From a virus (lineage: Duplodnaviria; Caudoviricetes), in IMG/VR virus record IMGVR_UViG_3300023296_001079, positions 147 to 64,146 of that record: DNA of 64,000 bases; one strand, written 5' to 3'. Numbering within the stretch: the first letter of the stretch is position 1; each line of letters starts with the position of its first letter. Made by a program: the position numbers and the translations under genes. Below, piece by piece: positions 1 to 64,000 of this stretch. The notes under the pieces were generated by a model. That model was not told the DNA's origin and ran no database searches. It saw only the letters and a program-made list of their open reading frames with translations.

Positions 1-1
1 T

Positions 2-1237
2 CTGGAGGAGGCCACCCTTCGGGGTGAGGACATTACGACCTTCGCCAAGAGAGTTGTTCGGGACGTCATATCGGTGGGCCGATTCGGATCCCTGGTGGAT
101 TTCGATGAATCCATGGAGAAGCCCTTTGTGGCCGGATACCGGGCGGAGAACATCATAAACTGGCGGGTCACCGTGATTGACCGCCGTCCCGTGGTGACGC
201 TTATCGTTTTAAAGGAGGCCGCCTACGCCCCGGATGCTGATGACCCCTTCGCCACGGTCGAGGTGGAACGGTGGCGGGTTCTCCTCCTGGGGCACGCTGA
301 AGCAGAGGACGTTGGGCCCCTGGTGTATTCCCAACAGGTTTGGGAGAAGCGGGAGGAGGACAAGGACCCGATGCAAATTGGCGGGACGATCATTCCCACC
401 CGCCGGGGGAAGCCTCTGGAGAAGATTCCGTTCACGTTCTTTGGGCCCTTCGACCTGTCGCCAGACCCACAGAAGGCTCCTCTTCTGGACCTTTCAGACG
501 TCAATCTGTCCCATTATCGGACCAGCGCGGAACTGGAGGAGGGGGCATACTTCACCGGGCTGCCAATGTATTGGGTGGCTGGCCGTATGCAGGGCTCACA
601 GGATGAAGGAGAGGTGGAGTTCACCGTTGGGTCACGGCAGGCCCTACTCCTGGAAGAAGGGTCCACAGCGGGCGTCCTGTCGGTTGACGGCGGGGACATG
701 GGAATCCTGAAGACCCTTATGGACGACAAGGAAAAGCGAATGGCCGTCCTGGGGGCCCGAATCCTGGAGGACCAGAAGGCCGGGGTTGAGGCAGCCGCCA
801 CGGTGACCATGCGGCACGCCGGGGAGAGCAGCCTTCTGTCCAGTATTTCCGGGACGTGCTCCAAGGGCATGGCCCAGGTGGTGGAGGACCTTGTCTGGTG
901 GGACGGGGTGGAGCCCAAGGATATTGGCTTCGAGTTGAACAAGGACTTCATTTCCGGGCAGATCGCCCCCTCCGAGTTGGTCCAGCTAGTGGCGGCCTAT
1001 CAGCAAGGGGCCTTGGGCCCAAAGGCCTTCTTTAAAGCCATGCAAGATGGGGAGCGGGTTCCTCATGAATGGACCCTGGAGGACTGGCTGAAGGACATTG
1101 ACGATGGCCGGGAGTTGCTGGACGCTCAAATGGCCAACGAGGACGATGGTGACGAAGAGGACGACGAAGAGGACGACGACCAGGGCGGGGACGACAAGAA
1201 AAAGTCCCCCAAGGACGACACCACCAAGGATAAATAA
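2..1237 (+). CDS. Portal protein (DUF4055-like), C-terminal part; the 5' part is at the far end of the window
   Basis: Frame is open from position 2 (LEEATLRGEDITTFAKRVVRDVISVGRFG). Motifs GRFGSLVD, YRAENIINW, IPFTFFG, PLLDLSDVNLSHYRTSA are typical of DUF4055 portals; acidic C-terminal tail; lies between terminase and MuF. Confidence 0.9.
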   Translation: MEEATLRGEDITTFAKRVVRDVISVGRFGSLVDFDESMEKPFVAGYRAENIINWRVTVIDRRPVVTLIVLKEAAYAPDADDPFATVEVERWRVLLLGHAEAEDVGPLVYSQQVWEKREEDKDPMQIGGTIIPTRRGKPLEKIPFTFFGPFDLSPDPQKAPLLDLSDVNLSHYRTSAELEEGAYFTGLPMYWVAGRMQGSQDEGEVEFTVGSRQALLLEEGSTAGVLSVDGGDMGILKTLMDDKEKRMAVLGARILEDQKAGVEAAATVTMRHAGESSLLSSISGTCSKGMAQVVEDLVWWDGVEPKDIGFELNKDFISGQIAPSELVQLVAAYQQGALGPKAFFKAMQDGERVPHEWTLEDWLKDIDDGRELLDAQMANEDDGDEEDDEEDDDQGGDDKKKSPKDDTTKDK

Positions 1238-1240
1238 TCC

Positions 1241-4200
1241 ATGCCTGGGGCCAATGAGGAACTCTTCGACGCTTTAAACCGTCACCAAGTCTTCCTGATC
1301 CGATACGGCGGGGCGTCTGCCAAGCGGGCCGTCACCCTGTTGAAGGCAGCGGAGAAGGACGTCCTGGCCAGGATGGCTTTAAAGGCGGGTAATATGTCCT
1401 CCGTCCAGTCCACCCGCTACCAACAGATGATATTCACCCTCCGGAAGCAGTCCAAGGACCTGTTGAACGCCCTGGAGAAGCAGTCCAAGGCTGACCTGTT
1501 GGAACTGGCCGGGCAGGAAGTGGACATTTCCGATGCCCGGTTAAATCAGGCCTTCGGGGTGGACCTCAACAACTTCAGGGTTCCGCCGGAGGTTCTTCGG
1601 ACCCTGGTGGAGAGCCAAGGCCTCAGAGCCCGCCGTCTGAAGGACTGGTGGGGAGATATAGGCAAGTCCCGACTGTCCAGGCTGGAAAGCGCGGTGGGGA
1701 TTGGGGTCATGACCGGGGAGACTTCCCCACAGATCGCCCGCCGGTTCCGGGATGCCGAGAAGGTGACCGCCCGACAGGCCACGGCCCTGGTGCGGACTCA
1801 TGTCAACCATGTGGCCAACGCCGCCCGCCAGTCCTTCTATGAGGCCAATGACGACCTAGTGGACCAAGTCCGCTGGACCGCTACCCTGGACGGCAGGACC
1901 TCCCACATATGCCAGTCCAGGGACGGTAAGTCCTACCCTTTAAAGCGAGGCCCACGGCCCCCTGCCCACCCTAATTGCCGGTCTACCATGGTCCCGGTCA
2001 CCAAGTCCTGGGATGACATTTCCAACGTCCCCCTGAAACCAGGGCGAGGAGCCAAGAACCTTCGGGGGCTGTACGAGAAGTCCTTGGCGGCCAAGGGGTT
2101 TTCCAAGGCGGACATTTCCAACGTGATCCAGGACAGCCGGGCCAGTCTGAACGGTCAGGTGCCGGGCTCCCTGGATTATGAGTCCTGGCTACGCCGCCAG
2201 CCCCACGGATTCCAGAACGAGGTCCTGGGCAGGACGAAGGCCACCCTGTTCCGTAAGGGCGGCATGCCCCTGGACAAGTTTGTGGACGAGCGGGCCGGGA
2301 TTCCCCTGAACCTCGCCCAGATTCACCGGGCCAATGAGCAAACCTGGATGCAGGTCTTCGGCCCGATGGACAAGAACCTGAACGAGGCCTTGATAAGCCC
2401 CCACCTGTTGGCGGCCCAGGCAGCCTCCCTGTCTCTACGGGGCAGGAGAGCCCGAGGCCCTGGTGAGTTCGAGAAGCTGGAGGCAGAGGCCGGTGGACCC
2501 AAGACCAACGTCTCCAAGGCCATCAAGAAGGCCAAGCTGACCGTGGACGGGTTCGACGTGAAGTCCTCCTCCGAGAAGGCCGGAATCGTCACGGCCATGG
2601 TGGCCGACCTCGCCATTGAGAAGAAGATTTGGGGCTCTTTAAAGGCCCTGGACGTGAAGCTGGCCAAGGGGATCGACGGCACCCCGGAGCAAATGGCCAT
2701 GTTGGACCTCCTGGAGGACGTCAACCCCGATGCCCACGAAAAGTTCATGGACAAGGTGTCCTCTCTGAAGCTGGAGTTCGGAGGGGCGGCTGAACTGGCT
2801 GAACTGTCCGCGAAGCCCTGGGCCGGGACCATCCTGAAGACCCTAGACCCCGACCTGCCGGACCCGTCCAAGGTGGCCGTCCTGAAGAAGGCCATGGCTG
2901 ACGAGGACGTGGCGCAGGACGCCTTGAACAAGGCCAGAGCAGACCTGAAGGACGCCTTGAACAAGGACGGCCTGGACGGAGCCTTTGGCAAGCACCTGCC
3001 AGACGGGTTCGATGACCTCTTGCCCTCCCAGGCTCTCCCTGTGTTCAAGGTCCTGGCCGATTCCCTCCCCGACACCCTGAAGGCCATAAAGGCCTCCAAG
3101 GTCATTGACGACTTTAAAGGGGAAAGCGGCCTCCATGCCAAGGTCATGGACAAGGTGGACAAGAACCTATCAGCGGCAACCCCGAACGCCAAGCTGGCTG
3201 TGGCCAAGGCATGGCTGGAGGAGGAGAAGGTCCAACACTCCGGTGTGATAGCGGCCCAGAATCAGGTTTTTGAGGACCTGGGTCTGGACGGCCTGGACAT
3301 GCTCAAGAAGAAGCTTCCGGACGACTTCAACACCCTCCTGCCGTCCGCCCAGGCCACCCTCCAGGAGAAGGCTGTCCTGGCCCTCTATGAGGATCACCTG
3401 GACCTTCTGGGCTCTGGCATGGTTAGCCCTTTAAAGACGTCCTCTGTCCAGGCCCCTGAGATGTGGCAGATTCACATGGTCAAGAAGATTGACCAGGACC
3501 CCGGCAACGCCGACCACAGCCCCTATCTGAAGTTCCACCTTGTGAAGGAGGCCCTGGAGGCGGAGGCGGACGCCGCCGTCAAGCTTGCAGCAGCCAAGGA
3601 CACCTTTGTGGACGTCATTCCCGACTTCGACAATCAGGCCAACCTACTTCTGCCGAGCAACTACCCCAACCTGCCGCCGACCCAGAAGATTCCCCTTCTG
3701 ACCAAGGCATACACGGATATCTTCGACCTTCAGAAGAAGGGCCCCGACCTGACCTCCCCGGAGCAAGTGTCGGCGGCGGGGCACCTGGACACCATAGAGG
3801 GCTCTGGAGCCATCACCTGGAAGGTCAACCTAGTGAAGGAGGTCAAGGCCAAGTTCGACACCCCGGTGGAGCAGTTGAACATGGCAAAGGTGATACTGGA
3901 GGCCAATGAAGCGGCCCTGGTGAAGATTAACGATATCCACGGGACCTTGAACGATAGCCTCCCCCACGGCTGGTTGAACAAGGGCGCGGCCTTCTTGCCG
4001 GACGGGTATGATGACCTGATCCCTACGTTGAAGCTGTCCCACATGGAGGACATGGCCAACAAGCTGTTGATTGAGGCCATAGAGACCGCCAAGGCCTCGC
4101 CTATCGACACGGTGGCGGCTGCCAAGCTGGCCCAGTCCAAGAAGATCAAGGTGGGGTTCATCAAGAAGAAGCTGAAGGAGGGCCAGCCTCTCTCCAAGAC

Positions 4201-6691
4201 TCAACAGGCCCTATGGGACAACGACCTGACCCAGGACGAGAAGGATGGAATCCTGGCCCTGACCCAACAGGCCAAGGCGGCAGAGACCCCCACCATTATG
4301 TTCCACGAAGACTTCCCCAAGATCGGCCCCAAGCCGGGCGGCTCCATGGACGGGTTCCTGGCCAAGCATACGCCGACCGGGGAAGAGTGGATTGTCAAGA
4401 TTCCCGCCGGAGCCGATGCCGAGAGCATGGCCTTCAACGAGGCCCTGTCCGCCCAGCTTTATAGGGCCGCCGGGGTGAACCATGCAGATGTTCACTATGT
4501 GAAAGGCCCCCAGGGAGAACACTGGGCCGTGTCCAAGATGCTGCCCAACGCCAAGAAGGTGACCCGGGACACCATGGCCCAGTCTCCCGAGGTCCTGGAG
4601 AACATGGCCGTGGACGCATGGCTGGGCAACTGGGACGTGGTGGGCCTGGAGTTCGACAACATCATATCCTCCGGCGGCAGGCTCTACCGGATCGACGCGG
4701 GCGGCTCCATGAAGTTCAGAGCCATGGGAGGGCAAAAGGAAATAGACGACTGGCTGCAACGTCCGGATATTCAGGAGATGGACACCTTCCGGGAGCCCTC
4801 TATCAATGCCCAGTCCGCCTCTGTTTTCGGCAAGGCCTCACAGGCCCAGATTGAAGTGGGGGTCCGGAAGGTTCTGGCCGTTACCGATGCCCAGATTGAC
4901 GATATCCTGGATAAGTTTGGCCCCGACAACCGGGGTCTGGGCGTCATGGTCAAGGCTGAGTATAGGGCAGCCCTGATTTCTCGCCGGGACTGGTTGGCCA
5001 AGAAGTTCCCCCACCTGAAGGCCCCCGAGCCTCCGGCCCCCATAAATGTCGCGGTGTCCGCCGGGTCCTTTGCGGAGAGGGTCACCGGTTCCCGGTCAAT
5101 CGGGGCGTCCAGGATGGGGGACAAGGACATGGTGGAGGACCACAACATCCTGTTCTGGGAGGAAGGGGACGCCATAGGCAAGATGGACACCACAGGGGCC
5201 AAGCTGACCCTGAGAACCACGGTCCTGGACAAGCAGGTCCGTCCGCCGGGGTCTGGGTCTGGGCGGAACATGCCCCCGATTATTTCTGCCGGATTCCAGA
5301 AATTCAATATGCAGGCCAAGCAGGCCGTGATTGGGATGAAGCACTACTCCGCGATTCGGCAGGAGGAACTGGACCGGGTCCGAGCCCTGCGGGACGTCTT
5401 CAACGATATGGAGGACGGGAAGATCATCGTCCACAACAAGGACTTCCTGGAGCCCGCCCGGAAGTGGCTGGAGGCCATGGAGAAGGCCATCAAGCCGGGG
5501 CTGGGGCAGGCGGCGGACCTTCCGGACCTGAACGCCCTGGGCATGTTCGCGGCCATGGAGGACTTCCCCATTGTGGTGGCGGCGAAGGCCACCAAGACCA
5601 CGAAAGCCTCCTATACCTGGACCAAGCTGGACGCCCTGCCCGCAAAATACCACGACAAGGGCTACTTGATACGCCGCCCGGCGGGATTCAACGACCGGGA
5701 CCGGGGGGTGGAGGACGGCCATATTCGCCTGGGCTCCTCAGAGATGCCCTACGAGGCGGACGTGGACGGGGTGACGGTCCACTATTGGCCCAGGACAGGC
5801 CCGGGCAAGGCTGTCCAGGGCAACCTTCACGTCATGACCAAGAAGACCGGGCAGGCCGCTTTAAAGGAGATTGACGCAACCCTGAAAAAGCTGGGAATCG
5901 ACACCAAGCCCCCCAAGCTGGTGGACATGGAGAGGCGGTATTTATTTGCCCACTATAGGGCCCGCAATGAAAGGCCCCCCAAGCCCGGCAACGGCGGGAC
6001 GGCGGCCTACGTCCAGGCCATGAAGGACGACCTGTCCCAAAAGGCGGGGTACGATATCACCAAGTCCGATTACTGGCAGCCCGCCGGGAAGGAGAACGCT
6101 TTCCAGCAAGGGCACAAGGTCTTCCTGCGGGCGGACGTGGACAATATGTCCAGCGATTGGGACACAGCAAACTTCGGCCACGGGTCAAGCGGCACGGCGA
6201 ACGATGAACTTTTGAAGAACGTCATTCACCAGGGCGGCTGGATGACCCCCAAGGCTGAGTTCGACCGCAAGGGGATGCACTATCTTCGATGGGGTGGGCT
6301 GTCTCCGGGCCCTGACCGGCTGGGGGGCGGGAGCCATTATATCTACACCTCCTTGAATACGAGCGGCGGAGACCAAGCTTTTAGATTCGACGGGAAGACG
6401 ATGGCCCGCCGGGTGGACGCCCGGATGCACCACACGGACCCCACTGGGGACATTGACTTCAGGGATGGGCCTATGAATCTGCACACCCCGCTGGACCCAG
6501 CACGCCCCGGGGCGTGGCAGGGCTACGAGACTATATTCAAGAACGGCCTTTCCGTGTATGATACAGGGTTCACGTTCTACACCCGGAACGTGTCCGCCAT
6601 GATTCGGTGGCTGAAGGATCAAGGGGAGCCGTTCTCCAAGGGGCTCTGGCCCGATGGGCGAAAGCTGGAGGAGGTTATTTTATCCGATTGA
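1241..6691 (+). CDS. Minor head protein (Phage_Mu_F/SPP1 gp7) fused to repeats and C-terminal effector domains (kinase-like, possible ART-like)
   Basis: MuF core LVRTHVNHVAN...WTATLDGRTSHICQSRDG...PPAHPNCRS. The 1816-aa ORF also contains WIVK...NEALSAQLY...DAWLGNWDVVG..DNI...RIDAGG. Confidence 0.88.
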   Translation: MPGANEELFDALNRHQVFLIRYGGASAKRAVTLLKAAEKDVLARMALKAGNMSSVQSTRYQQMIFTLRKQSKDLLNALEKQSKADLLELAGQEVDISDARLNQAFGVDLNNFRVPPEVLRTLVESQGLRARRLKDWWGDIGKSRLSRLESAVGIGVMTGETSPQIARRFRDAEKVTARQATALVRTHVNHVANAARQSFYEANDDLVDQVRWTATLDGRTSHICQSRDGKSYPLKRGPRPPAHPNCRSTMVPVTKSWDDISNVPLKPGRGAKNLRGLYEKSLAAKGFSKADISNVIQDSRASLNGQVPGSLDYESWLRRQPHGFQNEVLGRTKATLFRKGGMPLDKFVDERAGIPLNLAQIHRANEQTWMQVFGPMDKNLNEALISPHLLAAQAASLSLRGRRARGPGEFEKLEAEAGGPKTNVSKAIKKAKLTVDGFDVKSSSEKAGIVTAMVADLAIEKKIWGSLKALDVKLAKGIDGTPEQMAMLDLLEDVNPDAHEKFMDKVSSLKLEFGGAAELAELSAKPWAGTILKTLDPDLPDPSKVAVLKKAMADEDVAQDALNKARADLKDALNKDGLDGAFGKHLPDGFDDLLPSQALPVFKVLADSLPDTLKAIKASKVIDDFKGESGLHAKVMDKVDKNLSAATPNAKLAVAKAWLEEEKVQHSGVIAAQNQVFEDLGLDGLDMLKKKLPDDFNTLLPSAQATLQEKAVLALYEDHLDLLGSGMVSPLKTSSVQAPEMWQIHMVKKIDQDPGNADHSPYLKFHLVKEALEAEADAAVKLAAAKDTFVDVIPDFDNQANLLLPSNYPNLPPTQKIPLLTKAYTDIFDLQKKGPDLTSPEQVSAAGHLDTIEGSGAITWKVNLVKEVKAKFDTPVEQLNMAKVILEANEAALVKINDIHGTLNDSLPHGWLNKGAAFLPDGYDDLIPTLKLSHMEDMANKLLIEAIETAKASPIDTVAAAKLAQSKKIKVGFIKKKLKEGQPLSKTQQALWDNDLTQDEKDGILALTQQAKAAETPTIMFHEDFPKIGPKPGGSMDGFLAKHTPTGEEWIVKIPAGADAESMAFNEALSAQLYRAAGVNHADVHYVKGPQGEHWAVSKMLPNAKKVTRDTMAQSPEVLENMAVDAWLGNWDVVGLEFDNIISSGGRLYRIDAGGSMKFRAMGGQKEIDDWLQRPDIQEMDTFREPSINAQSASVFGKASQAQIEVGVRKVLAVTDAQIDDILDKFGPDNRGLGVMVKAEYRAALISRRDWLAKKFPHLKAPEPPAPINVAVSAGSFAERVTGSRSIGASRMGDKDMVEDHNILFWEEGDAIGKMDTTGAKLTLRTTVLDKQVRPPGSGSGRNMPPIISAGFQKFNMQAKQAVIGMKHYSAIRQEELDRVRALRDVFNDMEDGKIIVHNKDFLEPARKWLEAMEKAIKPGLGQAADLPDLNALGMFAAMEDFPIVVAAKATKTTKASYTWTKLDALPAKYHDKGYLIRRPAGFNDRDRGVEDGHIRLGSSEMPYEADVDGVTVHYWPRTGPGKAVQGNLHVMTKKTGQAALKEIDATLKKLGIDTKPPKLVDMERRYLFAHYRARNERPPKPGNGGTAAYVQAMKDDLSQKAGYDITKSDYWQPAGKENAFQQGHKVFLRADVDNMSSDWDTANFGHGSSGTANDELLKNVIHQGGWMTPKAEFDRKGMHYLRWGGLSPGPDRLGGGSHYIYTSLNTSGGDQAFRFDGKTMARRVDARMHHTDPTGDIDFRDGPMNLHTPLDPARPGAWQGYETIFKNGLSVYDTGFTFYTRNVSAMIRWLKDQGEPFSKGLWPDGRKLEEVILSD

Positions 6692-6708
6692 ACGAGAAGG
6701 GCAAAAAC

Positions 6709-7002
6709 ATGACAACAGAGGACAAGGACTCGAATATTGTTGTCCTGGGGGCCTTCCGGGCTGAGAAGGACAACAACGCCAAATCCTGGACGCCTGCGGA
6801 CGCTTTAAAGGCGGTCCTTCAGGCTGCGGAGAGCGACGATATGGCCTGGTCAGACGTCGAAGAGATTATCATTATCGGGAGGACCAAGGGCGCAGACAAC
6901 CTCCTAACTACAAGGGCCGGAACATCCTATGCCTCCACAATTACCATGTTGACTATGGCCCAGTTTATAGCCTTACAGGAATGGAACGGGGAGAAGCCAT
7001 AG
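6709..7002 (+). CDS. Hypothetical protein (possible partner/immunity protein of the MuF effector)
   Basis: ATG 6709 after GAGAAGG, directly after MuF; normal codon usage. Confidence 0.6.
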   Translation: MTTEDKDSNIVVLGAFRAEKDNNAKSWTPADALKAVLQAAESDDMAWSDVEEIIIIGRTKGADNLLTTRAGTSYASTITMLTMAQFIALQEWNGEKP

Positions 7003-7003
7003 A

Positions 7004-7321
7004 ATGGCCAAGGTCTGGACAATATCCTTCGTGGACGCCAGGGAGGACCGGTTCTGGGACACCCGGGGGATGGCCTTTAAAGCCCCTGGAGGCAATATGG
7101 CCTGGGTGGCCCCAGAGTATGCTACAAGCCCCACCCATGAGGCTCATATGGTACAGGGGGCGGTCCAGAAGATATCAGACACCAGATACTTCTTGACGAC
7201 CGAAGCAGGCGACACCTACAACTTTACCCAGACCACACGCCAAGTCCCGGATGACGAGGCGGACGTGAAGCTTTACCTGGACGGGTTCTTCCCCAAATGG
7301 GAATGGACATCCCTGGATTAA
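7004..7321 (+). CDS. Hypothetical protein
   Basis: 105-aa ORF tightly packed after the previous ORF. Confidence 0.65.
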   Translation: MAKVWTISFVDAREDRFWDTRGMAFKAPGGNMAWVAPEYATSPTHEAHMVQGAVQKISDTRYFLTTEAGDTYNFTQTTRQVPDDEADVKLYLDGFFPKWEWTSLD

Positions 7322-7342
7322 ACAGAAAGGGCACCCCTATAA

Positions 7343-7732
7343 ATGTGGATATTTGGACGGCAGGGCATGGTTTCCATAGTCCAGGACCGAGAGGACCCCA
7401 ACTATGTTTGGGTCCGGGCGCGGGAGCGGGCGGCCCTTGTTGAGTTCCTGAAGATTGAAGACGGCCCGCTGGATATTGGGTACGTCACCCACACCCCACC
7501 CCCGGCGGATTACGAGTTCCGGGTCAAGGGGGAGAAGGCCATTGTGGCGGACCTCATGGTAGACGCGGTCTGGGGTATCGACTATGACAACTTCAAGGAC
7601 TCAATCCCAAAGGATCGGCCCCGCTACCACTACGCCCTCATGTCTATCTGGTTGACCGTCCGGAGCGCGTTAGGTCTGGAGGAGGACTACGGGACGGATG
7701 ATGATGACGGCCCGGACGACGACATTGACTGA
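7343..7732 (+). CDS. Conserved phage hypothetical protein
   Basis: MWIFxxxGMVSIV...VRAR...DYEFR...IDYDNFK pattern recalled from small phage proteins; function unknown. Confidence 0.65.
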   Translation: MWIFGRQGMVSIVQDREDPNYVWVRARERAALVEFLKIEDGPLDIGYVTHTPPPADYEFRVKGEKAIVADLMVDAVWGIDYDNFKDSIPKDRPRYHYALMSIWLTVRSALGLEEDYGTDDDDGPDDDID

Positions 7733-7859
7733 CGACCTGTACCAAGCCGCATTGCCGGTGGATGACGAAGACCTGAAGGTCCATGTGGTCCACCCCACTG
7801 ACCAACGGGAAAGTTACGACGATTCCAGGGCGCTGTTCCGTTCCCCGAGGTCCCGCTAA

Positions 7860-8834
7860 ATGCCCACCAAGGTCTCCCTAGAACGAGCCGCCGATGCCCA
7901 GGACCTTGGGCCCAACATCAAGTACGCGGCCACCCTGGGCCTGCCCATGGTCCAGAAGGACTGCCACAAAGGGGCCAAGGGGTTCATATGCTCCACAGGC
8001 CCCAGCGTCATGAACAAGTCCGCCATGCGGGCCTTTTTGCGGAAGATCAAGGACGCACAGGCCCAAGGATGCGGGGTTGTTATCTTCGCTTTAAAGGAGG
8101 CCATCCCCTTTCTCCGTAGCAAGGGCGTAGAGGTGACCTATTCCTCCTCCATGGACCCTGGCGGAGTTCGACAGGTGACACGGACCCCGGTGGACCTGGA
8201 CGTCACCTATTGCGTAGCTTCCTCCTGCCACCCCATGCTGTTTGACTACCTCCTGGCGGCAGGATGTAGGGTTCAGGTCTTCCATAGCGCCTGTGGCCAC
8301 GGGGAGCCCCGCTACGAGCCGGGCGTCCTGTTCGAGGCAGGCACAGGCCACCACGGGGCCCTGTCTGTCATCAAGGGCCAACAGGTCCACCGGACCATGC
8401 TGGGAGACCTGGAGTTCTGCCCCCTGGTCTGCCTGAAGCTGGGGGAGGTGGAACTGTACCAGGAACTCTTCGGAACCGGGGACACGATGCAGGGCGGGTT
8501 TACGGTGACCAACCGGACCCTGTCCCTGGCGAACTATATGGGCCTGGAAGACATCGTCATGATGGGAACGGACTTCGGCTGGAGGCGAGAGGGCGGGAGC
8601 CACTATTCTCCCCTGGTCCAGGTTGACCCCCTGGGTGCAAACGCTATGTCCGATGAAGGGCAGGTTGACGGAACGCCCTGGTTCACCCGAGTGGACCAGT
8701 TAGCCTCCGCCGTGGACGTGGCGCGGAAGATCAAGGAAGGAGAGGTCATGGTTCTGGGCGACAGTCTGGCCGTGGCTCTGTCTAAACGAGAGGATTCATT
8801 CTTGGATCAAGTTGTTTACTTCGGAAAGGGCTAG
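7860..8834 (+). CDS. Maf/DUF115 (MAF_flag10/MptE-like) family glycosyltransferase
   Basis: ICSTGPSV, IFALKEAIPFL...SMDP, VASSCHP, GGFTVTNRTLSLANYMGLEDIVMMGTDF match the Maf/DUF115 motifs GPS, DP, GG.TV and G.D. Confidence 0.75.
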   Translation: MPTKVSLERAADAQDLGPNIKYAATLGLPMVQKDCHKGAKGFICSTGPSVMNKSAMRAFLRKIKDAQAQGCGVVIFALKEAIPFLRSKGVEVTYSSSMDPGGVRQVTRTPVDLDVTYCVASSCHPMLFDYLLAAGCRVQVFHSACGHGEPRYEPGVLFEAGTGHHGALSVIKGQQVHRTMLGDLEFCPLVCLKLGEVELYQELFGTGDTMQGGFTVTNRTLSLANYMGLEDIVMMGTDFGWRREGGSHYSPLVQVDPLGANAMSDEGQVDGTPWFTRVDQLASAVDVARKIKEGEVMVLGDSLAVALSKREDSFLDQVVYFGKG

Positions 8835-8843
8835 GAACAGACC

Positions 8844-9632
8844 ATGGCTTTAAAAGCAAAGATCACAAAACTGGAAGACGTAGCAGAGGAACTCCGGGCC
8901 CTGTACCGCAAGGACGGGGACGTGTTCGTCCTGGACGTTGGCGACGATTTGGCGGACCACCCGTCCGTTGGGCCTTTGGCCCGGGCCCTGGCCCGAGAGA
9001 AGACCGCCAACGCCGAATCCAAGGCTGCCCAGGACGCCCTGGAGGAGAAGTTCAAGGGCCTGGACCCTGAAGCTGCACGGGCCGCTTTAAAGGCCGCTGA
9101 AGACGCTGGTGACCAGACCCTTATTGCAGAGGGCAAGATGGACGAGGTCATTGAACAACGCACCGAACGGATGCGGAAAGAGTTTGCGGACCAGTTGGCC
9201 GCCAAGGACGCCGCCCTGGAGAAGGCCAACGAGTCCGGGGCTGCGACCATTGCCCAGCTTGCGGAAATATCCATTTTCGGAGCGGTCAAGGACGCCGCCC
9301 TGTCGAAGGGGGCCCGGAAGGAAGCCCTTCAGGACGTCACCAACCGGGCCCGCGAGGTCTGGAGAATGGAGGAGGGCAAGCCGGTTGCCCGCAACGGTGA
9401 GGATTTAATATACGGCAAGCAGGGCGAGGCTCTGACCGTGGAGGAATGGGTGGACACCCTATCCACTGAGGCCGCCTATCTGTTCGAGCCCAGCAAGGGC
9501 GGGGGAGCAGGCGGAGGAGACGGAGCAGGCAACCGGGGTGGAAACTCCGGGGACGTGAAGCTTGTCTCCCCGGAACACGCTGGGGATAACATCGCAGGGC
9601 TGGCCTCTGGTGAAGTCCAAATAAACCGCTAA
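8844..9632 (+). CDS. Head scaffolding protein
   Basis: MALKAKITKLEDVAEELRALY..DG.FVLDV start, coiled coil, APYLF-like AAYLFEPSKGGGAGG near the C-terminus; upstream of the capsid gene. Confidence 0.85.
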   Translation: MALKAKITKLEDVAEELRALYRKDGDVFVLDVGDDLADHPSVGPLARALAREKTANAESKAAQDALEEKFKGLDPEAARAALKAAEDAGDQTLIAEGKMDEVIEQRTERMRKEFADQLAAKDAALEKANESGAATIAQLAEISIFGAVKDAALSKGARKEALQDVTNRAREVWRMEEGKPVARNGEDLIYGKQGEALTVEEWVDTLSTEAAYLFEPSKGGGAGGGDGAGNRGGNSGDVKLVSPEHAGDNIAGLASGEVQINR

Positions 9633-9691
9633 CCGATTCGCTGCCGGGCCGGGGTTTTCCAGGGGGATCACGTCCCGGCTCTGGCGCGATA

Positions 9692-9731
9692 GCCCCCGGC
9701 GGGAGTCCAGGCCTGCCGGGGGCACTTTTTT
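9692..9731 (+). terminator. Rho-independent terminator after the scaffold gene
   Basis: GCCCCCGGCGGG...CCTGCCGGGGGC stem followed by ACTTTTTT. Confidence 0.7.
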
Positions 9732-9802
9732 GTTTGGGTAGTGTCTCAGTTTGAAATTTGAAGTTTATCCGGTCAGTTCCTATGTTATGCTTAGCGCAAA
9801 GC

Positions 9803-9994
9803 ATGGAGGAACCAGTGGATACATACGCAGAGATTTTGGCTGACGCAAAGAAAACACAGATGGAAGCTGCTCGATCACTGGCAAAGATTAATGCGAGCGG
9901 AGATGACAGCAGTGAGGCCGTGATAACTATGCTAAAGGAAAACATCATTGCCTGTCAGCAGATTATTGATCGGTTAGGTGGTCACAATGCCTAA
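9803..9994 (+). CDS. IS passenger: small helical hypothetical protein
   Basis: ORF overlapping the next gene; start uncertain (9782 or 9803). Confidence 0.45.
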   Translation: MEEPVDTYAEILADAKKTQMEAARSLAKINASGDDSSEAVITMLKENIIACQQIIDRLGGHNA

Positions 9995-10232
9995 AGGACC
10001 AAAGGGAGAAAAGCGCCCCGCTGACGCAATTGGCCTTGCAGTGATGATTGGCAAGATCGCCACTGGCGAAGTTGACGACGAAACCCCTGATGATGGCAAA
10101 GACCCCGCCGCAAAAGCGATGGGTGCTAAGGGCGGCAAGGCGCGTGCGGCTAAGCTGACGCCAGAACAGCGGTCGGAGATTGCCAAGAATGCCGCGTCAA
10201 AGCGGTGGGATGCCAAAAAGAATAGAATTTGA
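9987..10232 (+). CDS. IS passenger: small basic protein of the type commonly next to IS1-family transposases
   Basis: MPKGPKGEKRPAD...GKDPAA.AMG.KGGKARAAKLTPEQRSEIAKNAASKRW. Confidence 0.8.
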   Translation: MPKGPKGEKRPADAIGLAVMIGKIATGEVDDETPDDGKDPAAKAMGAKGGKARAAKLTPEQRSEIAKNAASKRWDAKKNRI

Positions 10233-10303
10233 ATAAGAACTGTTGATTTTGCAAAAACAGTATGACAAAACTTGCCTGAAGATATCACAGCAGGCAGATA
10301 CCT

Positions 10304-10921
10304 ATGAACCAGTACAGCGAAGACGAAGTAAAGCAGCAACTCACGCCCTATCATGATCGCATCCGCGATGTGGTTGAGCGCGGATATGCTGACTGGGTTC
10401 AGATCAAAAAATTTATGGCGAAAAACAGCATTGGTCCGGTGTTATACCCGCGAACCGTGGCGAACTTTGTCTTTGATGCGGTTGTTCAGCACGCTCTGAT
10501 TGAGTTTGCTGAAGATGAAGGTGTCCGGGTCAAAAAAGAAGCTCAAACCGTGAAGTTTTGCTTTGATGATGTCGTCCTTGCGCGGTTCAAAAAGGGCGAT
10601 GAAGACAATCTCGGCCAAAACCAACCGACACAAGCAGTGATCAACTTTGTTGAAGCACAAAATATTTTTCCGGGACTCCCGCCATCAGCCGCAAAAGTAA
10701 AATTTCTTTTCTCCGCTGATGCTATTGAAGGCGGCATTGATCGTGTCGTTGTCGCGGCGCGTGACGGGGATACTCTACTTTGGCATTACGATTTGGACGA
10801 TATTGCCGAAAGCAACGGCACCGTGCCTTTCCCAACACCAATTGCCCCAATCGAAGACATCGAAAAAATTGTATCCCTGCGCAATCGCAAGGGCGATGCT
10901 GACGAAAACGAGAGCAGTTAA
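10304..10921 (+). CDS. IS passenger: hypothetical protein, putative toxin/effector partner of the Xre-ImmA gene
   Basis: 205-aa ORF with LARFKK motif, ending 2 nt before the Xre-ImmA gene; this pairing is typical of COG2856-associated two-gene modules. Confidence 0.6.
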   Translation: MNQYSEDEVKQQLTPYHDRIRDVVERGYADWVQIKKFMAKNSIGPVLYPRTVANFVFDAVVQHALIEFAEDEGVRVKKEAQTVKFCFDDVVLARFKKGDEDNLGQNQPTQAVINFVEAQNIFPGLPPSAAKVKFLFSADAIEGGIDRVVVAARDGDTLLWHYDLDDIAESNGTVPFPTPIAPIEDIEKIVSLRNRKGDADENESS

Positions 10922-10923
10922 TC

Positions 10924-12000
10924 ATGGCAACTCGTGGAAGCTTGCTGCGCTTGGCGCGGCACCTTAGGGGATTCAACCAGAAGAAGTCTGCGGAGCTATT
11001 GGGAGTGGCGCAGGCCGTTTATTCCCGAATGGAAAACGATCTCGTAGAGACGGACGACGTAATAATTTCGCTGGCTGCAAAATCATTCGACTTGCCACCA
11101 AACTTTTTTAATCTGGAAGACACGGTTTATGGCCCGCCTGTGAGTGTTCACACGATGCGTAGAGGGAACTCGCAAGTGACCGCTCGTGATGTTGATATGA
11201 TCACGGCAGAGTTGAACCTAAGACTGATACACCTTCGCCGCTTTCTGGATAACATCGACATTACCCCTTCCTTGAGTGTCCCCAGACTCGACGTCGAGCG
11301 CTATGAGTCACCCGCAGATATTGCCGATATGGTGCGACGCCACTGGCAAATGGATTCTGGGCCAGTTCACAATTTAACACGCTTACTTGAGCGCGCGGGT
11401 GTGGTTGTTGGGTATTCAAATTTTCATGGCGCGGGGGTGAGCGGCGTTACGTTTTCAGCGCCCGGACAGCACCCGCTCATTCTAATTAATCCAGATCACC
11501 CGGCAGATAGAGTTCGCTTCACATTGGCCCATGAATTAGGCCACTTGGTCATGCACCGCTTCCCAACCCCTGAAATGGAAGTTGAGGCCAACCATTTCGC
11601 GTCAGTATTTCTTTTCCCGCGTAGAGACTTGAAAACAGCGTTTAGAGGAAGAAAGGTAACTTTGTCTTTGCTGGCTGCGCTCAAGCCGGAATGGAAAGTG
11701 TCTATGCAGGGTATATTGTATGTGGCTCAGAGAGAAAATCTTATCACAAAAAACCAAGCTCGGTATCTGTGGGCACAAATCAGCTCTAATGGCTGGAAAA
11801 CTAGAGAGCCATCGAGCCTTGATTTTGAACATGATCGCCCTTCGGTTTTGCCAACGATCATAAAGTCTATGCTTGATGACCTTGGTTTTGAGAAAGATGA
11901 AGTATTGAGCATGTCGAGGGTTTATCAGAAAGACTTTGATCTGCTCTATCCAATGCCAAAAGAGACTGAACAGCGGCCACGATTGCGTATTATAAATTGA
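10924..12000 (+). CDS. Xre HTH fused to ImmA/IrrE (DUF955, COG2856) metallopeptidase
   Basis: N-terminal LRLARHLRGFNQKKSAELLGVAQAVYSRME HTH; RFTLAHELGH (HExxH) and E.EANHFAS..L.P. Confidence 0.92.
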   Translation: MATRGSLLRLARHLRGFNQKKSAELLGVAQAVYSRMENDLVETDDVIISLAAKSFDLPPNFFNLEDTVYGPPVSVHTMRRGNSQVTARDVDMITAELNLRLIHLRRFLDNIDITPSLSVPRLDVERYESPADIADMVRRHWQMDSGPVHNLTRLLERAGVVVGYSNFHGAGVSGVTFSAPGQHPLILINPDHPADRVRFTLAHELGHLVMHRFPTPEMEVEANHFASVFLFPRRDLKTAFRGRKVTLSLLAALKPEWKVSMQGILYVAQRENLITKNQARYLWAQISSNGWKTREPSSLDFEHDRPSVLPTIIKSMLDDLGFEKDEVLSMSRVYQKDFDLLYPMPKETEQRPRLRIIN

Positions 12001-12040
12001 CATTATATGCTTGACGCCAAGCAAGAAAGTTCATATTAAA

Positions 12041-12937
12041 ATGAGTATGAACAAGCTCGACATCAAAACCCGCACAATGATCCTGAACATGATGGTTGAG
12101 GGCAGCTCTATGCGCTCCATCAGCCGCGTTGTGGGTGTGTCGATCAACACAGTCACCAAGCTGTTGATTGAGGCGGGTGAGGCTTGTGCTGCCTACCATG
12201 ATGAGACGGTGCGCAACGTAGGATCGACCCGTGTTGCGTGTGATGAAATCTGGTCGTTCTGCTACGCCAAAAACAAGAACGTCCAGACAGCCAAGGCCGC
12301 ACCTGATGGCGCTGGCGATGTTTGGACATGGACTGCAATCGACGCAGATAGCAAAATGATCCTGTCCTATGAGGTTGGTGATCGTTCCGCAGATACCGCC
12401 CACGAATTTATGTTTGATCTGCGTGACCGTCTGAGCAACCGCGTTCAGCTTACCGCAGACGGCCACAAAGCGTATCTCAGCGCAGTAGAGGGCGCGTTTG
12501 GTACAGACGTTGACTATGCGATGCTGGTCAAGCTGTACGGCGACCAGGCAGGCTCAAAGGGCCACGAAAAGAAGTACAGCCCCGCAGAGTGCACAGGCAT
12601 CAAGAAAGAAGCCATCATGGGCCAGCCGATCAAGGAACTGGTCAGCACGTCCTATGTTGAACGCCAGAACCTCACGATGCGCATGGGTATGCGCCGCTTC
12701 ACCCGCCTGACAAACGGGTTCAGCAAGAAGTTGGAAAACCACCTGCACATGCTGTCACTGTATTTTGTGCATTACAACTTTGTACGTATCCACAAGACGC
12801 TGAAAATGACACCTGCGATGGCTGCTGGTGTATCCGACACGTTGCGTGACACGGCTTGGATTGTTAGCTTGATTGATGCCCGTGCGCCTGCTCCGAAAAA
12901 GCGTGGACCTTACAAAAAGAAAGAGATTTCAAACTGA
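12041..12937 (+). CDS. IS1-family DDE transposase
   Basis: N-terminal HTH (GSSMRSISRVVGVSINTV); CDEIWSF, LTADG..AY, TSYVERQNLTMR..RRFTRLTNGFSKK; stop codon lies within the right inverted repeat. Confidence 0.93.
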   Translation: MSMNKLDIKTRTMILNMMVEGSSMRSISRVVGVSINTVTKLLIEAGEACAAYHDETVRNVGSTRVACDEIWSFCYAKNKNVQTAKAAPDGAGDVWTWTAIDADSKMILSYEVGDRSADTAHEFMFDLRDRLSNRVQLTADGHKAYLSAVEGAFGTDVDYAMLVKLYGDQAGSKGHEKKYSPAECTGIKKEAIMGQPIKELVSTSYVERQNLTMRMGMRRFTRLTNGFSKKLENHLHMLSLYFVHYNFVRIHKTLKMTPAMAAGVSDTLRDTAWIVSLIDARAPAPKKRGPYKKKEISN

Positions 12938-12951
12938 GACACTACCTTTGT

Positions 12952-12980
12952 TTGACATAGGTAAACCCATCCTTTAAAGT
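12952..12980 (+). promoter_or_regulatory. Sigma70-type promoter (conserved phage early-type)
   Basis: TTGACA-17-TAAAGT; near-identical to 53951-53979 and 49436-49464. Confidence 0.8.
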
Positions 12981-13014
12981 GATTCTTGAGACAGATAAAC
13001 AGGAGAACAGACCG

Positions 13015-13122
13015 ATGGCCCGCCAGAAGTTCGTTAATGTAGGAGCCCGCGACATTCTCATAAATCATGAGGGGGACGTGGCTTGGCAGGTTGTCATTGA
13101 ACAGACGAGAAGGCCCCTTTAA
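13015..13122 (+). CDS. 35-aa moron ORF (MARQKFVNVGARDILINHEGDVAWQVVIEQTRRPL)
   Basis: Own promoter, leader AAACAGGAGAACAGA and a terminator-like hairpin at 13108-13138; too short for the ORF track. Confidence 0.55.
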   Translation: MARQKFVNVGARDILINHEGDVAWQVVIEQTRRPL

Positions 13123-13266
13123 ACGGGGGTTTCTTTTTGTTTAAAGGTCCTATATGGTCCTCGACCAGTGGCGGTCTGTGGCCGTCCCTACGCAAGAGCC
13201 GGGTCTGTGGCCCCCTAGCGTTAAGCGCCCCGCCCCAGTCTCAACTTTTGCATAGGGTCCATTTTC

Positions 13267-14409
13267 ATGGCCAATACACTCACCAACATTCTGGACAAGA
13301 TTCTTGCCCAGGGCCTGTCCACCCTGCGAGAGGCCGCTGTCATGCCGCGCCTCACAAACACCGATTATCAGGGTGACGCTGCCCGCCAGGGCAACACCAT
13401 CGACGTCCCCATCCCCGTTGCCCAGGTTGTCTCCACGGTCGCAGCTTCCAGCACGCCCAAACAGGCAATCAGCAAGCAACCCAAGCTGGTCCAGGTTCCC
13501 CTCGACCAGTGGAAAATGACGGACTTCTTCCTGACCGACAAGGAGATGGCCGAGATTGAACGCAACCGCCACTTTGTGCCGATGCAGACCGCAGAGGCCG
13601 CCCGGGCGATTGCCAACTCAATCGACACGTTCATCCATGGCAAGTACACCGGAGTCTATGGCTACACCGGGGTTGCTGGCGTTATTCCGTTCTCCACCGT
13701 CGCCACGGCGACCGGAGCCCGGCGCGTCTTGAACACCCAGCTTGCGCCGATGAATGATCGCCGGATCGTCATGGACCCCATTGCTGAAGATCAGGCCCTA
13801 CAGCTTTCCGCCTATTCCGACATGGAGAAGACCGGAGAGCAGTCGGTGAAGATCGAAGGCGTGGTTGGACGGAAGTTCGGCCTAGATCACTATATGTCGC
13901 AAAACGTGCAAACCCATACAGCAGGTACAATCGCAGGTACTGCCTCGGCAGACGTTGCCTCGACCACGGCGGCGGGCGTTTCGACCATTGGAATGATCGC
14001 GGACACCCCGGCCACTGTTGTGGTTGGTGACGTGTTCACCATCGCTGGTGACACCCAGACCTATGTGGTTAAGACGGCTGCCACCATCGGCTCCTCGAAT
14101 ACGGCGATTGCGTTCCAGCCGGAACTGGCGACAGGGGCAACTTCGGGCGACCTTGTCACCTTCAAGGCAAGCCACACGGTCAACCTGTGCTTCCAGCGCG
14201 GGGCCTTCGTCTACGTCACCCGTCCCATCGCAGATGCGGTTGGCGGAATGGCAGGCGGCAACCCCATGACGGAACTCACCGACAGCATGACCGGATTGAC
14301 CATGCGGTTGGAAGTGGTCCGCCAGCACAAGCAGAACGCATTCCAGTTTGACGTTCTCTGGGGCGCGGCTCTGGTCCGCCCCGAATTTGCGGGCCGTATC
14401 GCAGGCTAA
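13267..14409 (+). CDS. Major capsid protein (P22 coat-like, HK97 fold)
   Basis: MANTL...L..LRE..VMPRL.NTDY......GNTIDVP.P; C-terminal FDVLWGAALVRPEFA; Ala/Thr-rich insertion domain. Confidence 0.9.
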   Translation: MANTLTNILDKILAQGLSTLREAAVMPRLTNTDYQGDAARQGNTIDVPIPVAQVVSTVAASSTPKQAISKQPKLVQVPLDQWKMTDFFLTDKEMAEIERNRHFVPMQTAEAARAIANSIDTFIHGKYTGVYGYTGVAGVIPFSTVATATGARRVLNTQLAPMNDRRIVMDPIAEDQALQLSAYSDMEKTGEQSVKIEGVVGRKFGLDHYMSQNVQTHTAGTIAGTASADVASTTAAGVSTIGMIADTPATVVVGDVFTIAGDTQTYVVKTAATIGSSNTAIAFQPELATGATSGDLVTFKASHTVNLCFQRGAFVYVTRPIADAVGGMAGGNPMTELTDSMTGLTMRLEVVRQHKQNAFQFDVLWGAALVRPEFAGRIAG

Positions 14410-14482
14410 CCGGGAAAGGAAGACCCCCCGAGAGGTGCGGGGAGTCCTTGCCCTTCTTCCTGCTACCAATTAGGTGGTCGAG

Positions 14483-14510
14483 AGGCCCCCGAGGGAAACC
14501 CCGGGGGCCT
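14483..14510 (+). terminator. GC hairpin after the capsid gene (terminator or stabiliser)
   Basis: AGGCCCCCG...CGGGGGCCT stem with a GAAA loop; weak U-tract. Confidence 0.45.
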
Positions 14511-14590
14511 TGCTCGTTTGGGGTTTACTTAGGCCCTGGGCAGGCCTAGAACGCTATACCAGTATATCTCAACATATAGAGGGCTATGTC

Positions 14591-15043
14591 ATGCCGAGAC
14601 TTCCCACAGTCACCATGAAGCACCGGAAGACGGGACGAATTAAGACCGTCAACGTGACCGACTACGCCAGAGACATTGCAGGCTGGAAAGATTACGAGCG
14701 GATATCCGAGACACGCGGCAACGCCACCGACAAGGAAGTCAAGCTGGCGGCCCTGGAATCGGATGACGTGAAGAAGAGGCTGGCAGACCCGAAACGGGAA
14801 AAGAAGTTTGGCGACCATCGCAGAGCCCAGGAGCACAACGCCTCCAAGACCAACGTGGTGACGGAAGCCCCGGAGCACGGCACAATGGAAGACCCTGCCC
14901 CAGCATGGCGGAATATGCCCTGGATGGAGCAGGCCAAGTTTGTGCGCGAGGTCACGGGCACCTATCCCCGGAGCAAGAAGCAGGCCGAGGCTCTCATGAC
15001 CGCCTCCAGCGGAGCCGCTGACAAGGAACCACACACCGTTTAA
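14591..15043 (+). CDS. Hypothetical protein following the capsid gene
   Basis: ATG 14591 after GAGGG; 150 aa. Confidence 0.65.
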   Translation: MPRLPTVTMKHRKTGRIKTVNVTDYARDIAGWKDYERISETRGNATDKEVKLAALESDDVKKRLADPKREKKFGDHRRAQEHNASKTNVVTEAPEHGTMEDPAPAWRNMPWMEQAKFVREVTGTYPRSKKQAEALMTASSGAADKEPHTV

Positions 15044-15056
15044 AGGGCACACTCAC

Positions 15057-16004
15057 ATGGGATTCGGTGACGAGATTATGGCCACGGCCTATGCCAAGGC
15101 CGTGGTGAAGAAATACCCCGAGGCCAAGGCCATCTTCGGGGACCCCAAGAACCACCTGGATGCAGGGACTAACACTTTAAAGGTTAGCTTCTCGGAGGTG
15201 TTCCTGAACAACCCCCACATTCTGCAAGAGGGCGAGGCCATCAAGGACTTCGTTTGCATTCCGGATTATCCGGGCTGCCGGATGTATGTGGACTACGAGA
15301 AGTCCCAGACGGAGGGCAACAAGATAATGGCCTTCTCCTGGAACCCTGAATTTAGGGCCGCCCGGGGCCAGCTATTCTTCACAGACCAGGAGAAGTCCGT
15401 GGCGGCGGCCATCGTCGCCCGCCTGCCTTTCCCGTTCTATGCCATAGAGCCGAATGTGGCAGGCAAGGACTGGATCAACAAGAAGGCCTGGGCCTGGGAC
15501 CGGTGGCAGGCCGTGGTGGACCAGACCGTGGCTCACTCTGTTGGGGGTGACGAGGCCTTTCCCTGGGTCCAATTAAGCGGACCTCACCTTGCCGGGGTTG
15601 TCGGACTGGAGAACCTGCCCTTCAGGGTGGCCTGTGCGGTCCTGTCATGCGCGAACGGCCTCCTGACTACTGATGGGGCCCTTCACCATGCGGCAGCGGC
15701 CCTGGGCGTCCCCGCTGTGGTCCTGTGGGGCCATTACTCGTCCCCCACTACTTTCGGGTACGAGGATCAGGTCAACCTGCGGGAATCAGACAGAATGAGT
15801 CTGGGCTGTGGGACGACATACGGGGAATGCCCCGAGTGCCCCAAGTCGATGGCGGCCATCACGGTCCCCCAGGTCCTGAAGGCCCTGGTGGCCATAACGA
15901 ACCCGGACAGCCCCAAGGCCTACAAGTTCCAGGAGGACCCGGGAGGACCGCCCCCTATCTTTAAACCGGTGTCCGGATACGGTAAGGAAAAGCCCTATGT
16001 ATGA
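15057..16004 (+). CDS. Glycosyltransferase family 9 (heptosyltransferase-like)
   Basis: GFGDEIMAT and TTDGALHHAAAALGVPAVVLWG; C-terminal CxxC..C cluster. Confidence 0.85.
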   Translation: MGFGDEIMATAYAKAVVKKYPEAKAIFGDPKNHLDAGTNTLKVSFSEVFLNNPHILQEGEAIKDFVCIPDYPGCRMYVDYEKSQTEGNKIMAFSWNPEFRAARGQLFFTDQEKSVAAAIVARLPFPFYAIEPNVAGKDWINKKAWAWDRWQAVVDQTVAHSVGGDEAFPWVQLSGPHLAGVVGLENLPFRVACAVLSCANGLLTTDGALHHAAAALGVPAVVLWGHYSSPTTFGYEDQVNLRESDRMSLGCGTTYGECPECPKSMAAITVPQVLKALVAITNPDSPKAYKFQEDPGGPPPIFKPVSGYGKEKPYV

Positions 16005-16851
16005 AGTTGGAATCTTCAGGCCTCTGGACGGCCCCTGGGATCACTCGTCCTTCCTGACTTCCTTTGCCCGAGGGGTGAAGGAGAAGGGGGACAACGCCAG
16101 GGTCCATAACCTGGAGGAAGGATACCAGGACTGTGACGTGGCTGTGGTCTTCGGCCTCCCCAAGTTTTCCGTCCCTGCCTCCTGGGCCCGGGGCTCCATA
16201 ATCTATGAGCACCGATACCGCCGGAAGAAAAACGTCTTGATAATGGAGCGGGGATTCATCAAGCGGGATACCCATTACGGGGTGGCCCTGAACGGCCTGA
16301 ACGGCCTGGGGGACTTCGGGTCCAAGGACAGCCCTGCCGACCGGTGGAACAGGCTGGGGGCGGAGATTAAGCCCTGGCGGCCCCCGAACGAGGACGGTTA
16401 CTTCCTCCTCTGTGGTCAGGTCCCCTGGGACGCCACCGTCCAGCATACGAAGCATGCCCAATGGTGTCAGGCAGCCTTTAAAGCCATACAGGGGGAAGGT
16501 CACAAGGTCAGGTTCCGACCACACCCGGACGTCAAAGAGTATGACTACGGCCTGGAGGCCTCCAAGGCTTCCTGGGAGGAGGACCTTGACGGGGCCAATG
16601 CTGTGGTGACCTTCTCGTCCACCTCCTCTGCCCTGGCCGTCCTGGAGGGGATTCCTATATTCGCCCTGGACCGTGGCTCCATAGCGTACCAGATCGCCAA
16701 CCAGGAACTGTCCCCTGAGACCCTGGCCGTCCCTGGCCTTGCGTTCAGGGACCAGTGGGCCTGGGACCTAGCCTATTCACAGTGGACCGAGGAGGAGATG
16801 GCCGGGGGACAGCCCTGGGAGCAACTCCGTTCGGCCATGTCCGCCAGCTAA
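15997..16851 (+). CDS. KpsS/KpsC-like (Capsule_synth) beta-Kdo-transferase-like glycosyltransferase
   Basis: IMERGF, GQVPWD (QxxxD), RPHP (HP motif), VTFSSTSSALAVLEGIP. Confidence 0.8.
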   Translation: MYEVGIFRPLDGPWDHSSFLTSFARGVKEKGDNARVHNLEEGYQDCDVAVVFGLPKFSVPASWARGSIIYEHRYRRKKNVLIMERGFIKRDTHYGVALNGLNGLGDFGSKDSPADRWNRLGAEIKPWRPPNEDGYFLLCGQVPWDATVQHTKHAQWCQAAFKAIQGEGHKVRFRPHPDVKEYDYGLEASKASWEEDLDGANAVVTFSSTSSALAVLEGIPIFALDRGSIAYQIANQELSPETLAVPGLAFRDQWAWDLAYSQWTEEEMAGGQPWEQLRSAMSAS

Positions 16852-16870
16852 TGGAAGGTGGGGGTCAATA

Positions 16871-17668
16871 ATGAATCCGGACAGGGTAGCGGACGCCATC
16901 GTCTTCGTAGGCTGGGACCCTCTGGACGCCCAGGCCTTCCGGGTGGCTCTCCAGTCCATGTGGGAGACTTCCCCCGAGGTTCGGGAGGGGTCAATAATTG
17001 TGGAGCCTTTGGTCCAAGCTGACCTTCGGAGGCGGGGCCTATACTCCAGGTGCTTTCAGACTTTAGCTAACGGGCAGAAGATGGACCTGGGGGATAATTG
17101 CCCCCACTCCACGGAGTTCTCCTACACTCGATTCTTGACCCCACACCTTGCGATGGCCCGGGGAATCACCAAGGCGCTGTTCGTGGACGCGGATGTCATG
17201 TTCCTGGGTAATGTGGCGGACCTGTTCGCCCTGGCGGACGCGAAGAAAATGGTCCAGGTGGTGAAGCACGATATGGTATTGGACCCCGACCGGGGACCTA
17301 AGATGGGGGTCTTTTTCCAGTCGGAATATGAGAAGAAGAATTGGTCCTCTGTTATGCTGTTTCCGGACGCCAGGAAACTGTCCGACTGTTTGAATCCCTT
17401 GACGGTATCGTCCACCCACCGGAACTACCTCCACCAGTTTGGCTGGGTAGAGGACAAGGCCATAGGGGCCCTTCCGGAGCACTGGAACTGGCTGGAGGGG
17501 TACAGTAAATCCGCAGCGGCCCCTTGCCATTCCCTGGTCCACTTCACCCGGGGCACCCCGGACATGATTAAGGACGTGGACCCCGTCCTTGGGTCTAGGT
17601 GGGACGAGTTCTCCGACCGGGCGGGCTCTGCTATGTACCCCTTTGGATGGGGAGCCTTAATGGCATGA
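16871..17668 (+). CDS. GT-A glycosyltransferase (GT8/CDI-like)
   Basis: FVGWDP, STEFSYTRF..P, FVDADVMF (DxD), KNWSSVMLF, LP..WNWL, HFTRGTP. Confidence 0.85.
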   Translation: MNPDRVADAIVFVGWDPLDAQAFRVALQSMWETSPEVREGSIIVEPLVQADLRRRGLYSRCFQTLANGQKMDLGDNCPHSTEFSYTRFLTPHLAMARGITKALFVDADVMFLGNVADLFALADAKKMVQVVKHDMVLDPDRGPKMGVFFQSEYEKKNWSSVMLFPDARKLSDCLNPLTVSSTHRNYLHQFGWVEDKAIGALPEHWNWLEGYSKSAAAPCHSLVHFTRGTPDMIKDVDPVLGSRWDEFSDRAGSAMYPFGWGALMA

Positions 17669-18318
17669 GTTACTTCTCCAGGGACCTGAACATGGTCTTC
17701 ATTCATATCCCCAAGAACGCGGGGACGTCGATTCACCGGACCCTGACCGATTTGGTCCCGGACCTGGAAGCCTTCGACGCCACGGACGCCCTCCACCGGG
17801 AACAGCGTCACCCAGCCTTCGCCAACCATTTCCCCATGCCCATGGCCAATGCTCTCTGCCGGTATTTCATCCCGGACTTTGACCCTTTAAAGGCCACCTC
17901 CTTCATGGTGGTCCGGAATCCCTGGGAGCGTATGGTTTCCCTGTTCGAGCACAGGAAGCGAAAGAAGGATTTATTCTACGAGGGGAACCCCAGGAACTCT
18001 GGGCCGGACAAGGTGGCCCTGGCCAAAGGATTCAAATACTGGCTGATGGAGTCCCCCTCGCCGGGGGACTCCATCCTGACACGGACCCCCCAAATGGACT
18101 GGGGACCGGTGACCCATACCCTAAACTTCAATGACGATTTACTTGGTCAGTGGGTGGACTTGATTCACGGCCTGGGCCTGCCTACGGTCAACCTTGTCCA
18201 GGCCAACACAGGCAAGGGCGAATCCTCCAAGTATCGCTCCTACTACGACATTGAATCTTTTGGGTTCGTCCGGGACAGGTTCAAGAAAGACATTGAGGAA
18301 TTCAATTATGCCTTTTGA
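17665..18318 (+). CDS. Carbohydrate sulfotransferase (Sulfotransfer_2)
   Basis: FIHIPKNAGTSI (5'-PSB motif) and VVRNPWERMVS (3'-PB motif). Confidence 0.88.
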   Translation: MSYFSRDLNMVFIHIPKNAGTSIHRTLTDLVPDLEAFDATDALHREQRHPAFANHFPMPMANALCRYFIPDFDPLKATSFMVVRNPWERMVSLFEHRKRKKDLFYEGNPRNSGPDKVALAKGFKYWLMESPSPGDSILTRTPQMDWGPVTHTLNFNDDLLGQWVDLIHGLGLPTVNLVQANTGKGESSKYRSYYDIESFGFVRDRFKKDIEEFNYAF

Positions 18319-19291
18319 TTTTAGCTTCCCGGACAGTGCCTCCCACCCTGAGTGGGACGTTCCGAGGTCTCCGGACAATTGGCACCTCCCCGTTTCGGCA
18401 GAGGTTGGAGTTTATATGGTTGAAGCCCAAGGGGCCTTCGGACGGGCCCATGAATTTTTGGGCCGGCAGATCGAGGCACAGGCCCTTTTACAGGACCAAT
18501 ACCACAGCGTCCTGGGGGCCTTCCGCCGGTATGCGGCCTTTCAGAATCCCCCCAAGGATAACTTCCTGTGGCATTCCGGATATTTAGCCTATCGGGACGA
18601 GAATCCGCTGGCGGGTCTGTTCCTGTCGGAACTCCAGCACCTTTCCCAGATGGAGGTCACCTACCCCCTGCCCATAAAGAAGATCGACAGGACCATGGCT
18701 TGCTCCAAGACCAAGACCCAGGCGGTCCAGGACTACCTCCAGAGCCTCCCCCTATGGCACCATGTAGCGGACTACTTTGGGCACCACCCCAACGTCAAGA
18801 CGGTCCAGGCCCACCTGTCCCGTCCAGGCGACCGGCACCACCGGCAGACCTTCCGGGACCTCCCCCATGAAGGCAAGCTTCTGAACCTGCACGTTGACCC
18901 CAAGCCGGGCGTCATTAAGGCCATCATCTACCTGGGAGAGGTTGGGACCTGTCACGGGCCCTTCCAGATTCTTCCCGCCTCCAAGGACATGGGGGAATCC
19001 ATGTTCCAGAGAATTGTGGCCTGGGGAAACTCCACTGGGAACTACTGCCACACGCCCGAGCACAGGCGGGCCATGGGGGCCCTGCCTGCACCCTGGCGCG
19101 TCAACGCTATTGTGGGAAAGCTAATCCCGGACGATTCCGAGGACTTCAAGAACTTCACCGGGCCGAAAGGCCTCCGGACCATCACCAGCGATATCGCCAA
19201 CGTCATCGTGTTTGACCCCGCCTGGAACTTCCACAGGGGTGGACTGGTGGAGGAGGGCGAACGCTTCAATCTTCAGGTGACAATCCAATGA
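18308..19291 (+). CDS. 2OG-Fe(II) dioxygenase-like protein (PhyH-like)
   Basis: LHVD (HxD), KAIIYL...GPF..LP.S, VFD...FHRGG....ER. Confidence 0.7.
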   Translation: MPFDFSFPDSASHPEWDVPRSPDNWHLPVSAEVGVYMVEAQGAFGRAHEFLGRQIEAQALLQDQYHSVLGAFRRYAAFQNPPKDNFLWHSGYLAYRDENPLAGLFLSELQHLSQMEVTYPLPIKKIDRTMACSKTKTQAVQDYLQSLPLWHHVADYFGHHPNVKTVQAHLSRPGDRHHRQTFRDLPHEGKLLNLHVDPKPGVIKAIIYLGEVGTCHGPFQILPASKDMGESMFQRIVAWGNSTGNYCHTPEHRRAMGALPAPWRVNAIVGKLIPDDSEDFKNFTGPKGLRTITSDIANVIVFDPAWNFHRGGLVEEGERFNLQVTIQ

Positions 19292-20031
19292 CCGCTTTAA
19301 AACTATCTCACGAGGTTCTGGCCCGCCGGGTATACCGGGAAGACGTCAACATGGGACTGGCCGCCAACACCATCATGAAGTTCGTGGTTCCTCTCCTGGA
19401 CCCCCTGAAGGTGGCCCTGGATGTAGGGGCAGCCACTGGCCACATTACCAACATCATCGCCCCCCACGTTTTCCGGGTCTATGGATTCGAGGCGGTCCTT
19501 CCGGTGTTCTTTCAATATTGCAAAATGCAGGACCGGTGGGACAACGTGGTCCCGGTCTATGGAGCGGTGGGCTCCGACATGGGGACGGCTGAGTTCTTCG
19601 TGGATGACAAGCGCCTGTCCAACTCAGGCTTCCAGGACCTTGTGGACGGGCAGAAGACCCGAGTCCCCATGCTCTGCCTGGACCCTATGTTTGACCAGGA
19701 CGAGACGATTGGATTCGTCAAGGTGGACGTGGAGGGCAATGAGTTGGACGTCCTCCGAGGGGCGGAAGGTATCCTCCGGCGGGACCGGCCTCTTCTCATG
19801 GTGGAAATTTATAAGCCATTCTGCCCCTACCCCCTGGAGAAGGTTTTCCAGTGGATTATGGACCAGGGCTACACCTGTTTCTGGTATGTCAAGAGCCGGG
19901 GCCACATGGCCTCCTGCCACACGGCGGAAGAGGCCGCCGTGGTGTGCGTGGACAAACATGAGGAGCATGACGGGGACTTCTTGTTTGCCCCCACCCAGTT
20001 ACGCCTAGCAGAAGCCTGGAAGGGCCTTTAA
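19288..20031 (+). CDS. FkbM family methyltransferase
   Basis: LDVGAATG, YGFEA, VKVDVEGNELDVLRGA, P.LMVE. Confidence 0.9.
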   Translation: MTALKLSHEVLARRVYREDVNMGLAANTIMKFVVPLLDPLKVALDVGAATGHITNIIAPHVFRVYGFEAVLPVFFQYCKMQDRWDNVVPVYGAVGSDMGTAEFFVDDKRLSNSGFQDLVDGQKTRVPMLCLDPMFDQDETIGFVKVDVEGNELDVLRGAEGILRRDRPLLMVEIYKPFCPYPLEKVFQWIMDQGYTCFWYVKSRGHMASCHTAEEAAVVCVDKHEEHDGDFLFAPTQLRLAEAWKGL

Positions 20032-20658
20032 ATGACCAGTTCGAGTGGAGAGCGGCAGATAGGCAAGCGCCTGGACGACATAGCCCCGGACCATGTGGCC
20101 AGATATCACTGGGCGGCTAGAATGCTTCACATTAAGCTGGACAGGAAGGTCTTCGGGCCCCCCCGGATTCTGGACGCGGCCTGTGGTTGTGGGTACGGGT
20201 CAGAGGTACTGGCCCAGAGCGGGTTCAAGGTGACGGGGGTTGATATCTCCCCGGAAGCTAAAGCCTACGCCCGTCACTTCGGGGCGGGGCGGGACTGGGA
20301 CTTCCTCCAGCACGATATCCTGAACCTGGGACACCTGGGAAAGTTCGACGCGGTGGTGTCGATTGAGACGGTGGAGCATATCAACCAGGACGGGTTCTGG
20401 GTTACCCACATGCACCGGCTGGCGGACTTGGCTGTGGTCACGGTCCCCAACCAGTTGGTGACCCCGTTCACCCCCAACCAATTCAAGCACCACTTCCGGC
20501 ACTACACCCCAGACCAGTTGGGCGGTCTATTCAGGGCCCGAGATTGGAACATAGAGGAGAATGACTGGTGGACACAGAAGGGCACAAAGTGGAAGGGCAC
20601 AGATATGTCACCGGGGAAGGGGGGGAGAGTGTTGGGCATTATAGCCTCCGGCGCATAG
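20032..20658 (+). CDS. Class I SAM-dependent methyltransferase
   Basis: HVARYHWA, ILDAACGCGYGS, GVDIS, SIETVEHI, HFRHYT. Confidence 0.88.
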   Translation: MTSSSGERQIGKRLDDIAPDHVARYHWAARMLHIKLDRKVFGPPRILDAACGCGYGSEVLAQSGFKVTGVDISPEAKAYARHFGAGRDWDFLQHDILNLGHLGKFDAVVSIETVEHINQDGFWVTHMHRLADLAVVTVPNQLVTPFTPNQFKHHFRHYTPDQLGGLFRARDWNIEENDWWTQKGTKWKGTDMSPGKGGRVLGIIASGA

Positions 20659-21224
20659 CCCAACAGGTCATACTCCAGGAATCCTTGGGGCTGGTGGCCC
20701 TGGCAGACGCCCTCCCGGTGGCGGTGTTCGATGATGCGGTGAACCACCTCTGCCGACAGGGAACCGTGGTCCTGTCTGGGTTGGGGAAAAGCGGACACGT
20801 TGCCCGGAAGATATCCTCCACCATGACGTCCCTGGGGACGCGGTCTGTATACATACACCCCACCGAGGCTGCCCACGGGGACCTGGGCTTCCTGGGCCCC
20901 CAGGACGCCCTCCTGGCCCTATCCAGGTCCGGCGGGGCGGAAGAGTTGCTCCACCTGTTCCACAGGGCCAAGGATTTGAACATCCCCTCCGTCCTGATAA
21001 CGGAGGACCCCGCTTCCCGGCTGGCCAGGGTGGCGGACTTCGTCCTCCCTATTCCCAAGGTCCTTGAAGCCTGGGGCCATGCCCCTTCCACCTCAACCAC
21101 GATGCAGATGGGCCTGGGCGATGCCCTCGCTATCTGTCTGGCCCAGTTGCGCGGCTTTACCAATACGGACTTCAAGAGGACCCACCCTGGAGGGGCTCTG
21201 GGCCACCTGAAGAAGGCTGGATAG
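20568..21224 (+). CDS. kpsF: Arabinose-5-phosphate isomerase (KpsF/GutQ/KdsD SIS domain, no CBS domains)
   Basis: GLGKSGHVARKI, HPTEAAHGDLG, SRSG...EL, APSTST, GDALA, F...HPGGALG; GTG start after GAGGAG. Confidence 0.88.
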   Translation: MDTEGHKVEGHRYVTGEGGESVGHYSLRRIAQQVILQESLGLVALADALPVAVFDDAVNHLCRQGTVVLSGLGKSGHVARKISSTMTSLGTRSVYIHPTEAAHGDLGFLGPQDALLALSRSGGAEELLHLFHRAKDLNIPSVLITEDPASRLARVADFVLPIPKVLEAWGHAPSTSTTMQMGLGDALAICLAQLRGFTNTDFKRTHPGGALGHLKKAG

Positions 21225-21305
21225 AGGTCCCTGGACCATTTAAAGAAAGGCGTGATATAGTGCCGGGGCTTTAAGCCACCCACTGAGGCCTACCGAGGGA
21301 TTCTC

Positions 21306-21737
21306 ATGTCAGATTTTGTATTTAACCGGGCAAAGGGCGCAGCGGCTGAACTGTGCCGGAATTATACCGGGGCCCTGATTATGGCCCTATACAAAGCGGT
21401 GGGGAATGTTTCCACCCTCCGAGACGCGGACAACCTGTCGGCAGTCGCGGCAGTCGCAGCCACCACGGAATTGACGGATGGCTCCTACGCCCGGAAGACA
21501 GGCTTAACTGAGACGGTCACCCTTGACGACACCAACGACCGGGTGGACCTGGACGTCCCAGACCAGACGTGGTCCGCCCTGGCGGGCTCCGCTGTGGTTG
21601 GGGTGGTCATCGCCATTGAGTCCTCCGCCAGTGATTCGGCGCGGATTCCTCTGACCCAACAGGACTTCGCTGTGACCCCGGACGCTTCGGACGTCACCCT
21701 CCAGGTCAACGCCTCCGGCTTCTATCGGGCCAGCTAA
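21306..21737 (+). CDS. Small virion fibre/structural protein
   Basis: 143-aa beta-rich protein (TE.T...YARK, D.D..D.TW, DF.VTP...D.T); own promoter-like region and RBS upstream. Confidence 0.65.
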   Translation: MSDFVFNRAKGAAAELCRNYTGALIMALYKAVGNVSTLRDADNLSAVAAVAATTELTDGSYARKTGLTETVTLDDTNDRVDLDVPDQTWSALAGSAVVGVVIAIESSASDSARIPLTQQDFAVTPDASDVTLQVNASGFYRAS

Positions 21738-21751
21738 AGGACCCCCTACAC

Positions 21752-22162
21752 ATGAACATTCCCGCATGGCTGACAGAAGACGCCCAGGGCCGCTGGCACA
21801 TTGACAGCGATGGGGCCTATCCCGAGTGGATGGGATTCCTTGGCCTGACCAATGAGGACCTTGACCGCTACTGGCTGGAGGTTCTCTTCCAGTGTGCCAA
21901 GATGGACGCCCAGGTGGCCGTCCGGAGTTCCGGGGATGACCCCCGCATGGTGGGCAAGGGTCTTATCCTTGTGGTGGACGCCACCAAGGCCAAGAAGCAA
22001 AGCTGGGCGCAGATAAACTTCCCCGTGGAGACAGCGGCAGGCCGCCGGAAGCGGGAGGCCCTCATGGGGGAGAACCGCAAGCTGGCGGGTCCGGACGCGG
22101 CCACCAAAGGCAAGGAAGCGCGGGCGCTGTACCGAAAGATTCGAGGCTTCGTCCCGGAGTAG
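21752..22162 (+). CDS. Hypothetical protein
   Basis: 136-aa ORF with RBS AAGGA, in operon. Confidence 0.65.
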   Translation: MNIPAWLTEDAQGRWHIDSDGAYPEWMGFLGLTNEDLDRYWLEVLFQCAKMDAQVAVRSSGDDPRMVGKGLILVVDATKAKKQSWAQINFPVETAAGRRKREALMGENRKLAGPDAATKGKEARALYRKIRGFVPE

Positions 22163-22192
22163 CCCCACCTCTGTTGCTTTAAAGGGGTCCCA

Positions 22193-22624
22193 GTGAAAAC
22201 GTACACGCCCAACGGAAACTTCAAGGTCAACCGGAACGTGTTGATTGCCCTGGGCGAGGAAGTCCCGGAGCATTTCCACGTCTGGAGTCACACGGTCCTT
22301 CCGGTGGAGGGCCTGTTCCAGATAACGGCCTGGGATAATCCGGACTGTGACAATGAATTTGACGTGAACAAGCACCCCCTTCTTGGGTCCACCCACGTGG
22401 GTTATCCGAGATATGCGAAGGCGCACCCTGATATTGTGGTTCACCCCTGGGCCTTGATTGACGCGAAACGATTCCACGTCATACGGCTGGTGTCCCTGAC
22501 CAGTAAGGTGGGGGAATCCGAATTGATCGAAACCCAGGGGGAGTTCTGGTGTTGCTGGTCCCACCGGAAGGTGGACGGGGAAGTGGTGCAATACGACACC
22601 GGCTGGAGTGGGGCCCTTTCCTGA
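22193..22624 (+). CDS. Hypothetical protein
   Basis: 143-aa ORF; TGATG coupling to the next gene. Confidence 0.6.
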   Translation: MKTYTPNGNFKVNRNVLIALGEEVPEHFHVWSHTVLPVEGLFQITAWDNPDCDNEFDVNKHPLLGSTHVGYPRYAKAHPDIVVHPWALIDAKRFHVIRLVSLTSKVGESELIETQGEFWCCWSHRKVDGEVVQYDTGWSGALS

Positions 22625-23118
22625 TGGCCGAGTATATCGCCGTCCATGGGATAGCCTACCATGACCGGCACTGGCACCCAACGAAGCAACCAAAAAGCCT
22701 TCGGGATACAATGATATCGTCCGGAGAACTTATCACCCTGTGGCAAGCCAACGGCCCCAGGCACTGGTTCCCTGTGTGGGACTCCAACCCTACCGTCATT
22801 CGCGTCCGCATTCTGAACGCCTTGGTGGGGCAATATGACTGGATGGTGTCCGACTATACAGTCAATGACGCCACAGCCCAGGACCCTTATTCCATTGTCA
22901 CAATTGCGAAGCGGTTGTGGAGGCTGGACCATGTTCCAATGTTGGCGGACGAGGTCACCCGTCTGAAGCGTCCCTTGAACATGGAGTCTGACATACTGGA
23001 CCTAGACCCTTTAAAGCTAACGAGAAAGGTAGAGGGAGGAGTTCTGTTCAATAAAAATGCGGAGGACGTTCCGCGGGAAGACCCCACCCGGGCTGGTCTG
23101 GCCGGAGGACGTTTGTAG
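22624..23118 (+). CDS. Hypothetical protein
   Basis: ATG 22624 overlaps the previous stop; its stop overlaps the next start. Confidence 0.6.
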   Translation: MAEYIAVHGIAYHDRHWHPTKQPKSLRDTMISSGELITLWQANGPRHWFPVWDSNPTVIRVRILNALVGQYDWMVSDYTVNDATAQDPYSIVTIAKRLWRLDHVPMLADEVTRLKRPLNMESDILDLDPLKLTRKVEGGVLFNKNAEDVPREDPTRAGLAGGRL

Positions 23119-25145
23119 TGGCCACCGACCGGACCAGAAAATGCCCCATCACAATCTCCTCCACCTATGTGGCCTCCACGGTGGCGAACTACCCCTTTCG
23201 TCTGGAGGTGGCGGACCTGCCCAGCGAGGCCATGGACGCGGACGGGACCTACCCCTGCAACGCGGACGGGGCGGATATTCAGTTCTTCAGTGACGAGGAC
23301 CTGACCACCGAGTTGGCCGTTGACGTTGTCTTCGTCAACCTGAACAACAACCCTGCCCTGGCCACCTCCAAGATATTTGTCAAGATTCCCAGCCTCTCTT
23401 CAACCTCTGATACCACCATATGGATGGCCTACAATACGGTGGACCCCGCCACCTTCCCGGCGGCAGATTCTACCTATGGCTCGGAGGCTGTCTGGGCTGA
23501 CTATGAACTGGTTATCCACGGGGAGGCGGGGTACGAGGACGCGGCGGGGAATCATACAGTCAGCACGTCCGGGAGTCCGACCTACAGCGAAGACGATGGG
23601 CTGATTATCGTCTCCACCCAGTATGCCTACGTTACGGCCACGGCCCTGGGGGAGACGGACCTAACGGTCCAGGCGAGAGGCCGGGCGGCGGAGTTCAAAC
23701 AGTACACCTACGGCAACAGCACCCACCTGGGCTCCAACATATTCAACACCCGAGTTTTGGGGTCAGACGACAGCCCCACCTTCGGCATGTTCCATAATTC
23801 AACCTCTCCCAAGGTCTCCTTTGTGATCGACAGCGAAGGGATCGGCAAAGGCGCGGACGGCACCACCACGCTGGCGGTGGATACTTGGTATCACATGCAC
23901 GGAACAGTAGTTCCTAACGGGTCCATTCCAACCTATGACGGAACCTTCCGGGCGTATCTGGCGGGGGCGGAGGAAGGAACGAACAACATAGCCCTGGGAG
24001 GAACCTGGGGCGGGGGCGCGTGGCAGGGAGCCACATGGTATATCGGGGAGCACGTAGACTGGGACGGTCAGACCACGGTGGACCTAAAGGACCTCCGGGT
24101 CCGCAAGGAGGCCCTGGGGGCTGACTGGATTGCCACGGAGGAGGACAACCTGTCCACGGCTGCCTTCGCCACGGTGGGGACCTGTGAGACCATATCCACG
24201 GACCAGACTGTGGAAGTATCCCTGACAACTGAGACGGACGTGGCCCTGGCGTCTTCGGCAGCCAAAGCCCTGGCCCTGGCCCAGGTGGCAGAGGCCGATT
24301 CGGCCCTGTCGGTCTCCTTCTCCCGGGCCCTGGCTATAGTCCTGGCGACCGGGACGGACACGGCCCTGACCCTGGCAGGCTTCGACAAGGTTAAAGCGGT
24401 GGGGCTGGCAACGGAACTGGACACGGCCCTGACCCTGTCCGGGTGGGCCAAGGTCACCGGGACAGGGCTGGCAACGGAACTGGACATCACCTTCTCCCCC
24501 ACGGCAGCCTCCGCCGGGAGCATTGGTCTATCAGTAGAGACCAACCTGTCCCAGGCCCTGGGGGTGTCAAAGGTCCGGGCAACCGGGCGGACCACGGAAG
24601 CGGATTCGGTCTTCGCCATCGCGGGCTGGGCAAAGGCCACAGCAATAGGGGTGGTGGCAGAGGCGGACCAAGCCTTCACGCTGACAGCGGACAAGCTTCT
24701 GGCCATCGCCCTGGTGGCAGAGGCGGACCAAGCCTTCTCCCCCACGGCCCAACAGTCTAGAATCATCGCCATTCAACAGGTCCTATCGGCAGCGGACCAA
24801 GCCTTCACTCTCTCCGGTTGGCTGAAGGCCCAGGGCCTTGGGCTGGCGACGGAAGCGGACCTTGCCCAGACTGTGGGGCGAATCCAGAACGTCTCCATTA
24901 CCCTGGCGACCGATACCGAAACAGCCCAGACCCTGGGGACACCACAGAAGGCCCAGGACATTGGCCTGACCCTGGAGACCACGGTTCTATTCGGGGTGGA
25001 GTTGATTGTAGGGTCCGCCCCAGACCAGAGAACGGTCCAGGTGACGGCAGACAGGCTCTCTGTGGTGGACACCCGGACGAGTTCGGCAGAGGCGGGCGGG
25101 GAGACCCGAGTTGCCACAAGAGTCTCTATAGTGCCGACCAGATAG
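23118..25145 (+). CDS. Virion adhesin/fibre: DUF2341-like plus LamG/ConA domain and about 20-aa repeats
   Basis: DGADIQF, FVKIPSLS....IWMAY, VW.DY..V.H (DUF2341-like); DTWYHMHGT (LamG-like); repeated A-x-E-x-D-x-A units. Confidence 0.75.
   Translation: MATDRTRKCPITISSTYVASTVANYPFRLEVADLPSEAMDADGTYPCNADGADIQFFSDEDLTTELAVDVVFVNLNNNPALATSKIFVKIPSLSSTSDTTIWMAYNTVDPATFPAADSTYGSEAVWADYELVIHGEAGYEDAAGNHTVSTSGSPTYSEDDGLIIVSTQYAYVTATALGETDLTVQARGRAAEFKQYTYGNSTHLGSNIFNTRVLGSDDSPTFGMFHNSTSPKVSFVIDSEGIGKGADGTTTLAVDTWYHMHGTVVPNGSIPTYDGTFRAYLAGAEEGTNNIALGGTWGGGAWQGATWYIGEHVDWDGQTTVDLKDLRVRKEALGADWIATEEDNLSTAAFATVGTCETISTDQTVEVSLTTETDVALASSAAKALALAQVAEADSALSVSFSRALAIVLATGTDTALTLAGFDKVKAVGLATELDTALTLSGWAKVTGTGLATELDITFSPTAASAGSIGLSVETNLSQALGVSKVRATGRTTEADSVFAIAGWAKATAIGVVAEADQAFTLTADKLLAIALVAEADQAFSPTAQQSRIIAIQQVLSAADQAFTLSGWLKAQGLGLATEADLAQTVGRIQNVSITLATDTETAQTLGTPQKAQDIGLTLETTVLFGVELIVGSAPDQRTVQVTADRLSVVDTRTSSAEAGGETRVATRVSIVPTR
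24215..24985 (+). repeat. Tandem 20-21-aa repeats (about 13 copies) in the fibre protein
   Basis: e.g. GLATELDTALTLSGWAK, GVVAEADQAFTLTADK; nucleotide repeats GGCAACGGAACTGGACA and GGTGGCAGAGGCGGACCAAGCCTTC. Confidence 0.8.
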
Positions 25146-25156
25146 GACGGGATCGC

Positions 25157-25972
25157 ATGTCAGATATTGTTGGAACCTTCACCCAGGACGCGGACGAGAA
25201 GCTAGACTTCACCATAGACTGGACGCTGTGGATGGCCACGGCGGACGTCCTCAATGGGTCCTCCTGGTCCGTGGAGACCTTCGCCGGGGACGCTTCCCCT
25301 CTGGCCGCTGCCCTTTCGCCTTCTCCCTCCTATGACGCGGGCGAGAACAAGACCACGGTGTGGCTGGAGGACGGGTCCAACGGCAAGACCTACCGGGTCA
25401 CCAATACGGTCACCACGACCGGTGGAAGGACAGGAGAGAAGGCCCTTCTCTTAAAGATCAATGACGCCCCCCTGGCGGGGCTGGTGGCCGAGGACGGCAC
25501 AGGCCTTGCAGCCGCCACCAGTTACGCCACGGTGGCCGAGGCGGACACCTTCTTCTCCAGGCGTCTATACACCACACCCTGGACCGGCGCGGACCAGGAC
25601 GACAAGGAGCGGGCTTTGATAATGGCCTCCTCCTTGCTGGACTCCCACATGACCTACCAGGGGATGAAGACCGGAGACACCCAGGCCCTGTCCTGGCCCC
25701 GGTATGGGATTTATGACAAGAGTGGATTCCTGGTTCCCTCCACAACTCTGCCCCAGGCTTTAAAGGACGCCACCTCCGAACTGGCCAAATGGCTTCTGGC
25801 CTCTGACCGGACGGCGGAGGACGACACCAAGGGGTTCCGGGAGATGAAGGTTGGCTCCCTGGAACTGGTGGTGGACAGGTCCGACCGGACGGCCACCATC
25901 CCGGATGCGGTCAAGCGACTTCTTCGCCCCTTCGGAAGAATCCACACCGGTATGGCCAGGGTGTCCAGATAG
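25157..25972 (+). CDS. Fibre-adaptor domain fused to head-tail connector (DnaT-like annotation)
   Basis: N-half QDADEKLDFTIDW...TTVWL..G..G.TYRVTN.VTT.GGRT; C-half EDGTGL..ATSYATVAEAD.FF...QALSWPR...P..LK.A..ELA. Confidence 0.8.
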   Translation: MSDIVGTFTQDADEKLDFTIDWTLWMATADVLNGSSWSVETFAGDASPLAAALSPSPSYDAGENKTTVWLEDGSNGKTYRVTNTVTTTGGRTGEKALLLKINDAPLAGLVAEDGTGLAAATSYATVAEADTFFSRRLYTTPWTGADQDDKERALIMASSLLDSHMTYQGMKTGDTQALSWPRYGIYDKSGFLVPSTTLPQALKDATSELAKWLLASDRTAEDDTKGFREMKVGSLELVVDRSDRTATIPDAVKRLLRPFGRIHTGMARVSR

Positions 25973-26344
25973 ATGGGACTCAAGGAAACATTCCAGAAGG
26001 CAGCCCTGGCGGGCGTAAACGCCTTCGGGAATGTTCGGGCGTCCACCATCTACGTCCAGGTGTCCTCTGCCTCCACCTACAGCGCGTCCACAGGTGTCCA
26101 GGCTGTGGCGGAATCCTCCACGGCTGGCGTCATGGTTATCTTCGACGTGTTCAAGTTCCGGGAGATTGACAACATCAACGTCCGGGCCGATGACAAGAAG
26201 GCTCTGGTTCCTGCCTTGTCGATTCCTGGAATTGTCCCCACCCCAGAGGATAGGATTATTGAGTCCTCCGCCGTCTGGAACGTGGTGGCGGTCGAGGTGG
26301 ACCCGGCAGGGGCTCTCTACACCTTGCAGGTCAGGAGGTCATAG
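25973..26344 (+). CDS. Head closure/stopper protein
   Basis: Position; P.P.DRI.....WNVV.V..DPAG..Y.LQVR. Confidence 0.75.
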   Translation: MGLKETFQKAALAGVNAFGNVRASTIYVQVSSASTYSASTGVQAVAESSTAGVMVIFDVFKFREIDNINVRADDKKALVPALSIPGIVPTPEDRIIESSAVWNVVAVEVDPAGALYTLQVRRS

Positions 26345-26712
26345 TGGCCGCCCGGGGGACCTTTAAAATAGAACTGACCACCAACATAAAGGAACTGGCG
26401 GACGCCCTGGAGGTTGACGTTGGGGTGGTCAAGCGGAAGATCGCCCTGGACCTTTACGCCGACATTCAGAGAAAGACTCCGGTGGATACTGGACGGGCCC
26501 GCAATACCTGGGGAGTTGGAGATTCCCCCGTCCACAAGCCCGGGGTGGGCGCTATATCAAAGGGTATGAATCCAACCTATATCTCCAACAACCTGCCCTA
26601 TATAACCCGCCTGGAGTTCGGGTACTCCAAGCAGGCCCCCCACGGCATGGTCCGGATTGCCCTGGCCTCCATGGAAGCTAAACTTTCCGCCCTGAGACAG
26701 AGGCTGCCATGA
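26344..26712 (+). CDS. Neck/tail-completion protein (HK97 gp10-like)
   Basis: TPVDTGRAR..W, YISNNLPYI.RLEFGYSKQAP.GMV. Confidence 0.88.
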   Translation: MAARGTFKIELTTNIKELADALEVDVGVVKRKIALDLYADIQRKTPVDTGRARNTWGVGDSPVHKPGVGAISKGMNPTYISNNLPYITRLEFGYSKQAPHGMVRIALASMEAKLSALRQRLP

Positions 26713-27119
26713 GTTTCAATGACACCCGGAACGCCATAGAGGCCCGCATGGTTGCGAATTATTCAACCTACAAGGTGAAGTTTGAAAACACTAAATTCAA
26801 GCCACCTGTGAACACTCCGTGGCTGGCTTTAACGGTCCAGGACGGGGAGGCCTTTAACGCTTCAATCGGAACCGCTAGACGAGTCCAGCGTCATCCTGGT
26901 ATCATCCAGGTTGATATCTACGTCCCGGAGAACCAAGGAACGAAGACTTCCCGGGAGATAGCGGACGCCGTGGCGGTAATTTTCAACACGGTACAGTTTA
27001 GTCTAGGGTCTTCTGGGACGATCAGCACCAGAGCCCCGGCACTTCAAGGATTGGGCATAGAGGAGGGCTGGGACAGGAAGGTCCTGTCCATTCCCTTCAT
27101 TCGGGACGTCATAGCTTAA
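26709..27119 (+). CDS. Tail terminator (DUF4128-like)
   Basis: FEN..F.PP..PW, G.IQVDIYVP...GT......AD. Confidence 0.8.
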   Translation: MSFNDTRNAIEARMVANYSTYKVKFENTKFKPPVNTPWLALTVQDGEAFNASIGTARRVQRHPGIIQVDIYVPENQGTKTSREIADAVAVIFNTVQFSLGSSGTISTRAPALQGLGIEEGWDRKVLSIPFIRDVIA

Positions 27120-27132
27120 CGGAGTCTTTATT

Positions 27133-28293
27133 ATGCCACTCGCTGAAACGAACCGGGTCCAGCTTCGATACGCTGCCGAGTCCACCTGGGGCGAGGCTGT
27201 AGCCAACGGCCCGGCCACCACGGAAGTCCGAATCACTTCGGAGAGCCTAGCCCACCAGAAGTCCACAATCGTCTCCCAGGAGATACGGACAGACCGGCAG
27301 CGAACGGCCCTCCTGGAGGTTGGCGTCTCTGCCGCCGGGGACTTCGGGTTTGAATTGTCCTATGGCTCCATGGAACTGTTCGCGGCCAATGCCTTGCGAA
27401 CGGCCCTGGTGTCCACGGTCACGGGTCTGGCTTCGGCCACAGTGGCCGCCTCCAGCATTACAGGCCCCACAGGAACCACCTTCCTTGCGGACGGGTTCAC
27501 GGCTGGCCAGTTCATCATGATTGAGTCCACGGGCAACACCCACAACGGGGTGGTGGCCCAGATCGACAGCTTGACAGAGTTGGCCTTGACCATTGTGGGG
27601 ACGACCTTGACCGCTTCGGTCCTGGCTTCTGCCGCGATCAACGGGCGGACGATTGTCAACGGAACCACAAAAACCTCCTACTTCATGGAGGCCGGCTTCG
27701 CGGACATTACCGCCGTCAAATATTTCACCGGTATGCGGGCGGCCTCCATGTCCATGGACCTCCAGTCCGGGCAGATTGTCACCGGGGTCTTCAGCTTCAT
27801 GGGCAAGGAAGGGTCAGTGGCCTCCGTCACGGTGGCCTCCACCGTGGTCACCTCCGCCAACCAGACCACGGCCATGACCGCAGCCGCCAACGTCCTGAAT
27901 GTGTTTGAGGCTGGCGTGGATGTCGGAGTGGCCGTCCAGGGGTTCAACATATCCCTGGAGAACAACATGCGGGAACGTCCCCAGGTGGGTCAGAAGTACA
28001 CGGCGGACCCGGGAGACGGCGGAGTGGACGTCACGGGCAACCTGAATGTCTACTTTGAGAACATTTCTCAGATGACCAAGTTCATCAACCACACGGCCAC
28101 CAGCCTTGCCTGTAAAATGAAGGACGTGGACGGGAACTACATCATTGTCTCCGTTCCGGCGGTCTACTTTTCGACAGGGGACCCGGGGGCCAGTGGCCCG
28201 GATTCGGACGTCTTCCTGTCAATGGACTTTACCGCGATCAAGGACGCCACGAAGGGCTACACTATCCGGGTGGACTTCCTCCCGGCAGCATAG
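27133..28293 (+). CDS. Major tail tube protein
   Basis: Y..ESTWG, R.TSESL......SQEIR.DRQ, GDF.FELSY, F.GM; contains an inserted Ala/Thr-rich domain. Confidence 0.88.
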   Translation: MPLAETNRVQLRYAAESTWGEAVANGPATTEVRITSESLAHQKSTIVSQEIRTDRQRTALLEVGVSAAGDFGFELSYGSMELFAANALRTALVSTVTGLASATVAASSITGPTGTTFLADGFTAGQFIMIESTGNTHNGVVAQIDSLTELALTIVGTTLTASVLASAAINGRTIVNGTTKTSYFMEAGFADITAVKYFTGMRAASMSMDLQSGQIVTGVFSFMGKEGSVASVTVASTVVTSANQTTAMTAAANVLNVFEAGVDVGVAVQGFNISLENNMRERPQVGQKYTADPGDGGVDVTGNLNVYFENISQMTKFINHTATSLACKMKDVDGNYIIVSVPAVYFSTGDPGASGPDSDVFLSMDFTAIKDATKGYTIRVDFLPAA

Positions 28294-28318
28294 TGACACT
28301 TTAAAGAGGGCAAACAAC

Positions 28319-28699
28319 ATGGACGTCAACACCACATGGGCAGACCCAGCCCTGGAGAAGGACGGGGTCTGGGTGGGCTACCGTGAGGGCTCCAGGGTCC
28401 TGGTGGCTCGATTCGGCAACCCTAACTTCCAGCGGGCTGTGGCGAAGAACACCCGCCTGAATAAGACCAAGAAAATTGACCCGGTGGAGGAGAAAGACCA
28501 ACTCTGCCAGATCATCTCCAGGACCATCCTCCTGGGGTGGGAAGGGTTCACAGCCAAGGGCAAGAAACTGGACTACACCCCGGACTTGGCCTACAGCCTA
28601 CTGGCCACCAACCTGGACTTCCGGAACGAGATTACCGAGTTGTCCATGGAGTCAGAAAACTTTAAAGCTGAGCAGGTTGAGGAGACGTCAAAAAACTAG
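28319..28699 (+). CDS. Tail assembly chaperone (gpG-like)
   Basis: E.DGVW, VARFGNPNF, LLGWEG, YTP..A..LL; ends at slippery A-AAA-AAC. Confidence 0.8.
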   Translation: MDVNTTWADPALEKDGVWVGYREGSRVLVARFGNPNFQRAVAKNTRLNKTKKIDPVEEKDQLCQIISRTILLGWEGFTAKGKKLDYTPDLAYSLLATNLDFRNEITELSMESENFKAEQVEETSKN

Positions 28700-29019
28700 A
28701 ACGGCGGCTTCTGTTTGACCTGAAGTATACCCAGGAGCAGTTCGACTTTCTGGTGTCTATGGGCAAGGAACTGGAACCGCCGGAACTTGATGCTTATGAG
28801 TTTTATATTTGGCAAGGCTTCCGGATACTGGCTACGTCAAGACCATCCGGGATGGACATTGGAGCGATTTCGTTTAGTGAATCCTTCCTGTTCTGGAGGG
28901 ATTTTAAAGGGCTGGTGGGAGAAGACCTAGAAGAGGCTCTCCATTTAACAAGGTTCCTGGACGTGGTGTATTTAAACCATATCCAGAAAGAGCAGGCCCG
29001 GAAGACTGGAAAAAGCTAA
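28690..29019 (+). CDS. Tail assembly chaperone -1 frameshift extension (gpGT-like)
   Basis: The -1 frame is open from the slippery heptamer through LEPPEL...W..F..L..SR..GM..GAI.FSE to 29019. Confidence 0.75.
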   Translation, partial: KKLERRLLFDLKYTQEQFDFLVSMGKELEPPELDAYEFYIWQGFRILATSRPSGMDIGAISFSESFLFWRDFKGLVGEDLEEALHLTRFLDVVYLNHIQKEQARKTGKS

Positions 29020-31455
29020 ATGTCCTTTGAGACCGGAATCAATGTCACCTTAGACCCGCGTGATGCCCGCAAGGGAATCATGGCTATTGAGCGGGACCTG
29101 AAAAGGTTGGGGACCCGGGCCCAGACGGAAGGCCGGAAGGCCACGGGGTCCTTCAGTAAAATGAGCGGTGCCATGCGAATGGCCTCCAGGGCGGCTGCCG
29201 GTCTGGGAATCGCCTTCGGGGCTTTAGCTTTTGGACGGTTGGCTGTGAGTATTGCCAAGTCCGCCGACCGCATGAACGTCCTCAACCAAAGATTCAAAAT
29301 CCTAACCGGGCAGGCCGGAGCCTTCGATGCCGTCCTGGACTCTGCCGCCAAGATGGGGGTGGGGGCGGAAGCCTTTGGCAACTCCTTTGCCCGGTTCGCC
29401 ATCGCGGGGGAACAGGTGGGCATGACCACCAACGAAGTTCTGAAGCTGACCGAGACCGTTAGCCAGTTGGGAATTATCGGCGGGGCGTCAACCCATGAAA
29501 TGACGGCAGCCATGATCCAGTTGGGCCAGGGCCTCGCCTCCGGCCAGCTACGGGGGGAGGAACTCCGGTCTGTCATGGAGCAGATGCCTCTGGTCACCAA
29601 GGCCCTGGTCAAGGGAGTCGGGGTGGACGGTGTTGGAGCCCTGCGGGCCATGGCGGAAGAGGGCAAGCTGACTGCCGACATAGTGGCGAAGGCTCTCCTG
29701 GGGGCGGCAGATGACGCGGCCTCCGCCTTTGCTGAATTGCCCCTCACCTTCGAGCGGGCCCAGAACACGCTTTCCGTGGAGTGGTCCAAGTTCACTGTGG
29801 CCTTGGACAATAAACTCCGACTTTCGGAGACCTTTATCTTCTTCACCGAGACCCTGGGGGATGCTCTCCGGTCCCTCACGGGGTGGCTGGACAACGACCT
29901 CCCCACCACGGTTGAAGCGTCCATGAAGGAGGTGGCGGCTCTCCAGAAGAAGATATTTGAGGCGGAAGAGTTCGCGGTGGGGGTGAAAATAAACAGCGTG
30001 GAATTTTCAAATAGGCTGGCGAAGAATGGGGCCTTCTCTGAGGGCCTTTTTTCCTCCCCAGACACCCCGACGTCCGGGACTCACCTGTCCTTGAGCGACG
30101 AAAGGGCCGGAGGACTGGAGGCCTTAAAGAAAGACCTTTCCCGGCAGATGGCGAACCTAAAGAAACTCCAAGGGATTGCGGGGGGCAACATGGATGCCTC
30201 TTTAAAGGAGGGCACCAGTACGGGGTTGCGAGACAAGACCCAGGTCACCCGGGTGGAGAACTACATCAAGGCCCTGGAAAAGCTAAAAGTGGCCCAGGGG
30301 GACAGCAACCGGGCCCTGGAGGATGAACTGTTCCTGGTGGATAAGGTGGCCATCGCCACGAAAGGCCTGGGGCCTCTCCAGGAGAAGGAACGAGACGCGG
30401 CCATTGCCCGGGTCATGGCAACACAGGAGCGGGCCCAGGTTGAGATTGAAGCCATGGAGAAAATACGGGACCTCCGTCTGAAGGTAAAGGCGGGCGACCT
30501 GACAGCGGACGAGATAGCCCAGTCAGAGGCCCTGATAAAGGTCATTTGGGCGCAGGCCCAGCAAGAGGGCGTCCTGACAGAGGCCTTGCTGTTGCGGCAG
30601 CACGCCGAATCGGTGGCCAATGACGCGGTCAAGGATGCGGCTTCGGTCCTGGAGAGTATCCGGACCCCCCTGGACATTTACATTGAGAAGCTGAAAGAGA
30701 TCGAGAAACTCCTGGCCGCCCAGCTTTTGACCCAGGCGCAGGCTACCAGGGCGGTGGAGAACGCAAAGGAGGCCTATATTGACGCGGACCCTGTCCTGTC
30801 CAAGGTCCGGGATGGAATGTACGGCCTGTCCGATGCCATGACCTCCAGCTTCCTGAATGCGGAATCTGCCGGGGATGCCTTTAAAGGATGGTTGAAGAGT
30901 TTCGTTGACGACCTCCTGAAGGAACTAAACCGGGCCATCATGAAGAAGCTGTTATTCGACCAAGTCTTCTCCCAGAGTTCCGGCGGAGGCGGAGGCGGCG
31001 GTATATTTGGCAGCATATTACAAGGCCTGGGCGGCCTCTTCGGAGGGTTCGGAGGCGGCAGCGCGGCGGGCGGGACCGTAATGACCCCAACGGCTACCAT
31101 TGCCAACGGTGGAGTCATGTCCGGCGGGGTTCTTTCCAAGTTTGCTCAGGGAGGTATTGTCTCAGGGCCCACCATGTTCCCCATGCGGAACGGGTCAGGC
31201 CTCATGGGTGAAGCTGGCCCGGAGGCTATCATGCCTTTAAAGCGTGGCCCTGGCGGCAAGCTGGGGGTGGCCGGAGGTGGAGGCGGCGGGACCCATATCA
31301 CCATTGACGCCCGGGGCTCTAACGGAGACGCCGCCGTGGAGGCTGCCGTGGAGAGAGGAATCCGCCGGGCGGGCCCTGCCTTGATAAACGCCAGCGTCAA
31401 CAAGGTCCGGACAGAACGGGCCAGAGACCCTAAATTCTTCGGGGGTAGAGACTAG
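29020..31455 (+). CDS. Tape measure protein
   Basis: QLGQGLASGQLRGEELRSVMEQMP; C-terminal FAQGGIVSGPTMF...GLMGEAGPEAIMPLKRG. Confidence 0.95.
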   Translation: MSFETGINVTLDPRDARKGIMAIERDLKRLGTRAQTEGRKATGSFSKMSGAMRMASRAAAGLGIAFGALAFGRLAVSIAKSADRMNVLNQRFKILTGQAGAFDAVLDSAAKMGVGAEAFGNSFARFAIAGEQVGMTTNEVLKLTETVSQLGIIGGASTHEMTAAMIQLGQGLASGQLRGEELRSVMEQMPLVTKALVKGVGVDGVGALRAMAEEGKLTADIVAKALLGAADDAASAFAELPLTFERAQNTLSVEWSKFTVALDNKLRLSETFIFFTETLGDALRSLTGWLDNDLPTTVEASMKEVAALQKKIFEAEEFAVGVKINSVEFSNRLAKNGAFSEGLFSSPDTPTSGTHLSLSDERAGGLEALKKDLSRQMANLKKLQGIAGGNMDASLKEGTSTGLRDKTQVTRVENYIKALEKLKVAQGDSNRALEDELFLVDKVAIATKGLGPLQEKERDAAIARVMATQERAQVEIEAMEKIRDLRLKVKAGDLTADEIAQSEALIKVIWAQAQQEGVLTEALLLRQHAESVANDAVKDAASVLESIRTPLDIYIEKLKEIEKLLAAQLLTQAQATRAVENAKEAYIDADPVLSKVRDGMYGLSDAMTSSFLNAESAGDAFKGWLKSFVDDLLKELNRAIMKKLLFDQVFSQSSGGGGGGGIFGSILQGLGGLFGGFGGGSAAGGTVMTPTATIANGGVMSGGVLSKFAQGGIVSGPTMFPMRNGSGLMGEAGPEAIMPLKRGPGGKLGVAGGGGGGTHITIDARGSNGDAAVEAAVERGIRRAGPALINASVNKVRTERARDPKFFGGRD

Positions 31456-32085
31456 ATGGCCATTACTTTCCCACGGGCCCTGCCTTCCACCATGCTGATT
31501 GACCAGGTGAACTTCGGCACCAACAACATTGTGGGCCGGGCCACCTCTGAGTTTTCCGGTAAGGGAAAGACCCAGGAGTTTTCTGGCCAGTGGTGGACCG
31601 CCAAGATTATTGTGTCCCCTTCGGAGAGGGAGGACGCCGCCCCCGTGGCCGCGTGGCTGACCTCTTTAAAGGGTAAGTCCAAGACCTTCCTGTTGGGTGA
31701 CCCCGGCGCGTCCTCTGCCCGAGGTTCCGCGTCTGTGACCCCGGGGACTCCTCTGGTGGACGGGGCGGCCCAGACGGGTGACGCCCTCCTCTGCAAGGGC
31801 GGGCCCCTATCGGCCACAGGCTACCTCCTGGAGGGTGACTACGTCCAACTAGGCTCTGGGGCCTCCACCCGTCTCCACATGGTCCTCCAGGACGTCAACA
31901 CGGACGGGGCCGGGGACTTCTCCCTGACCCTGTGGCCGGACCTTAGAGACAGCCCCGGGGATGGGGACACCCTGGTGGTGGACGCGACCACGGGCCTGTT
32001 CACCCTGGCCAGTAATTCTCAGGGCTGGGACCTGTCAGAGATAATTTACGGATTCAGCTTCGACGCGGTGGAGTCCTTGTACTAA
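31456..32085 (+). CDS. Distal tail protein
   Basis: Follows the TMP; S.FSG..Q...GQWW, W..SL.G...F.L.DP, L.LWP.LR. Confidence 0.75.
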   Translation: MAITFPRALPSTMLIDQVNFGTNNIVGRATSEFSGKGKTQEFSGQWWTAKIIVSPSEREDAAPVAAWLTSLKGKSKTFLLGDPGASSARGSASVTPGTPLVDGAAQTGDALLCKGGPLSATGYLLEGDYVQLGSGASTRLHMVLQDVNTDGAGDFSLTLWPDLRDSPGDGDTLVVDATTGLFTLASNSQGWDLSEIIYGFSFDAVESLY

Positions 32086-32657
32086 TGACGCGGACAATCT
32101 CCTCCACGGTTGTGGATCAGGTGGCGGCCCCCAGTTGCAAGCCTGTATTCCTGGCTCAGTTTGAGTATGATTCCTCCCCTCTGAATCTGTGGACCGGGAC
32201 CCAGCCTGTCCTCTACAACATAGGCAGGGGCGGGGGACCGGAGTCCTTTGTGGGTGCCGGAGACTTGCTGGGCGTTAGCCCGATTACCGAGACCCAACAA
32301 TTGAGGGCCACGGGGTTGGACTTCTCCCTCACGGGGATCAACGCCCAGATGTTGTCTATCGCCCTGGCGGAACCCTACCAGGGCCGCCAGTGCTCTCTCC
32401 ACCTTGGCTTCATGGAGGATGGAGACATCCTGGCGGGCCTGGAAATATTCCGGGGCCGGATGGACGTCATGACGATATCAGAGGGCGGTGTCACTTCCAG
32501 CATAACGGTTGCCGCCGAGTCCATTCTTATCGGCCTGGAGAAGCTTGACGAGAGACGATGGACCGGAGAGGACCAGAAAATATCCTACCCCACGGACCTG
32601 GGCTTTGACATGGTCCCCTCCCTGCAACAGAAGGAAATAACCTGGGGCAAGACATGA
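32085..32657 (+). CDS. Tail tip/hub protein (DUF2163/gpL-like)
   Basis: LWTG, F.G.G.L..VS.I.E, F.GRMD.M.I, RRWT.EDQ...YP.D.GF. Confidence 0.75.
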   Translation: MTRTISSTVVDQVAAPSCKPVFLAQFEYDSSPLNLWTGTQPVLYNIGRGGGPESFVGAGDLLGVSPITETQQLRATGLDFSLTGINAQMLSIALAEPYQGRQCSLHLGFMEDGDILAGLEIFRGRMDVMTISEGGVTSSITVAAESILIGLEKLDERRWTGEDQKISYPTDLGFDMVPSLQQKEITWGKT

Positions 32658-33094
32658 CCGCGCCCCGGAAAGAGGACTGGGTGGCACGGCTGGACCGCTA
32701 CTTTAAAGCGACCAAGAGCCGGGCCTTCGCCTGGGGCTCCCACGATTGTTGCACCTTCACCTATGGCGCGGTGGGGGAGATGACGGGGGAAGACCCTATG
32801 ACAAAATACCGCCGGAAATACCGAACCCGAAACCGGGCCTTTGCTATGGCCAAGCGAGTGGGCGGCGGTGACCTGGGAGCCCTGGCGGAAAAGTTTGCGG
32901 CCACCTTGGGCCTAAAAGAGATTGCCCCCGGCTTCGCCCGGCGCGGTGACATTGTTCTGTTCCCAACGGATGACGGGCCCGGGATGGGCGTGGTAGACTT
33001 GACGGGGCGCGGCATTAAAGGCCTGCACCCGGAGAGGGGTTTGACGCACGTCCCCCTGACCGTGGCAACCAGGGCCTGGAGAGTGGGACGATAG
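32654..33094 (+). CDS. NlpC/P60-like tail protein (gpK-like)
   Basis: FAWGSHDCCTF and ARRGDIV motifs. Confidence 0.8.
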   Translation: MTAPRKEDWVARLDRYFKATKSRAFAWGSHDCCTFTYGAVGEMTGEDPMTKYRRKYRTRNRAFAMAKRVGGGDLGALAEKFAATLGLKEIAPGFARRGDIVLFPTDDGPGMGVVDLTGRGIKGLHPERGLTHVPLTVATRAWRVGR

Positions 33095-33095
33095 A

Positions 33096-36002
33096 ATGGG
33101 CGGTGTATTCGGAAGCGTAGCCCGGGCCTTTATCGGCGCGGCCTTGACCGTTGCCACGGGCGGGGGTTTCGCCTTGGCCATGTTGTCTTTCGCCGGGTCC
33201 TTGCTTCTGGGCTTCATATCCTCCGCCCTGGCCCCAAAACCTAAGTCCCCCAACCTGATGGATTTTACGTCCCTGTCCCAGGACCGAACCCGGCAGTTCA
33301 GGCAGCCGGTGACCGCGTGGCGGACCCTGTACGGGGAGGCGCGTGTCTCCGGGCCCCTTACCTTCCTGGGGGCCACCAAGAACAACAAGCGCCTCCACAT
33401 GGTCATCACCCTGGCCGGGCATGAATGCGAGGGAATTGATACCCTGTATGTCAATGACGACACGGTGTCCCTAGACTACGACCTGGGCGACAACAACGTG
33501 GTGAACACGGGGAAATATATCAACCTGATTCGGTGCTACACCCACCTGGGGGTGGTTGACGGGACCCAGCCCTTCCCGGCTTTAGCTTCTGCCGTTACGG
33601 AGTGGGCAGAGGACCACAGGCAGGACGGCCACACCAAAGTCTATATTGAGATGACGTACGACCGGAACAAGTTCCCCTCCTCCATTCCGAATCTTAGCTT
33701 CTGGACCAAGGGAAAGAAGGTGGTGGACTCGCGGAACGCCTCCACGGTGGCCTGGACGCCCAACCCTGCCCTTGGGGTCCGGGACTATCTTGTCACGCCC
33801 AAGGACCTGACCGGATTTGGAGCCTCCACCCTGGAGGTCAACGACACCTTCACCAACGCGGCGGCCAACACCAGTGAGGAGATAGTGTCCACGGCCCGCA
33901 TAGTGGTGTCTGTGCTGTCCTCCCGAGCCTCTACAGACGTCATGACCCTGGAAGGCTCCACCACGGTCCTATTCACAGGAGACCGCGTCCTGGCGTCCGC
34001 CACAGATGCTGGCGTCCTTCCCGCCGGGTTGGCCGCCGGAACGGACTATTTCTACATCCCCAAGGTTCGGATTGGGGAACTACGGGGCAAGCTGGCCACC
34101 ACCTACGCCAACGCCCTGGCAGGGACGGCCATTGACCTGACAGACGATGGGACGGCCCCGTTCGCTATCATCAAGACTGGGGAGCCCCGGTACACCATGA
34201 ACGGTCTCCTGGAATCAGACCGGAATCATGTGTCGAAGCTTACGGATATGTTGTCCGCCATGGGCGGGCGGGCGATACACGCCACAGGGGAATGGAGGAT
34301 CACGGCGGCGGCCTATGAAGCCCCGGAGATTGACTACAGTGAGGATGATTTCATCACCCCACTGTCAATCAAGACCAAGGTAAGTCTGAAGGACCGGTTC
34401 AACGCGGTGAAGGGAATCTATGTCTCCAGCCTCAACATAGACCAAGCCTCTGACTATCCGCCGGTTACAAATGCCGTCTATCAGGCGGAGGACAACGGGG
34501 AGAGGAAGTACCTGGACCTTGACCTGCCCATGACCAACCGCCCCCAGACCGCCAAGCGGCTGGCCAAGATTGAATTGGAGAGGTTCCGCCAGGAGATTGT
34601 CATGGAGGGGACCACTACTTTAAAGGGTCTTCGGAGCAGGGCGGGCGACACGGTGACCTTGACCCTGGCTCGTATGGGCTGGTCCGCAAAAGTGTTTGAG
34701 GTCACCACCTGGAAGCTGGCACTGGTAGGGGACGAGGACAGTCCATACTTGGGCTGTGAAATGACCTTCAAGGAAACAGCCTCGGACGTCTTCGATTGGA
34801 ATAGTGGGCTGGAGACCCAGGTGGACCCGGCCCCGAATACCAACCTGCCTTCCGCTTTCGACGTCACGCCCCCCAGCGGCCTGACGATCACGGAGGAGAC
34901 CTACGAGACCCGGGACTCCTCTGGGGTCAAGGCCCGGGCCATAATTTCCTGGACGCTTTCCCCGGACGCTTTTGTGGAAAGTTATCAGGTCCAGTTTAAG
35001 CTTTCCACGGAATCGGAGTGGACCATCGCCCCGAACGTGGACCAGGACGCCACCTCCCTGAAGCGAGAAGACGTCTCCCCGGGAATCTACGATTTCCGCC
35101 TGAAGGCAATTAACACGGTGGGAATCTCCTCCGATTTCATCACCAAGACCCAGGAGATTTATGGCCTCCTGGCGGCTCCGACCGAGCCCCAGAATATGAC
35201 CATCACGGCCCAAGGCGGTCTGGCTATTATCCAATGGGATCGAATGACGGACCTGGACGTCCGGGTGGGTGGATACGTCTACATCCGGCACAGCAACCTT
35301 CTGTCCGGGGCCGCCTGGATTGGGTCCGTGTCAATCGGAAACGCCATTCCAGGGTCCGAGACCATCGCGGTTCTTCCTTTAAAGGGCGGGACATATTTGG
35401 CCAAGGCCGTGGACAGTTCAGGGACCCGGAGCGACGGCTTTTCCTCTGTCACCACCAAGCAGGCCAACGTGGCCCAGTTCGCCCTGTCCTCCACCATCCA
35501 GGAGGATACGGCCTTCACCGGGTCCACTACCAACATAGCAGTGAACGCGGGCGCTATCCGTCTGGGCTCCTCCGCCCTGGTGGATACCATTGCGGACGTG
35601 GACTCCGTGGTGGACTGGGACGTGGAGGGTGGCGTGGTCAACGAGGGGACCTATCTGTGGTCAACCGTCTTTGACTTCGGGGACGTCACGGACAAGAGAA
35701 TCACCACCCTGGTCTCCGCCGTGGTGTTCGATGCCTTCGACCAGATAGACGACAGGCTGGGGAACATAGACGACTGGGAGACCTTCGACGGGGACGACAC
35801 CGGGGAGGCGGACGCCCGGACCTTCATGAGACAGACAGACGATGACCCCACAGGCAGTCCGACCTGGGGGACCTGGGAGCGGGTGGAGGTGGCGGACGTC
35901 TCCGCCTGGGGGGTACAGCTAAAAACGGTCCTCACCACGGTGGACAACAACCACAACATTGACGTCTTAAAATTGAGGGCCACAGCCCAGTCAGCGGCCT
36001 AG
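33096..36002 (+). CDS. Central tail fibre/tip attachment protein (gpJ-like) with FN3 domains
   Basis: YGEARVSG, W..NPAL..RDYL, RY.MNG, FNAVKG.Y, DLP.T.....AKRLAKI.L.R; C-terminal FN3-like repeats. Confidence 0.9.
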   Translation: MGGVFGSVARAFIGAALTVATGGGFALAMLSFAGSLLLGFISSALAPKPKSPNLMDFTSLSQDRTRQFRQPVTAWRTLYGEARVSGPLTFLGATKNNKRLHMVITLAGHECEGIDTLYVNDDTVSLDYDLGDNNVVNTGKYINLIRCYTHLGVVDGTQPFPALASAVTEWAEDHRQDGHTKVYIEMTYDRNKFPSSIPNLSFWTKGKKVVDSRNASTVAWTPNPALGVRDYLVTPKDLTGFGASTLEVNDTFTNAAANTSEEIVSTARIVVSVLSSRASTDVMTLEGSTTVLFTGDRVLASATDAGVLPAGLAAGTDYFYIPKVRIGELRGKLATTYANALAGTAIDLTDDGTAPFAIIKTGEPRYTMNGLLESDRNHVSKLTDMLSAMGGRAIHATGEWRITAAAYEAPEIDYSEDDFITPLSIKTKVSLKDRFNAVKGIYVSSLNIDQASDYPPVTNAVYQAEDNGERKYLDLDLPMTNRPQTAKRLAKIELERFRQEIVMEGTTTLKGLRSRAGDTVTLTLARMGWSAKVFEVTTWKLALVGDEDSPYLGCEMTFKETASDVFDWNSGLETQVDPAPNTNLPSAFDVTPPSGLTITEETYETRDSSGVKARAIISWTLSPDAFVESYQVQFKLSTESEWTIAPNVDQDATSLKREDVSPGIYDFRLKAINTVGISSDFITKTQEIYGLLAAPTEPQNMTITAQGGLAIIQWDRMTDLDVRVGGYVYIRHSNLLSGAAWIGSVSIGNAIPGSETIAVLPLKGGTYLAKAVDSSGTRSDGFSSVTTKQANVAQFALSSTIQEDTAFTGSTTNIAVNAGAIRLGSSALVDTIADVDSVVDWDVEGGVVNEGTYLWSTVFDFGDVTDKRITTLVSAVVFDAFDQIDDRLGNIDDWETFDGDDTGEADARTFMRQTDDDPTGSPTWGTWERVEVADVSAWGVQLKTVLTTVDNNHNIDVLKLRATAQSAA

Positions 36003-36056
36003 TGGACCAGGGCCCCCTTTAACGGTAGAGTGTCACGGCCTCAGAGGACTTGATGA

Positions 36057-36695
36057 ATGTCACAACATGATTTTAACCTAGCCAACGCCAGCGGGTCCGC
36101 CTTTCGGTCTGACCTGAACAATGCCCTGAGCGCGATTCTATCCAACAACTCCTCCACCGTGGTCCCTACGACTACCGAGGCCTATATGTGGCACGCGGAC
36201 GTCTCCGCAAATGTGATGCACGTCCGGGACCAAGCGGACGCCCTGTTCATCAAGGTGTTCAAGATGACGGCCTCCGCTGTCATGCCCTACATCCTGGACG
36301 CCGCCGGGGAACCGGAGATTGGTTCGGCCATCGTCCAGAGGACCAACAACAACACCTTCGCCAAGGCCCAGAGAGCGGCCATCGCTTCGGTGACCTACGC
36401 CTCCACCCTCGCCCTTGACCTGAATGATGGAAACAATTTCCAGATAACCCCCCTCTCCGGGAACCTGACCCTGTCGGACCCGTCCGCCATCACGTCCTCA
36501 GTGGGCCAGGGCGGCTCCATATGGGTCAAGCAGGACGGCGCAGGCTCCAGGACTATCTCCTTCGGGTCCATGTGGAAGTTCTCCGCAGGAACGGCCCCCA
36601 CGGCCTCCACAGCGTCCGGCACCACCGACCGGGTGGACTACAAGGTCCGCAACGCCTCGACCGTGGACGCCGCCTACACCCTGGACGTTTCCTAA
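36057..36695 (+). CDS. Tail fibre/baseplate-associated protein
   Basis: MSQHDF.LANASG.AFRSDLNNAL; LDL..GNNF...L.GN.TL..P, QDG.GSRT.SFGS.WKF..GTAP. Confidence 0.75.
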   Translation: MSQHDFNLANASGSAFRSDLNNALSAILSNNSSTVVPTTTEAYMWHADVSANVMHVRDQADALFIKVFKMTASAVMPYILDAAGEPEIGSAIVQRTNNNTFAKAQRAAIASVTYASTLALDLNDGNNFQITPLSGNLTLSDPSAITSSVGQGGSIWVKQDGAGSRTISFGSMWKFSAGTAPTASTASGTTDRVDYKVRNASTVDAAYTLDVS

Positions 36696-38018
36696 ATGTC
36701 ATTATTTGGGGAAGCTGACCTCCTCCTTTCCGGAGGCCAATCCGGGGAACAGAATTTCTTCCAAATTCTGACAGACCTGTCCATGATCGCGGATTTAAAG
36801 CTGTGCCTGGACGCCGGGTCCCTGGCTTCTTATGACGGAACGGACGGAGGCTGGCAGGACCTGACCGCCAACGCCTATCAGTTGTTTTTGGGCATAGATG
36901 ACACTGTCGAGGCGGCTGATCCGGAGTTTATGGGGGTGGCTGGAGACCTGTCCGGCGCGGAATTTTTCGAGTGCGACGGGTCCGAATATTTCACTTTTGA
37001 TGAAGCCGGGGGGATGCCCTCCTGGATTTCAGATATGCACAAGGTGGGGGCCCAGTGGTCCCTCTTGATTTGGGCCAAGCTAAAAACTAGCGGCACAAAT
37101 GACTACCTCGTCAATACTATGTCCTCTTCCAGTACCAATGGATTCAGACTTGACACCACGGGGAGGGATTTAAGCCTATTTGTCCACGGGGCTTTGACTG
37201 TATCCAACACAACCGCCAACGTGTACGACGATGACACCTGGAACTTGGTTGGGGCGAACATAGATGCCGTTGGGTCCACCACCAGCTTCTACTTCCTCAA
37301 TGGCCAATATGCCCCGGTAGCGGACGCGGACCTATATGACGCGGACTTTACGGGTGCGGGGTCAAGTGACGCGGATACTCTTATGTTGGGGGCCCGCCCG
37401 GGCGGGGGAACGGTGGTCCCTGCCGGGTACGGGTACGCGGGCGCGGCATTCTTTGACGGGCTCCTGACCATCGGTCAAATGCAAGACTTCTGGAACGCCA
37501 CGCGGGCCCGGTTCGGGCTCTACAACGGCACCTGGGCCGGAACAGCGGGAGCCGCGAAACAGTGTGAAGATAGCCTGATTCCCGGGTTCCGATTCATCGC
37601 CACAAAAACGGGCTATATATCGGGCGTCACCTTCAACTTGACGGCGGAGCATACGTCCAACACCATCCAGGCTCGAATCTATGCGGACGGCTCCAACACC
37701 CCGAACGTCACAGACCATGCCGCCTCCTCCAACACGGTGGGCACCTCCATTGCCCCAGGGGACGCGGACTTCACCTTTGCCGACAATTCAGCGGACCCTG
37801 TGGCGGGAGGAAACTACGTCACCCAGGGAACCGCCTACTGGGTTGTTCTGTGCAAGACGAACGGGGCCATTGACTCCACGGGCTGGAGCATGGCTACGGT
37901 CACCGAAATATACGGCAACGAAAGTGGACGGGCGTCCACCATCACGGGGATTCCCATGGACGCCCTGGGAACAACGCTCCATTGGAAGTGTAAACTTAAA
38001 TATAACGGAGAGGCCTAA
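36696..38018 (+). CDS. Lectin-like (LamG) receptor-binding protein
   Basis: LKLCLDAG..ASY.G...WQDL; QDFWNATRARFG end of domain; additional C-terminal beta domain. Confidence 0.7.
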   Translation: MSLFGEADLLLSGGQSGEQNFFQILTDLSMIADLKLCLDAGSLASYDGTDGGWQDLTANAYQLFLGIDDTVEAADPEFMGVAGDLSGAEFFECDGSEYFTFDEAGGMPSWISDMHKVGAQWSLLIWAKLKTSGTNDYLVNTMSSSSTNGFRLDTTGRDLSLFVHGALTVSNTTANVYDDDTWNLVGANIDAVGSTTSFYFLNGQYAPVADADLYDADFTGAGSSDADTLMLGARPGGGTVVPAGYGYAGAAFFDGLLTIGQMQDFWNATRARFGLYNGTWAGTAGAAKQCEDSLIPGFRFIATKTGYISGVTFNLTAEHTSNTIQARIYADGSNTPNVTDHAASSNTVGTSIAPGDADFTFADNSADPVAGGNYVTQGTAYWVVLCKTNGAIDSTGWSMATVTEIYGNESGRASTITGIPMDALGTTLHWKCKLKYNGEA

Positions 38019-38019
38019 C

Positions 38020-38742
38020 ATGGCAGACCCCACCAGCCGCTATGGAGTCCTGACCCTGAAGAACAGCGGGGCCTACGAGTTGCCCCTGACCCGGGAATTT
38101 ACACGACCGGAACAGGTAACCGTGGAGAAGAACGGATTCCGGACCATCCACCCCAAGTCCATATGGACCATATGGACCAACCGTCAACTCCAGAAGGTGG
38201 GCCTGTGCCGTATTGCGGACGCCACCTCCGTCCCTGCCGGGAAGGAGCGGACCAGCACCCTGTCCCAGGAGAACCTGACCCCGGGGATGGTCACCAGGAA
38301 GTTCACGCTCCGGAACATACCCGTGGCGGGCCCCAGGAGGTCCCTGAGTGGCCGAGTCAACTCTATCCGGGACGACCACATAGAAGGCGGTCTGACCATC
38401 ACCCACGGCGGCTCCCCGTATGTCCTGGAGACCGACCGGGGCAGCCGAATCAATGTCTCGGGTCTGGCGGCAGCCATAGGGGCCGGTCTGTCTCTCCCTT
38501 TAAATGCAGACGGGACCGTCAACACCCTGGGGACTGGGACCCACATATCCTGGCGGACCAAGAACAACACAGACCTCCTCCTGGACGCCACGGCCTTCTT
38601 GTCCGTGATCGGAAGGCCTCTCCTGTACCACGTCAACAACTGCCATTTAGCGGCCAGGGCCCACAAGCTGGCCATCTCAACCCTGACTTCTGTGGAGGCG
38701 GCGGCCTACGATTTGGAGGCGGGGTGGCCACCGAGCCCCTAA
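38020..38742 (+). CDS. Tail fibre assembly-associated protein (DUF4376-like)
   Basis: R......GG.......ETD..SR.N, WRTKNN, HV..C......HK..I, YDLEAGWP. Confidence 0.7.
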   Translation: MADPTSRYGVLTLKNSGAYELPLTREFTRPEQVTVEKNGFRTIHPKSIWTIWTNRQLQKVGLCRIADATSVPAGKERTSTLSQENLTPGMVTRKFTLRNIPVAGPRRSLSGRVNSIRDDHIEGGLTITHGGSPYVLETDRGSRINVSGLAAAIGAGLSLPLNADGTVNTLGTGTHISWRTKNNTDLLLDATAFLSVIGRPLLYHVNNCHLAARAHKLAISTLTSVEAAAYDLEAGWPPSP

Positions 38743-38751
38743 AAAGCTAAA

Positions 38752-39006
38752 ATGGAGGACAGAAAAGGGGCTTTAACCTTCGGGTGGTTGCGGAAAATGT
38801 CAGAGGACAGTAAGCACACGGCCAAGATAGCTGTCCTGGAGGAGAGAACCTCCACGATTCAAGACGAGATTCGGCGGGTTGAGGAGAGGCTTTCGGAGTT
38901 TGTCCCTCTGAGTCGATACCAAGCTGTGGAACGAACATTCTGGGGGTGTGTCTCTCTTATTATCGGCATTGTTTTCGGCGGCATTGCCAAGCTGGCGCTA
39001 TTTTAA
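38752..39006 (+). CDS. Small coiled-coil protein with C-terminal TM helix (lysis-cassette, holin-like)
   Basis: IAVLEERT.TIQDEIRRVEERL followed by hydrophobic FWGCVSLIIGIVFGGIAKL; alternative start 38797. Confidence 0.6.
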   Translation: MEDRKGALTFGWLRKMSEDSKHTAKIAVLEERTSTIQDEIRRVEERLSEFVPLSRYQAVERTFWGCVSLIIGIVFGGIAKLALF

Positions 39007-39017
39007 AGGATTGGGTC

Positions 39018-39596
39018 ATGAAAAACAGACGGAGAGCAGACCGACCGGCGGAGGGAAAGCTAAAGCGGGCAGCAAGTTCCGTGAAGCGGGAGCGAGTCTG
39101 GAAGCCCATATCCGTCCTGTTCTTCCCTTATGCCGTGGCCAGCTTTCTGGTCTGGACCTTTGTGGGGGAGCCTCTCCTGTTGGGGGAGCCCCAGTCCCTG
39201 GTGGCTTGGCGCATGGACAGCCCCGTGGTTGCCCCGGGGGAGCCCCTGGTCATATCCTCTGCCTTGGACACCAAGCGGAACTGCAAGCTGTCCCTGGCGC
39301 GTACCGTTCAAGGGGACAGCTTCCTCCATTCCCTGCCGCTGGTCTCCGGGACACTCAGAGACCTGGGCCTCGCGGAGGACACTTCCGTGGTGGTTATTCC
39401 GGCCTTCCCTCCTGGGACCTACACCTTTAAAGCAACGGCCAAATATACCTGCTGGAATCGGGTGGGGCATGAATACGTCCAGAACCGTGTTCCTTTAAAG
39501 TTCGAGGTGGTGGACGCCCTCCAGCCTAGTGACTTGACCATGGGGGCCCCCGTGTTCCGAGCCCCCTACTACACCCAACAGGTGGCGGCCCCTTAA
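39018..39596 (+). CDS. Membrane-anchored hypothetical protein in the lysis cassette
   Basis: One N-terminal TM segment and a beta-rich domain with two Cys. Confidence 0.6.
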   Translation: MKNRRRADRPAEGKLKRAASSVKRERVWKPISVLFFPYAVASFLVWTFVGEPLLLGEPQSLVAWRMDSPVVAPGEPLVISSALDTKRNCKLSLARTVQGDSFLHSLPLVSGTLRDLGLAEDTSVVVIPAFPPGTYTFKATAKYTCWNRVGHEYVQNRVPLKFEVVDALQPSDLTMGAPVFRAPYYTQQVAAP

Positions 39597-40072
39597 TGCT
39601 GTTTGACCACTGGACGGAGGTTCCTTGGGATGAATCACGTTGGCCGAATTTTTCGCCGGACGAGCCAAATCTGGCGTGTCCTTGTTGCGGGAGTTTCTGG
39701 TTTGATCCTAAGTATCTGGATGGTCTTCAGCGTGTCCGTGATTTTGTCGGTGTTGGCGTTAGGGTTAATTCTGGCCACCGTTGCCGGTTTCATAATCGCA
39801 AAGTTCATGGGGCTCTCAATTCGCAACACCTCCAGATCGCCTTCGATATTAGCCTCCGAGGTCATGCCCCGGAGGTCCTTCTGTTCGCAGCAATTGAGGG
39901 CGGGTTCTCCTCCTTCGGGTTCTATGGCTCCTTCATTCATTGTGATCGACGGAGACCGAGAAGACTTTGGTCCACGGAAGCAGGGAGACGCACATGGAGT
40001 CCTTTCTTGACCTTCTCGGAGTCGGGGCGTCCGTCGCCTCCGGCGGCATATTCGGGGCGATTGGGGCCGTAG
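39596..40072 (+). CDS. Endolysin, peptidase M15A family (Zn D-Ala-D-Ala carboxypeptidase-like)
   Basis: PNFS..E..ACPCCG, L..LQ..RD, NSGHRC..HN..V.GA.NSQH...AFDI, FIHCD. Confidence 0.88.
   Translation: MLFDHWTEVPWDESRWPNFSPDEPNLACPCCGSFWFDPKYLDGLQRVRDFVGVGVRVNSGHRCRFHNRKVHGALNSQHLQIAFDISLRGHAPEVLLFAAIEGGFSSFGFYGSFIHCDRRRPRRLWSTEAGRRTWSPFLTFSESGRPSPPAAYSGRLGP
39630..40010 (+). CDS. Overprinted membrane protein nested in the +1 frame of the endolysin
   Basis: GGAGG 9 nt before ATG 39630; about 50-residue hydrophobic stretch; endolysin codons here are unusually T-ending. Confidence 0.6.
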   Translation: MNHVGRIFRRTSQIWRVLVAGVSGLILSIWMVFSVSVILSVLALGLILATVAGFIIAKFMGLSIRNTSRSPSILASEVMPRRSFCSQQLRAGSPPSGSMAPSFIVIDGDREDFGPRKQGDAHGVLS

Positions 40073-40545
40073 TTGGGGCCATCTCCAAGAGCATAAATGC
40101 CAGCCAAGAGCATAAACGAAAGCTGGAACTCCTGGACTGGGACTTGAAGATGTTTAACCGCCAGCAAGCTGCCGACCAAGCTGAAACGGAGCGGGAGATT
40201 GCGGTGGCGTCCGCCCAGGGAGCCTGGGAAGGGTTGAACACCAGCATAAGGGCAGACAACGCCCTGGCCAAGCACACAGGGGAGTTCGTCAATGGGGTGA
40301 AGTCCCTGTTCCGGCCCTTCCTTACCTTGTCCCTCACCGGGTCCACGGTCTGGATTTTCTATCTGATATGGTCAGACTTTGCCAATGCCACTTCGGACAG
40401 CAACCTGACCCTCCTGTTCACGGAGACCGAAATCAAGGAATTGCTGAAGTACATGGTCTATTCGCAATGCTTCGCCACGATGACCGCCATCGTCTGGTGG
40501 TTTGGGGACCGGGCCCTGGCACCCCCGGGCATGAAGAACAGATAG
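39994..40545 (+). CDS. Holin (GTA-type 3TM holin-like)
   Basis: N-terminal Gly-rich hydrophobic segment, RP motif before a TM helix, C-terminal WWFGDR. Confidence 0.7.
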   Translation: MESFLDLLGVGASVASGGIFGAIGAVVGAISKSINASQEHKRKLELLDWDLKMFNRQQAADQAETEREIAVASAQGAWEGLNTSIRADNALAKHTGEFVNGVKSLFRPFLTLSLTGSTVWIFYLIWSDFANATSDSNLTLLFTETEIKELLKYMVYSQCFATMTAIVWWFGDRALAPPGMKNR

Positions 40546-40556
40546 GAGACCTTTAA

Positions 40557-41114
40557 ATGGACACCATCATCATCCTGGCGGCTGCCGGTTTCTTCGGGAT
40601 AGTCCTGGGGCTGTGGCGTCTGTACGACGGACAGCCTCATGAAAAATTCGGGAGACTGTTTGGGGGAGTCCCCTGGGTCACCAGCCTCCTGGCGGGATGG
40701 GTGGCGGCGGGGGGTCCCAACACCCTGGACGATGTCTGGACCCTGAAGGTCCTGGGGTATGCCCTGGTGGCCACCATGACAGCGTGGCTATGCAAGCGGG
40801 GTATGCCGGGCTGGGATTCCTGGTTTATTAACACGGACCCCATCACAGGAAAGACCCGGGAGGGAATGGCTATCGGATTCGCCGGGCCCACTCTGGCCTG
40901 CTCAATCCCGGTGGCGGTGAACCTTGGAGACCCAGCCGCCCTGGTCTATGGCGCGGCAGGCGTCCTGATAGCCTCCACCTACGTCCTGGGCACCATGTGG
41001 GAGGATCGGCACGGATTGATACTGGGGAAGCCTGTGGGGCCCTTCTGGGGGCCTTTAAGCTATGCCGGGCTGGGGGTCGGACTCACCCTCCTGGGGGGCC
41101 TTCCTCCACACTGA
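40557..41114 (+). CDS. Multi-pass membrane protein
   Basis: Several hydrophobic helices; overlaps the convergent helicase gene by 32 nt. Confidence 0.6.
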   Translation: MDTIIILAAAGFFGIVLGLWRLYDGQPHEKFGRLFGGVPWVTSLLAGWVAAGGPNTLDDVWTLKVLGYALVATMTAWLCKRGMPGWDSWFINTDPITGKTREGMAIGFAGPTLACSIPVAVNLGDPAALVYGAAGVLIASTYVLGTMWEDRHGLILGKPVGPFWGPLSYAGLGVGLTLLGGLPPH

Positions 41115-42831
41115 GGAGTTCCCGGACGTCCAAGATGGACCGGGCCACGTTCTCCCGCTTCTCCAGGACGTCCAGAATCTTTATGTCAATGGTCCCCGGG
41201 CTGACGAGGTCCCCGAACCAGCAAGTGTCCTTTTGGCCAGACCTGTTGATTCTTGCCTCCGACTGCCAGCGCAGGTCCGCGTTAAAGCCATTGGAGAAGT
41301 ACAGGGCGGCAGAGCAGACCTGTTGGAGGCCATCCATACCTGTCCCGCCCACAGCCTGATTCGACAGGAAGACCCTCTTCTTGTCCGACTCCAGGAAGGC
41401 CGCCTTCTGGGCCGCCCTGTCCTGGGAAGGGATTCCCCCATGGTATTCCACATAACCCACCCCTGCCTTCTTTAAGGCGGCGGATATCTGTTCGATATCT
41501 GGGCGGGCCATGGCCCATATAACAAGCTTCTGGGTGTCTTCCACCACCTCCAGGGCCGCTGACACCCGATTGTTCGGGATGGGCACCCAGGGGCCCTCCT
41601 CCGGGCGCAGATAACCACAGACGACTTGATACATTTTTATCAACTTGGTGATTGCCAGGGGGGTCTCCACAAGTTCCCCGGATTCAAGCTGGGCGAACAG
41701 GTCATCCCGGAGGCTGTAATATAGTTTATTCTGTTCGTCCGTCATGGGGACTTTTCGCCGGACATAGGTCAGTTCCCCGTCCTTCCGGTCCCTCTTGGCC
41801 CGGTAGGTGTGGGCGTCAAGGCGGGCGGTCAGTTCCTCCAGGTTCTGGTAGCCCACTATCTCCACGGCCCCGGCGGGGGCCCCACGGATGGCACGGCATA
41901 AACAGAAGTGGTTCCGGAACGTGTAGAAGGAAGAGAAGCCCAGGAGGTCCGGGGAGAGGATATGAAGCTGGGAGAACAGGTCCTCCACCCCCAGGGAGAT
42001 TGGGGCCCCGGAGAGTATGCGGCGGTAGCCAGCGTCCTGGGAAATTTTCATGAGGTTCTTGGTCCGGGAGGACCCCGCATTCTTGAACCGGATGGACTCG
42101 TCCACGACCAGCATGGTCTTCTTGTCCAGGCGGGCCGCGACGAATCCCACCCCGCTTTTGTGGCTTAGAGCGTCACAGTGGATGAAGTACAGGCGAAGCT
42201 TGGGCGAGGCGTCCACCACGGCCAGCCGGTCCCGGAATTTCTTGGTCTCTTTCGACTTGCTTATGTAGACCAGGGATTCATGTTCCACCCAGTCCGGGAG
42301 GTGGCGCGGGACCTGTTCCACGGCCCACTGGTCCTGGACGCCATTGGGGGCGATGATGACGGCCCGGTCAATTTTACCTTCAGCGTACAGGCTGGCGATA
42401 TCGTCCAGACAGACCTTGGTCTTGCCTGTTCCCATCTCCATGATATAGCCAAAAAACTCCCGGCCCCTCGCTTTAAAGAAGGCCTCCTCTTGGAGCCTGA
42501 AGGGCTTGGTCTTGAAGCGGAAGTGCTGGGACTCTGGAGGGAGCGGTGGCGGGCCTTTAGCTTCCAGCCTGGACAGTTCCGCCACCCTGGCCAGCCTGCC
42601 ACTATCCTCCCACTCTATCTCCCCGGGGAAGGTCTTGTTCAGGAACTCGATATTGGCCCGGGTGGCCTCAAAGGACAGGTCCCGCTTCAGCCAGCGGGTC
42701 CGCCCTGGGGCAGCCCTGACCGCCTGGAAGTCTGCCGGATGGAAGGAGCCCCGGAGGAGTCCTTTCCCCGAATCCACGAACGCTTTGAGTCTCACTTGTT
42801 CACCATGTTGTCCTGTTTCCGATAGGGTCAC
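41083..42831 (-). CDS. SNF2-like superfamily 2 helicase
   Basis: MEMGTGKTK, VVDES..FKN, ILSGAP, GGTGMDGLQ, QSEARINRSGQ. Confidence 0.92.
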   Translation of the reverse strand: MTLSETGQHGEQVRLKAFVDSGKGLLRGSFHPADFQAVRAAPGRTRWLKRDLSFEATRANIEFLNKTFPGEIEWEDSGRLARVAELSRLEAKGPPPLPPESQHFRFKTKPFRLQEEAFFKARGREFFGYIMEMGTGKTKVCLDDIASLYAEGKIDRAVIIAPNGVQDQWAVEQVPRHLPDWVEHESLVYISKSKETKKFRDRLAVVDASPKLRLYFIHCDALSHKSGVGFVAARLDKKTMLVVDESIRFKNAGSSRTKNLMKISQDAGYRRILSGAPISLGVEDLFSQLHILSPDLLGFSSFYTFRNHFCLCRAIRGAPAGAVEIVGYQNLEELTARLDAHTYRAKRDRKDGELTYVRRKVPMTDEQNKLYYSLRDDLFAQLESGELVETPLAITKLIKMYQVVCGYLRPEEGPWVPIPNNRVSAALEVVEDTQKLVIWAMARPDIEQISAALKKAGVGYVEYHGGIPSQDRAAQKAAFLESDKKRVFLSNQAVGGTGMDGLQQVCSAALYFSNGFNADLRWQSEARINRSGQKDTCWFGDLVSPGTIDIKILDVLEKRENVARSILDVRELLSVEEGPPGG

Positions 42832-43015
42832 TTTAGGCCGATTCCCTGGGGCGTCCAGGGTTTACCGGGGGCAAAAGTAAGGAGACTAGGCTGGGAGGGA
42901 CGTCCACAACGCGGGAGGGAAGAAGAGGTTGGGGTGGTGTATAAAACGGCTCCCCCGGGCGGGAACCTAGCGGGGCAGAGACCTAAACCTGTTTTGTGGC
43001 CAAGGTCCGGGATGC

Positions 43016-43121
43016 GAAAAGCCCAGCAATATCAAGGGGTCTCACGGCCTCCCATCCATTAGCAAATGCTCATGTAATCCGGGCGTACTGAAAAGCCCAG
43101 CAATATCAAGGGGTCTCACGG
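43016..43121. repeat. Two 32-bp direct repeats in the divergent intergenic region (candidate origin iterons)
   Basis: GAAAAGCCCAGCAATATCAAGGGGTCTCACGG at 43016-43047 and 43090-43121. Confidence 0.85.
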
Positions 43122-43201
43122 GTTGACCTGTTTCCACACGGAAAAAGTCCGCCTTTATTTTTCTCTTCGCGTGCGCGTGCGCGTATAGAGATTTTGACCT
43201 G

Positions 43202-43230
43202 TTGACATTCCCCAGGACGGGGACTAGAAG
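43202..43230 (+). promoter_or_regulatory. Sigma70-type promoter of the replication operon
   Basis: TTGACA-17-TAGAAG upstream of leader AAACAGGAGAAACAGA. Confidence 0.6.
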
Positions 43231-43275
43231 CGAATGGACAGTGGGACGAATCAGCTAAACAGGAGAAACAGATTC

Positions 43276-43656
43276 ATGTCAGTTGTTTTTGGCATTCAAG
43301 AGCCCAGGCCCTTCTTCGATAGGGTGACGGGCGTCAACCAGACGCGGGACTTCTCGTCCGCGAACCGATACGGGCCCATTAAGTTCCTTCTGAACGTGAA
43401 GGACTCGCCTTCGGACGCTCCGGGGCCCTGCACCAATAAAATAATCACCGGCCTCCGGGAGTACACGGAAGGCGACTATCTCATGTTCTCCGGCGGTGAC
43501 CCTATCGGCTTATGGTTGGCGTGTGCCGCTTTAAATGCCCTGGGGTTCCGAGAGTCCCAGTTCCTGAAGTGGGACCGGGAGAGAGACACCACGGGCAAGG
43601 TGGTGTCAGGCTCTGGGTTCTACACTCCGGTGACGCTGCCAACGAGGGCACCATGA
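43276..43656 (+). CDS. Conserved phage hypothetical protein
   Basis: Strong RBS; IQEP, A.RYG, DYLMFSGGDP, LKWDR, Y.PV. Confidence 0.7.
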   Translation: MSVVFGIQEPRPFFDRVTGVNQTRDFSSANRYGPIKFLLNVKDSPSDAPGPCTNKIITGLREYTEGDYLMFSGGDPIGLWLACAALNALGFRESQFLKWDRERDTTGKVVSGSGFYTPVTLPTRAP

Positions 43657-44240
43657 GCAAGTTCGTCCAGGAAGAATTGGAGGCCATCTCCGACCATCCG
43701 GCGGCCTCTTCCAATTCGGAAATGGCCCGCATGATGGGCGAGGCCGAATCCTACCTTTCCCTAACGGCTGAAGCCGAGGCCATGGACGAGGCGTCCAAGG
43801 CTTTAAGGGCCAAGGCCAGAACCATCTTAGAGCAGACCCTGCCCCAGCTTATGGACGAGATAGGCTGCCCATCATTTGAGACCACCATGGGGCACAAGAT
43901 AACGGTGGGTCCATTCACCCGAGCGGCCATCCCCAAGAAGACCGAGGAGAAGGCCTTTGAGTGGCTCCGTAAGAACGGCCAGGGCGACCTCATAAAGACC
44001 CTGGTCACGGCCCGGTTCGCGGCGGGCAAGGACAAGGCGGCAGCGGCAGCGGTCAAGACCCTGGAGAAGTTCGGGGTGGCGGCGGACGTCAAGAACACGG
44101 TCCACGCGGGTACCTTGACCGCTTGGGTCAAAAAGGAACTGGAGAAGGACCCCAAAGATCGGGTGGTCAAAAAACTCCCGGAGGACCTTCTGGGGATATA
44201 CTCCACCCGGATGGCAACAGTTAAACCGCCCAAGGATTAA
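43653..44240 (+). CDS. Phage replication-module protein (N4 gp33-like)
   Basis: LPQLM.E.G, AFEWLR.NG.GDLIK, VHAGTL.AWVK. Confidence 0.75.
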   Translation: MSKFVQEELEAISDHPAASSNSEMARMMGEAESYLSLTAEAEAMDEASKALRAKARTILEQTLPQLMDEIGCPSFETTMGHKITVGPFTRAAIPKKTEEKAFEWLRKNGQGDLIKTLVTARFAAGKDKAAAAAVKTLEKFGVAADVKNTVHAGTLTAWVKKELEKDPKDRVVKKLPEDLLGIYSTRMATVKPPKD

Positions 44241-44280
44241 GTCCTGGGGCACAAGGGCAACTAGAAAGGAAGACAGAAAC

Positions 44281-45117
44281 ATGGTTAAACAGAAAGACGT
44301 GGCAGTGGTCAAGACCAACGCGGTCCCGGCAATTTTCCAGGAGGACCTGGAGGCCAACGCGGGCGGCGGCATGGAAGGAGCCACCAGCGAGGACATGACG
44401 ATTCCGTTCCTGGTCATTATGCAGGACCTGACCCCGGAGGCCAAAAAGCGGGACCCGGCCTACATCGACGGCGCGGAGCCCTCCATGTTCTTCAATACGG
44501 CATTGCGCCGAATCTACAGTGGCGAAGTGGGCCTCCGGATTGTCCCGGTCTTCTATCGCCGGTCCTATAAAGAGTGGGTACCACGGGCGGGTGGCGGCGG
44601 GTTCGTTGGAGAGCGGGACGCCACCATCCTGGAGCAGACCACGCGGAACGACCGGGGCAAGGACGTCCTGGCCACCGGCAATGAGATTGTCACCTCTGGA
44701 GACTGGTACTGCCTAGTCCTCCACGATGACGGGACGGTGGATCAGGTGGTGGTTGCCATGTCATCCACCCAGTTGAAGAAGTCCCGGCGCATGCTGACGA
44801 TGCTAAAAAATGTCCAGCTTCCCCGGTCCAGCGGCAAGGGCACCTTCAATCCGCCCATGTGGTACAATATCGTTAAGATTGTATCGGTCCCAGAATCCAA
44901 CGACCAGGGGTCCTGGTTCGGGTTCGATTCGTCCCTGGACGGCAACCTGGGCAGCTTGGACGAAGAGGTTGGCCGGCAAGTTATGGACATGGCCAAGGCT
45001 TTTGGTGAGGCCGTTTCCTCTGGTGCGGTTCGGGCGTCTCCTCCTCCTTCTGAGGGCGGCAGCGCGGACGCCCCGGTGGCAGGAGATGAAGGGGGAGACG
45101 AAATCCCTTTTGATTAA
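44281..45117 (+). CDS. Single-stranded DNA-binding/annealing protein
   Basis: D..IPFL...Q..PE, Y.EW.PR..GGGFV, M.STQLKKSR; acidic C-terminal DEIPFD tail. Confidence 0.7.
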   Translation: MVKQKDVAVVKTNAVPAIFQEDLEANAGGGMEGATSEDMTIPFLVIMQDLTPEAKKRDPAYIDGAEPSMFFNTALRRIYSGEVGLRIVPVFYRRSYKEWVPRAGGGGFVGERDATILEQTTRNDRGKDVLATGNEIVTSGDWYCLVLHDDGTVDQVVVAMSSTQLKKSRRMLTMLKNVQLPRSSGKGTFNPPMWYNIVKIVSVPESNDQGSWFGFDSSLDGNLGSLDEEVGRQVMDMAKAFGEAVSSGAVRASPPPSEGGSADAPVAGDEGGDEIPFD

Positions 45118-45185
45118 CCCCTACCAGTGAAACAGTGGGCCCCCAGATATCATGGGGGCCCTAACTTTCTCAGGAGGGGAGAATC

Positions 45186-46727
45186 ATGGGGGTTGAATCA
45201 GAGTTCCACGAACTCTTTAAAGGCTACTCGAAAGCTAAAGGCGCGTTTCGGATTGAGCGCAAGGACATCAAGGGAAAGGCTGTCGGCAAGGCCGCCACCA
45301 TTCTCCAGGGCCCGACCGTCCATGACTGGGGCGTCCACCTGGAGGGCAAGGACCCCGGCCTGGGCGTCCTGCCGCTGTGCGACGATAACAAGTGCCTCTG
45401 GGGCGCAATCGACGTTGACATAATCAACCTGGACCACAGCAAGGTCGAGAAGGATATAGAGACGCACGGCCTCCCGCTGGTGGTCTGTCGCAGCAAGTCC
45501 GGCGGGGCCCATCTTTATGTGTTCTTCAAGGAGCCAACGGCGGCAGAGGACGTGGTGGAAGCCCTGTCCTCCTGGGCCGGTACGCTGGGATTCGGCGGCC
45601 ACGAAATATTCCCAAAACAGACCTACCGGGCCAATGAGAATGACATTGGGAACTGGTTAAATATGCCCTACTTTGGCATGGCAGATACGCTCCGGTATTG
45701 CGTCAAGGACGGCAAGGCCCAGACCCCGGAAGTCTTCCTGGAGTGGGCCAACAGCCGCAAGGTGTCCGTGTCGGATATCACCATCGAAGACCCCGACAGT
45801 GAATTGTTCGAGGAGGGTCCGCCCTGCCTGAAGTCCATTGAGAAGATGGGCGGCTTCCCCGAGGGCACCCGGAACGAGGGCATGTTCTCCGTTTGCGTTT
45901 ACCTCATGAAGCGATTCGGGGAGGGCTGGGCGGACCACCTCCTGCCCTACGTCCAAGCGATGACGGACCCCGCTTTAAAGATGGACGAGTTGAACGCCCT
46001 GGTGAAGTCCGCCCAGAAAAAGGACTACCAATACAAATGCACCCAGCCCCCTATCAAGTCCCACTGCAACAGGACGGAGTGCCTCCGGCAGGCCCATGGG
46101 GTGGGCAGCGGGGCGACAGAAGACAACCCCGTATTGGTGGAGCACCTGACCCGGCTCCAGGGTGACCAGATTCTATGGTTCGCCCAGGTTGGCGGGCGGC
46201 GCGTCCTGTTCAATACGGACGAACTCTACAACCCCCTGGCATTCGTCAAAAAGATAGCGGAAGCCACGGGCAACCCTCCGGACCCCATGCCGGTCTCCCG
46301 GTGGCACCGGTACATTGGGCGGGTCATTCGGGAGTCCACGACAGAGATTCCGCCGGTCGAGGACATGGAACCCCTGGGCGGTTTCAAGTGGTTTTTGGAC
46401 AAGTTCCTGACCGGTAACGCCCGCTGCAACACACGGGAAGAGTTGGCGACCAGGGAGGCTCCGTGGTACGATTTGGAGAAGGAGCGAGTCCTGTTCCAAC
46501 AGATTGCTTTCTCCTCCTATTGCCGGTCACAGGGCTTTCAGGATTTTGGCAGCGCGGTGAAGATTGGGCAGAGCCTCCGGGAGACCTACCCGGAAATTGA
46601 ACCGGTGCAAATATGGGTGGGAAGACGAAACAAAAGAGTCTGGTCCCTGCCCCTTTCCTCTCTACCTGGACATGGACCTGAAGCAGAAAATGAACCTGAA
46701 CAGACCCCCACACCTGAAAAGTTCTAA
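45186..46727 (+). CDS. AEP-superfamily primase
   Basis: WGAIDVD, CRSKSGGAHLY, EIFPKQ, GNWLNMPY, PPCL...GTRNE. Confidence 0.85.
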   Translation: MGVESEFHELFKGYSKAKGAFRIERKDIKGKAVGKAATILQGPTVHDWGVHLEGKDPGLGVLPLCDDNKCLWGAIDVDIINLDHSKVEKDIETHGLPLVVCRSKSGGAHLYVFFKEPTAAEDVVEALSSWAGTLGFGGHEIFPKQTYRANENDIGNWLNMPYFGMADTLRYCVKDGKAQTPEVFLEWANSRKVSVSDITIEDPDSELFEEGPPCLKSIEKMGGFPEGTRNEGMFSVCVYLMKRFGEGWADHLLPYVQAMTDPALKMDELNALVKSAQKKDYQYKCTQPPIKSHCNRTECLRQAHGVGSGATEDNPVLVEHLTRLQGDQILWFAQVGGRRVLFNTDELYNPLAFVKKIAEATGNPPDPMPVSRWHRYIGRVIRESTTEIPPVEDMEPLGGFKWFLDKFLTGNARCNTREELATREAPWYDLEKERVLFQQIAFSSYCRSQGFQDFGSAVKIGQSLRETYPEIEPVQIWVGRRNKRVWSLPLSSLPGHGPEAENEPEQTPTPEKF

Positions 46728-48189
46728 AGCCCGGACCAACTTGGTCCTGGGTCCGCCCGGGACGGGGAAGACCACCTCCCTCCTGGGTCTGGTAGAGGAG
46801 GCTTTAAAGGCGGGGATACCCCCCGACCGAATCGCTTATTTAGCTTTCACCCGGAAGGCCGCCAACGAGGCCGTGGACCGGGCCGTGAAAAGGTTCAACC
46901 TCCAGCGGGAGGATTTTCCCTTCTTCCGGACCCTTCACTCTTTAGCTTTTCGGTCCATGGGCCTGTCTCGCTCCGAGGTCATGACCACCCAGGACTATGT
47001 GAACATGGCGGACGACTTGAAGTCCTACACCTTCACCCACCAATATGACGAGACCGCGGAGAGGCCGCCCATGGGTGGGGGCCTGGGAGACCGGTGTCTC
47101 CGACTTTACGCCCTGGCGAAGGCCACAGGCCTCCCTGTCGAGGAGATTCGGCAGGCCTACGACAACGCGGAAGTGGAGCCCCTGGGACTGGAGAAGTTCT
47201 GTCTCGCCCTGGACCGCTACAAGGCAGACACTTTAAAGTATGACTTCTCCGATTTCCTGGACCACGAATTGTCCCTGGACGTGGACCTGTTCATTCTGGA
47301 CGAGGCCCAGGACCTCACGGCCCAGCAATGGGCGTTTGCCCGCAGATTAGCTAAAAAATGCCCCAAGGTCTTCATTGCCGGGGACGACGATCAGGCAATT
47401 TTTCAATGGTCCGGGGCTGACATTCGGACCTTCCTGGGGTTCGAGGGGGACCGCTACGTCCTACCGATATCCTACAGGCTGCCCCGAAAGGTCTTCGACG
47501 TGGCTGACCGGATTGCGGGCCGTATCGCCTACCGGGCCGCCAAGGTCTGGGAGCCCAAAGCCGAGGAAGGAGACGTTGGATTACTGTCTGGTATGGGGGA
47601 CCTGGACCTGACCCAGGACGATTGGATGTTTCTGGTCCGCAGGAACTCCCAGGTTTACAAACTTATTGACCTCTGCCGCAACGCCGGGGTGGTCTACAAC
47701 GACCGGGGCCACTGGTCCAACGATGACGCCACAGTCCGGGCCGTCCTGGCCTACGAACGGATGCGGCGGGGAGAACGGGTCTCCCCCACAGACGCCCACA
47801 GGGTCTGCCTGTACGCGGGAGCCGAGCCCAGGCAGGAAACGACCAGCTACCAGTGGCAGGACGTCCGGTGGCCCTTCGAGGGCTCCCCAGACTGGCTTCA
47901 CGGTATGCCGGGCCTGCCGGATTCGCAGCGGGAGTATATTCGACTCCTCCGGCGGAACGGTGAATCCCTGGTCAACCCGGGCCGGGTGACCCTGTCAACG
48001 ATTCACGGAGCCAAGGGCGGAGAGTGCCAGAACGTGGTTCTGTTCCCAAAGCTAAACCGCCGGGTCCAGCGCGGGATGAATCTGGACCCCGACCAGGAGC
48101 ACCGGGTCTGGTATGTCGCGGCCTCCAGGTCTCTCCAGAATCTGTTCGTAGTTCGGGAGCCCTCAAAGTATTTTTACGACATAACCTAA
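46690..48189 (+). CDS. UvrD/Rep-like SF1 helicase
   Basis: GPPGTGKT, AFTRKAA, LDEAQD, GDDDQAIF, STIHGAKGGE, YVAASR; start uncertain. Confidence 0.9.
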   Translation: MNLNRPPHLKSSKARTNLVLGPPGTGKTTSLLGLVEEALKAGIPPDRIAYLAFTRKAANEAVDRAVKRFNLQREDFPFFRTLHSLAFRSMGLSRSEVMTTQDYVNMADDLKSYTFTHQYDETAERPPMGGGLGDRCLRLYALAKATGLPVEEIRQAYDNAEVEPLGLEKFCLALDRYKADTLKYDFSDFLDHELSLDVDLFILDEAQDLTAQQWAFARRLAKKCPKVFIAGDDDQAIFQWSGADIRTFLGFEGDRYVLPISYRLPRKVFDVADRIAGRIAYRAAKVWEPKAEEGDVGLLSGMGDLDLTQDDWMFLVRRNSQVYKLIDLCRNAGVVYNDRGHWSNDDATVRAVLAYERMRRGERVSPTDAHRVCLYAGAEPRQETTSYQWQDVRWPFEGSPDWLHGMPGLPDSQREYIRLLRRNGESLVNPGRVTLSTIHGAKGGECQNVVLFPKLNRRVQRGMNLDPDQEHRVWYVAASRSLQNLFVVREPSKYFYDIT

Positions 48190-48205
48190 AACAGGAGCAC
48201 AGACG

Positions 48206-49417
48206 ATGAAGCTAGAAGGCAGGCAGGTTGCGGCCTATGACACCATCATGACGTCCCAGGAGCCCCTGGTGGTCCTCACAGGCAACGCTGGGACGGGAAA
48301 GTCCACGGTGCTGGCGGAGGCGGCGGCCAGCGGGGAGTTCGATATCCTGACCCCCACCCACAAGGCGGCGGACGTCCTCCGAAAGAAGGGGGTGTCCAGC
48401 CCCCGGACTTATCACTCTGTCCTGTACGCTGCCCAGGAGGAGATTAAATACGTCCTGCCGGACGGCACGGTGGAGGAGGTCTGGGAGTTGGAGGACGTCC
48501 CGGAGGAGGGGAAGATTCTCTCCCGGACGCCCTGGTTCGGCAAGCGGGCTGTGACCGGGCAGGCAAAGGTCAAGGCCCTTGTGGACGAGGCCTCCATGGT
48601 TCGAGAGAAGGAACTGGACGACCTCATGGGGGCCTACCAGCAAGTGGTCCTGGTGGGAGACCCCTTTCAGCTTCCTCCGGTCAAGGCCAGGGACCTGTTC
48701 AGTGAACTGGACGTGGACATTCACCTGGACGAGGTCCACCGGGTGGCGAAGGGCAACCCGATAACAGCCTATGCCAACGCGATCCGCCGGGGCGAGGACC
48801 CCAAGCCGGACGGCAAGATAATTGTCCCGCTGGATCAGAAGAACCCTGACCTCTACAAATGGCTGACCGCCAGGGATGTCCAGTCCGTGGTCTGGACCAA
48901 CAACCTCAGACACCACGTCAACCAGCGATTCAGGGAGACCCTGGGCAGGGAGAGAGGAACCGTCGAGGCGGGAGAGCCTCTGGTCTGCCTGTCCAATATC
49001 CGCAAGAGCCTGGACGGGGAGAAGGTTTACCAGATTCTCTACAACGGCCAACTGGTGACCGCTGCAACTCCCCCGGCCACTGGCAAAGGTCCCTATCTCC
49101 CCCAGGGCCTGAACCTGGACGAGACCGCGGACGGGATTCGGGTCTGGCCCTTCTGGGACTCCGGACACTGGGCCGCCCGGGCTTTAAAGGGACGGGACGG
49201 CTGGGAGGAGAAGGTTCGACGCCTGGGGCGGGCCTACGAGTTCGATTATCCATACGCCCTGACCGCGCATAAGGCCCAGGGGTCCGAGTGGGACCGGGTG
49301 GCGGTCTGGGACCAGCGTCCACAAATGAAGCGGTGCATGTCGAGAGAGGGCGTGGCCCGGTGGTATTACACGGCCACCACCCGAGCGGCGGAAAGGCTTC
49401 TTTTGATAGCGGCATAA
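48206..49417 (+). CDS. RecD/Dda-like SF1B helicase
   Basis: GNAGTGKS, PTHKAA, VDEASM, GDPFQLPPV, YALTAHKAQGSEW, YTATTRA. Confidence 0.9.
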   Translation: MKLEGRQVAAYDTIMTSQEPLVVLTGNAGTGKSTVLAEAAASGEFDILTPTHKAADVLRKKGVSSPRTYHSVLYAAQEEIKYVLPDGTVEEVWELEDVPEEGKILSRTPWFGKRAVTGQAKVKALVDEASMVREKELDDLMGAYQQVVLVGDPFQLPPVKARDLFSELDVDIHLDEVHRVAKGNPITAYANAIRRGEDPKPDGKIIVPLDQKNPDLYKWLTARDVQSVVWTNNLRHHVNQRFRETLGRERGTVEAGEPLVCLSNIRKSLDGEKVYQILYNGQLVTAATPPATGKGPYLPQGLNLDETADGIRVWPFWDSGHWAARALKGRDGWEEKVRRLGRAYEFDYPYALTAHKAQGSEWDRVAVWDQRPQMKRCMSREGVARWYYTATTRAAERLLLIAA

Positions 49418-49435
49418 AATAATTTCAAATAATAG

Positions 49436-49464
49436 TTGACGTAGGTAAAGGGGCCCTTTAAAGT
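49436..49464 (+). promoter_or_regulatory. Sigma70-type early promoter
   Basis: TTGACG-17-TAAAGT with AT-rich UP element. Confidence 0.8.
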
Positions 49465-49513
49465 GGTGAACATACAGAGACAGACAGAAACAAACAGGAC
49501 GGGAGACCAAGCG

Positions 49514-49735
49514 ATGAAAGCCTCAGACGTTAAAACCTTCGATCTGGTTGCGGTCGAAGTGAACGAGAACCCCGTGGGGACCCCCGTGGTCCTCATGGGC
49601 CGGGTGGGAACGGTCACTCACCGACTGGCGAACGGATTTGCCGTTTTCGGAATCTTCTCGGTCACGGGGGGATTCGCCACAGTCCGGACGGACGTGGTCA
49701 ACCTGTTGAGTCGTCCGGGCGAGGTGGCGGCATGA
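49514..49735 (+). CDS. Small early hypothetical protein
   Basis: GGGAG RBS directly after the promoter; ATGA coupling to the next gene. Confidence 0.6.
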   Translation: MKASDVKTFDLVAVEVNENPVGTPVVLMGRVGTVTHRLANGFAVFGIFSVTGGFATVRTDVVNLLSRPGEVAA

Positions 49736-49944
49736 CCTTCAACCTGCCCAAGAAGCACGCCCTCCGAATCCGGAGCCTCTACAACTCCAGCAACGTCTCC
49801 CGAATCATGCTGAACGCGGGGGATCCAGGCCGGGCGGACTATCTGGAATATGTTTCCGACTGGAAGAACCACGGCGCGAAGGCACGCCGCGACCTTCGCG
49901 CCGAGTACGGGATAGAGATTCCCGGGCACAAGTATCCAAGTTGA
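49732..49944 (+). CDS. Small early hypothetical protein
   Basis: GAGG RBS, coupled start. Confidence 0.6.
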   Translation: MTFNLPKKHALRIRSLYNSSNVSRIMLNAGDPGRADYLEYVSDWKNHGAKARRDLRAEYGIEIPGHKYPS

Positions 49945-50054
49945 TTCTGGGGTTTATCTGTGCCACACTGAACCACGGCCCCGGGTGAGTAAGGACCCCC
50001 AAGTCCCCGTCTTGTTCAAGCAACCTGGGGCCGCTTTAAACAGGAGTACAGAGA

Positions 50055-50606
50055 ATGCAGACTGTCTACCACCACACGTCCGTTGCCCATCTTCCCTGGA
50101 TAGTCCGGGATGGTTCTCTGGTACGCTCCCCAGCGTGGCCTGACCCTGTCCCCATGCCAGCGGTGGTCTGGGCCACCACGGACCCTGCGGGAGACCGCAC
50201 GGTGGCGGCCTGTAGCCAGCGGACCCCTGCCCTGATTCCCCGGGCCCGTATCGCCTTCCCCCAGGACCTTTTCCTTCCCTGGGTAACAGAGGCTTTAAAG
50301 CTGAAGTCCGAGGCCGTGGCGGCGGCCTGTGACACGGCATACCGGATGGTCCAGCCCAACGTCACCGGATGGTTCATGTCCTATGAGGACGTCCCCATGT
50401 CGGAGGCCTTCCACATTGACGTCCGCACCTATCGGACGCCCTGGCGGACGGTCGAGGTGGACACGGTCACCACGGTGTCCCCACCCGAGTGGCGGCCATG
50501 GTGGGAGGGCTCCCTGTCGATTCCAAGCGGAACATGGTCCGCACCAACCGGATGGAATACTTCAGGAACTCAACACAAATGGAGGCCTTTAAATGAAGAC
50601 AGTTGA
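50055..50606 (+). CDS. Hypothetical protein with an ADP-ribosyltransferase-like N-terminus
   Basis: VYHHTS..HLPWIVRDGSL...VVWATT resembles the YHxT...L..I...G.L start of ART folds. Confidence 0.5.
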   Translation: MQTVYHHTSVAHLPWIVRDGSLVRSPAWPDPVPMPAVVWATTDPAGDRTVAACSQRTPALIPRARIAFPQDLFLPWVTEALKLKSEAVAAACDTAYRMVQPNVTGWFMSYEDVPMSEAFHIDVRTYRTPWRTVEVDTVTTVSPPEWRPWWEGSLSIPSGTWSAPTGWNTSGTQHKWRPLNEDS

Positions 50607-50865
50607 CATATATCTGGACCACCCCCGCGCCGGGTTCGGCTGGCGGCGGGTCATTCAAATAATGCAGGGGCCCAAGTGGACCTCCCTGTTTGACCCTGCC
50701 ACCCTGTTCCACTTCAAGCTTCCCACGGGCTCCCAGGCTGTTAAGCTGGCCAAGGACCGGGGGGCAGTGGACGAGGCCGCTTTGCGCCGGAGGATAAAGG
50801 CTCGACGCCGGGCAGGTTTTACTGACAACGCCCCAACAGCCACAAAGGAAGCTTTTCAAGTTTAA
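50593..50865 (+). CDS. Hypothetical protein
   Basis: GGAGG RBS, 90 aa. Confidence 0.6.
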   Translation: MKTVDIYLDHPRAGFGWRRVIQIMQGPKWTSLFDPATLFHFKLPTGSQAVKLAKDRGAVDEAALRRRIKARRRAGFTDNAPTATKEAFQV

Positions 50866-50870
50866 CGGAC

Positions 50871-51082
50871 GCCTAGCCGGAGGCCTTCCCCGAGTATCGT
50901 TTTCTCATTCGGGGCAGCATTTCCGGCAGCGGAAAGACGGCGAGTGCCGCTGCACAATAACCCCGTCACTAGGTGGGCCCTATCGTTACCTCCTGGGGCC
51001 GCGACCTACTCTCCCGGTGCCGGTGCCGGAATGCTCCGGTATTCAGCCCATGCGGTGTGCGCGGGCCCACCGGCACCGGGGG
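50871..51082 (+). ncRNA. Candidate structured non-coding RNA
   Basis: Multiple complementary stems in an intergenic gap (see finding); strand assumed from the flanking operon. Confidence 0.45.
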
Positions 51083-51103
51083 GATTGCTTTAAAGAGGAC
51101 CAC

Positions 51104-51304
51104 ATGGCCGAAATATATTGCTCCTCCTATTTTTGCGAACACCCGACCTGCCCGCACAAAATATCGGTGGGGAAAAAGCACAGCCTGGAGTTCAACATGG
51201 TCGAGTTCTACTTGTCCCCCATCCGGGGAACCCGGGACTGCCCCGGATATATGAGACTGCCCAGGCCTCCGAGTCTGGTCCTGAAACAGGATGACAACCT
51301 ATGA
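51104..51304 (+). CDS. Small Cys/His-rich protein
   Basis: GAGGA RBS; C..C...C.H...C pattern. Confidence 0.5.
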   Translation: MAEIYCSSYFCEHPTCPHKISVGKKHSLEFNMVEFYLSPIRGTRDCPGYMRLPRPPSLVLKQDDNL

Positions 51305-51648
51305 CACAGACGCCTCTTGACGCCCGGGACCTGATATACCGGCTGGAGACCGTGCCGGATGGGGACATAGCCCTCTCACGGGACGTTTTGGCCTTCCTGG
51401 GCCATAAAGGACCGGGGGAACGGACCCTGGACCAGTGCGCCATCTATATGGAAGTGGCCATCCTTCTGTGGCGCAAACACCGTGCCAAGGAAGAGGCGGC
51501 AGGCCGGTCCACCATGGAGGTGGGTCACCCGTTCAGCTTTGTGGACGGAGACTCCTTGCACCCCAACATATTTTCCGGCAAGGGCAAGACCCACGCCTTG
51601 CGTGTGTGCGCTGCCTTGGTTCGGGCCCAGACGGGGATTCGGGACTAA
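51301..51648 (+). CDS. Hypothetical protein
   Basis: Coupled to both neighbours (ATGA and TAATG). Confidence 0.6.
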   Translation: MTQTPLDARDLIYRLETVPDGDIALSRDVLAFLGHKGPGERTLDQCAIYMEVAILLWRKHRAKEEAAGRSTMEVGHPFSFVDGDSLHPNIFSGKGKTHALRVCAALVRAQTGIRD

Positions 51649-53531
51649 TGCAATTTCCTCTTTTCAAGCCAGAGGTCACCTGGGCCCCACCTGACAACCT
51701 GCCTGTCCTGGACAATCTGGTGGCCCTGGACTTCGAGACCAAGGACCCCTTCCTGAAGAAGCTGGGCCCAGGCTGGTGTTTCCCCCACGGCGGCAGGATT
51801 GCCGGGGCCGGGTTGGCCACGGCCCAGGGCTCCTGGTATCTGCCGACCGGGCACGAAGGCGGCGGCAACCTGGACGAGGGCACGGTCATCCGGTGGCTGA
51901 AGGCCATGGCGGCGGACCCCGCCAGGACCTGGGTCTTTTGCCATGCCCTCTATGACATGGGCTGGGCGCGGCGGTACGGAATCGAGTTCGCAGGCCCGGT
52001 GGTGGATATCCAGTTCCTGGCCTCCTTGATAAACGAGGACGAGGACAGCTATTCGCTGGACAATATGGGCGAACGTGAACTGGGCAAGCGGAAGGATACG
52101 AAAAAGCTAAAGGAGGCCCTCGCCTCCTACGGTTTAAAGGGCCTGGGCGACCTGTATAAACTCCCCGCCGCATGTGCCGGGGAGTACGGAGAAGGGGACG
52201 CTTCCCTGACCCTGGACCTTTACCATCATTACATGCCGATCATCGCGGCCAACAGGCTGGAGCGGGTCAACAGGCTGGAGCACAGCCAGATTCCCCTCCT
52301 CCTGGACATGCGGGCAGACGGAGTCCGGGTCAACGTCAACAAGGCGGAGGCTCTGTCCGGAGAATTGAAGCTGAAGAAGGCGGAGGCCCTGGAAGAGGTC
52401 AAGCGCCTCACAGGAATCCAGGTGAACCCATGGGTGGCCCAGTCCGTGGCGGCGGCCCTGATCGAGTCCGGGGCAGTGGCGGAGGCCGATATCCCCCGGA
52501 CCCCCAAGACGGCCCAGCCGAGTATCGGCGCGGACTGGCTGGAGGGTCTGGACCATGAGGTCCCCAGGCTGATTCTGGAGTCCAGGAAGGTGGACAAGAT
52601 GGAGTCCATGTTCGTCCGGAACTATATCTTGAACCACGCGGTGAACGGGCGGGTCCATTGCTCCTTCCACCCTTTAAAGGGTGAGGTCGGAGGGGCGGAA
52701 ACGGGCCGGTATTCCTCCTCCAACTTCAACTTCCAGAACCTGCCAAATCCAGAGAATGACCCTATCTGGGCATTCCGTCTCAGGAGCCTCATAGAGCCGG
52801 ACGAGGGGGACGAGTGGGCCGCCGTGGACTATTCCTCCCAGGAGCCCCGCCTGATCATCCACTGGGCCGTTAAGATGCGGGCCCCCGGTGGTGCGGCCAT
52901 GGCGCAACGGTTCCGGGACGACCCTTCCACCGACCTTCACCAGATCACGGCGGACCTTTGTGGGATTCCTCGCAAGCCTGCCAAGATCATAAACCTGGGT
53001 CTGGTCTACGGAATGGGCGGTGCTGAACTCTGCCGACAGCTAGGCCTCGCCACCCAGTGGAAGGAGGTCACTTTCCGGGACACAAACGAGACCAAGGAGA
53101 TTGAGATTGCCGGGGAAGAGGGCCAGAGGATACTGAACCAGCACGCCAAGGAGTTGCCCTTTGTGAAGTCCATGGCGGACACTATGAAGAACGAGGCCAA
53201 GCGGAGCGGGTTCGTCACCACCCTGTCAGGCCGCCGGGGTCATTTCCCCAAGAACGCCGCCGGGCAATATTGGTATATTCACAAGGCCTTGAATAAGCGA
53301 ATCCAGGGCAGCGCGGCGGACCAGTTGAAGCAGGCCATGGCGGCCCTGTGGAAGGAGAAAATAAAGATTCGGGTCACGGTCCATGACGAGGTGGGCCTGT
53401 CGATCACAGACAGGTCAGAAGCTAAACGGGCGGCGGAGATAATGGAACATTGCCTGCCCCTGGAGGTCCCGTTCCCCGTGGACGTGGACATAGGGACGAG
53501 TTGGGGAGAGGCCAAGCCGGTCACCCTTTAA
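51648..53531 (+). CDS. polA: Family A DNA polymerase with 3'-5' exonuclease
   Basis: ALDFET (ExoI), TGRYSS..NFQN, VDYSSQEPR (motif A), RKPAKIINLGLVYG (motif B), TVHDE (motif C). Confidence 0.95.
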   Translation: MQFPLFKPEVTWAPPDNLPVLDNLVALDFETKDPFLKKLGPGWCFPHGGRIAGAGLATAQGSWYLPTGHEGGGNLDEGTVIRWLKAMAADPARTWVFCHALYDMGWARRYGIEFAGPVVDIQFLASLINEDEDSYSLDNMGERELGKRKDTKKLKEALASYGLKGLGDLYKLPAACAGEYGEGDASLTLDLYHHYMPIIAANRLERVNRLEHSQIPLLLDMRADGVRVNVNKAEALSGELKLKKAEALEEVKRLTGIQVNPWVAQSVAAALIESGAVAEADIPRTPKTAQPSIGADWLEGLDHEVPRLILESRKVDKMESMFVRNYILNHAVNGRVHCSFHPLKGEVGGAETGRYSSSNFNFQNLPNPENDPIWAFRLRSLIEPDEGDEWAAVDYSSQEPRLIIHWAVKMRAPGGAAMAQRFRDDPSTDLHQITADLCGIPRKPAKIINLGLVYGMGGAELCRQLGLATQWKEVTFRDTNETKEIEIAGEEGQRILNQHAKELPFVKSMADTMKNEAKRSGFVTTLSGRRGHFPKNAAGQYWYIHKALNKRIQGSAADQLKQAMAALWKEKIKIRVTVHDEVGLSITDRSEAKRAAEIMEHCLPLEVPFPVDVDIGTSWGEAKPVTL

Positions 53532-53552
53532 ACAGCACAGCAGGAGAACGGA

Positions 53553-53774
53553 ATGAACATCGACAAAATGAATGCGGCCATCACCCGGTATCTGGACGCG
53601 GGCGGCAAGGTGGAAAAGCTAAAGACCGGGGTGGCCAGAGGCTTGACCAAGTGGGAGGAGTCCCTGTGGACGGCCCAGGTGGGCTACACCGGACGGGTGG
53701 CCACCAACATGGCAGCCTCCCAGAAGAAGGCCACCCAGAAGTCCGCAAGGCGGAGGGCGGCCAATGTCCTCTGA
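53553..53774 (+). CDS. Hypothetical protein
   Basis: AGGAG RBS; I..YL..GGKV.KL. Confidence 0.6.
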   Translation: MNIDKMNAAITRYLDAGGKVEKLKTGVARGLTKWEESLWTAQVGYTGRVATNMAASQKKATQKSARRRAANVL

Positions 53775-53976
53775 GAATCCAGACCTGCGGTGGTTCGAGT
53801 TGTTCGGAAGGTGCGGCGGCTGTGGACGCCCTGCGGCGGGCATTCTCCGGAACAACCTGAACGCCAACATGGGCCCGTATTGCCAGAGGTGCGCCACCAC
53901 CCGCCTGGGGAGAGCCAAGCTGGAGCGGGAGCGGCTGGAAAAGAAAGAGGTTGACATAGGTAAACCCTCCCTTTAA
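53764..53976 (+). CDS. Small Zn-finger protein
   Basis: CGGC...CQRC. Confidence 0.55.
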   Translation: MSSENPDLRWFELFGRCGGCGRPAAGILRNNLNANMGPYCQRCATTRLGRAKLERERLEKKEVDIGKPSL

Positions 53977-53979
53977 AGT
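53951..53979 (+). promoter_or_regulatory. Sigma70-type early promoter
   Basis: TTGACA-17-TAAAGT; same spacer start (TAGGTAAACCC) as the promoter at 12952. Confidence 0.8.
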
Positions 53980-54014
53980 GGTTTTATCAAAACAGAGACA
54001 GACAGGAACAACCG

Positions 54015-54791
54015 ATGAAGGCCACCAAGCACAGCAACGGAGAAGTAAAGACCATCGACCTGAAGGCTGCCAAGACCAAGAAGCCCTCCATGGGCGGCAC
54101 CCAGGTGAAAGTTGTCGCCCGCAAGCCTGCCGTCAAGAACGTGGCCGTGGCCAAGAAAGCGAACGCCAAGAAGGCCAAGGCCATCAAGAACCCCGTCCAG
54201 GTGACGCGGGAGCAGTGGCTCCGCCGGATTGTCGCGATGGCGCGGCCCATGTTCGAGAAGGCCGGGTCTCCGTTGCCTGCACCCGAGAAGTTGAGGGTGG
54301 CCATAGGGCTCCCGTCCGGCTCCCGCAAGGCACGCGGCCAGTGCTTCCGTAGCGTCTGTGCGGCGGACGGCGGACGTGAGTTGTGGGTGTCTCCCACGAT
54401 TGGCGGGGCCGGTGACGAGATAAAGTTTATCTCCACCATGGTCCATGAGTTGTGCCACGCGGCCCTGGAAGACGAGGTTGGCCACACGGCACCCTTCGTC
54501 CGGCTGGGGACGGCCATGTTCCTGGAGGGCAAGCCCACCCACATGATCGGCGAGAACAGCGAGGCCTTCACCAAGGTCTGGGAGCCCATCATCAAGAAGG
54601 TTGGCCCATATCCCGGGGTGGCGTTCAATCCGGGTTCGGCCGAGAAGACCCAGAAGACCCATTTGGTCAAGGTCGCCTGCAACGATGGCGAGTGTGGAGC
54701 GGTCTTCCGGATCACAGCCAAGTGGATTGACGCCGCAGAGGGCGGCCTGACCTGCCCCGTCTGCAAGTCCGATGACCTGGGGGTGGGTTAA
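54015..54791 (+). CDS. SprT-like zincin metallopeptidase with Lys-rich N-tail and Zn ribbon
   Basis: RGQCF, VHELCHAA...GH...F, C-terminal C....C...R....W.......CPVC. Confidence 0.8.
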   Translation: MKATKHSNGEVKTIDLKAAKTKKPSMGGTQVKVVARKPAVKNVAVAKKANAKKAKAIKNPVQVTREQWLRRIVAMARPMFEKAGSPLPAPEKLRVAIGLPSGSRKARGQCFRSVCAADGGRELWVSPTIGGAGDEIKFISTMVHELCHAALEDEVGHTAPFVRLGTAMFLEGKPTHMIGENSEAFTKVWEPIIKKVGPYPGVAFNPGSAEKTQKTHLVKVACNDGECGAVFRITAKWIDAAEGGLTCPVCKSDDLGVG

Positions 54792-54796
54792 GACCT

Positions 54797-54816
54797 GGAG
54801 GCCCTTCGGGGCCTCC
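54797..54816 (+). terminator. UUCG hairpin (terminator or stabiliser)
   Basis: GGAGGCCC-TTCG-GGGCCTCC; weak U-tract. Confidence 0.55.
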
Positions 54817-54848
54817 TCTACCCTTTAAATGAAACAGGAGAACAGATT

Positions 54849-55589
54849 ATGAGTTTCCCAAAAAAGTTCACGGCTGGAGTGGCCAGCATTCTGAGTGGTG
54901 GGGAGGCAAGCCCCTGGGCCATGTCAATCCTTGTGAAGATCAGCCCCCAGACCGAAGTCTTCCTGGGCCGGGTGTTCATGGTGGAGACCACCTTGACCGA
55001 ATCCGATGGGGCCCCTCACGTTATGATTTGCCTCACAGAGACCCCGACAGGATGCCCCACAGGACGAGTGGGGACCAGGGGTGGCGGGGTCCAGTATTTC
55101 AGCCGGTTCAACCGGTCAGGTTCTGGGCAAGGCATGAATCTCCGGGCCCGGGCCCTCTTCCTGGGCAAGGGGGTCCTGACTGATCAGGTCTTGGCGGAAT
55201 TTACCAGCGCCCGGGACGGGCCCATAAATGGTCTCGTTTGCTACACTTGCGTTTTGCCGATTTCCGCTTTCGTGGAGCGGTCCCGGCGGACCAGGAGGGA
55301 GTTTGGTCAGGTGGCCATGGCCAATCCAACCCAGGCCTCTCTGCCCCAGGTGCCCCAGGTGGCCCCTCCCGTGGTGGCCGGTGCCCAGGTGGCCCAGGTG
55401 GCCCAGGTCATCGCCTCCGGGGGACCGGTGGTCCCACTGAACCCCCAGGGGGTGGCCTTCAACGCCTTGTCCAAGGCCCTGAACGACCTGGACGAGTCCG
55501 GGCTCTCCCTGGAGTATGATGGGCAGCCCATGGACGTCACCAAGATATCCGTCACCACGTCCACGCGGTGGCTGATCCGCAAAGGCTAA
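54849..55589 (+). CDS. Hypothetical protein with PQV/AQV low-complexity repeat
   Basis: Conserved leader AAACAGGAGAACAGA; 246 aa. Confidence 0.7.
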   Translation: MSFPKKFTAGVASILSGGEASPWAMSILVKISPQTEVFLGRVFMVETTLTESDGAPHVMICLTETPTGCPTGRVGTRGGGVQYFSRFNRSGSGQGMNLRARALFLGKGVLTDQVLAEFTSARDGPINGLVCYTCVLPISAFVERSRRTRREFGQVAMANPTQASLPQVPQVAPPVVAGAQVAQVAQVIASGGPVVPLNPQGVAFNALSKALNDLDESGLSLEYDGQPMDVTKISVTTSTRWLIRKG

Positions 55590-55593
55590 ACCC

Positions 55594-55613
55594 GGGAGCC
55601 CTTCGGGGCTCCC
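55594..55613 (+). terminator. UUCG hairpin (terminator or stabiliser)
   Basis: GGGAGCCC-TTCG-GGGCTCCC. Confidence 0.55.
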
Positions 55614-55650
55614 CCTTCCCCCTTTAAAGGAGGCGGCGAGGGCAACCACG

Positions 55651-55878
55651 GTGCGAGATTTTACCTTTTGCTTTTCATATGGCCATGGCCATCCGGCCCT
55701 GACCCTGATCGCCACAACCCCGGCAGGGGCGGAGGTCTTCTTACTGGAGACAGACACGGGTTGGAGAGTGTCCTACCCTGAGACGACGATTCCCGAGGGA
55801 AACACGTTCCTGCCTGCTATCGTCCTGGCCGCTGCCCGGTGGGCTCGACGCCAGCGCCGGTCCCGTGGCAAAAGCTAA
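55651..55878 (+). CDS. Hypothetical protein
   Basis: 75-aa ORF, GTG start after GAGGG. Confidence 0.45.
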   Translation: MRDFTFCFSYGHGHPALTLIATTPAGAEVFLLETDTGWRVSYPETTIPEGNTFLPAIVLAAARWARRQRRSRGKS

Positions 55879-56023
55879 AACCCGCCGGACCCGGAAACTG
55901 CGGCGGGGCGCAAAAGCTAAACAGAACCATGGAGAAGGGGCCACCCGGACGCACAAGGCCCGGGCAGGCCGTACAGGGGCCATCCGGTCCAAGAATCTGA
56001 GGAGTCGAAAGGGACGAAAATGA
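55865..56023 (+). CDS. 52-aa highly basic (protamine-like) protein
   Basis: MAKAKTRRTRKLRRGAKAK...RSRKGRK; stop overlaps the MTase ATG. Confidence 0.5.
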   Translation: MAKAKTRRTRKLRRGAKAKQNHGEGATRTHKARAGRTGAIRSKNLRSRKGRK

Positions 56024-56790
56024 AACAAAACACTTCCCACGCTGTCATGTCACAGGCCTCCCCTCAGAGCCGCCTGGGGCGGAACTTCTTCCCCACGCCC
56101 CCCTGGGCCACCAGGGCCCTGGTCAACTATCTCACGGTCGCTTACGGCCGCCCAGGGGACTGTTGGGACCCGGCGGCGGGTGAGGGCCACATGACCGTGG
56201 CCCTGAAGGATTCCATTATGCCGGAGGCCAGCGTCTGGGGGTCCGATATATTTGACTATGGGGCAGGGTTCCCTGTCCTGGACTTCCTGGCCATGGAAAA
56301 GTCTGCCGGTCCCCTGGTGGACTGGATCATCACCAACCCGCCCTTCAACAAGGCCGTGGACTTCGCCCACAGGTGCCTGGACCTGCAACCGGTGGGCGGG
56401 TTCGCCTTGCTGGTTCGGACCACATGGCTGGAAGGCGGGAAGCGTTACGAGGCCCTATTTCGCCACAATCGGCCCAGCTATGTTATGGTTTTCACGGAGC
56501 AGGTCCCCATGCTGGAAGGGGTCCTGAATCCCAAGGCCTCCTCCGCCACGTCCTATTCGTGGTTTGTCTGGGATACGGAGAAGCCGGGGCATGACCTTTC
56601 CAGGCCGGGCGGACAGACCAAGACAGTTTGGTTTCCGCCAGGGACCCGGAAGAATTTTGAGAGGGCCGGAGATTATGACCCCCTGACCCCAGCCCAGAGG
56701 ACGGCGGACGGAGTCAAGGGGTATGAGGTGGCGATGGAGGCTCTACGAAAAGCTAAAGAGGAGAAGGAAGGTGGCCCCTTTAAAGCTTGA
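56020..56790 (+). CDS. DNA amino-methyltransferase (probably N6-adenine)
   Basis: FFPTPPW, WDPAAGEG (SAM binding), IITNPPF (catalytic motif IV). Confidence 0.88.
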   Translation: MKQNTSHAVMSQASPQSRLGRNFFPTPPWATRALVNYLTVAYGRPGDCWDPAAGEGHMTVALKDSIMPEASVWGSDIFDYGAGFPVLDFLAMEKSAGPLVDWIITNPPFNKAVDFAHRCLDLQPVGGFALLVRTTWLEGGKRYEALFRHNRPSYVMVFTEQVPMLEGVLNPKASSATSYSWFVWDTEKPGHDLSRPGGQTKTVWFPPGTRKNFERAGDYDPLTPAQRTADGVKGYEVAMEALRKAKEEKEGGPFKA

Positions 56791-56998
56791 ATTAATACCT
56801 GAGGACATGCCGGAAAGGGTCCTAATGTCCGGAAGCTTGGGGGAGCGGACCTTTTTTGAAATCAAGGTTCGTGGCCCTGTGGGGGTCAACGAACTGATAA
56901 ACCTTATCCGGAAGCTGGACCTGGATCTCCAGATTCTCCGGAAGGAGGATGAGTCCGACGCTTCACCCGAATTGTTGGTTGGTCCCGATACCTGGTGA
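56771..56998 (+). CDS. Hypothetical protein
   Basis: GTG 56771 after AAGGA; overlaps the MTase end. Confidence 0.5.
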   Translation: MAPLKLELIPEDMPERVLMSGSLGERTFFEIKVRGPVGVNELINLIRKLDLDLQILRKEDESDASPELLVGPDTW

Positions 56999-57182
56999 GG
57001 AACGGAATGCGGCAGTGCTTGCAGTACCAGACCTCCGCGTACACCACCTTTTGATAGGGCCCTTTGTAGACGGCCAGTGGCTTGTACCGCATGGAGTACA
57101 GCGGGTCCCTGGTGTGCTCTCCGAGGAGGACACAGAACACGATTCGCATAAGCCAGTGGTAAACCCATTTAAAGGGAGCCAT
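56904..57182 (-). CDS. Possible small minus-strand gene with CxxC
   Basis: Fills an otherwise empty gap; GAGGG RBS; divergent from the promoter at 57218. Confidence 0.35.
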   Translation of the reverse strand: MAPFKWVYHWLMRIVFCVLLGEHTRDPLYSMRYKPLAVYKGPYQKVVYAEVWYCKHCRIPFLTRYRDQPTIRVKRRTHPPSGESGDPGPASG

Positions 57183-57217
57183 GCCCCAGGATAGCCCTCT
57201 GGGCGTCTTAAAAAAGC

Positions 57218-57246
57218 TTGCAATTTAACGGTGTCGCAGGTAAGTG
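57218..57246 (+). promoter_or_regulatory. Probable sigma70 promoter
   Basis: TTGCAA-17-TAAGTG preceded by an A-tract. Confidence 0.45.
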
Positions 57247-57299
57247 CTTTTATACCTTCAGGGAGTGGCCCCGGAGGCTCAAACAGGAAGAACAGATTC

Positions 57300-58880
57300 A
57301 TGGCTTCTTTCAAGCTTTCCGAGCAACAGCAAAATGTCATCGACTGGGTCAAGAGTGGCTCCGGTTCCATGATCCTCAAAGCCCGCGCCGGGTGTGGCAA
57401 GACCTTTGTCCTGCGGCAGGTCATTATGACCATCGCCAAGGCCTACCCCCAGGCGGAGACCTTCTGTGGTGCCTTCAACAAGGCCATTGCGGGCGAGATT
57501 GCCGAGGCCGTCAAGGAGGACTTTAAAGCAGAGGGTCTGCCCTTCGACTGGAAGAAGATTGGTGTCTCCACCCTGCACAGTGCCGGGTTCTCCGCATGGC
57601 GTTACAAGGCCAAGAACAAGGACCTGAAGGTCAACGAGAAGAAGGTCGCGGAGATTTTTGAGGCCATGGTCAAAGCCCTGACCCCCAGGGCGGTCCAGGA
57701 TGAAATGTTCAAAGCCACCTCCGTGGTCCTGGACTTGGTCAGCTACGCTAAACAGCGCGGATTCGGTTTCCTGGTGGAGATTGATGACACCAAGGAGTGG
57801 TTCGACATGGTTGACCATTTCGGTGTCGAGGAAGTCCCCGCCGGTACGGACGCGGTCATTGAGTGGGCCAAGACGGCTCTGAAGACCTCCATTTCCCAGG
57901 ACTGGGACGTCATTGATTTTGACGATATGCTGTTGGCCCCTCTGGTCCACGGTGCCCGCTTCTTCGGCAAGGACTGGGTCCTGATTGACGAGGCCCAGGA
58001 CACCAACCCCGTCCGCCGGGCCCTGGCCCTGGCCCTGCTGAAGCCCAAGACAGGCCGCTTGATTGCGGTGGGTGACGAGGCCCAGGCCATTTATGGCTTC
58101 ACGGGTGCCGACAGCGACAGCCTGGACCAGATTCAGAAGTCCCTGGGCGCGGTGGTCATGCCTTTAAATACCACCTACCGCTGCCCCAAGGCCGTGGTTG
58201 AGTTCGCCCAGCAATTCGTGTCCGATATCAAAGCCCATGAGTCCGCCCCCCAGGGGTCCGTGGAATACGTTGACGTCCTGCCCCAGGAGTCTCTGACCGC
58301 TGCCGATGCCATCCTGTGCCGCAACACGGCCCCGCTGGTGTCTCTGGCCTTCGGTCTGATCCGGGACGGAATCGGCTGCAAGGTCGAGGGCCGCGACATT
58401 GGCAAGGGCCTGATCGCCCTGGCCACCCGGTGGAAGATCAAGACCACCTCCGAGTTGCGGGCCCGGCTGGACGCCTACCTGTCCCGGGAGACCACCAAGT
58501 GGTTGGCCAAGGACCGGGAGGAGATGGTTCAGGCCGTGGACGATAAGGTCCAGACCCTGTTCTTGCTGATCGGGCGTTTGGCCCTGGAGCAAAAGCACCT
58601 GATTTCGGACGTGGTGGATACCATCCAGTCCCTGTTTGGGGATGACGTCTCCGGGGCGGGCCTCCTGACACTGGCCACGATACACCGGTCGAAAGGCCGC
58701 GAGTGGCCCACGGTCTACTGGTACGCTCCGGAGTTGTGCCCGAGCCCTTGGGCCCGGAAGGACTGGCAGGTAGTCCAGGAGGAGAATCTGCAATATGTCG
58801 CGGCCACCCGGGCCATGGACCGTCTGGTCTTCGTCCCGGGCCCGCCCAAGGCCAAGGCCAAGGCCAAGGCCAAGAAATAG
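57300..58880 (+). CDS. Second UvrD-like SF1 helicase
   Basis: ARAGCGKT, AFNKAIA, IDEAQD, VGDEAQAIYGFTGAD, TIHRSKGREW, YVAATRA. Confidence 0.92.
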   Translation: MASFKLSEQQQNVIDWVKSGSGSMILKARAGCGKTFVLRQVIMTIAKAYPQAETFCGAFNKAIAGEIAEAVKEDFKAEGLPFDWKKIGVSTLHSAGFSAWRYKAKNKDLKVNEKKVAEIFEAMVKALTPRAVQDEMFKATSVVLDLVSYAKQRGFGFLVEIDDTKEWFDMVDHFGVEEVPAGTDAVIEWAKTALKTSISQDWDVIDFDDMLLAPLVHGARFFGKDWVLIDEAQDTNPVRRALALALLKPKTGRLIAVGDEAQAIYGFTGADSDSLDQIQKSLGAVVMPLNTTYRCPKAVVEFAQQFVSDIKAHESAPQGSVEYVDVLPQESLTAADAILCRNTAPLVSLAFGLIRDGIGCKVEGRDIGKGLIALATRWKIKTTSELRARLDAYLSRETTKWLAKDREEMVQAVDDKVQTLFLLIGRLALEQKHLISDVVDTIQSLFGDDVSGAGLLTLATIHRSKGREWPTVYWYAPELCPSPWARKDWQVVQEENLQYVAATRAMDRLVFVPGPPKAKAKAKAKK

Positions 58881-58891
58881 GAGGAGGCATA

Positions 58892-58999
58892 ATGATGGCC
58901 CCCTTCCTCCAGGGGATTCTCCTCCTGGCCTTTATTGTCTGCCTTGTTTGGCTCACGGTGGACCAGTTCCTTTTAGCTATTGTGAGGACGATGGGATGA
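58892..58999 (+). CDS. Small membrane protein
   Basis: GGAGG RBS; single hydrophobic helix. Confidence 0.5.
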   Translation: MMAPFLQGILLLAFIVCLVWLTVDQFLLAIVRTMG

Positions 59000-59130
59000 A
59001 GAAGAAGGAGTGGAAGTGGGCCGTCTTCATGTGGAGCATGTGGGGGGCGGCGGTGTGCGTGTTCCTGGGGATCATTGCCCTGGGAATATGGGTTCTGGTC
59101 CATGTGGCTTCAGGTGGCTGCCCCACATGA
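58996..59130 (+). CDS. Small membrane protein
   Basis: ATGA-coupled; KKKEWKW followed by a hydrophobic helix. Confidence 0.5.
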   Translation: MKKKEWKWAVFMWSMWGAAVCVFLGIIALGIWVLVHVASGGCPT

Positions 59131-59333
59131 TTGACCCCGGGACCCCTGTGGTGGCCGTCTATATGTTCGTGGCGGTTATCTTCGGCCCCGTCTTCGGGGT
59201 GGACCACTTCGTCCAGGAGAACCTGACCCGGGAGGAGTGTGAGTGGATGCAGGAGGACGCCAAGCTTCTCATGAGGGCCCCGCATATCACGTTCCTGGAA
59301 ACATCATGCTGGATAAAGGACAAGGAAGAATGA
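59127..59333 (+). CDS. Small membrane-anchored protein
   Basis: ATGA-coupled; N-terminal hydrophobic segment, two Cys. Confidence 0.5.
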   Translation: MIDPGTPVVAVYMFVAVIFGPVFGVDHFVQENLTREECEWMQEDAKLLMRAPHITFLETSCWIKDKEE

Positions 59334-59668
59334 GCGGGACGACTGTTTCCTATATCATCCTGGCCATTGTGACGGTGCCGTTTTGCGCGGCCAGCAAGAC
59401 CACATTTGGCTCCCGGGTGGCGTCCACGTTCCTGACCATGTGGAGCCTGGGGTGGGCGATATATTTTCCCCTGACCCCAGAGGCGATTCTATGGACATAC
59501 CTGGACCTAGCGGTGGCCACGGCCCTGTGGCCCCTGGATGACCAGATTGACGAGCGGAGCCCTGTGGTCAGGACCTGTCTGGCCTACCTGTTCCCCGCCC
59601 TGTTGTGTGCCTTTCTGCTGGGGGCACTACTGCATGGGGCAAAAATGTTCCGGCCCCGCAAAAGCTAA
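59330..59668 (+). CDS. Multi-pass membrane protein
   Basis: ATGA-coupled; about four hydrophobic segments. Confidence 0.55.
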   Translation: MSGTTVSYIILAIVTVPFCAASKTTFGSRVASTFLTMWSLGWAIYFPLTPEAILWTYLDLAVATALWPLDDQIDERSPVVRTCLAYLFPALLCAFLLGALLHGAKMFRPRKS

Positions 59669-59676
59669 AGGAGACG

Positions 59677-60021
59677 ATGATGAAAGTAGTTGACCCAGGC
59701 CACACCTATATCATGAGGGATATAGACGGAACCGGGATTCAATATATCCAATTTGTGAAGCGAGAAGGGGACAACTATCCAGGAAATACTGGAAGCCGTC
59801 CTGGGATTCTCTGTCAGGAGGCCCTTCGAGTTCTTATTAACCGGTGCGAATACTTGAATAATCAAATACCCTGCGCCGAAACGGAAGCTATTATTGCCAA
59901 CCTGCGGGCAGCTTTCCTTGCTTTCGAGGTCAGGGCAGCGCGGGTCCGGGGTGAGGTCATTGACCTGCCAAGGAGGCGGCCAACCAGGAGCATTTGGAGG
60001 CCAAGAGGCCGGAACCTGTGA
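59677..60021 (+). CDS. Acb2/Vs.4-like protein (candidate cyclic-nucleotide sponge)
   Basis: GH.Y, IQFVK, G...QE.LRVLINR..YL....PC.E....I..L..A....E.R pattern. Confidence 0.5.
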   Translation: MMKVVDPGHTYIMRDIDGTGIQYIQFVKREGDNYPGNTGSRPGILCQEALRVLINRCEYLNNQIPCAETEAIIANLRAAFLAFEVRAARVRGEVIDLPRRRPTRSIWRPRGRNL

Positions 60022-60194
60022 AGAGGGAGCCCGTCCCCCAACAGTGTGGGACATGCCGATTCTGGAAGGACGAAAGGTGTAAAAAATACCCTCCCGTCCC
60101 TTTCGTGGTGGTAGAGGGCCACCGGCCCCGGTTTTATGCCGTTCAACCTAAGACCCAAAAAGAGGACACCTGTGGAGAGTTCAATTGGGTGTGA
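59994..60194 (+). CDS. Small Cys-rich protein
   Basis: CGTCRFW...C..YPP...P.T...D.CGEF. Confidence 0.55.
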   Translation: MEAKRPEPVKREPVPQQCGTCRFWKDERCKKYPPVPFVVVEGHRPRFYAVQPKTQKEDTCGEFNWV

Positions 60195-60611
60195 GGTATG
60201 GAGCGGGAAAGACCAGCCCAGGTTGCAAAACCAGAGGAATCGGCGCTAGGAAAAAGGTAACATTCTTGCGTGTCTCGCTTTAAAGCAGGAGGATATGAAC
60301 GCTTGACAGGAGGCTCTGGGAGGTAGACGCGGGCGCGGGGGATACGCGCGCATGACGCGAGGAGTTTTTTATGTGCGTGAATAATCGGTGGTTTTTGTCT
60401 TATTTGATCATTTGACCTGTTAAGGTGTTGAATAGAATAGGGTATTCGGCCCCCGGATTGGGTTTTTCCCATGCTATGAGGTGGGAGGATTCCGAGAGGC
60501 TAAAAAATAGAGGATTGAAAACAAACACCAAAAGACCCCTCCCGGACGTTTGATTGCACAGGTAAATTCTGCTAGGGTGGGTTTTTGCAACCAGTTTAGA
60601 AAGGGCAAGCG

Positions 60612-61247
60612 ATGACGCCGGAACAGATTGATATTCTCCGAGTCCTGTCGAGGGGTGACCCCAACAGTGACCCCGTGGTGACAACCAGCCCCGAGGACAA
60701 AGCGGTCCTTCGGGAAGCTAACCTGGGGGAGCGGGTCCTGGAATTGGAGGCGGCGGCTCTGCGGGCCTATTCGACTCTGCGGGCCTATAAAGGGCGGGCG
60801 ATGGACCTGGAGGCCGGGTTGGGTGTCGCGGAAAGTGAGGCCGTGACCCTGCGAGAACTGGTTGGGCACCTGAAGCCCAAGGTGGCGGACCAGCGGAAAC
60901 GGATGGAGGAACTGTCCGAACAGCTTCGGGACCGACCGGACCAGGACAAGCTGGATGCCCTGCGGGACGAGAACCGGGACCTGATTATAAACTTCGACAG
61001 GGAGACCGACTTGCTGGGGGAGAAGGCCGGGGAGTTGACCGAGGCTAAGAAACTGCTAGGGGAGGCCTTGTTCACGGTCTCACGGCACGCCGCCCGGAAT
61101 GAGGGGCTGGTGGAACGTCTGGAGGCAAGCCGGGACCATGCCAAGGAACTGGATAAGGGTAAATTGTCGGACGGATTGCCGGGGCCATCAGGACCCTGGG
61201 GCGGCAGCAGGGGTACACCGGGCTCCCGGTCCTGGATGAAGAGGTGA
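60612..61247 (+). CDS. Coiled-coil hypothetical protein
   Basis: 211-aa heptad-rich ORF. Confidence 0.65.
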   Translation: MTPEQIDILRVLSRGDPNSDPVVTTSPEDKAVLREANLGERVLELEAAALRAYSTLRAYKGRAMDLEAGLGVAESEAVTLRELVGHLKPKVADQRKRMEELSEQLRDRPDQDKLDALRDENRDLIINFDRETDLLGEKAGELTEAKKLLGEALFTVSRHAARNEGLVERLEASRDHAKELDKGKLSDGLPGPSGPWGGSRGTPGSRSWMKR

Positions 61248-61432
61248 CCATGGAGGACAAGGACGGGACGGTCAGAGAGGCCCATCGTATGACCTCCGCA
61301 TGGTTCCCAACCACGGAGGAGATTGAGGCCCTCCGGAATGGCGCGGCCTTTTATTTGATGCTTCTAACCACGGCCCACCCTCCTGTGGCTTTAAAGGTTG
61401 GGAACGCGGCACCGATGGACGAGGAGGGGTGA
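61244..61432 (+). CDS. Hypothetical protein
   Basis: M.SAW.PT.EEI.AL..GA...L.....HPPV pattern of small phage proteins. Confidence 0.6.
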   Translation: MTMEDKDGTVREAHRMTSAWFPTTEEIEALRNGAAFYLMLLTTAHPPVALKVGNAAPMDEEG

Positions 61433-61435
61433 CCC

Positions 61436-61807
61436 ATGAGGGAGAGCCTTCTGGCCCAGAACATCCAAAAGCTGCCCGGGGTGTTCTGGGTCCGGATAGA
61501 AAATAAACTTGCGGGTGGATTGCCGGATGCTATAGGTACATTTTACGGCCACACATTTTTTGCAGAGTTCAAGAGCCTGGACCGGTACTCTGAGAAGTTA
61601 GGGGCGACCAAGGAGCAACTGTTATGGCACAGAAGGTGGAACCGGCACGGAGGCGTGGCGCTGTTCATGATGAAGGCAAGGGAGGAGTTCCTTTGCGTGC
61701 GGCACAGCGACGGGGGAAACTCGATTCTGGCCTGCGGAAAGGCTTTAAAGCCCGTCTTCGGGAAGCAGTCCCTGTTGAGGATGTTGTACCTTGCGAGTTT
61801 GAGGTGA
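61436..61807 (+). CDS. VRR-NUC/PD-(D/E)xK nuclease (Holliday junction resolvase-like)
   Basis: MRES, RIEN....GLPD, FAEFK, Q..WH. Confidence 0.85.
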   Translation: MRESLLAQNIQKLPGVFWVRIENKLAGGLPDAIGTFYGHTFFAEFKSLDRYSEKLGATKEQLLWHRRWNRHGGVALFMMKAREEFLCVRHSDGGNSILACGKALKPVFGKQSLLRMLYLASLR

Positions 61808-62118
61808 CGGCGGCGGAGTATGACCTGTTGGAGGCCAAGCGGGAACGGGACCATTGTATTCGTGGCTGGCCGGAATGGAACATGGGGGCAGAGCCCAACC
61901 TGGGGGAGATTTGTTACCTGATCCGGTGCCGGATGGACGAGCGCATGAAGGACATGGCCAAGGATATTGGGACTTCCCATGTGACTATGATACGCTGGGA
62001 GCGCGGCAGGGGCAGGTGTTCCCGATTGTGGGACTACTGGGCAGAGCAGGGGTGGCGGTTACCTGTGGCGGCCCTTGAAAAGGCAAAGGCTTTAAATGAC
62101 GACCAAAGCACGCACTGA
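61804..62118 (+). CDS. Xre-like HTH protein
   Basis: MKDMAKDIGTSHVTMIRWERG. Confidence 0.6.
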   Translation: MTAAEYDLLEAKRERDHCIRGWPEWNMGAEPNLGEICYLIRCRMDERMKDMAKDIGTSHVTMIRWERGRGRCSRLWDYWAEQGWRLPVAALEKAKALNDDQSTH

Positions 62119-62494
62119 AAAGTCCAAGAAGGTCAAGTCCCGGAACAGGAATGTGGAGGCCAAGGCTGTGGCCCCCTTTCGTACCTGGGCAAACAAGCGG
62201 TCTTTCTCGGACAGTATCATGAGGTCCCTGGAGTCCGCTTCCAGATTCCCTGGGGAGAGAGCCCTGGAGGCTGTCACCAAGAAGCTGGTTCATATTGCCC
62301 TGGAGGATGGGCACCCGTACCAGTTCCAGGCCATCAAGGAGATAGGCGACCGACTGGAGGGCAAGCCCACCGTGAAGGTCGCCGGGGATGCTGAAGGAGA
62401 CCCCATTGGAATCACTGAGCAGTCCCGAGAACTCCTCATTTATAAACTCAACGCTATCGCTCGAAACCGAGAAGGAACGGGAAGCCTTCATTAG
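62096..62494 (+). CDS. Terminase small subunit
   Basis: Directly upstream of TerL; L...AL.G...AIKEI.DRLEGKP...V.GD..G.PI. Confidence 0.7.
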   Translation: MTTKARTEKSKKVKSRNRNVEAKAVAPFRTWANKRSFSDSIMRSLESASRFPGERALEAVTKKLVHIALEDGHPYQFQAIKEIGDRLEGKPTVKVAGDAEGDPIGITEQSRELLIYKLNAIARNREGTGSLH

Positions 62495-63725
62495 GAAGGC
62501 CACCCCGGAACAGGTTCACGACCTCCTCTATAATTGGCGATATTGGGCACGACCAGACCAGAGGCTTCCACCGGGGGCCTGGGTCACATGGTTGATTCTG
62601 GCAGGTCGAGGGTTCGGTAAGACCAGGACCGGGGCAGAGACTGTCCGGGCATTTGGACAATCCAAGACCTACAAACGCATGGCCTTGATTGCCCCAACGG
62701 CGGACGATGCCAGGGCCGTTATGGTGGAGGGCGAATCCGGTATTCTGGCTTGCAGCCCGCCCGGGGACCTCCCTTTGTACGAGCCGAGTAAGCGCCGACT
62801 TACCTGGGCGAGCGGGGCAATAGCCACCCTGTATTCAGCGGACGAGCCCAGACGCCTCCGTGGACCACAACATGACTTTGTCTGGGCGGACGAGATTTGC
62901 GCCTGGGAGTATCCAGAGACCTGGGACATGGCCCAGTTCGGCCTGCGGCTGGGCCACAACCCCCGGGCAATGGTTACGACCACCCCCAAGCCCGGCAGGC
63001 TGTTGAAGGGCCTTATGGAGGGCCTGGGGACCCATGTGACCCGGGGCAGCACCTACGCCAACCGTGACAACCTAGCGCCGGTATTCTTCCAGACGATTGT
63101 GAAGAAGTACGAGGGGACACGCCTGGGCCGCCAGGAACTGAACGCGGAAGTCCTGGACCAAGCAGAGGGAGCCTTGTGGACCAGGGACCTTGTTGAGAAG
63201 ACCAGGAGGAGCGACCACCCAGAGTTCAAGCGGGTGGTGGTGGGAGTTGATCCGGCGGTCACCAAGACGGACACCTCAGACGAGGTTGGTCTGATCGTTG
63301 GGGCCCTGGGAGTCGATGACAATGGCTATATTTTGGCAGACATGTCGGCCAAGATGACGCCCAACGAGACCTGCAAGAACGCTGTTGGTGCTTTAAAGGC
63401 CTGGGACGGTGACCGGATTGTGGCCGAGGTGAACAACGGCGGGGACTGGATTGAGTTGGGCCTGCGGCAGGTTGACAAAAACGTCCCATACAAGAAACTA
63501 CACGCCAGCCGAGGGAAGAAAGCCCGAGCGGAACCGGTGGCCGCCCTGTTCGAGCAACACCGTTGCCATTTGGTGGGCTCTTTCCCTGAATTAGAGGATG
63601 AACTATGTTCTTGGGAGCCGGACGGCAAGAGTGCAAGCCCGAATCGGCTGGACGCTTTGGCCTGGGTTGTCACCGAGTTGATGATTTCTGGCTCCGGTGC
63701 CTCTACCATGAGAGTCCGAGCCTAA
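62388..63725 (+). CDS. Terminase large subunit
   Basis: LAGRGFGKTRTGAE, LRGPQH..WADE, TTTPK, GTRLGRQEL, VGVDPA, SPNRLDA. Confidence 0.95.
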   Translation: MLKETPLESLSSPENSSFINSTLSLETEKEREAFIRKATPEQVHDLLYNWRYWARPDQRLPPGAWVTWLILAGRGFGKTRTGAETVRAFGQSKTYKRMALIAPTADDARAVMVEGESGILACSPPGDLPLYEPSKRRLTWASGAIATLYSADEPRRLRGPQHDFVWADEICAWEYPETWDMAQFGLRLGHNPRAMVTTTPKPGRLLKGLMEGLGTHVTRGSTYANRDNLAPVFFQTIVKKYEGTRLGRQELNAEVLDQAEGALWTRDLVEKTRRSDHPEFKRVVVGVDPAVTKTDTSDEVGLIVGALGVDDNGYILADMSAKMTPNETCKNAVGALKAWDGDRIVAEVNNGGDWIELGLRQVDKNVPYKKLHASRGKKARAEPVAALFEQHRCHLVGSFPELEDELCSWEPDGKSASPNRLDALAWVVTELMISGSGASTMRVRA

Positions 63726-63749
63726 AGGGCTATATTGGGATTTAAAGCC

Positions 63750-64000
63750 ATGCCTGTCGATACGCCTTGCCAGTCCTACCAGGAGAACATCGCCCAGTGG
63801 AGCCGGGTCCGAGACTGTTTGGCCGGGTCCGATGTGATCAAGAGCAAGGGAACGACATACCTGCCCAAGCCTGCCGGGCTGTCCAATTCAGACTTTGACG
63901 ATTACACCATGAGGGCCGAGTTCTACCCCGCCACTGCCAGGACCCTGGACGGTCTGGCCGGGGCGGTATTCCGCAAGGACCCCTTGATGACGGTCCCAGC
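63750..64000 (+). CDS. Portal protein, N-terminal part (runs off the window end)
   Basis: MPVDTPCQSYQENIAQWSRVRDCLAGSDVIK..G..YLP....DY..RAEFY..T.RTL.GL.G.VFRKDP is a typical DUF4055 portal N-terminus. Confidence 0.88.
   Translation, partial: MPVDTPCQSYQENIAQWSRVRDCLAGSDVIKSKGTTYLPKPAGLSNSDFDDYTMRAEFYPATARTLDGLAGAVFRKDPLMTVP

Follow-up and report, generated by a model that had tools for sequence, protein, structure and literature searches.

Several systems are known in which a short DNA sequence recurs throughout a genome. HIP1 (GCGATCGC), the iterated palindrome of cyanobacteria, is a trait of cellular genomes and is linked to cognate methyltransferases. In cluster A mycobacteriophages, which are temperate, stoperators are dispersed repressor sites and mostly intergenic; each is an asymmetric 13-mer whose orientation follows transcription. 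Uptake sequences (USS/DUS) and Chi are non-palindromic, often oriented words of the host chromosome, which mark self DNA for a fragment-processing or scanning machine. The matS, NBS and SBS arrays provide one site per tens of kilobases in cellular chromosomes. Among type II enzymes, DraI (TTTAAA), PmeI (GTTTAAAC) and SwaI (ATTTAAAT) form the NTTTAAAN specificity series.

The window analyzed here, a 64,000-nucleotide stretch of a GC-rich phage from a salt lake, contains an array of the palindrome TTTAAA:

208..63746, no strand assigned, array of 74 TTTAAA sites, 47 of them CTTTAAAG, with the consensus S-C-TTTAAA-G-S

The initial annotation had counted at least 74 copies by eye, and a count of exactly 74 was obtained at the same positions. 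Base composition alone predicts 4.5 copies, and dinucleotide shuffles gave 5.53 ± 2.30 (maximum of 11; 0 of 100 shuffles reached 74), while CTTTAAAG was present 47 times compared to 0.46 ± 0.85 under these shuffles. The codon-preserving shuffle that had been named as a check was performed 300 times with proteins and codon usage kept, and the enrichment persisted: the shuffled sequences contained a mean of 20.8 ± 2.1 TTTAAA (range 15–26), about 20 of which are intergenic or stop-codon sites beyond the reach of the shuffle, versus 74, and a mean of 8.5 copies of CTTTAAAG (maximum of 14) versus 47. Shuffling codon order led to the same outcome. While TTTAAA accumulated, 38 of the 64 palindromic hexamers were nearly eliminated from the phage; one-off variants of the core numbered 12 versus ~16 expected, a depletion that is not clear. 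The probability that the excess stems from chance, from composition or from an artefact of sequencing or assembly is virtually negligible, and we consider this explanation already refuted because of the shuffle tests, in which 0 of 100 dinucleotide and 0 of 600 codon shuffles approached the real count. Against an artefact, a separately assembled Logan contig (54 kb, salt-lake metagenome run) matches the window over 19 kb apart from a single difference, an agreement that is not fully independent because the run may be the source sample, and a sister motif is present in three phages that were isolated and sequenced separately.

As the initial annotation had claimed, most copies are coding and lie in different frames. 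By our own gene calls, 39 sites read xCT|TTA|AAG, 15 read TTT|AAA, 5 give a TAA stop and 15 are intergenic. The peptide contexts able to hold the motif are close to saturated. Ala-Leu-Lys occurs 19 times (9.4 expected) and is spelled GCT-TTA-AAR in 15 cases; Pro-Leu-Lys occurs 11 times (4.4 expected), 9 of them as CCT-TTA-AAR. Together, 24 of these 30 tripeptides, which appear at about twice the expected frequency, are written as GCT/CCT-TTA-AAR. This points away from a few sites being enough and suggests either that each additional site is beneficial or that a mutational drive operates. The motif encodes 37 of the 111 Leu-Lys (33%) and 15 of the 44 Phe-Lys (34%) dipeptides, and reading frame is therefore irrelevant to its use. 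C precedes the core (−1) in 63 of 74 sites and G follows it (+1) in 57 of 74, with a weak G/C preference at ±2. The information is limited to the 8-bp palindrome, without an asymmetric flanking signal, and neither an extension of the palindrome nor a hairpin was found at the sites. A start codon follows within 50 nt at fifteen of the sites, compared to 4.9 expected. Motif density is 1.22 per kb in the structural half and equally in the replication half of the window. The array is interrupted by one insertion:

9700..12950, plus strand, inserted element (49% GC, no motif) containing an unknown ORF, an HTH + IrrE/M78 peptidase protein and an IS1-family transposase

The transposase is 80–92% identical to Rhodobacterales proteins. 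The 3.2-kb IS had been reported as motif-free, and zero copies were indeed present between 9086 and 12973. With the insertion left out, the spacing of the sites is more regular than random placement would give, with a coefficient of variation (CV) of 0.73 (P = 0.003) and gaps of up to 2749 bp; evenness in the window itself is moderate only.

Conservation in related phages, another proposed check, was found as a sister motif. In the distantly related Nanhaiviruses R5C, R26L and Pan1, the TTTAAA core is constant and the flanks are swapped (G..C in place of the C..G of the window phage), giving (C)GTTTAAAC(G) at 17–20 copies per genome, with 0.2–0.4 copies of GTTTAAAC expected. The octamer GTTTAAAC accounts for 20 of 20 TTTAAA in R26L, 17 of 19 in R5C and 10 of 10 in Pan1 (50 kb examined). 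For R5C and R26L, the counterpart of CTTTAAAG is CGTTTAAACG. Eight of ten R5C sites with a motif-spanning alignment in R26L are retained, some at a regional identity of only 67–78%; comparing R5C/R26L homology breakpoints with the sites gave no clear pattern. Spacing in R26L has a CV of 0.36 (P < 5e-5) with gaps of 1326–6127 bp, and very few close pairs occur (minimum gap of 1326 bp, P = 0.0005); the CV is 0.34 (P = 0.0013) in Pan1 and 0.59 (P = 0.016) in R5C. Coding sites of R5C are split between two frames as 7 and 6 (hand count from coordinates). R5C and R26L infect Dinoroseobacter shibae, and Pan1 was reported on a cyanobacterium. As judged by term search, the motif is not mentioned in the main text of the papers on R5C, Pan1 and R26L, and our literature search retrieved no description of TTTAAA, CTTTAAAG or GTTTAAAC as an iterated palindrome of phages.

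Beyond these phages no comparable excess was seen. Five related phages of 101–149 kb, including Phaeobacter and Rhodobacter phages, carry 0–1 such sites each, Delta and PaMx11 have 0 copies in the 50 kb examined of each, and DSL-LC04 (52% GC) contains 14 TTTAAA versus 9.6 expected. Terminase-related loci among the 80 IMG/VR and 80 metagenome matches listed, all ≤59% identical, showed no consistent motif. Terminase relatives at 66–68% identity, seen by protein search, were not among these listed loci. The terminase was set aside as a determinant of the motif, as contigs with terminases closer than that of Nanhaivirus lack it. No match was returned by megablast of 12 kb of the window against the phage collection or by exact-peptide and promoter-pattern scans of IMG/VR.

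In its statistics the array resembles HIP1, being an 8-bp palindrome at ~100 times the expected abundance, about one per kb, mostly genic, in several frames and with unusual codons. That side of the HIP1 precedent invoked in the initial annotation holds, with an octamer palindrome over-represented in genes and in several frames (47 versus 0.46), while a host-wide distribution has no parallel in the 201 alphaproteobacterial genomes sampled, where no comparable density was seen. GCTTTAAAGG reaches at most 32 copies per genome in these 201 genomes, a sample that includes the unpublished genome G043 and possibly does not contain the true host of the phage, versus 18 in the 64-kb phage (both orientations). 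Across three genomes, CTTTAAAG was found 1, 9 and 13 times versus 27, 92 and 83 for a reversed control, about 7- to 27-fold below it. Host range pointers indicate Alphaproteobacteria. Within these samples, the motif is specific to the phage lineage and is not a host or general feature. Unlike HIP1, it is confined to a lineage, AT-cored in a GC-rich genome and evenly spaced, and the only DNA methyltransferase of the phage does not appear to be cognate:

56020..56790, plus strand, gamma-class N6-adenine DNA methyltransferase (FPTPPW..DPAAGEG..NPPF)

The closest characterized relative of this enzyme is phage phiLM21 gp27 (45.5% identity), which was shown to methylate GANTC. Judged from this identity, the phage enzyme is probably GANTC-specific (CcrM-like) and not TTTAAA-specific, and a cognate methyltransferase was not found in the same genome. 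GANTC occurs 270 times in the window versus 265 expected. No homolog of the enzyme was found in R5C, R26L or Pan1, nor does any real ORF of these phages contain a [DNS]PP[YFW] amino-methyltransferase motif. The link to this methyltransferase that had been suggested is unsupported because the enzyme is nearest to a GANTC methylase and is absent from Nanhaivirus, and it was rejected as the reader of the motif.

The likeness to stoperators lies in dozens of short sites distributed genome-wide and also present in early promoters. The initial annotation had placed the motif at the −10 box of three early promoters, and this overlap was confirmed at 12973, 49457 and 53972:

12946..12981, plus strand, early-type promoter TTGACA-N17-TAAAGT, with the −10 box within CTTTAAAGT
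49430..49465, plus strand, promoter TTGACG-N17-TAAAGT overlapping the motif, upstream of small ORFs from 49514
53945..53980, plus strand, promoter TTGACA-N17-TAAAGT overlapping the motif, upstream of the SprT-like gene

The first promoter is followed by a 35-codon ORF and then by a hairpin and T-run near 13118. As expected for dispersed operators, sites are found both at early promoters (three) and scattered elsewhere (71 others). Only 3 of 74 sites, and at most 7, serve as −10 boxes. When a −35 hexamer (TTGACA, ≤1 mismatch) was sought 16–18 bp upstream, it was found at 7 of 74 sites on the plus strand and 0 of 74 on the minus strand, with 1.2 expected per strand; in Nanhaivirus, 1 of 98 site-strands matched and none of the sites was convincing. 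The array as a whole does not consist of sigma-70 −10 elements. In contrast to the asymmetric, transcription-oriented stoperators, the phage site is a perfect palindrome and mostly coding, scans of ~55 ORFs returned neither an integrase nor a repressor, and R5C, which bears the sister motif, is described as lytic.

The kilobase-scale density and a placement that resembles selection for coverage recall uptake sequences and Chi, which differ in that the phage motif is rare in alphaproteobacterial genomes (CTTTAAAG at 1–13 per genome in three genomes) instead of dense in a host chromosome. With matS/MatP, NBS/Noc and SBS/SlmA the array shares short, dimer-bound palindromes in tens of copies that function via their distribution; no homologs of the organizers MatP, Noc or SlmA were found here. 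The type II series has the same core and symmetry, and the phage lineages likewise differ by the outer base pair alone. Phages usually purge such targets, whereas here they have accumulated, and a cognate enzyme was not identified.

Candidate readers were sought among the phage proteins. No sequence-specific DNA binder emerged as a candidate from Pfam, PHROG and NCBIfam scans of ~55 of the ~85 ORFs, NCBIfam had no match for 8 proteins, and PDB sequence searches with the methyltransferase, the SprT-like protein and genes 44281 and 43653 returned nothing useful. No tRNA genes were found in the window. An AEP primase and adjacent helicase are common to the window and the Nanhaiviruses. Two further proteins merit description:

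54015..54791, plus strand, SprT-like protein with a Lys/Ala-rich basic tail, an HELCH metalloprotease motif and a C-terminal zinc ribbon
61436..61807, plus strand, small PD-(D/E)XK nuclease, Hjc/VRR-NUC-like (PD..E.K motif), with its own motif copy at 61744

Among the phages compared, the SprT-like protein is the only non-structural protein common to the window and the Nanhaiviruses alone. It was set aside as a specific reader because its family is so large (2357 clusters at E ≤ 1e-3). The nuclease might, speculatively, be a reader or cutter of the motif. Its single-sequence fold was poor (mean pLDDT of 51), and no homologs were found in the word index.

A phage nuclease, nickase, Holliday-junction resolvase or base-modifying enzyme may use the sites as substrates, an unlikely but substantive alternative in which a cognate site would be needed every few kilobases, perhaps so that branched replication intermediates could be resolved ahead of packaging. 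A fixed TTTAAA core with a variable outer base recalls the type II series, a process that scans or migrates along DNA fits even spacing, and weak homologs of the PD-(D/E)XK nuclease exist in each of the three Nanhaiviruses (E = 4e-4). However, PaMx11 encodes a homolog of this nuclease (30% identity over 94 aa) yet has no motif in the 50 kb examined, the specificity of known junction resolvases spans ≤4 nt, and paired symmetric nicks at a distance of 6 bp within an AT core would fragment the genome. It is quite improbable that the sites are read by a host protein, such as an AT-preferring alphaproteobacterial nucleoid-associated protein recruited at regular intervals. TTTAAA makes up 20 of 53 A/T-only hexamers in R26L and 19 of 69 in R5C and the sites are therefore the main AT islands of these genomes, and the host range pointers agree with an alphaproteobacterial reader. 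Such a protein would not account for flanks that are specific and lineage-dependent (C..G versus G..C), for Pan1, reported on a cyanobacterium, sharing its flanks with Dinoroseobacter phages, for the 0–1 sites in Phaeobacter, Rhodobacter and other alphaproteobacterial phages, or for depletion of the motif in host genomes (three genomes versus the reversed control). We consider it very unlikely that the sites serve the phage AEP primase and helicase as places to prime the lagging strand or load the helicase, which would be needed in a 60% GC genome otherwise without AT-rich start sites. The even ~0.9–4 kb spacing is near the scale of Okazaki fragments, and both lineages possess the primase–helicase pair. 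Primases, however, read single-stranded DNA in short words of ~3 nt, and palindromy would therefore be purposeless; moreover, DSL-LC04, which has the closest primase (36% identity) and 52% GC, is without a TTTAAA excess.

A slim probability is given to a methylation-linked, HIP1-like process, in which a marked motif would be multiplied by repair bias or by a methylation-dependent function. The phage does encode an N6-adenine methyltransferase, and the statistics (8-bp palindrome, ~1 per kb, in genes and in more than one frame) are HIP1-like, but the enzyme is 45.5% identical to a GANTC methylase, and R5C, R26L and Pan1 have neither a homolog nor the [DNS]PP[YFW] motif in real ORFs. A mutational drive also does not predict even spacing with few close pairs (R26L, P = 0.0005), and one-off core variants are not clearly depleted (12 versus ~16). 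Finally, it is highly improbable that the array acts in RNA or translation, whether as an AU-rich enhancer of translation, a target of an RNase, a pause at rare codons or a slippery heptamer (U UUA AAG), even though almost all genes lie on one strand and ~15 sites adjoin Shine–Dalgarno sequences or make TAAATG stop-start overlaps. Two frames are used alike (33% and 34%; 7:6 in R5C), an RNA signal has no need of strict reverse-complement symmetry, and sites also occur between convergent genes and in opposite-strand gene regions of R26L. An RNA-level role could still apply to the subset adjacent to start codons.

Taken together, survival of the shuffles, saturation of peptide contexts, equality of frames, even spacing, absence from the insert and the sister motif support the TTTAAA sites as a phage-specific cis-signal that is under selection and read at the DNA level. 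This much of the interpretation in the initial annotation stands, and its connection to methyltransferase 56020 does not. The sites are real, selected as DNA, nearly saturated, evenly spread and lineage-specific. As the best explanation, which we favor tentatively and at somewhat less than an even chance, the CTTTAAAG copies are double-stranded DNA recognition sites of a phage-encoded symmetric DNA-binding protein and have been selected to cover the chromosome. The octamer would be read on duplex DNA by a symmetric, probably homodimeric, protein, and selection would retain at least one site per ~1–3 kb stretch. With a site in every such stretch, the protein could mark or organize the entire phage chromosome, and with the same site over the −10 box at three early promoters, binding there would shut off early transcription too. 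That the reader binds without catalysis, that it originates from the phage and what its binding does are all points that we infer. Strength of selection, symmetry, coverage, the sister motif, rarity in the bacterial genomes and other phages sampled and operator-like placement speak for recognition by such a binder. Against it, no binding protein emerged from the ~55 of ~85 ORFs scanned, the only shared non-structural protein exclusive to the window and Nanhaivirus is a SprT-like protease of a very large family, the near-saturation described above is at odds with a few sites being sufficient, a −35 box accompanies only 3 to 7 of the 74 sites and evenness within the window is moderate. Typical helix-turn-helix operators are longer than a contiguous 8-bp palindrome, which suits type II restriction-modification enzymes equally well.

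In a broader proposal, which is possible but doubtful, a lytic alphaproteobacterial siphophage clade would carry an array of evenly spaced 8-bp palindromes with a fixed core and an outer base pair co-evolving with a phage-encoded reader, by which the replicating phage chromosome would address itself. The array might provide, for example, places where a sequence-specific junction resolvase or nuclease must cut, or where a protein that organizes or protects the chromosome is loaded. To our knowledge, no counterpart of such an array has been described in phages.

The evidence points to a selected, phage-specific DNA signal in a GC-rich salt-lake phage that is undescribed in the literature searched. 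Phages are expected to lose palindromes, and this one bears a cost in protein sequence and codons for 74 copies of TTTAAA. The shared core, different flanks and regular spacing in three cultured phages make the phenomenon heritable, evolving and testable at the bench. Once identified, the reader would define a cis-acting system that spans the genome and serves phage DNA metabolism, be it organization, protection, resolution or regulation. Hyper-abundant palindromes at even intervals could then be used as a computational signature in searching for similar phage systems, and the question of why HIP1 and other iterated palindromes exist would become accessible to experiment.

The hexamer TTTAAA occurs 74 times in the window, against 5.5 ± 2.3 copies in dinucleotide shuffles, and is the most over-represented hexamer of all relative to base composition (16-fold). 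The octamer CTTTAAAG, its usual form, is present 47 times versus 0.46 expected. The initial annotation had described a highly iterated palindrome, and these counts bear it out. A codon-preserving shuffle had been set beforehand as the decisive check. In 300 shuffles with synonymous codons permuted within each gene, TTTAAA averaged 20.8 ± 2.1 copies, ~20 of which were intergenic or stop-codon sites left unshuffled, and CTTTAAAG averaged 8.5; the excess persisted, and shuffling codon order gave the same result. The test is conservative, because the motif itself inflates the codon pool drawn from. TTTAAA is preceded by C in 63 of the 74 sites and followed by G in 57. Since positions ±2 are only weakly biased toward G/C and the inverted repeat does not extend further around the 74 sites, the unit is an 8-bp palindrome. 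One-off variants are in excess where the change falls at an outer position; where it falls in the core, they match expectation or lie slightly under it.

By our own gene calls, 39 of the 74 sites are read as xCT-TTA-AAG and 15 as TTT-AAA; five more contribute a TAA stop, and the other 15 fall between genes. As had been proposed from the sequence, most copies thus lie in coding sequence in differing frames. The motif supplies the codons of 37 of 111 Leu-Lys (33%) and 15 of 44 Phe-Lys (34%) dipeptides; the 39:15 frame ratio simply follows dipeptide abundance. The octamer is spelled out in 15/19 Ala-Leu-Lys, 9/11 Pro-Leu-Lys and 13/22 Phe-Lys before a G-initial codon, and is nearly always chosen wherever synonymous codons permit. 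Ala-Leu-Lys and Pro-Leu-Lys also exceed the frequencies predicted from amino-acid composition, by factors of 2.0 and 2.5, so the motif has altered not just codon choice but protein sequences too.

The virus record is a single contig of 64,146 bp, of which the window covers all but 146 bases. The window is ~60% GC, and the + strand carries nearly every gene.

Features of the window.
Structural and packaging genes: DUF4055 portal, 1816-aa MuF-domain protein, tail tube, tape measure and large terminase
Replication genes: SNF2 helicase, AEP primase, three UvrD/RecD-type helicases and family A DNA polymerase
9700-12950: 3.2-kb insertion at 49% GC, a composite of a 205-aa unknown ORF, a 358-aa HTH plus IrrE/M78-peptidase protein and an IS1-family transposase
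54015: SprT-like protein with basic tail, HELCH motif and zinc ribbon
56020-56790: methyltransferase, gamma-class N6-adenine enzyme
61436-61807: small PD-(D/E)XK nuclease with weak Nanhaivirus homologs

The sequence is also present in salt-lake metagenome runs. A 54-kb Logan contig agrees with it over 19 kb but for one difference, although the run in question may itself be the source sample. Three similarities make a Roseobacter-group host likely: the IS1-family transposase shares 80-92% identity with Rhodobacterales proteins, a Dinoroseobacter phage gives the best portal match, and the methyltransferase is of a family that is typically found in alphaproteobacterial phages. Proteins 41-55% identical to the HTH plus IrrE/M78-peptidase protein come from varied Alphaproteobacteria, from Nitrospira and from one actinobacterium; the insertion sits between a scaffold-like gene and the capsid gene. 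A block in the structural region (15057-21224) encodes GT9-like and GT8-like glycosyltransferases and a class I SAM methyltransferase (20032-20658), and may be a virion glycosylation module. The peptide specified by a 52-codon ORF (55865-56023) is Arg/Lys-rich and extremely basic; the stop codon of this ORF overlaps the start of the N6-adenine methyltransferase gene (ATGA). GC-rich hairpins with TTCG loops and no T-run lie at 54790-54830 and 55590-55630 (GGAGGCCC..GGGCCTCC and GGGAGCCC..GGGCTCCC), each followed within about 10-15 nt by CCCTTTAAA.

Motif density is 1.22 per kb, equal in the structural and replication halves. The insertion contains no TTTAAA copy, as first noted for a '3.2-kb IS', but this element is a three-ORF composite rather than a plain IS. 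With the insertion removed, gaps between sites have a CV of 0.73 versus 0.98 for random placement (P = 0.003), the largest being 2749 bp. Fifteen sites fall within 50 nt upstream of a start codon (4.9 expected), several adjoining a Shine-Dalgarno sequence or making TAAATG stop-start overlaps. The proposed coincidence with the -10 box of early promoters was confirmed at three TTGAC(A/G)-N17-TAAAGT promoters, and a one-mismatch -35 box occurs at four further + strand sites and at no - strand site; most sites therefore lack promoter features. The promoter at 12973 (region 12946-13150) drives only a 35-codon ORF (13015-13122), 3' of which a GC hairpin with loop TTTAAAC precedes a T-run. This unit, just upstream of the capsid gene, could specify a small peptide or small RNA.

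The excess stands out against extreme palindrome avoidance: 38 of 64 palindromic hexamers fall below 0.15 of expectation in the window, about 20 being wholly absent. Deficits relative to codon shuffles include GTCGAC (0 versus 36), GGCGCC (0 versus 37), GCCGGC (3 versus 45), CGGCCG (2 versus 40), CAGCTG (0 versus 21) and CTGCAG (0 versus 19). The motif neighbors GTTAAC, CTTAAG and TTCGAA are all absent; because each is expected only 7-10 times, their loss cannot explain 74 TTTAAA. Untouched or enriched palindromes are GGGCCC (77), TGGCCA (69), CCCGGG (64), CCATGG (52) and GACGTC (52, versus 41.7 in codon shuffles). Several 4-bp palindrome cores tolerate certain outer bases only. The second most enriched palindromic octamer is GGACGTCC, with 13 copies versus 1.8 by composition.

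Relatives of the window phage in the phage collection are distant only, the nearest overall being the Nanhaivirus phages R5C, R26L and Pan1, which are syntenic with it in structural and replication modules at 25-47% amino-acid identity. They use the same TTTAAA core with opposite flanks. The sister motif GTTTAAAC accounts for 17 of 19 TTTAAA in R5C (12 as CGTTTAAACG), 20 of 20 in R26L and 10 of 10 in the 50 kb of Pan1 examined, versus 0.2-0.4 octamers expected, and 20 of the 53 A/T-only hexamers of R26L are TTTAAA. Spacing is again even: R26L gaps range from 1326 to 6127 bp (CV 0.36, P < 5e-5; minimum gap alone P = 0.0005), with CVs of 0.34 in Pan1 (P = 0.0013) and 0.59 in R5C (P = 0.016). Among ten R5C sites whose region aligns with R26L across the motif, eight are kept and two lost, the kept sites including regions of only 67%, 71% and 78% identity. 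From coordinates, seven of the 20 R26L sites lie between genes and the 13 coding sites divide 6:6:1 (two frames, stop codon); R5C coding sites divide 7:6 between two frames. G stands at both outer positions of the Nanhaivirus octamer. All three Nanhaiviruses also carry a 7-deazaguanine pathway (QueC/D/E, FolE and a DpdA-like transglycosylase, as annotated), homologs of which are missing from the window phage.

Elsewhere the motif is scarce. No TTTAAA occurs in the 50 kb examined of each of Brevundimonas phage Delta and Pseudomonas phage PaMx11. MD18, Cp1R7A-A1, Mwe-JY26, RcXuper and BDU-MI-1 (101-149 kb), chosen for related portals or helicases, have 0-1 sites each versus 3-14 for the reversed motif word, and no consistent motif appeared in terminase-related contigs among the 160 matches listed. 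DSL-LC04 has an SNF2, primase, helicase and polymerase module in common with the window (31-36% identity) and 14 TTTAAA versus 9.6 expected, without the motif flanks. DSL-LC04 (OR003939.1, 1-50000, 52% GC) also contains eight copies of TTTGCAAA versus 0.65 expected, which could be an unrelated or analogous AT-armed palindrome. CTTTAAAG is scarce in three alphaproteobacterial genomes, where its reversed control outnumbers it 7- to 27-fold. GCTTTAAAGG occurs at most 32 times per genome in 201 genomes sampled across Alphaproteobacteria (including unpublished genome G043), and 18 times in the 64-kb window phage, both orientations counted. Given low counts throughout, depletion is normal in these hosts and phages, with the window phage and Nanhaiviruses as exceptions.

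Strict symmetry, frame indifference, lineage-specific flanks on a fixed core, partial positional conservation, preference for cheap locations (intergenic first, compatible codons next) and even coverage indicate that the motif is a signal on double-stranded DNA, read by a symmetric, lineage-encoded protein co-evolving with the flanks. The sites are evenly spaced and seldom close together, which favors selection on coverage over mutational drive, and near-saturation suggests that more sites are better in the window phage. The most likely reading, which we favor tentatively, is non-catalytic binding: the bound array would organize or mark the phage chromosome, and could double as an operator at the three early promoters. 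The effect of binding or cutting is what we infer. The SprT-like protein is, among the phages compared, the sole non-structural protein common to the window and Nanhaiviruses alone; its family is very large, and it is therefore unlikely to be the specific reader. The terminase is not the determinant, since the motif is missing from contigs that encode closer terminases than the Nanhaiviruses do. Among roughly 55 ORFs scanned, none was recognized as a ribbon-helix-helix, helix-turn-helix or other DNA-binding protein.

That the motif is an enzyme substrate (a nuclease, resolvase or modification site) is unlikely; the small nuclease resembles Hjc/VRR-NUC resolvases in an Atlas search, which gives leads only, and PaMx11 has a homolog without having the motif. 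In all four phages the homologous nuclease gene has a single motif copy, 40-60 nt short of the 3' end (window 61744, R5C L094:26844, Pan1 L097:42148, R26L L095:13910); a MAFFT alignment puts the copies in differing columns. Reading by a host protein is improbable, and the three alphaproteobacterial genomes are themselves poor in the octamer. We give little credence to priming sites as the role of this evenly dispersed array, and slightly less to a methylation-linked HIP-like process. The initial annotation had linked the motif to the methyltransferase, whose best match is gp27 of Sinorhizobium phage phiLM21 (45.5% identity, 219 residues). One report describes PhiLM21_p027 as methylating GANTC, like host CcrM, and such enzymes as common in alphaproteobacterial phages (PMC5537653). 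GANTC occurs in the window about as often as expected (270 versus 265). With this GANTC-type best match, no homolog in R5C, R26L or Pan1 and no amino-methyltransferase motif in genuine Nanhaivirus ORFs, the methylation idea is unsupported and the enzyme was rejected as reader. An RNA-level signal is very improbable for so symmetric and frame-indifferent a word, and an artefactual excess is scarcely credible. Explanations outside those listed take up the remaining probability.

Among known systems, HIP1, cited initially as a precedent, is alike in motif statistics, but its host-wide distribution and methyltransferase link are unmatched here. Mycobacteriophage stoperators share genome-wide dispersal and promoter overlap but differ as asymmetric sites in temperate phages. 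Uptake sequences and Chi follow a similar coverage logic, although they are words of the host chromosome. No description of the motif was found by full-text literature searches or in the body of the papers on R5C, Pan1 and R26L, although their supplements might hold one. The mechanism behind the iterated motif has a real chance of being new.
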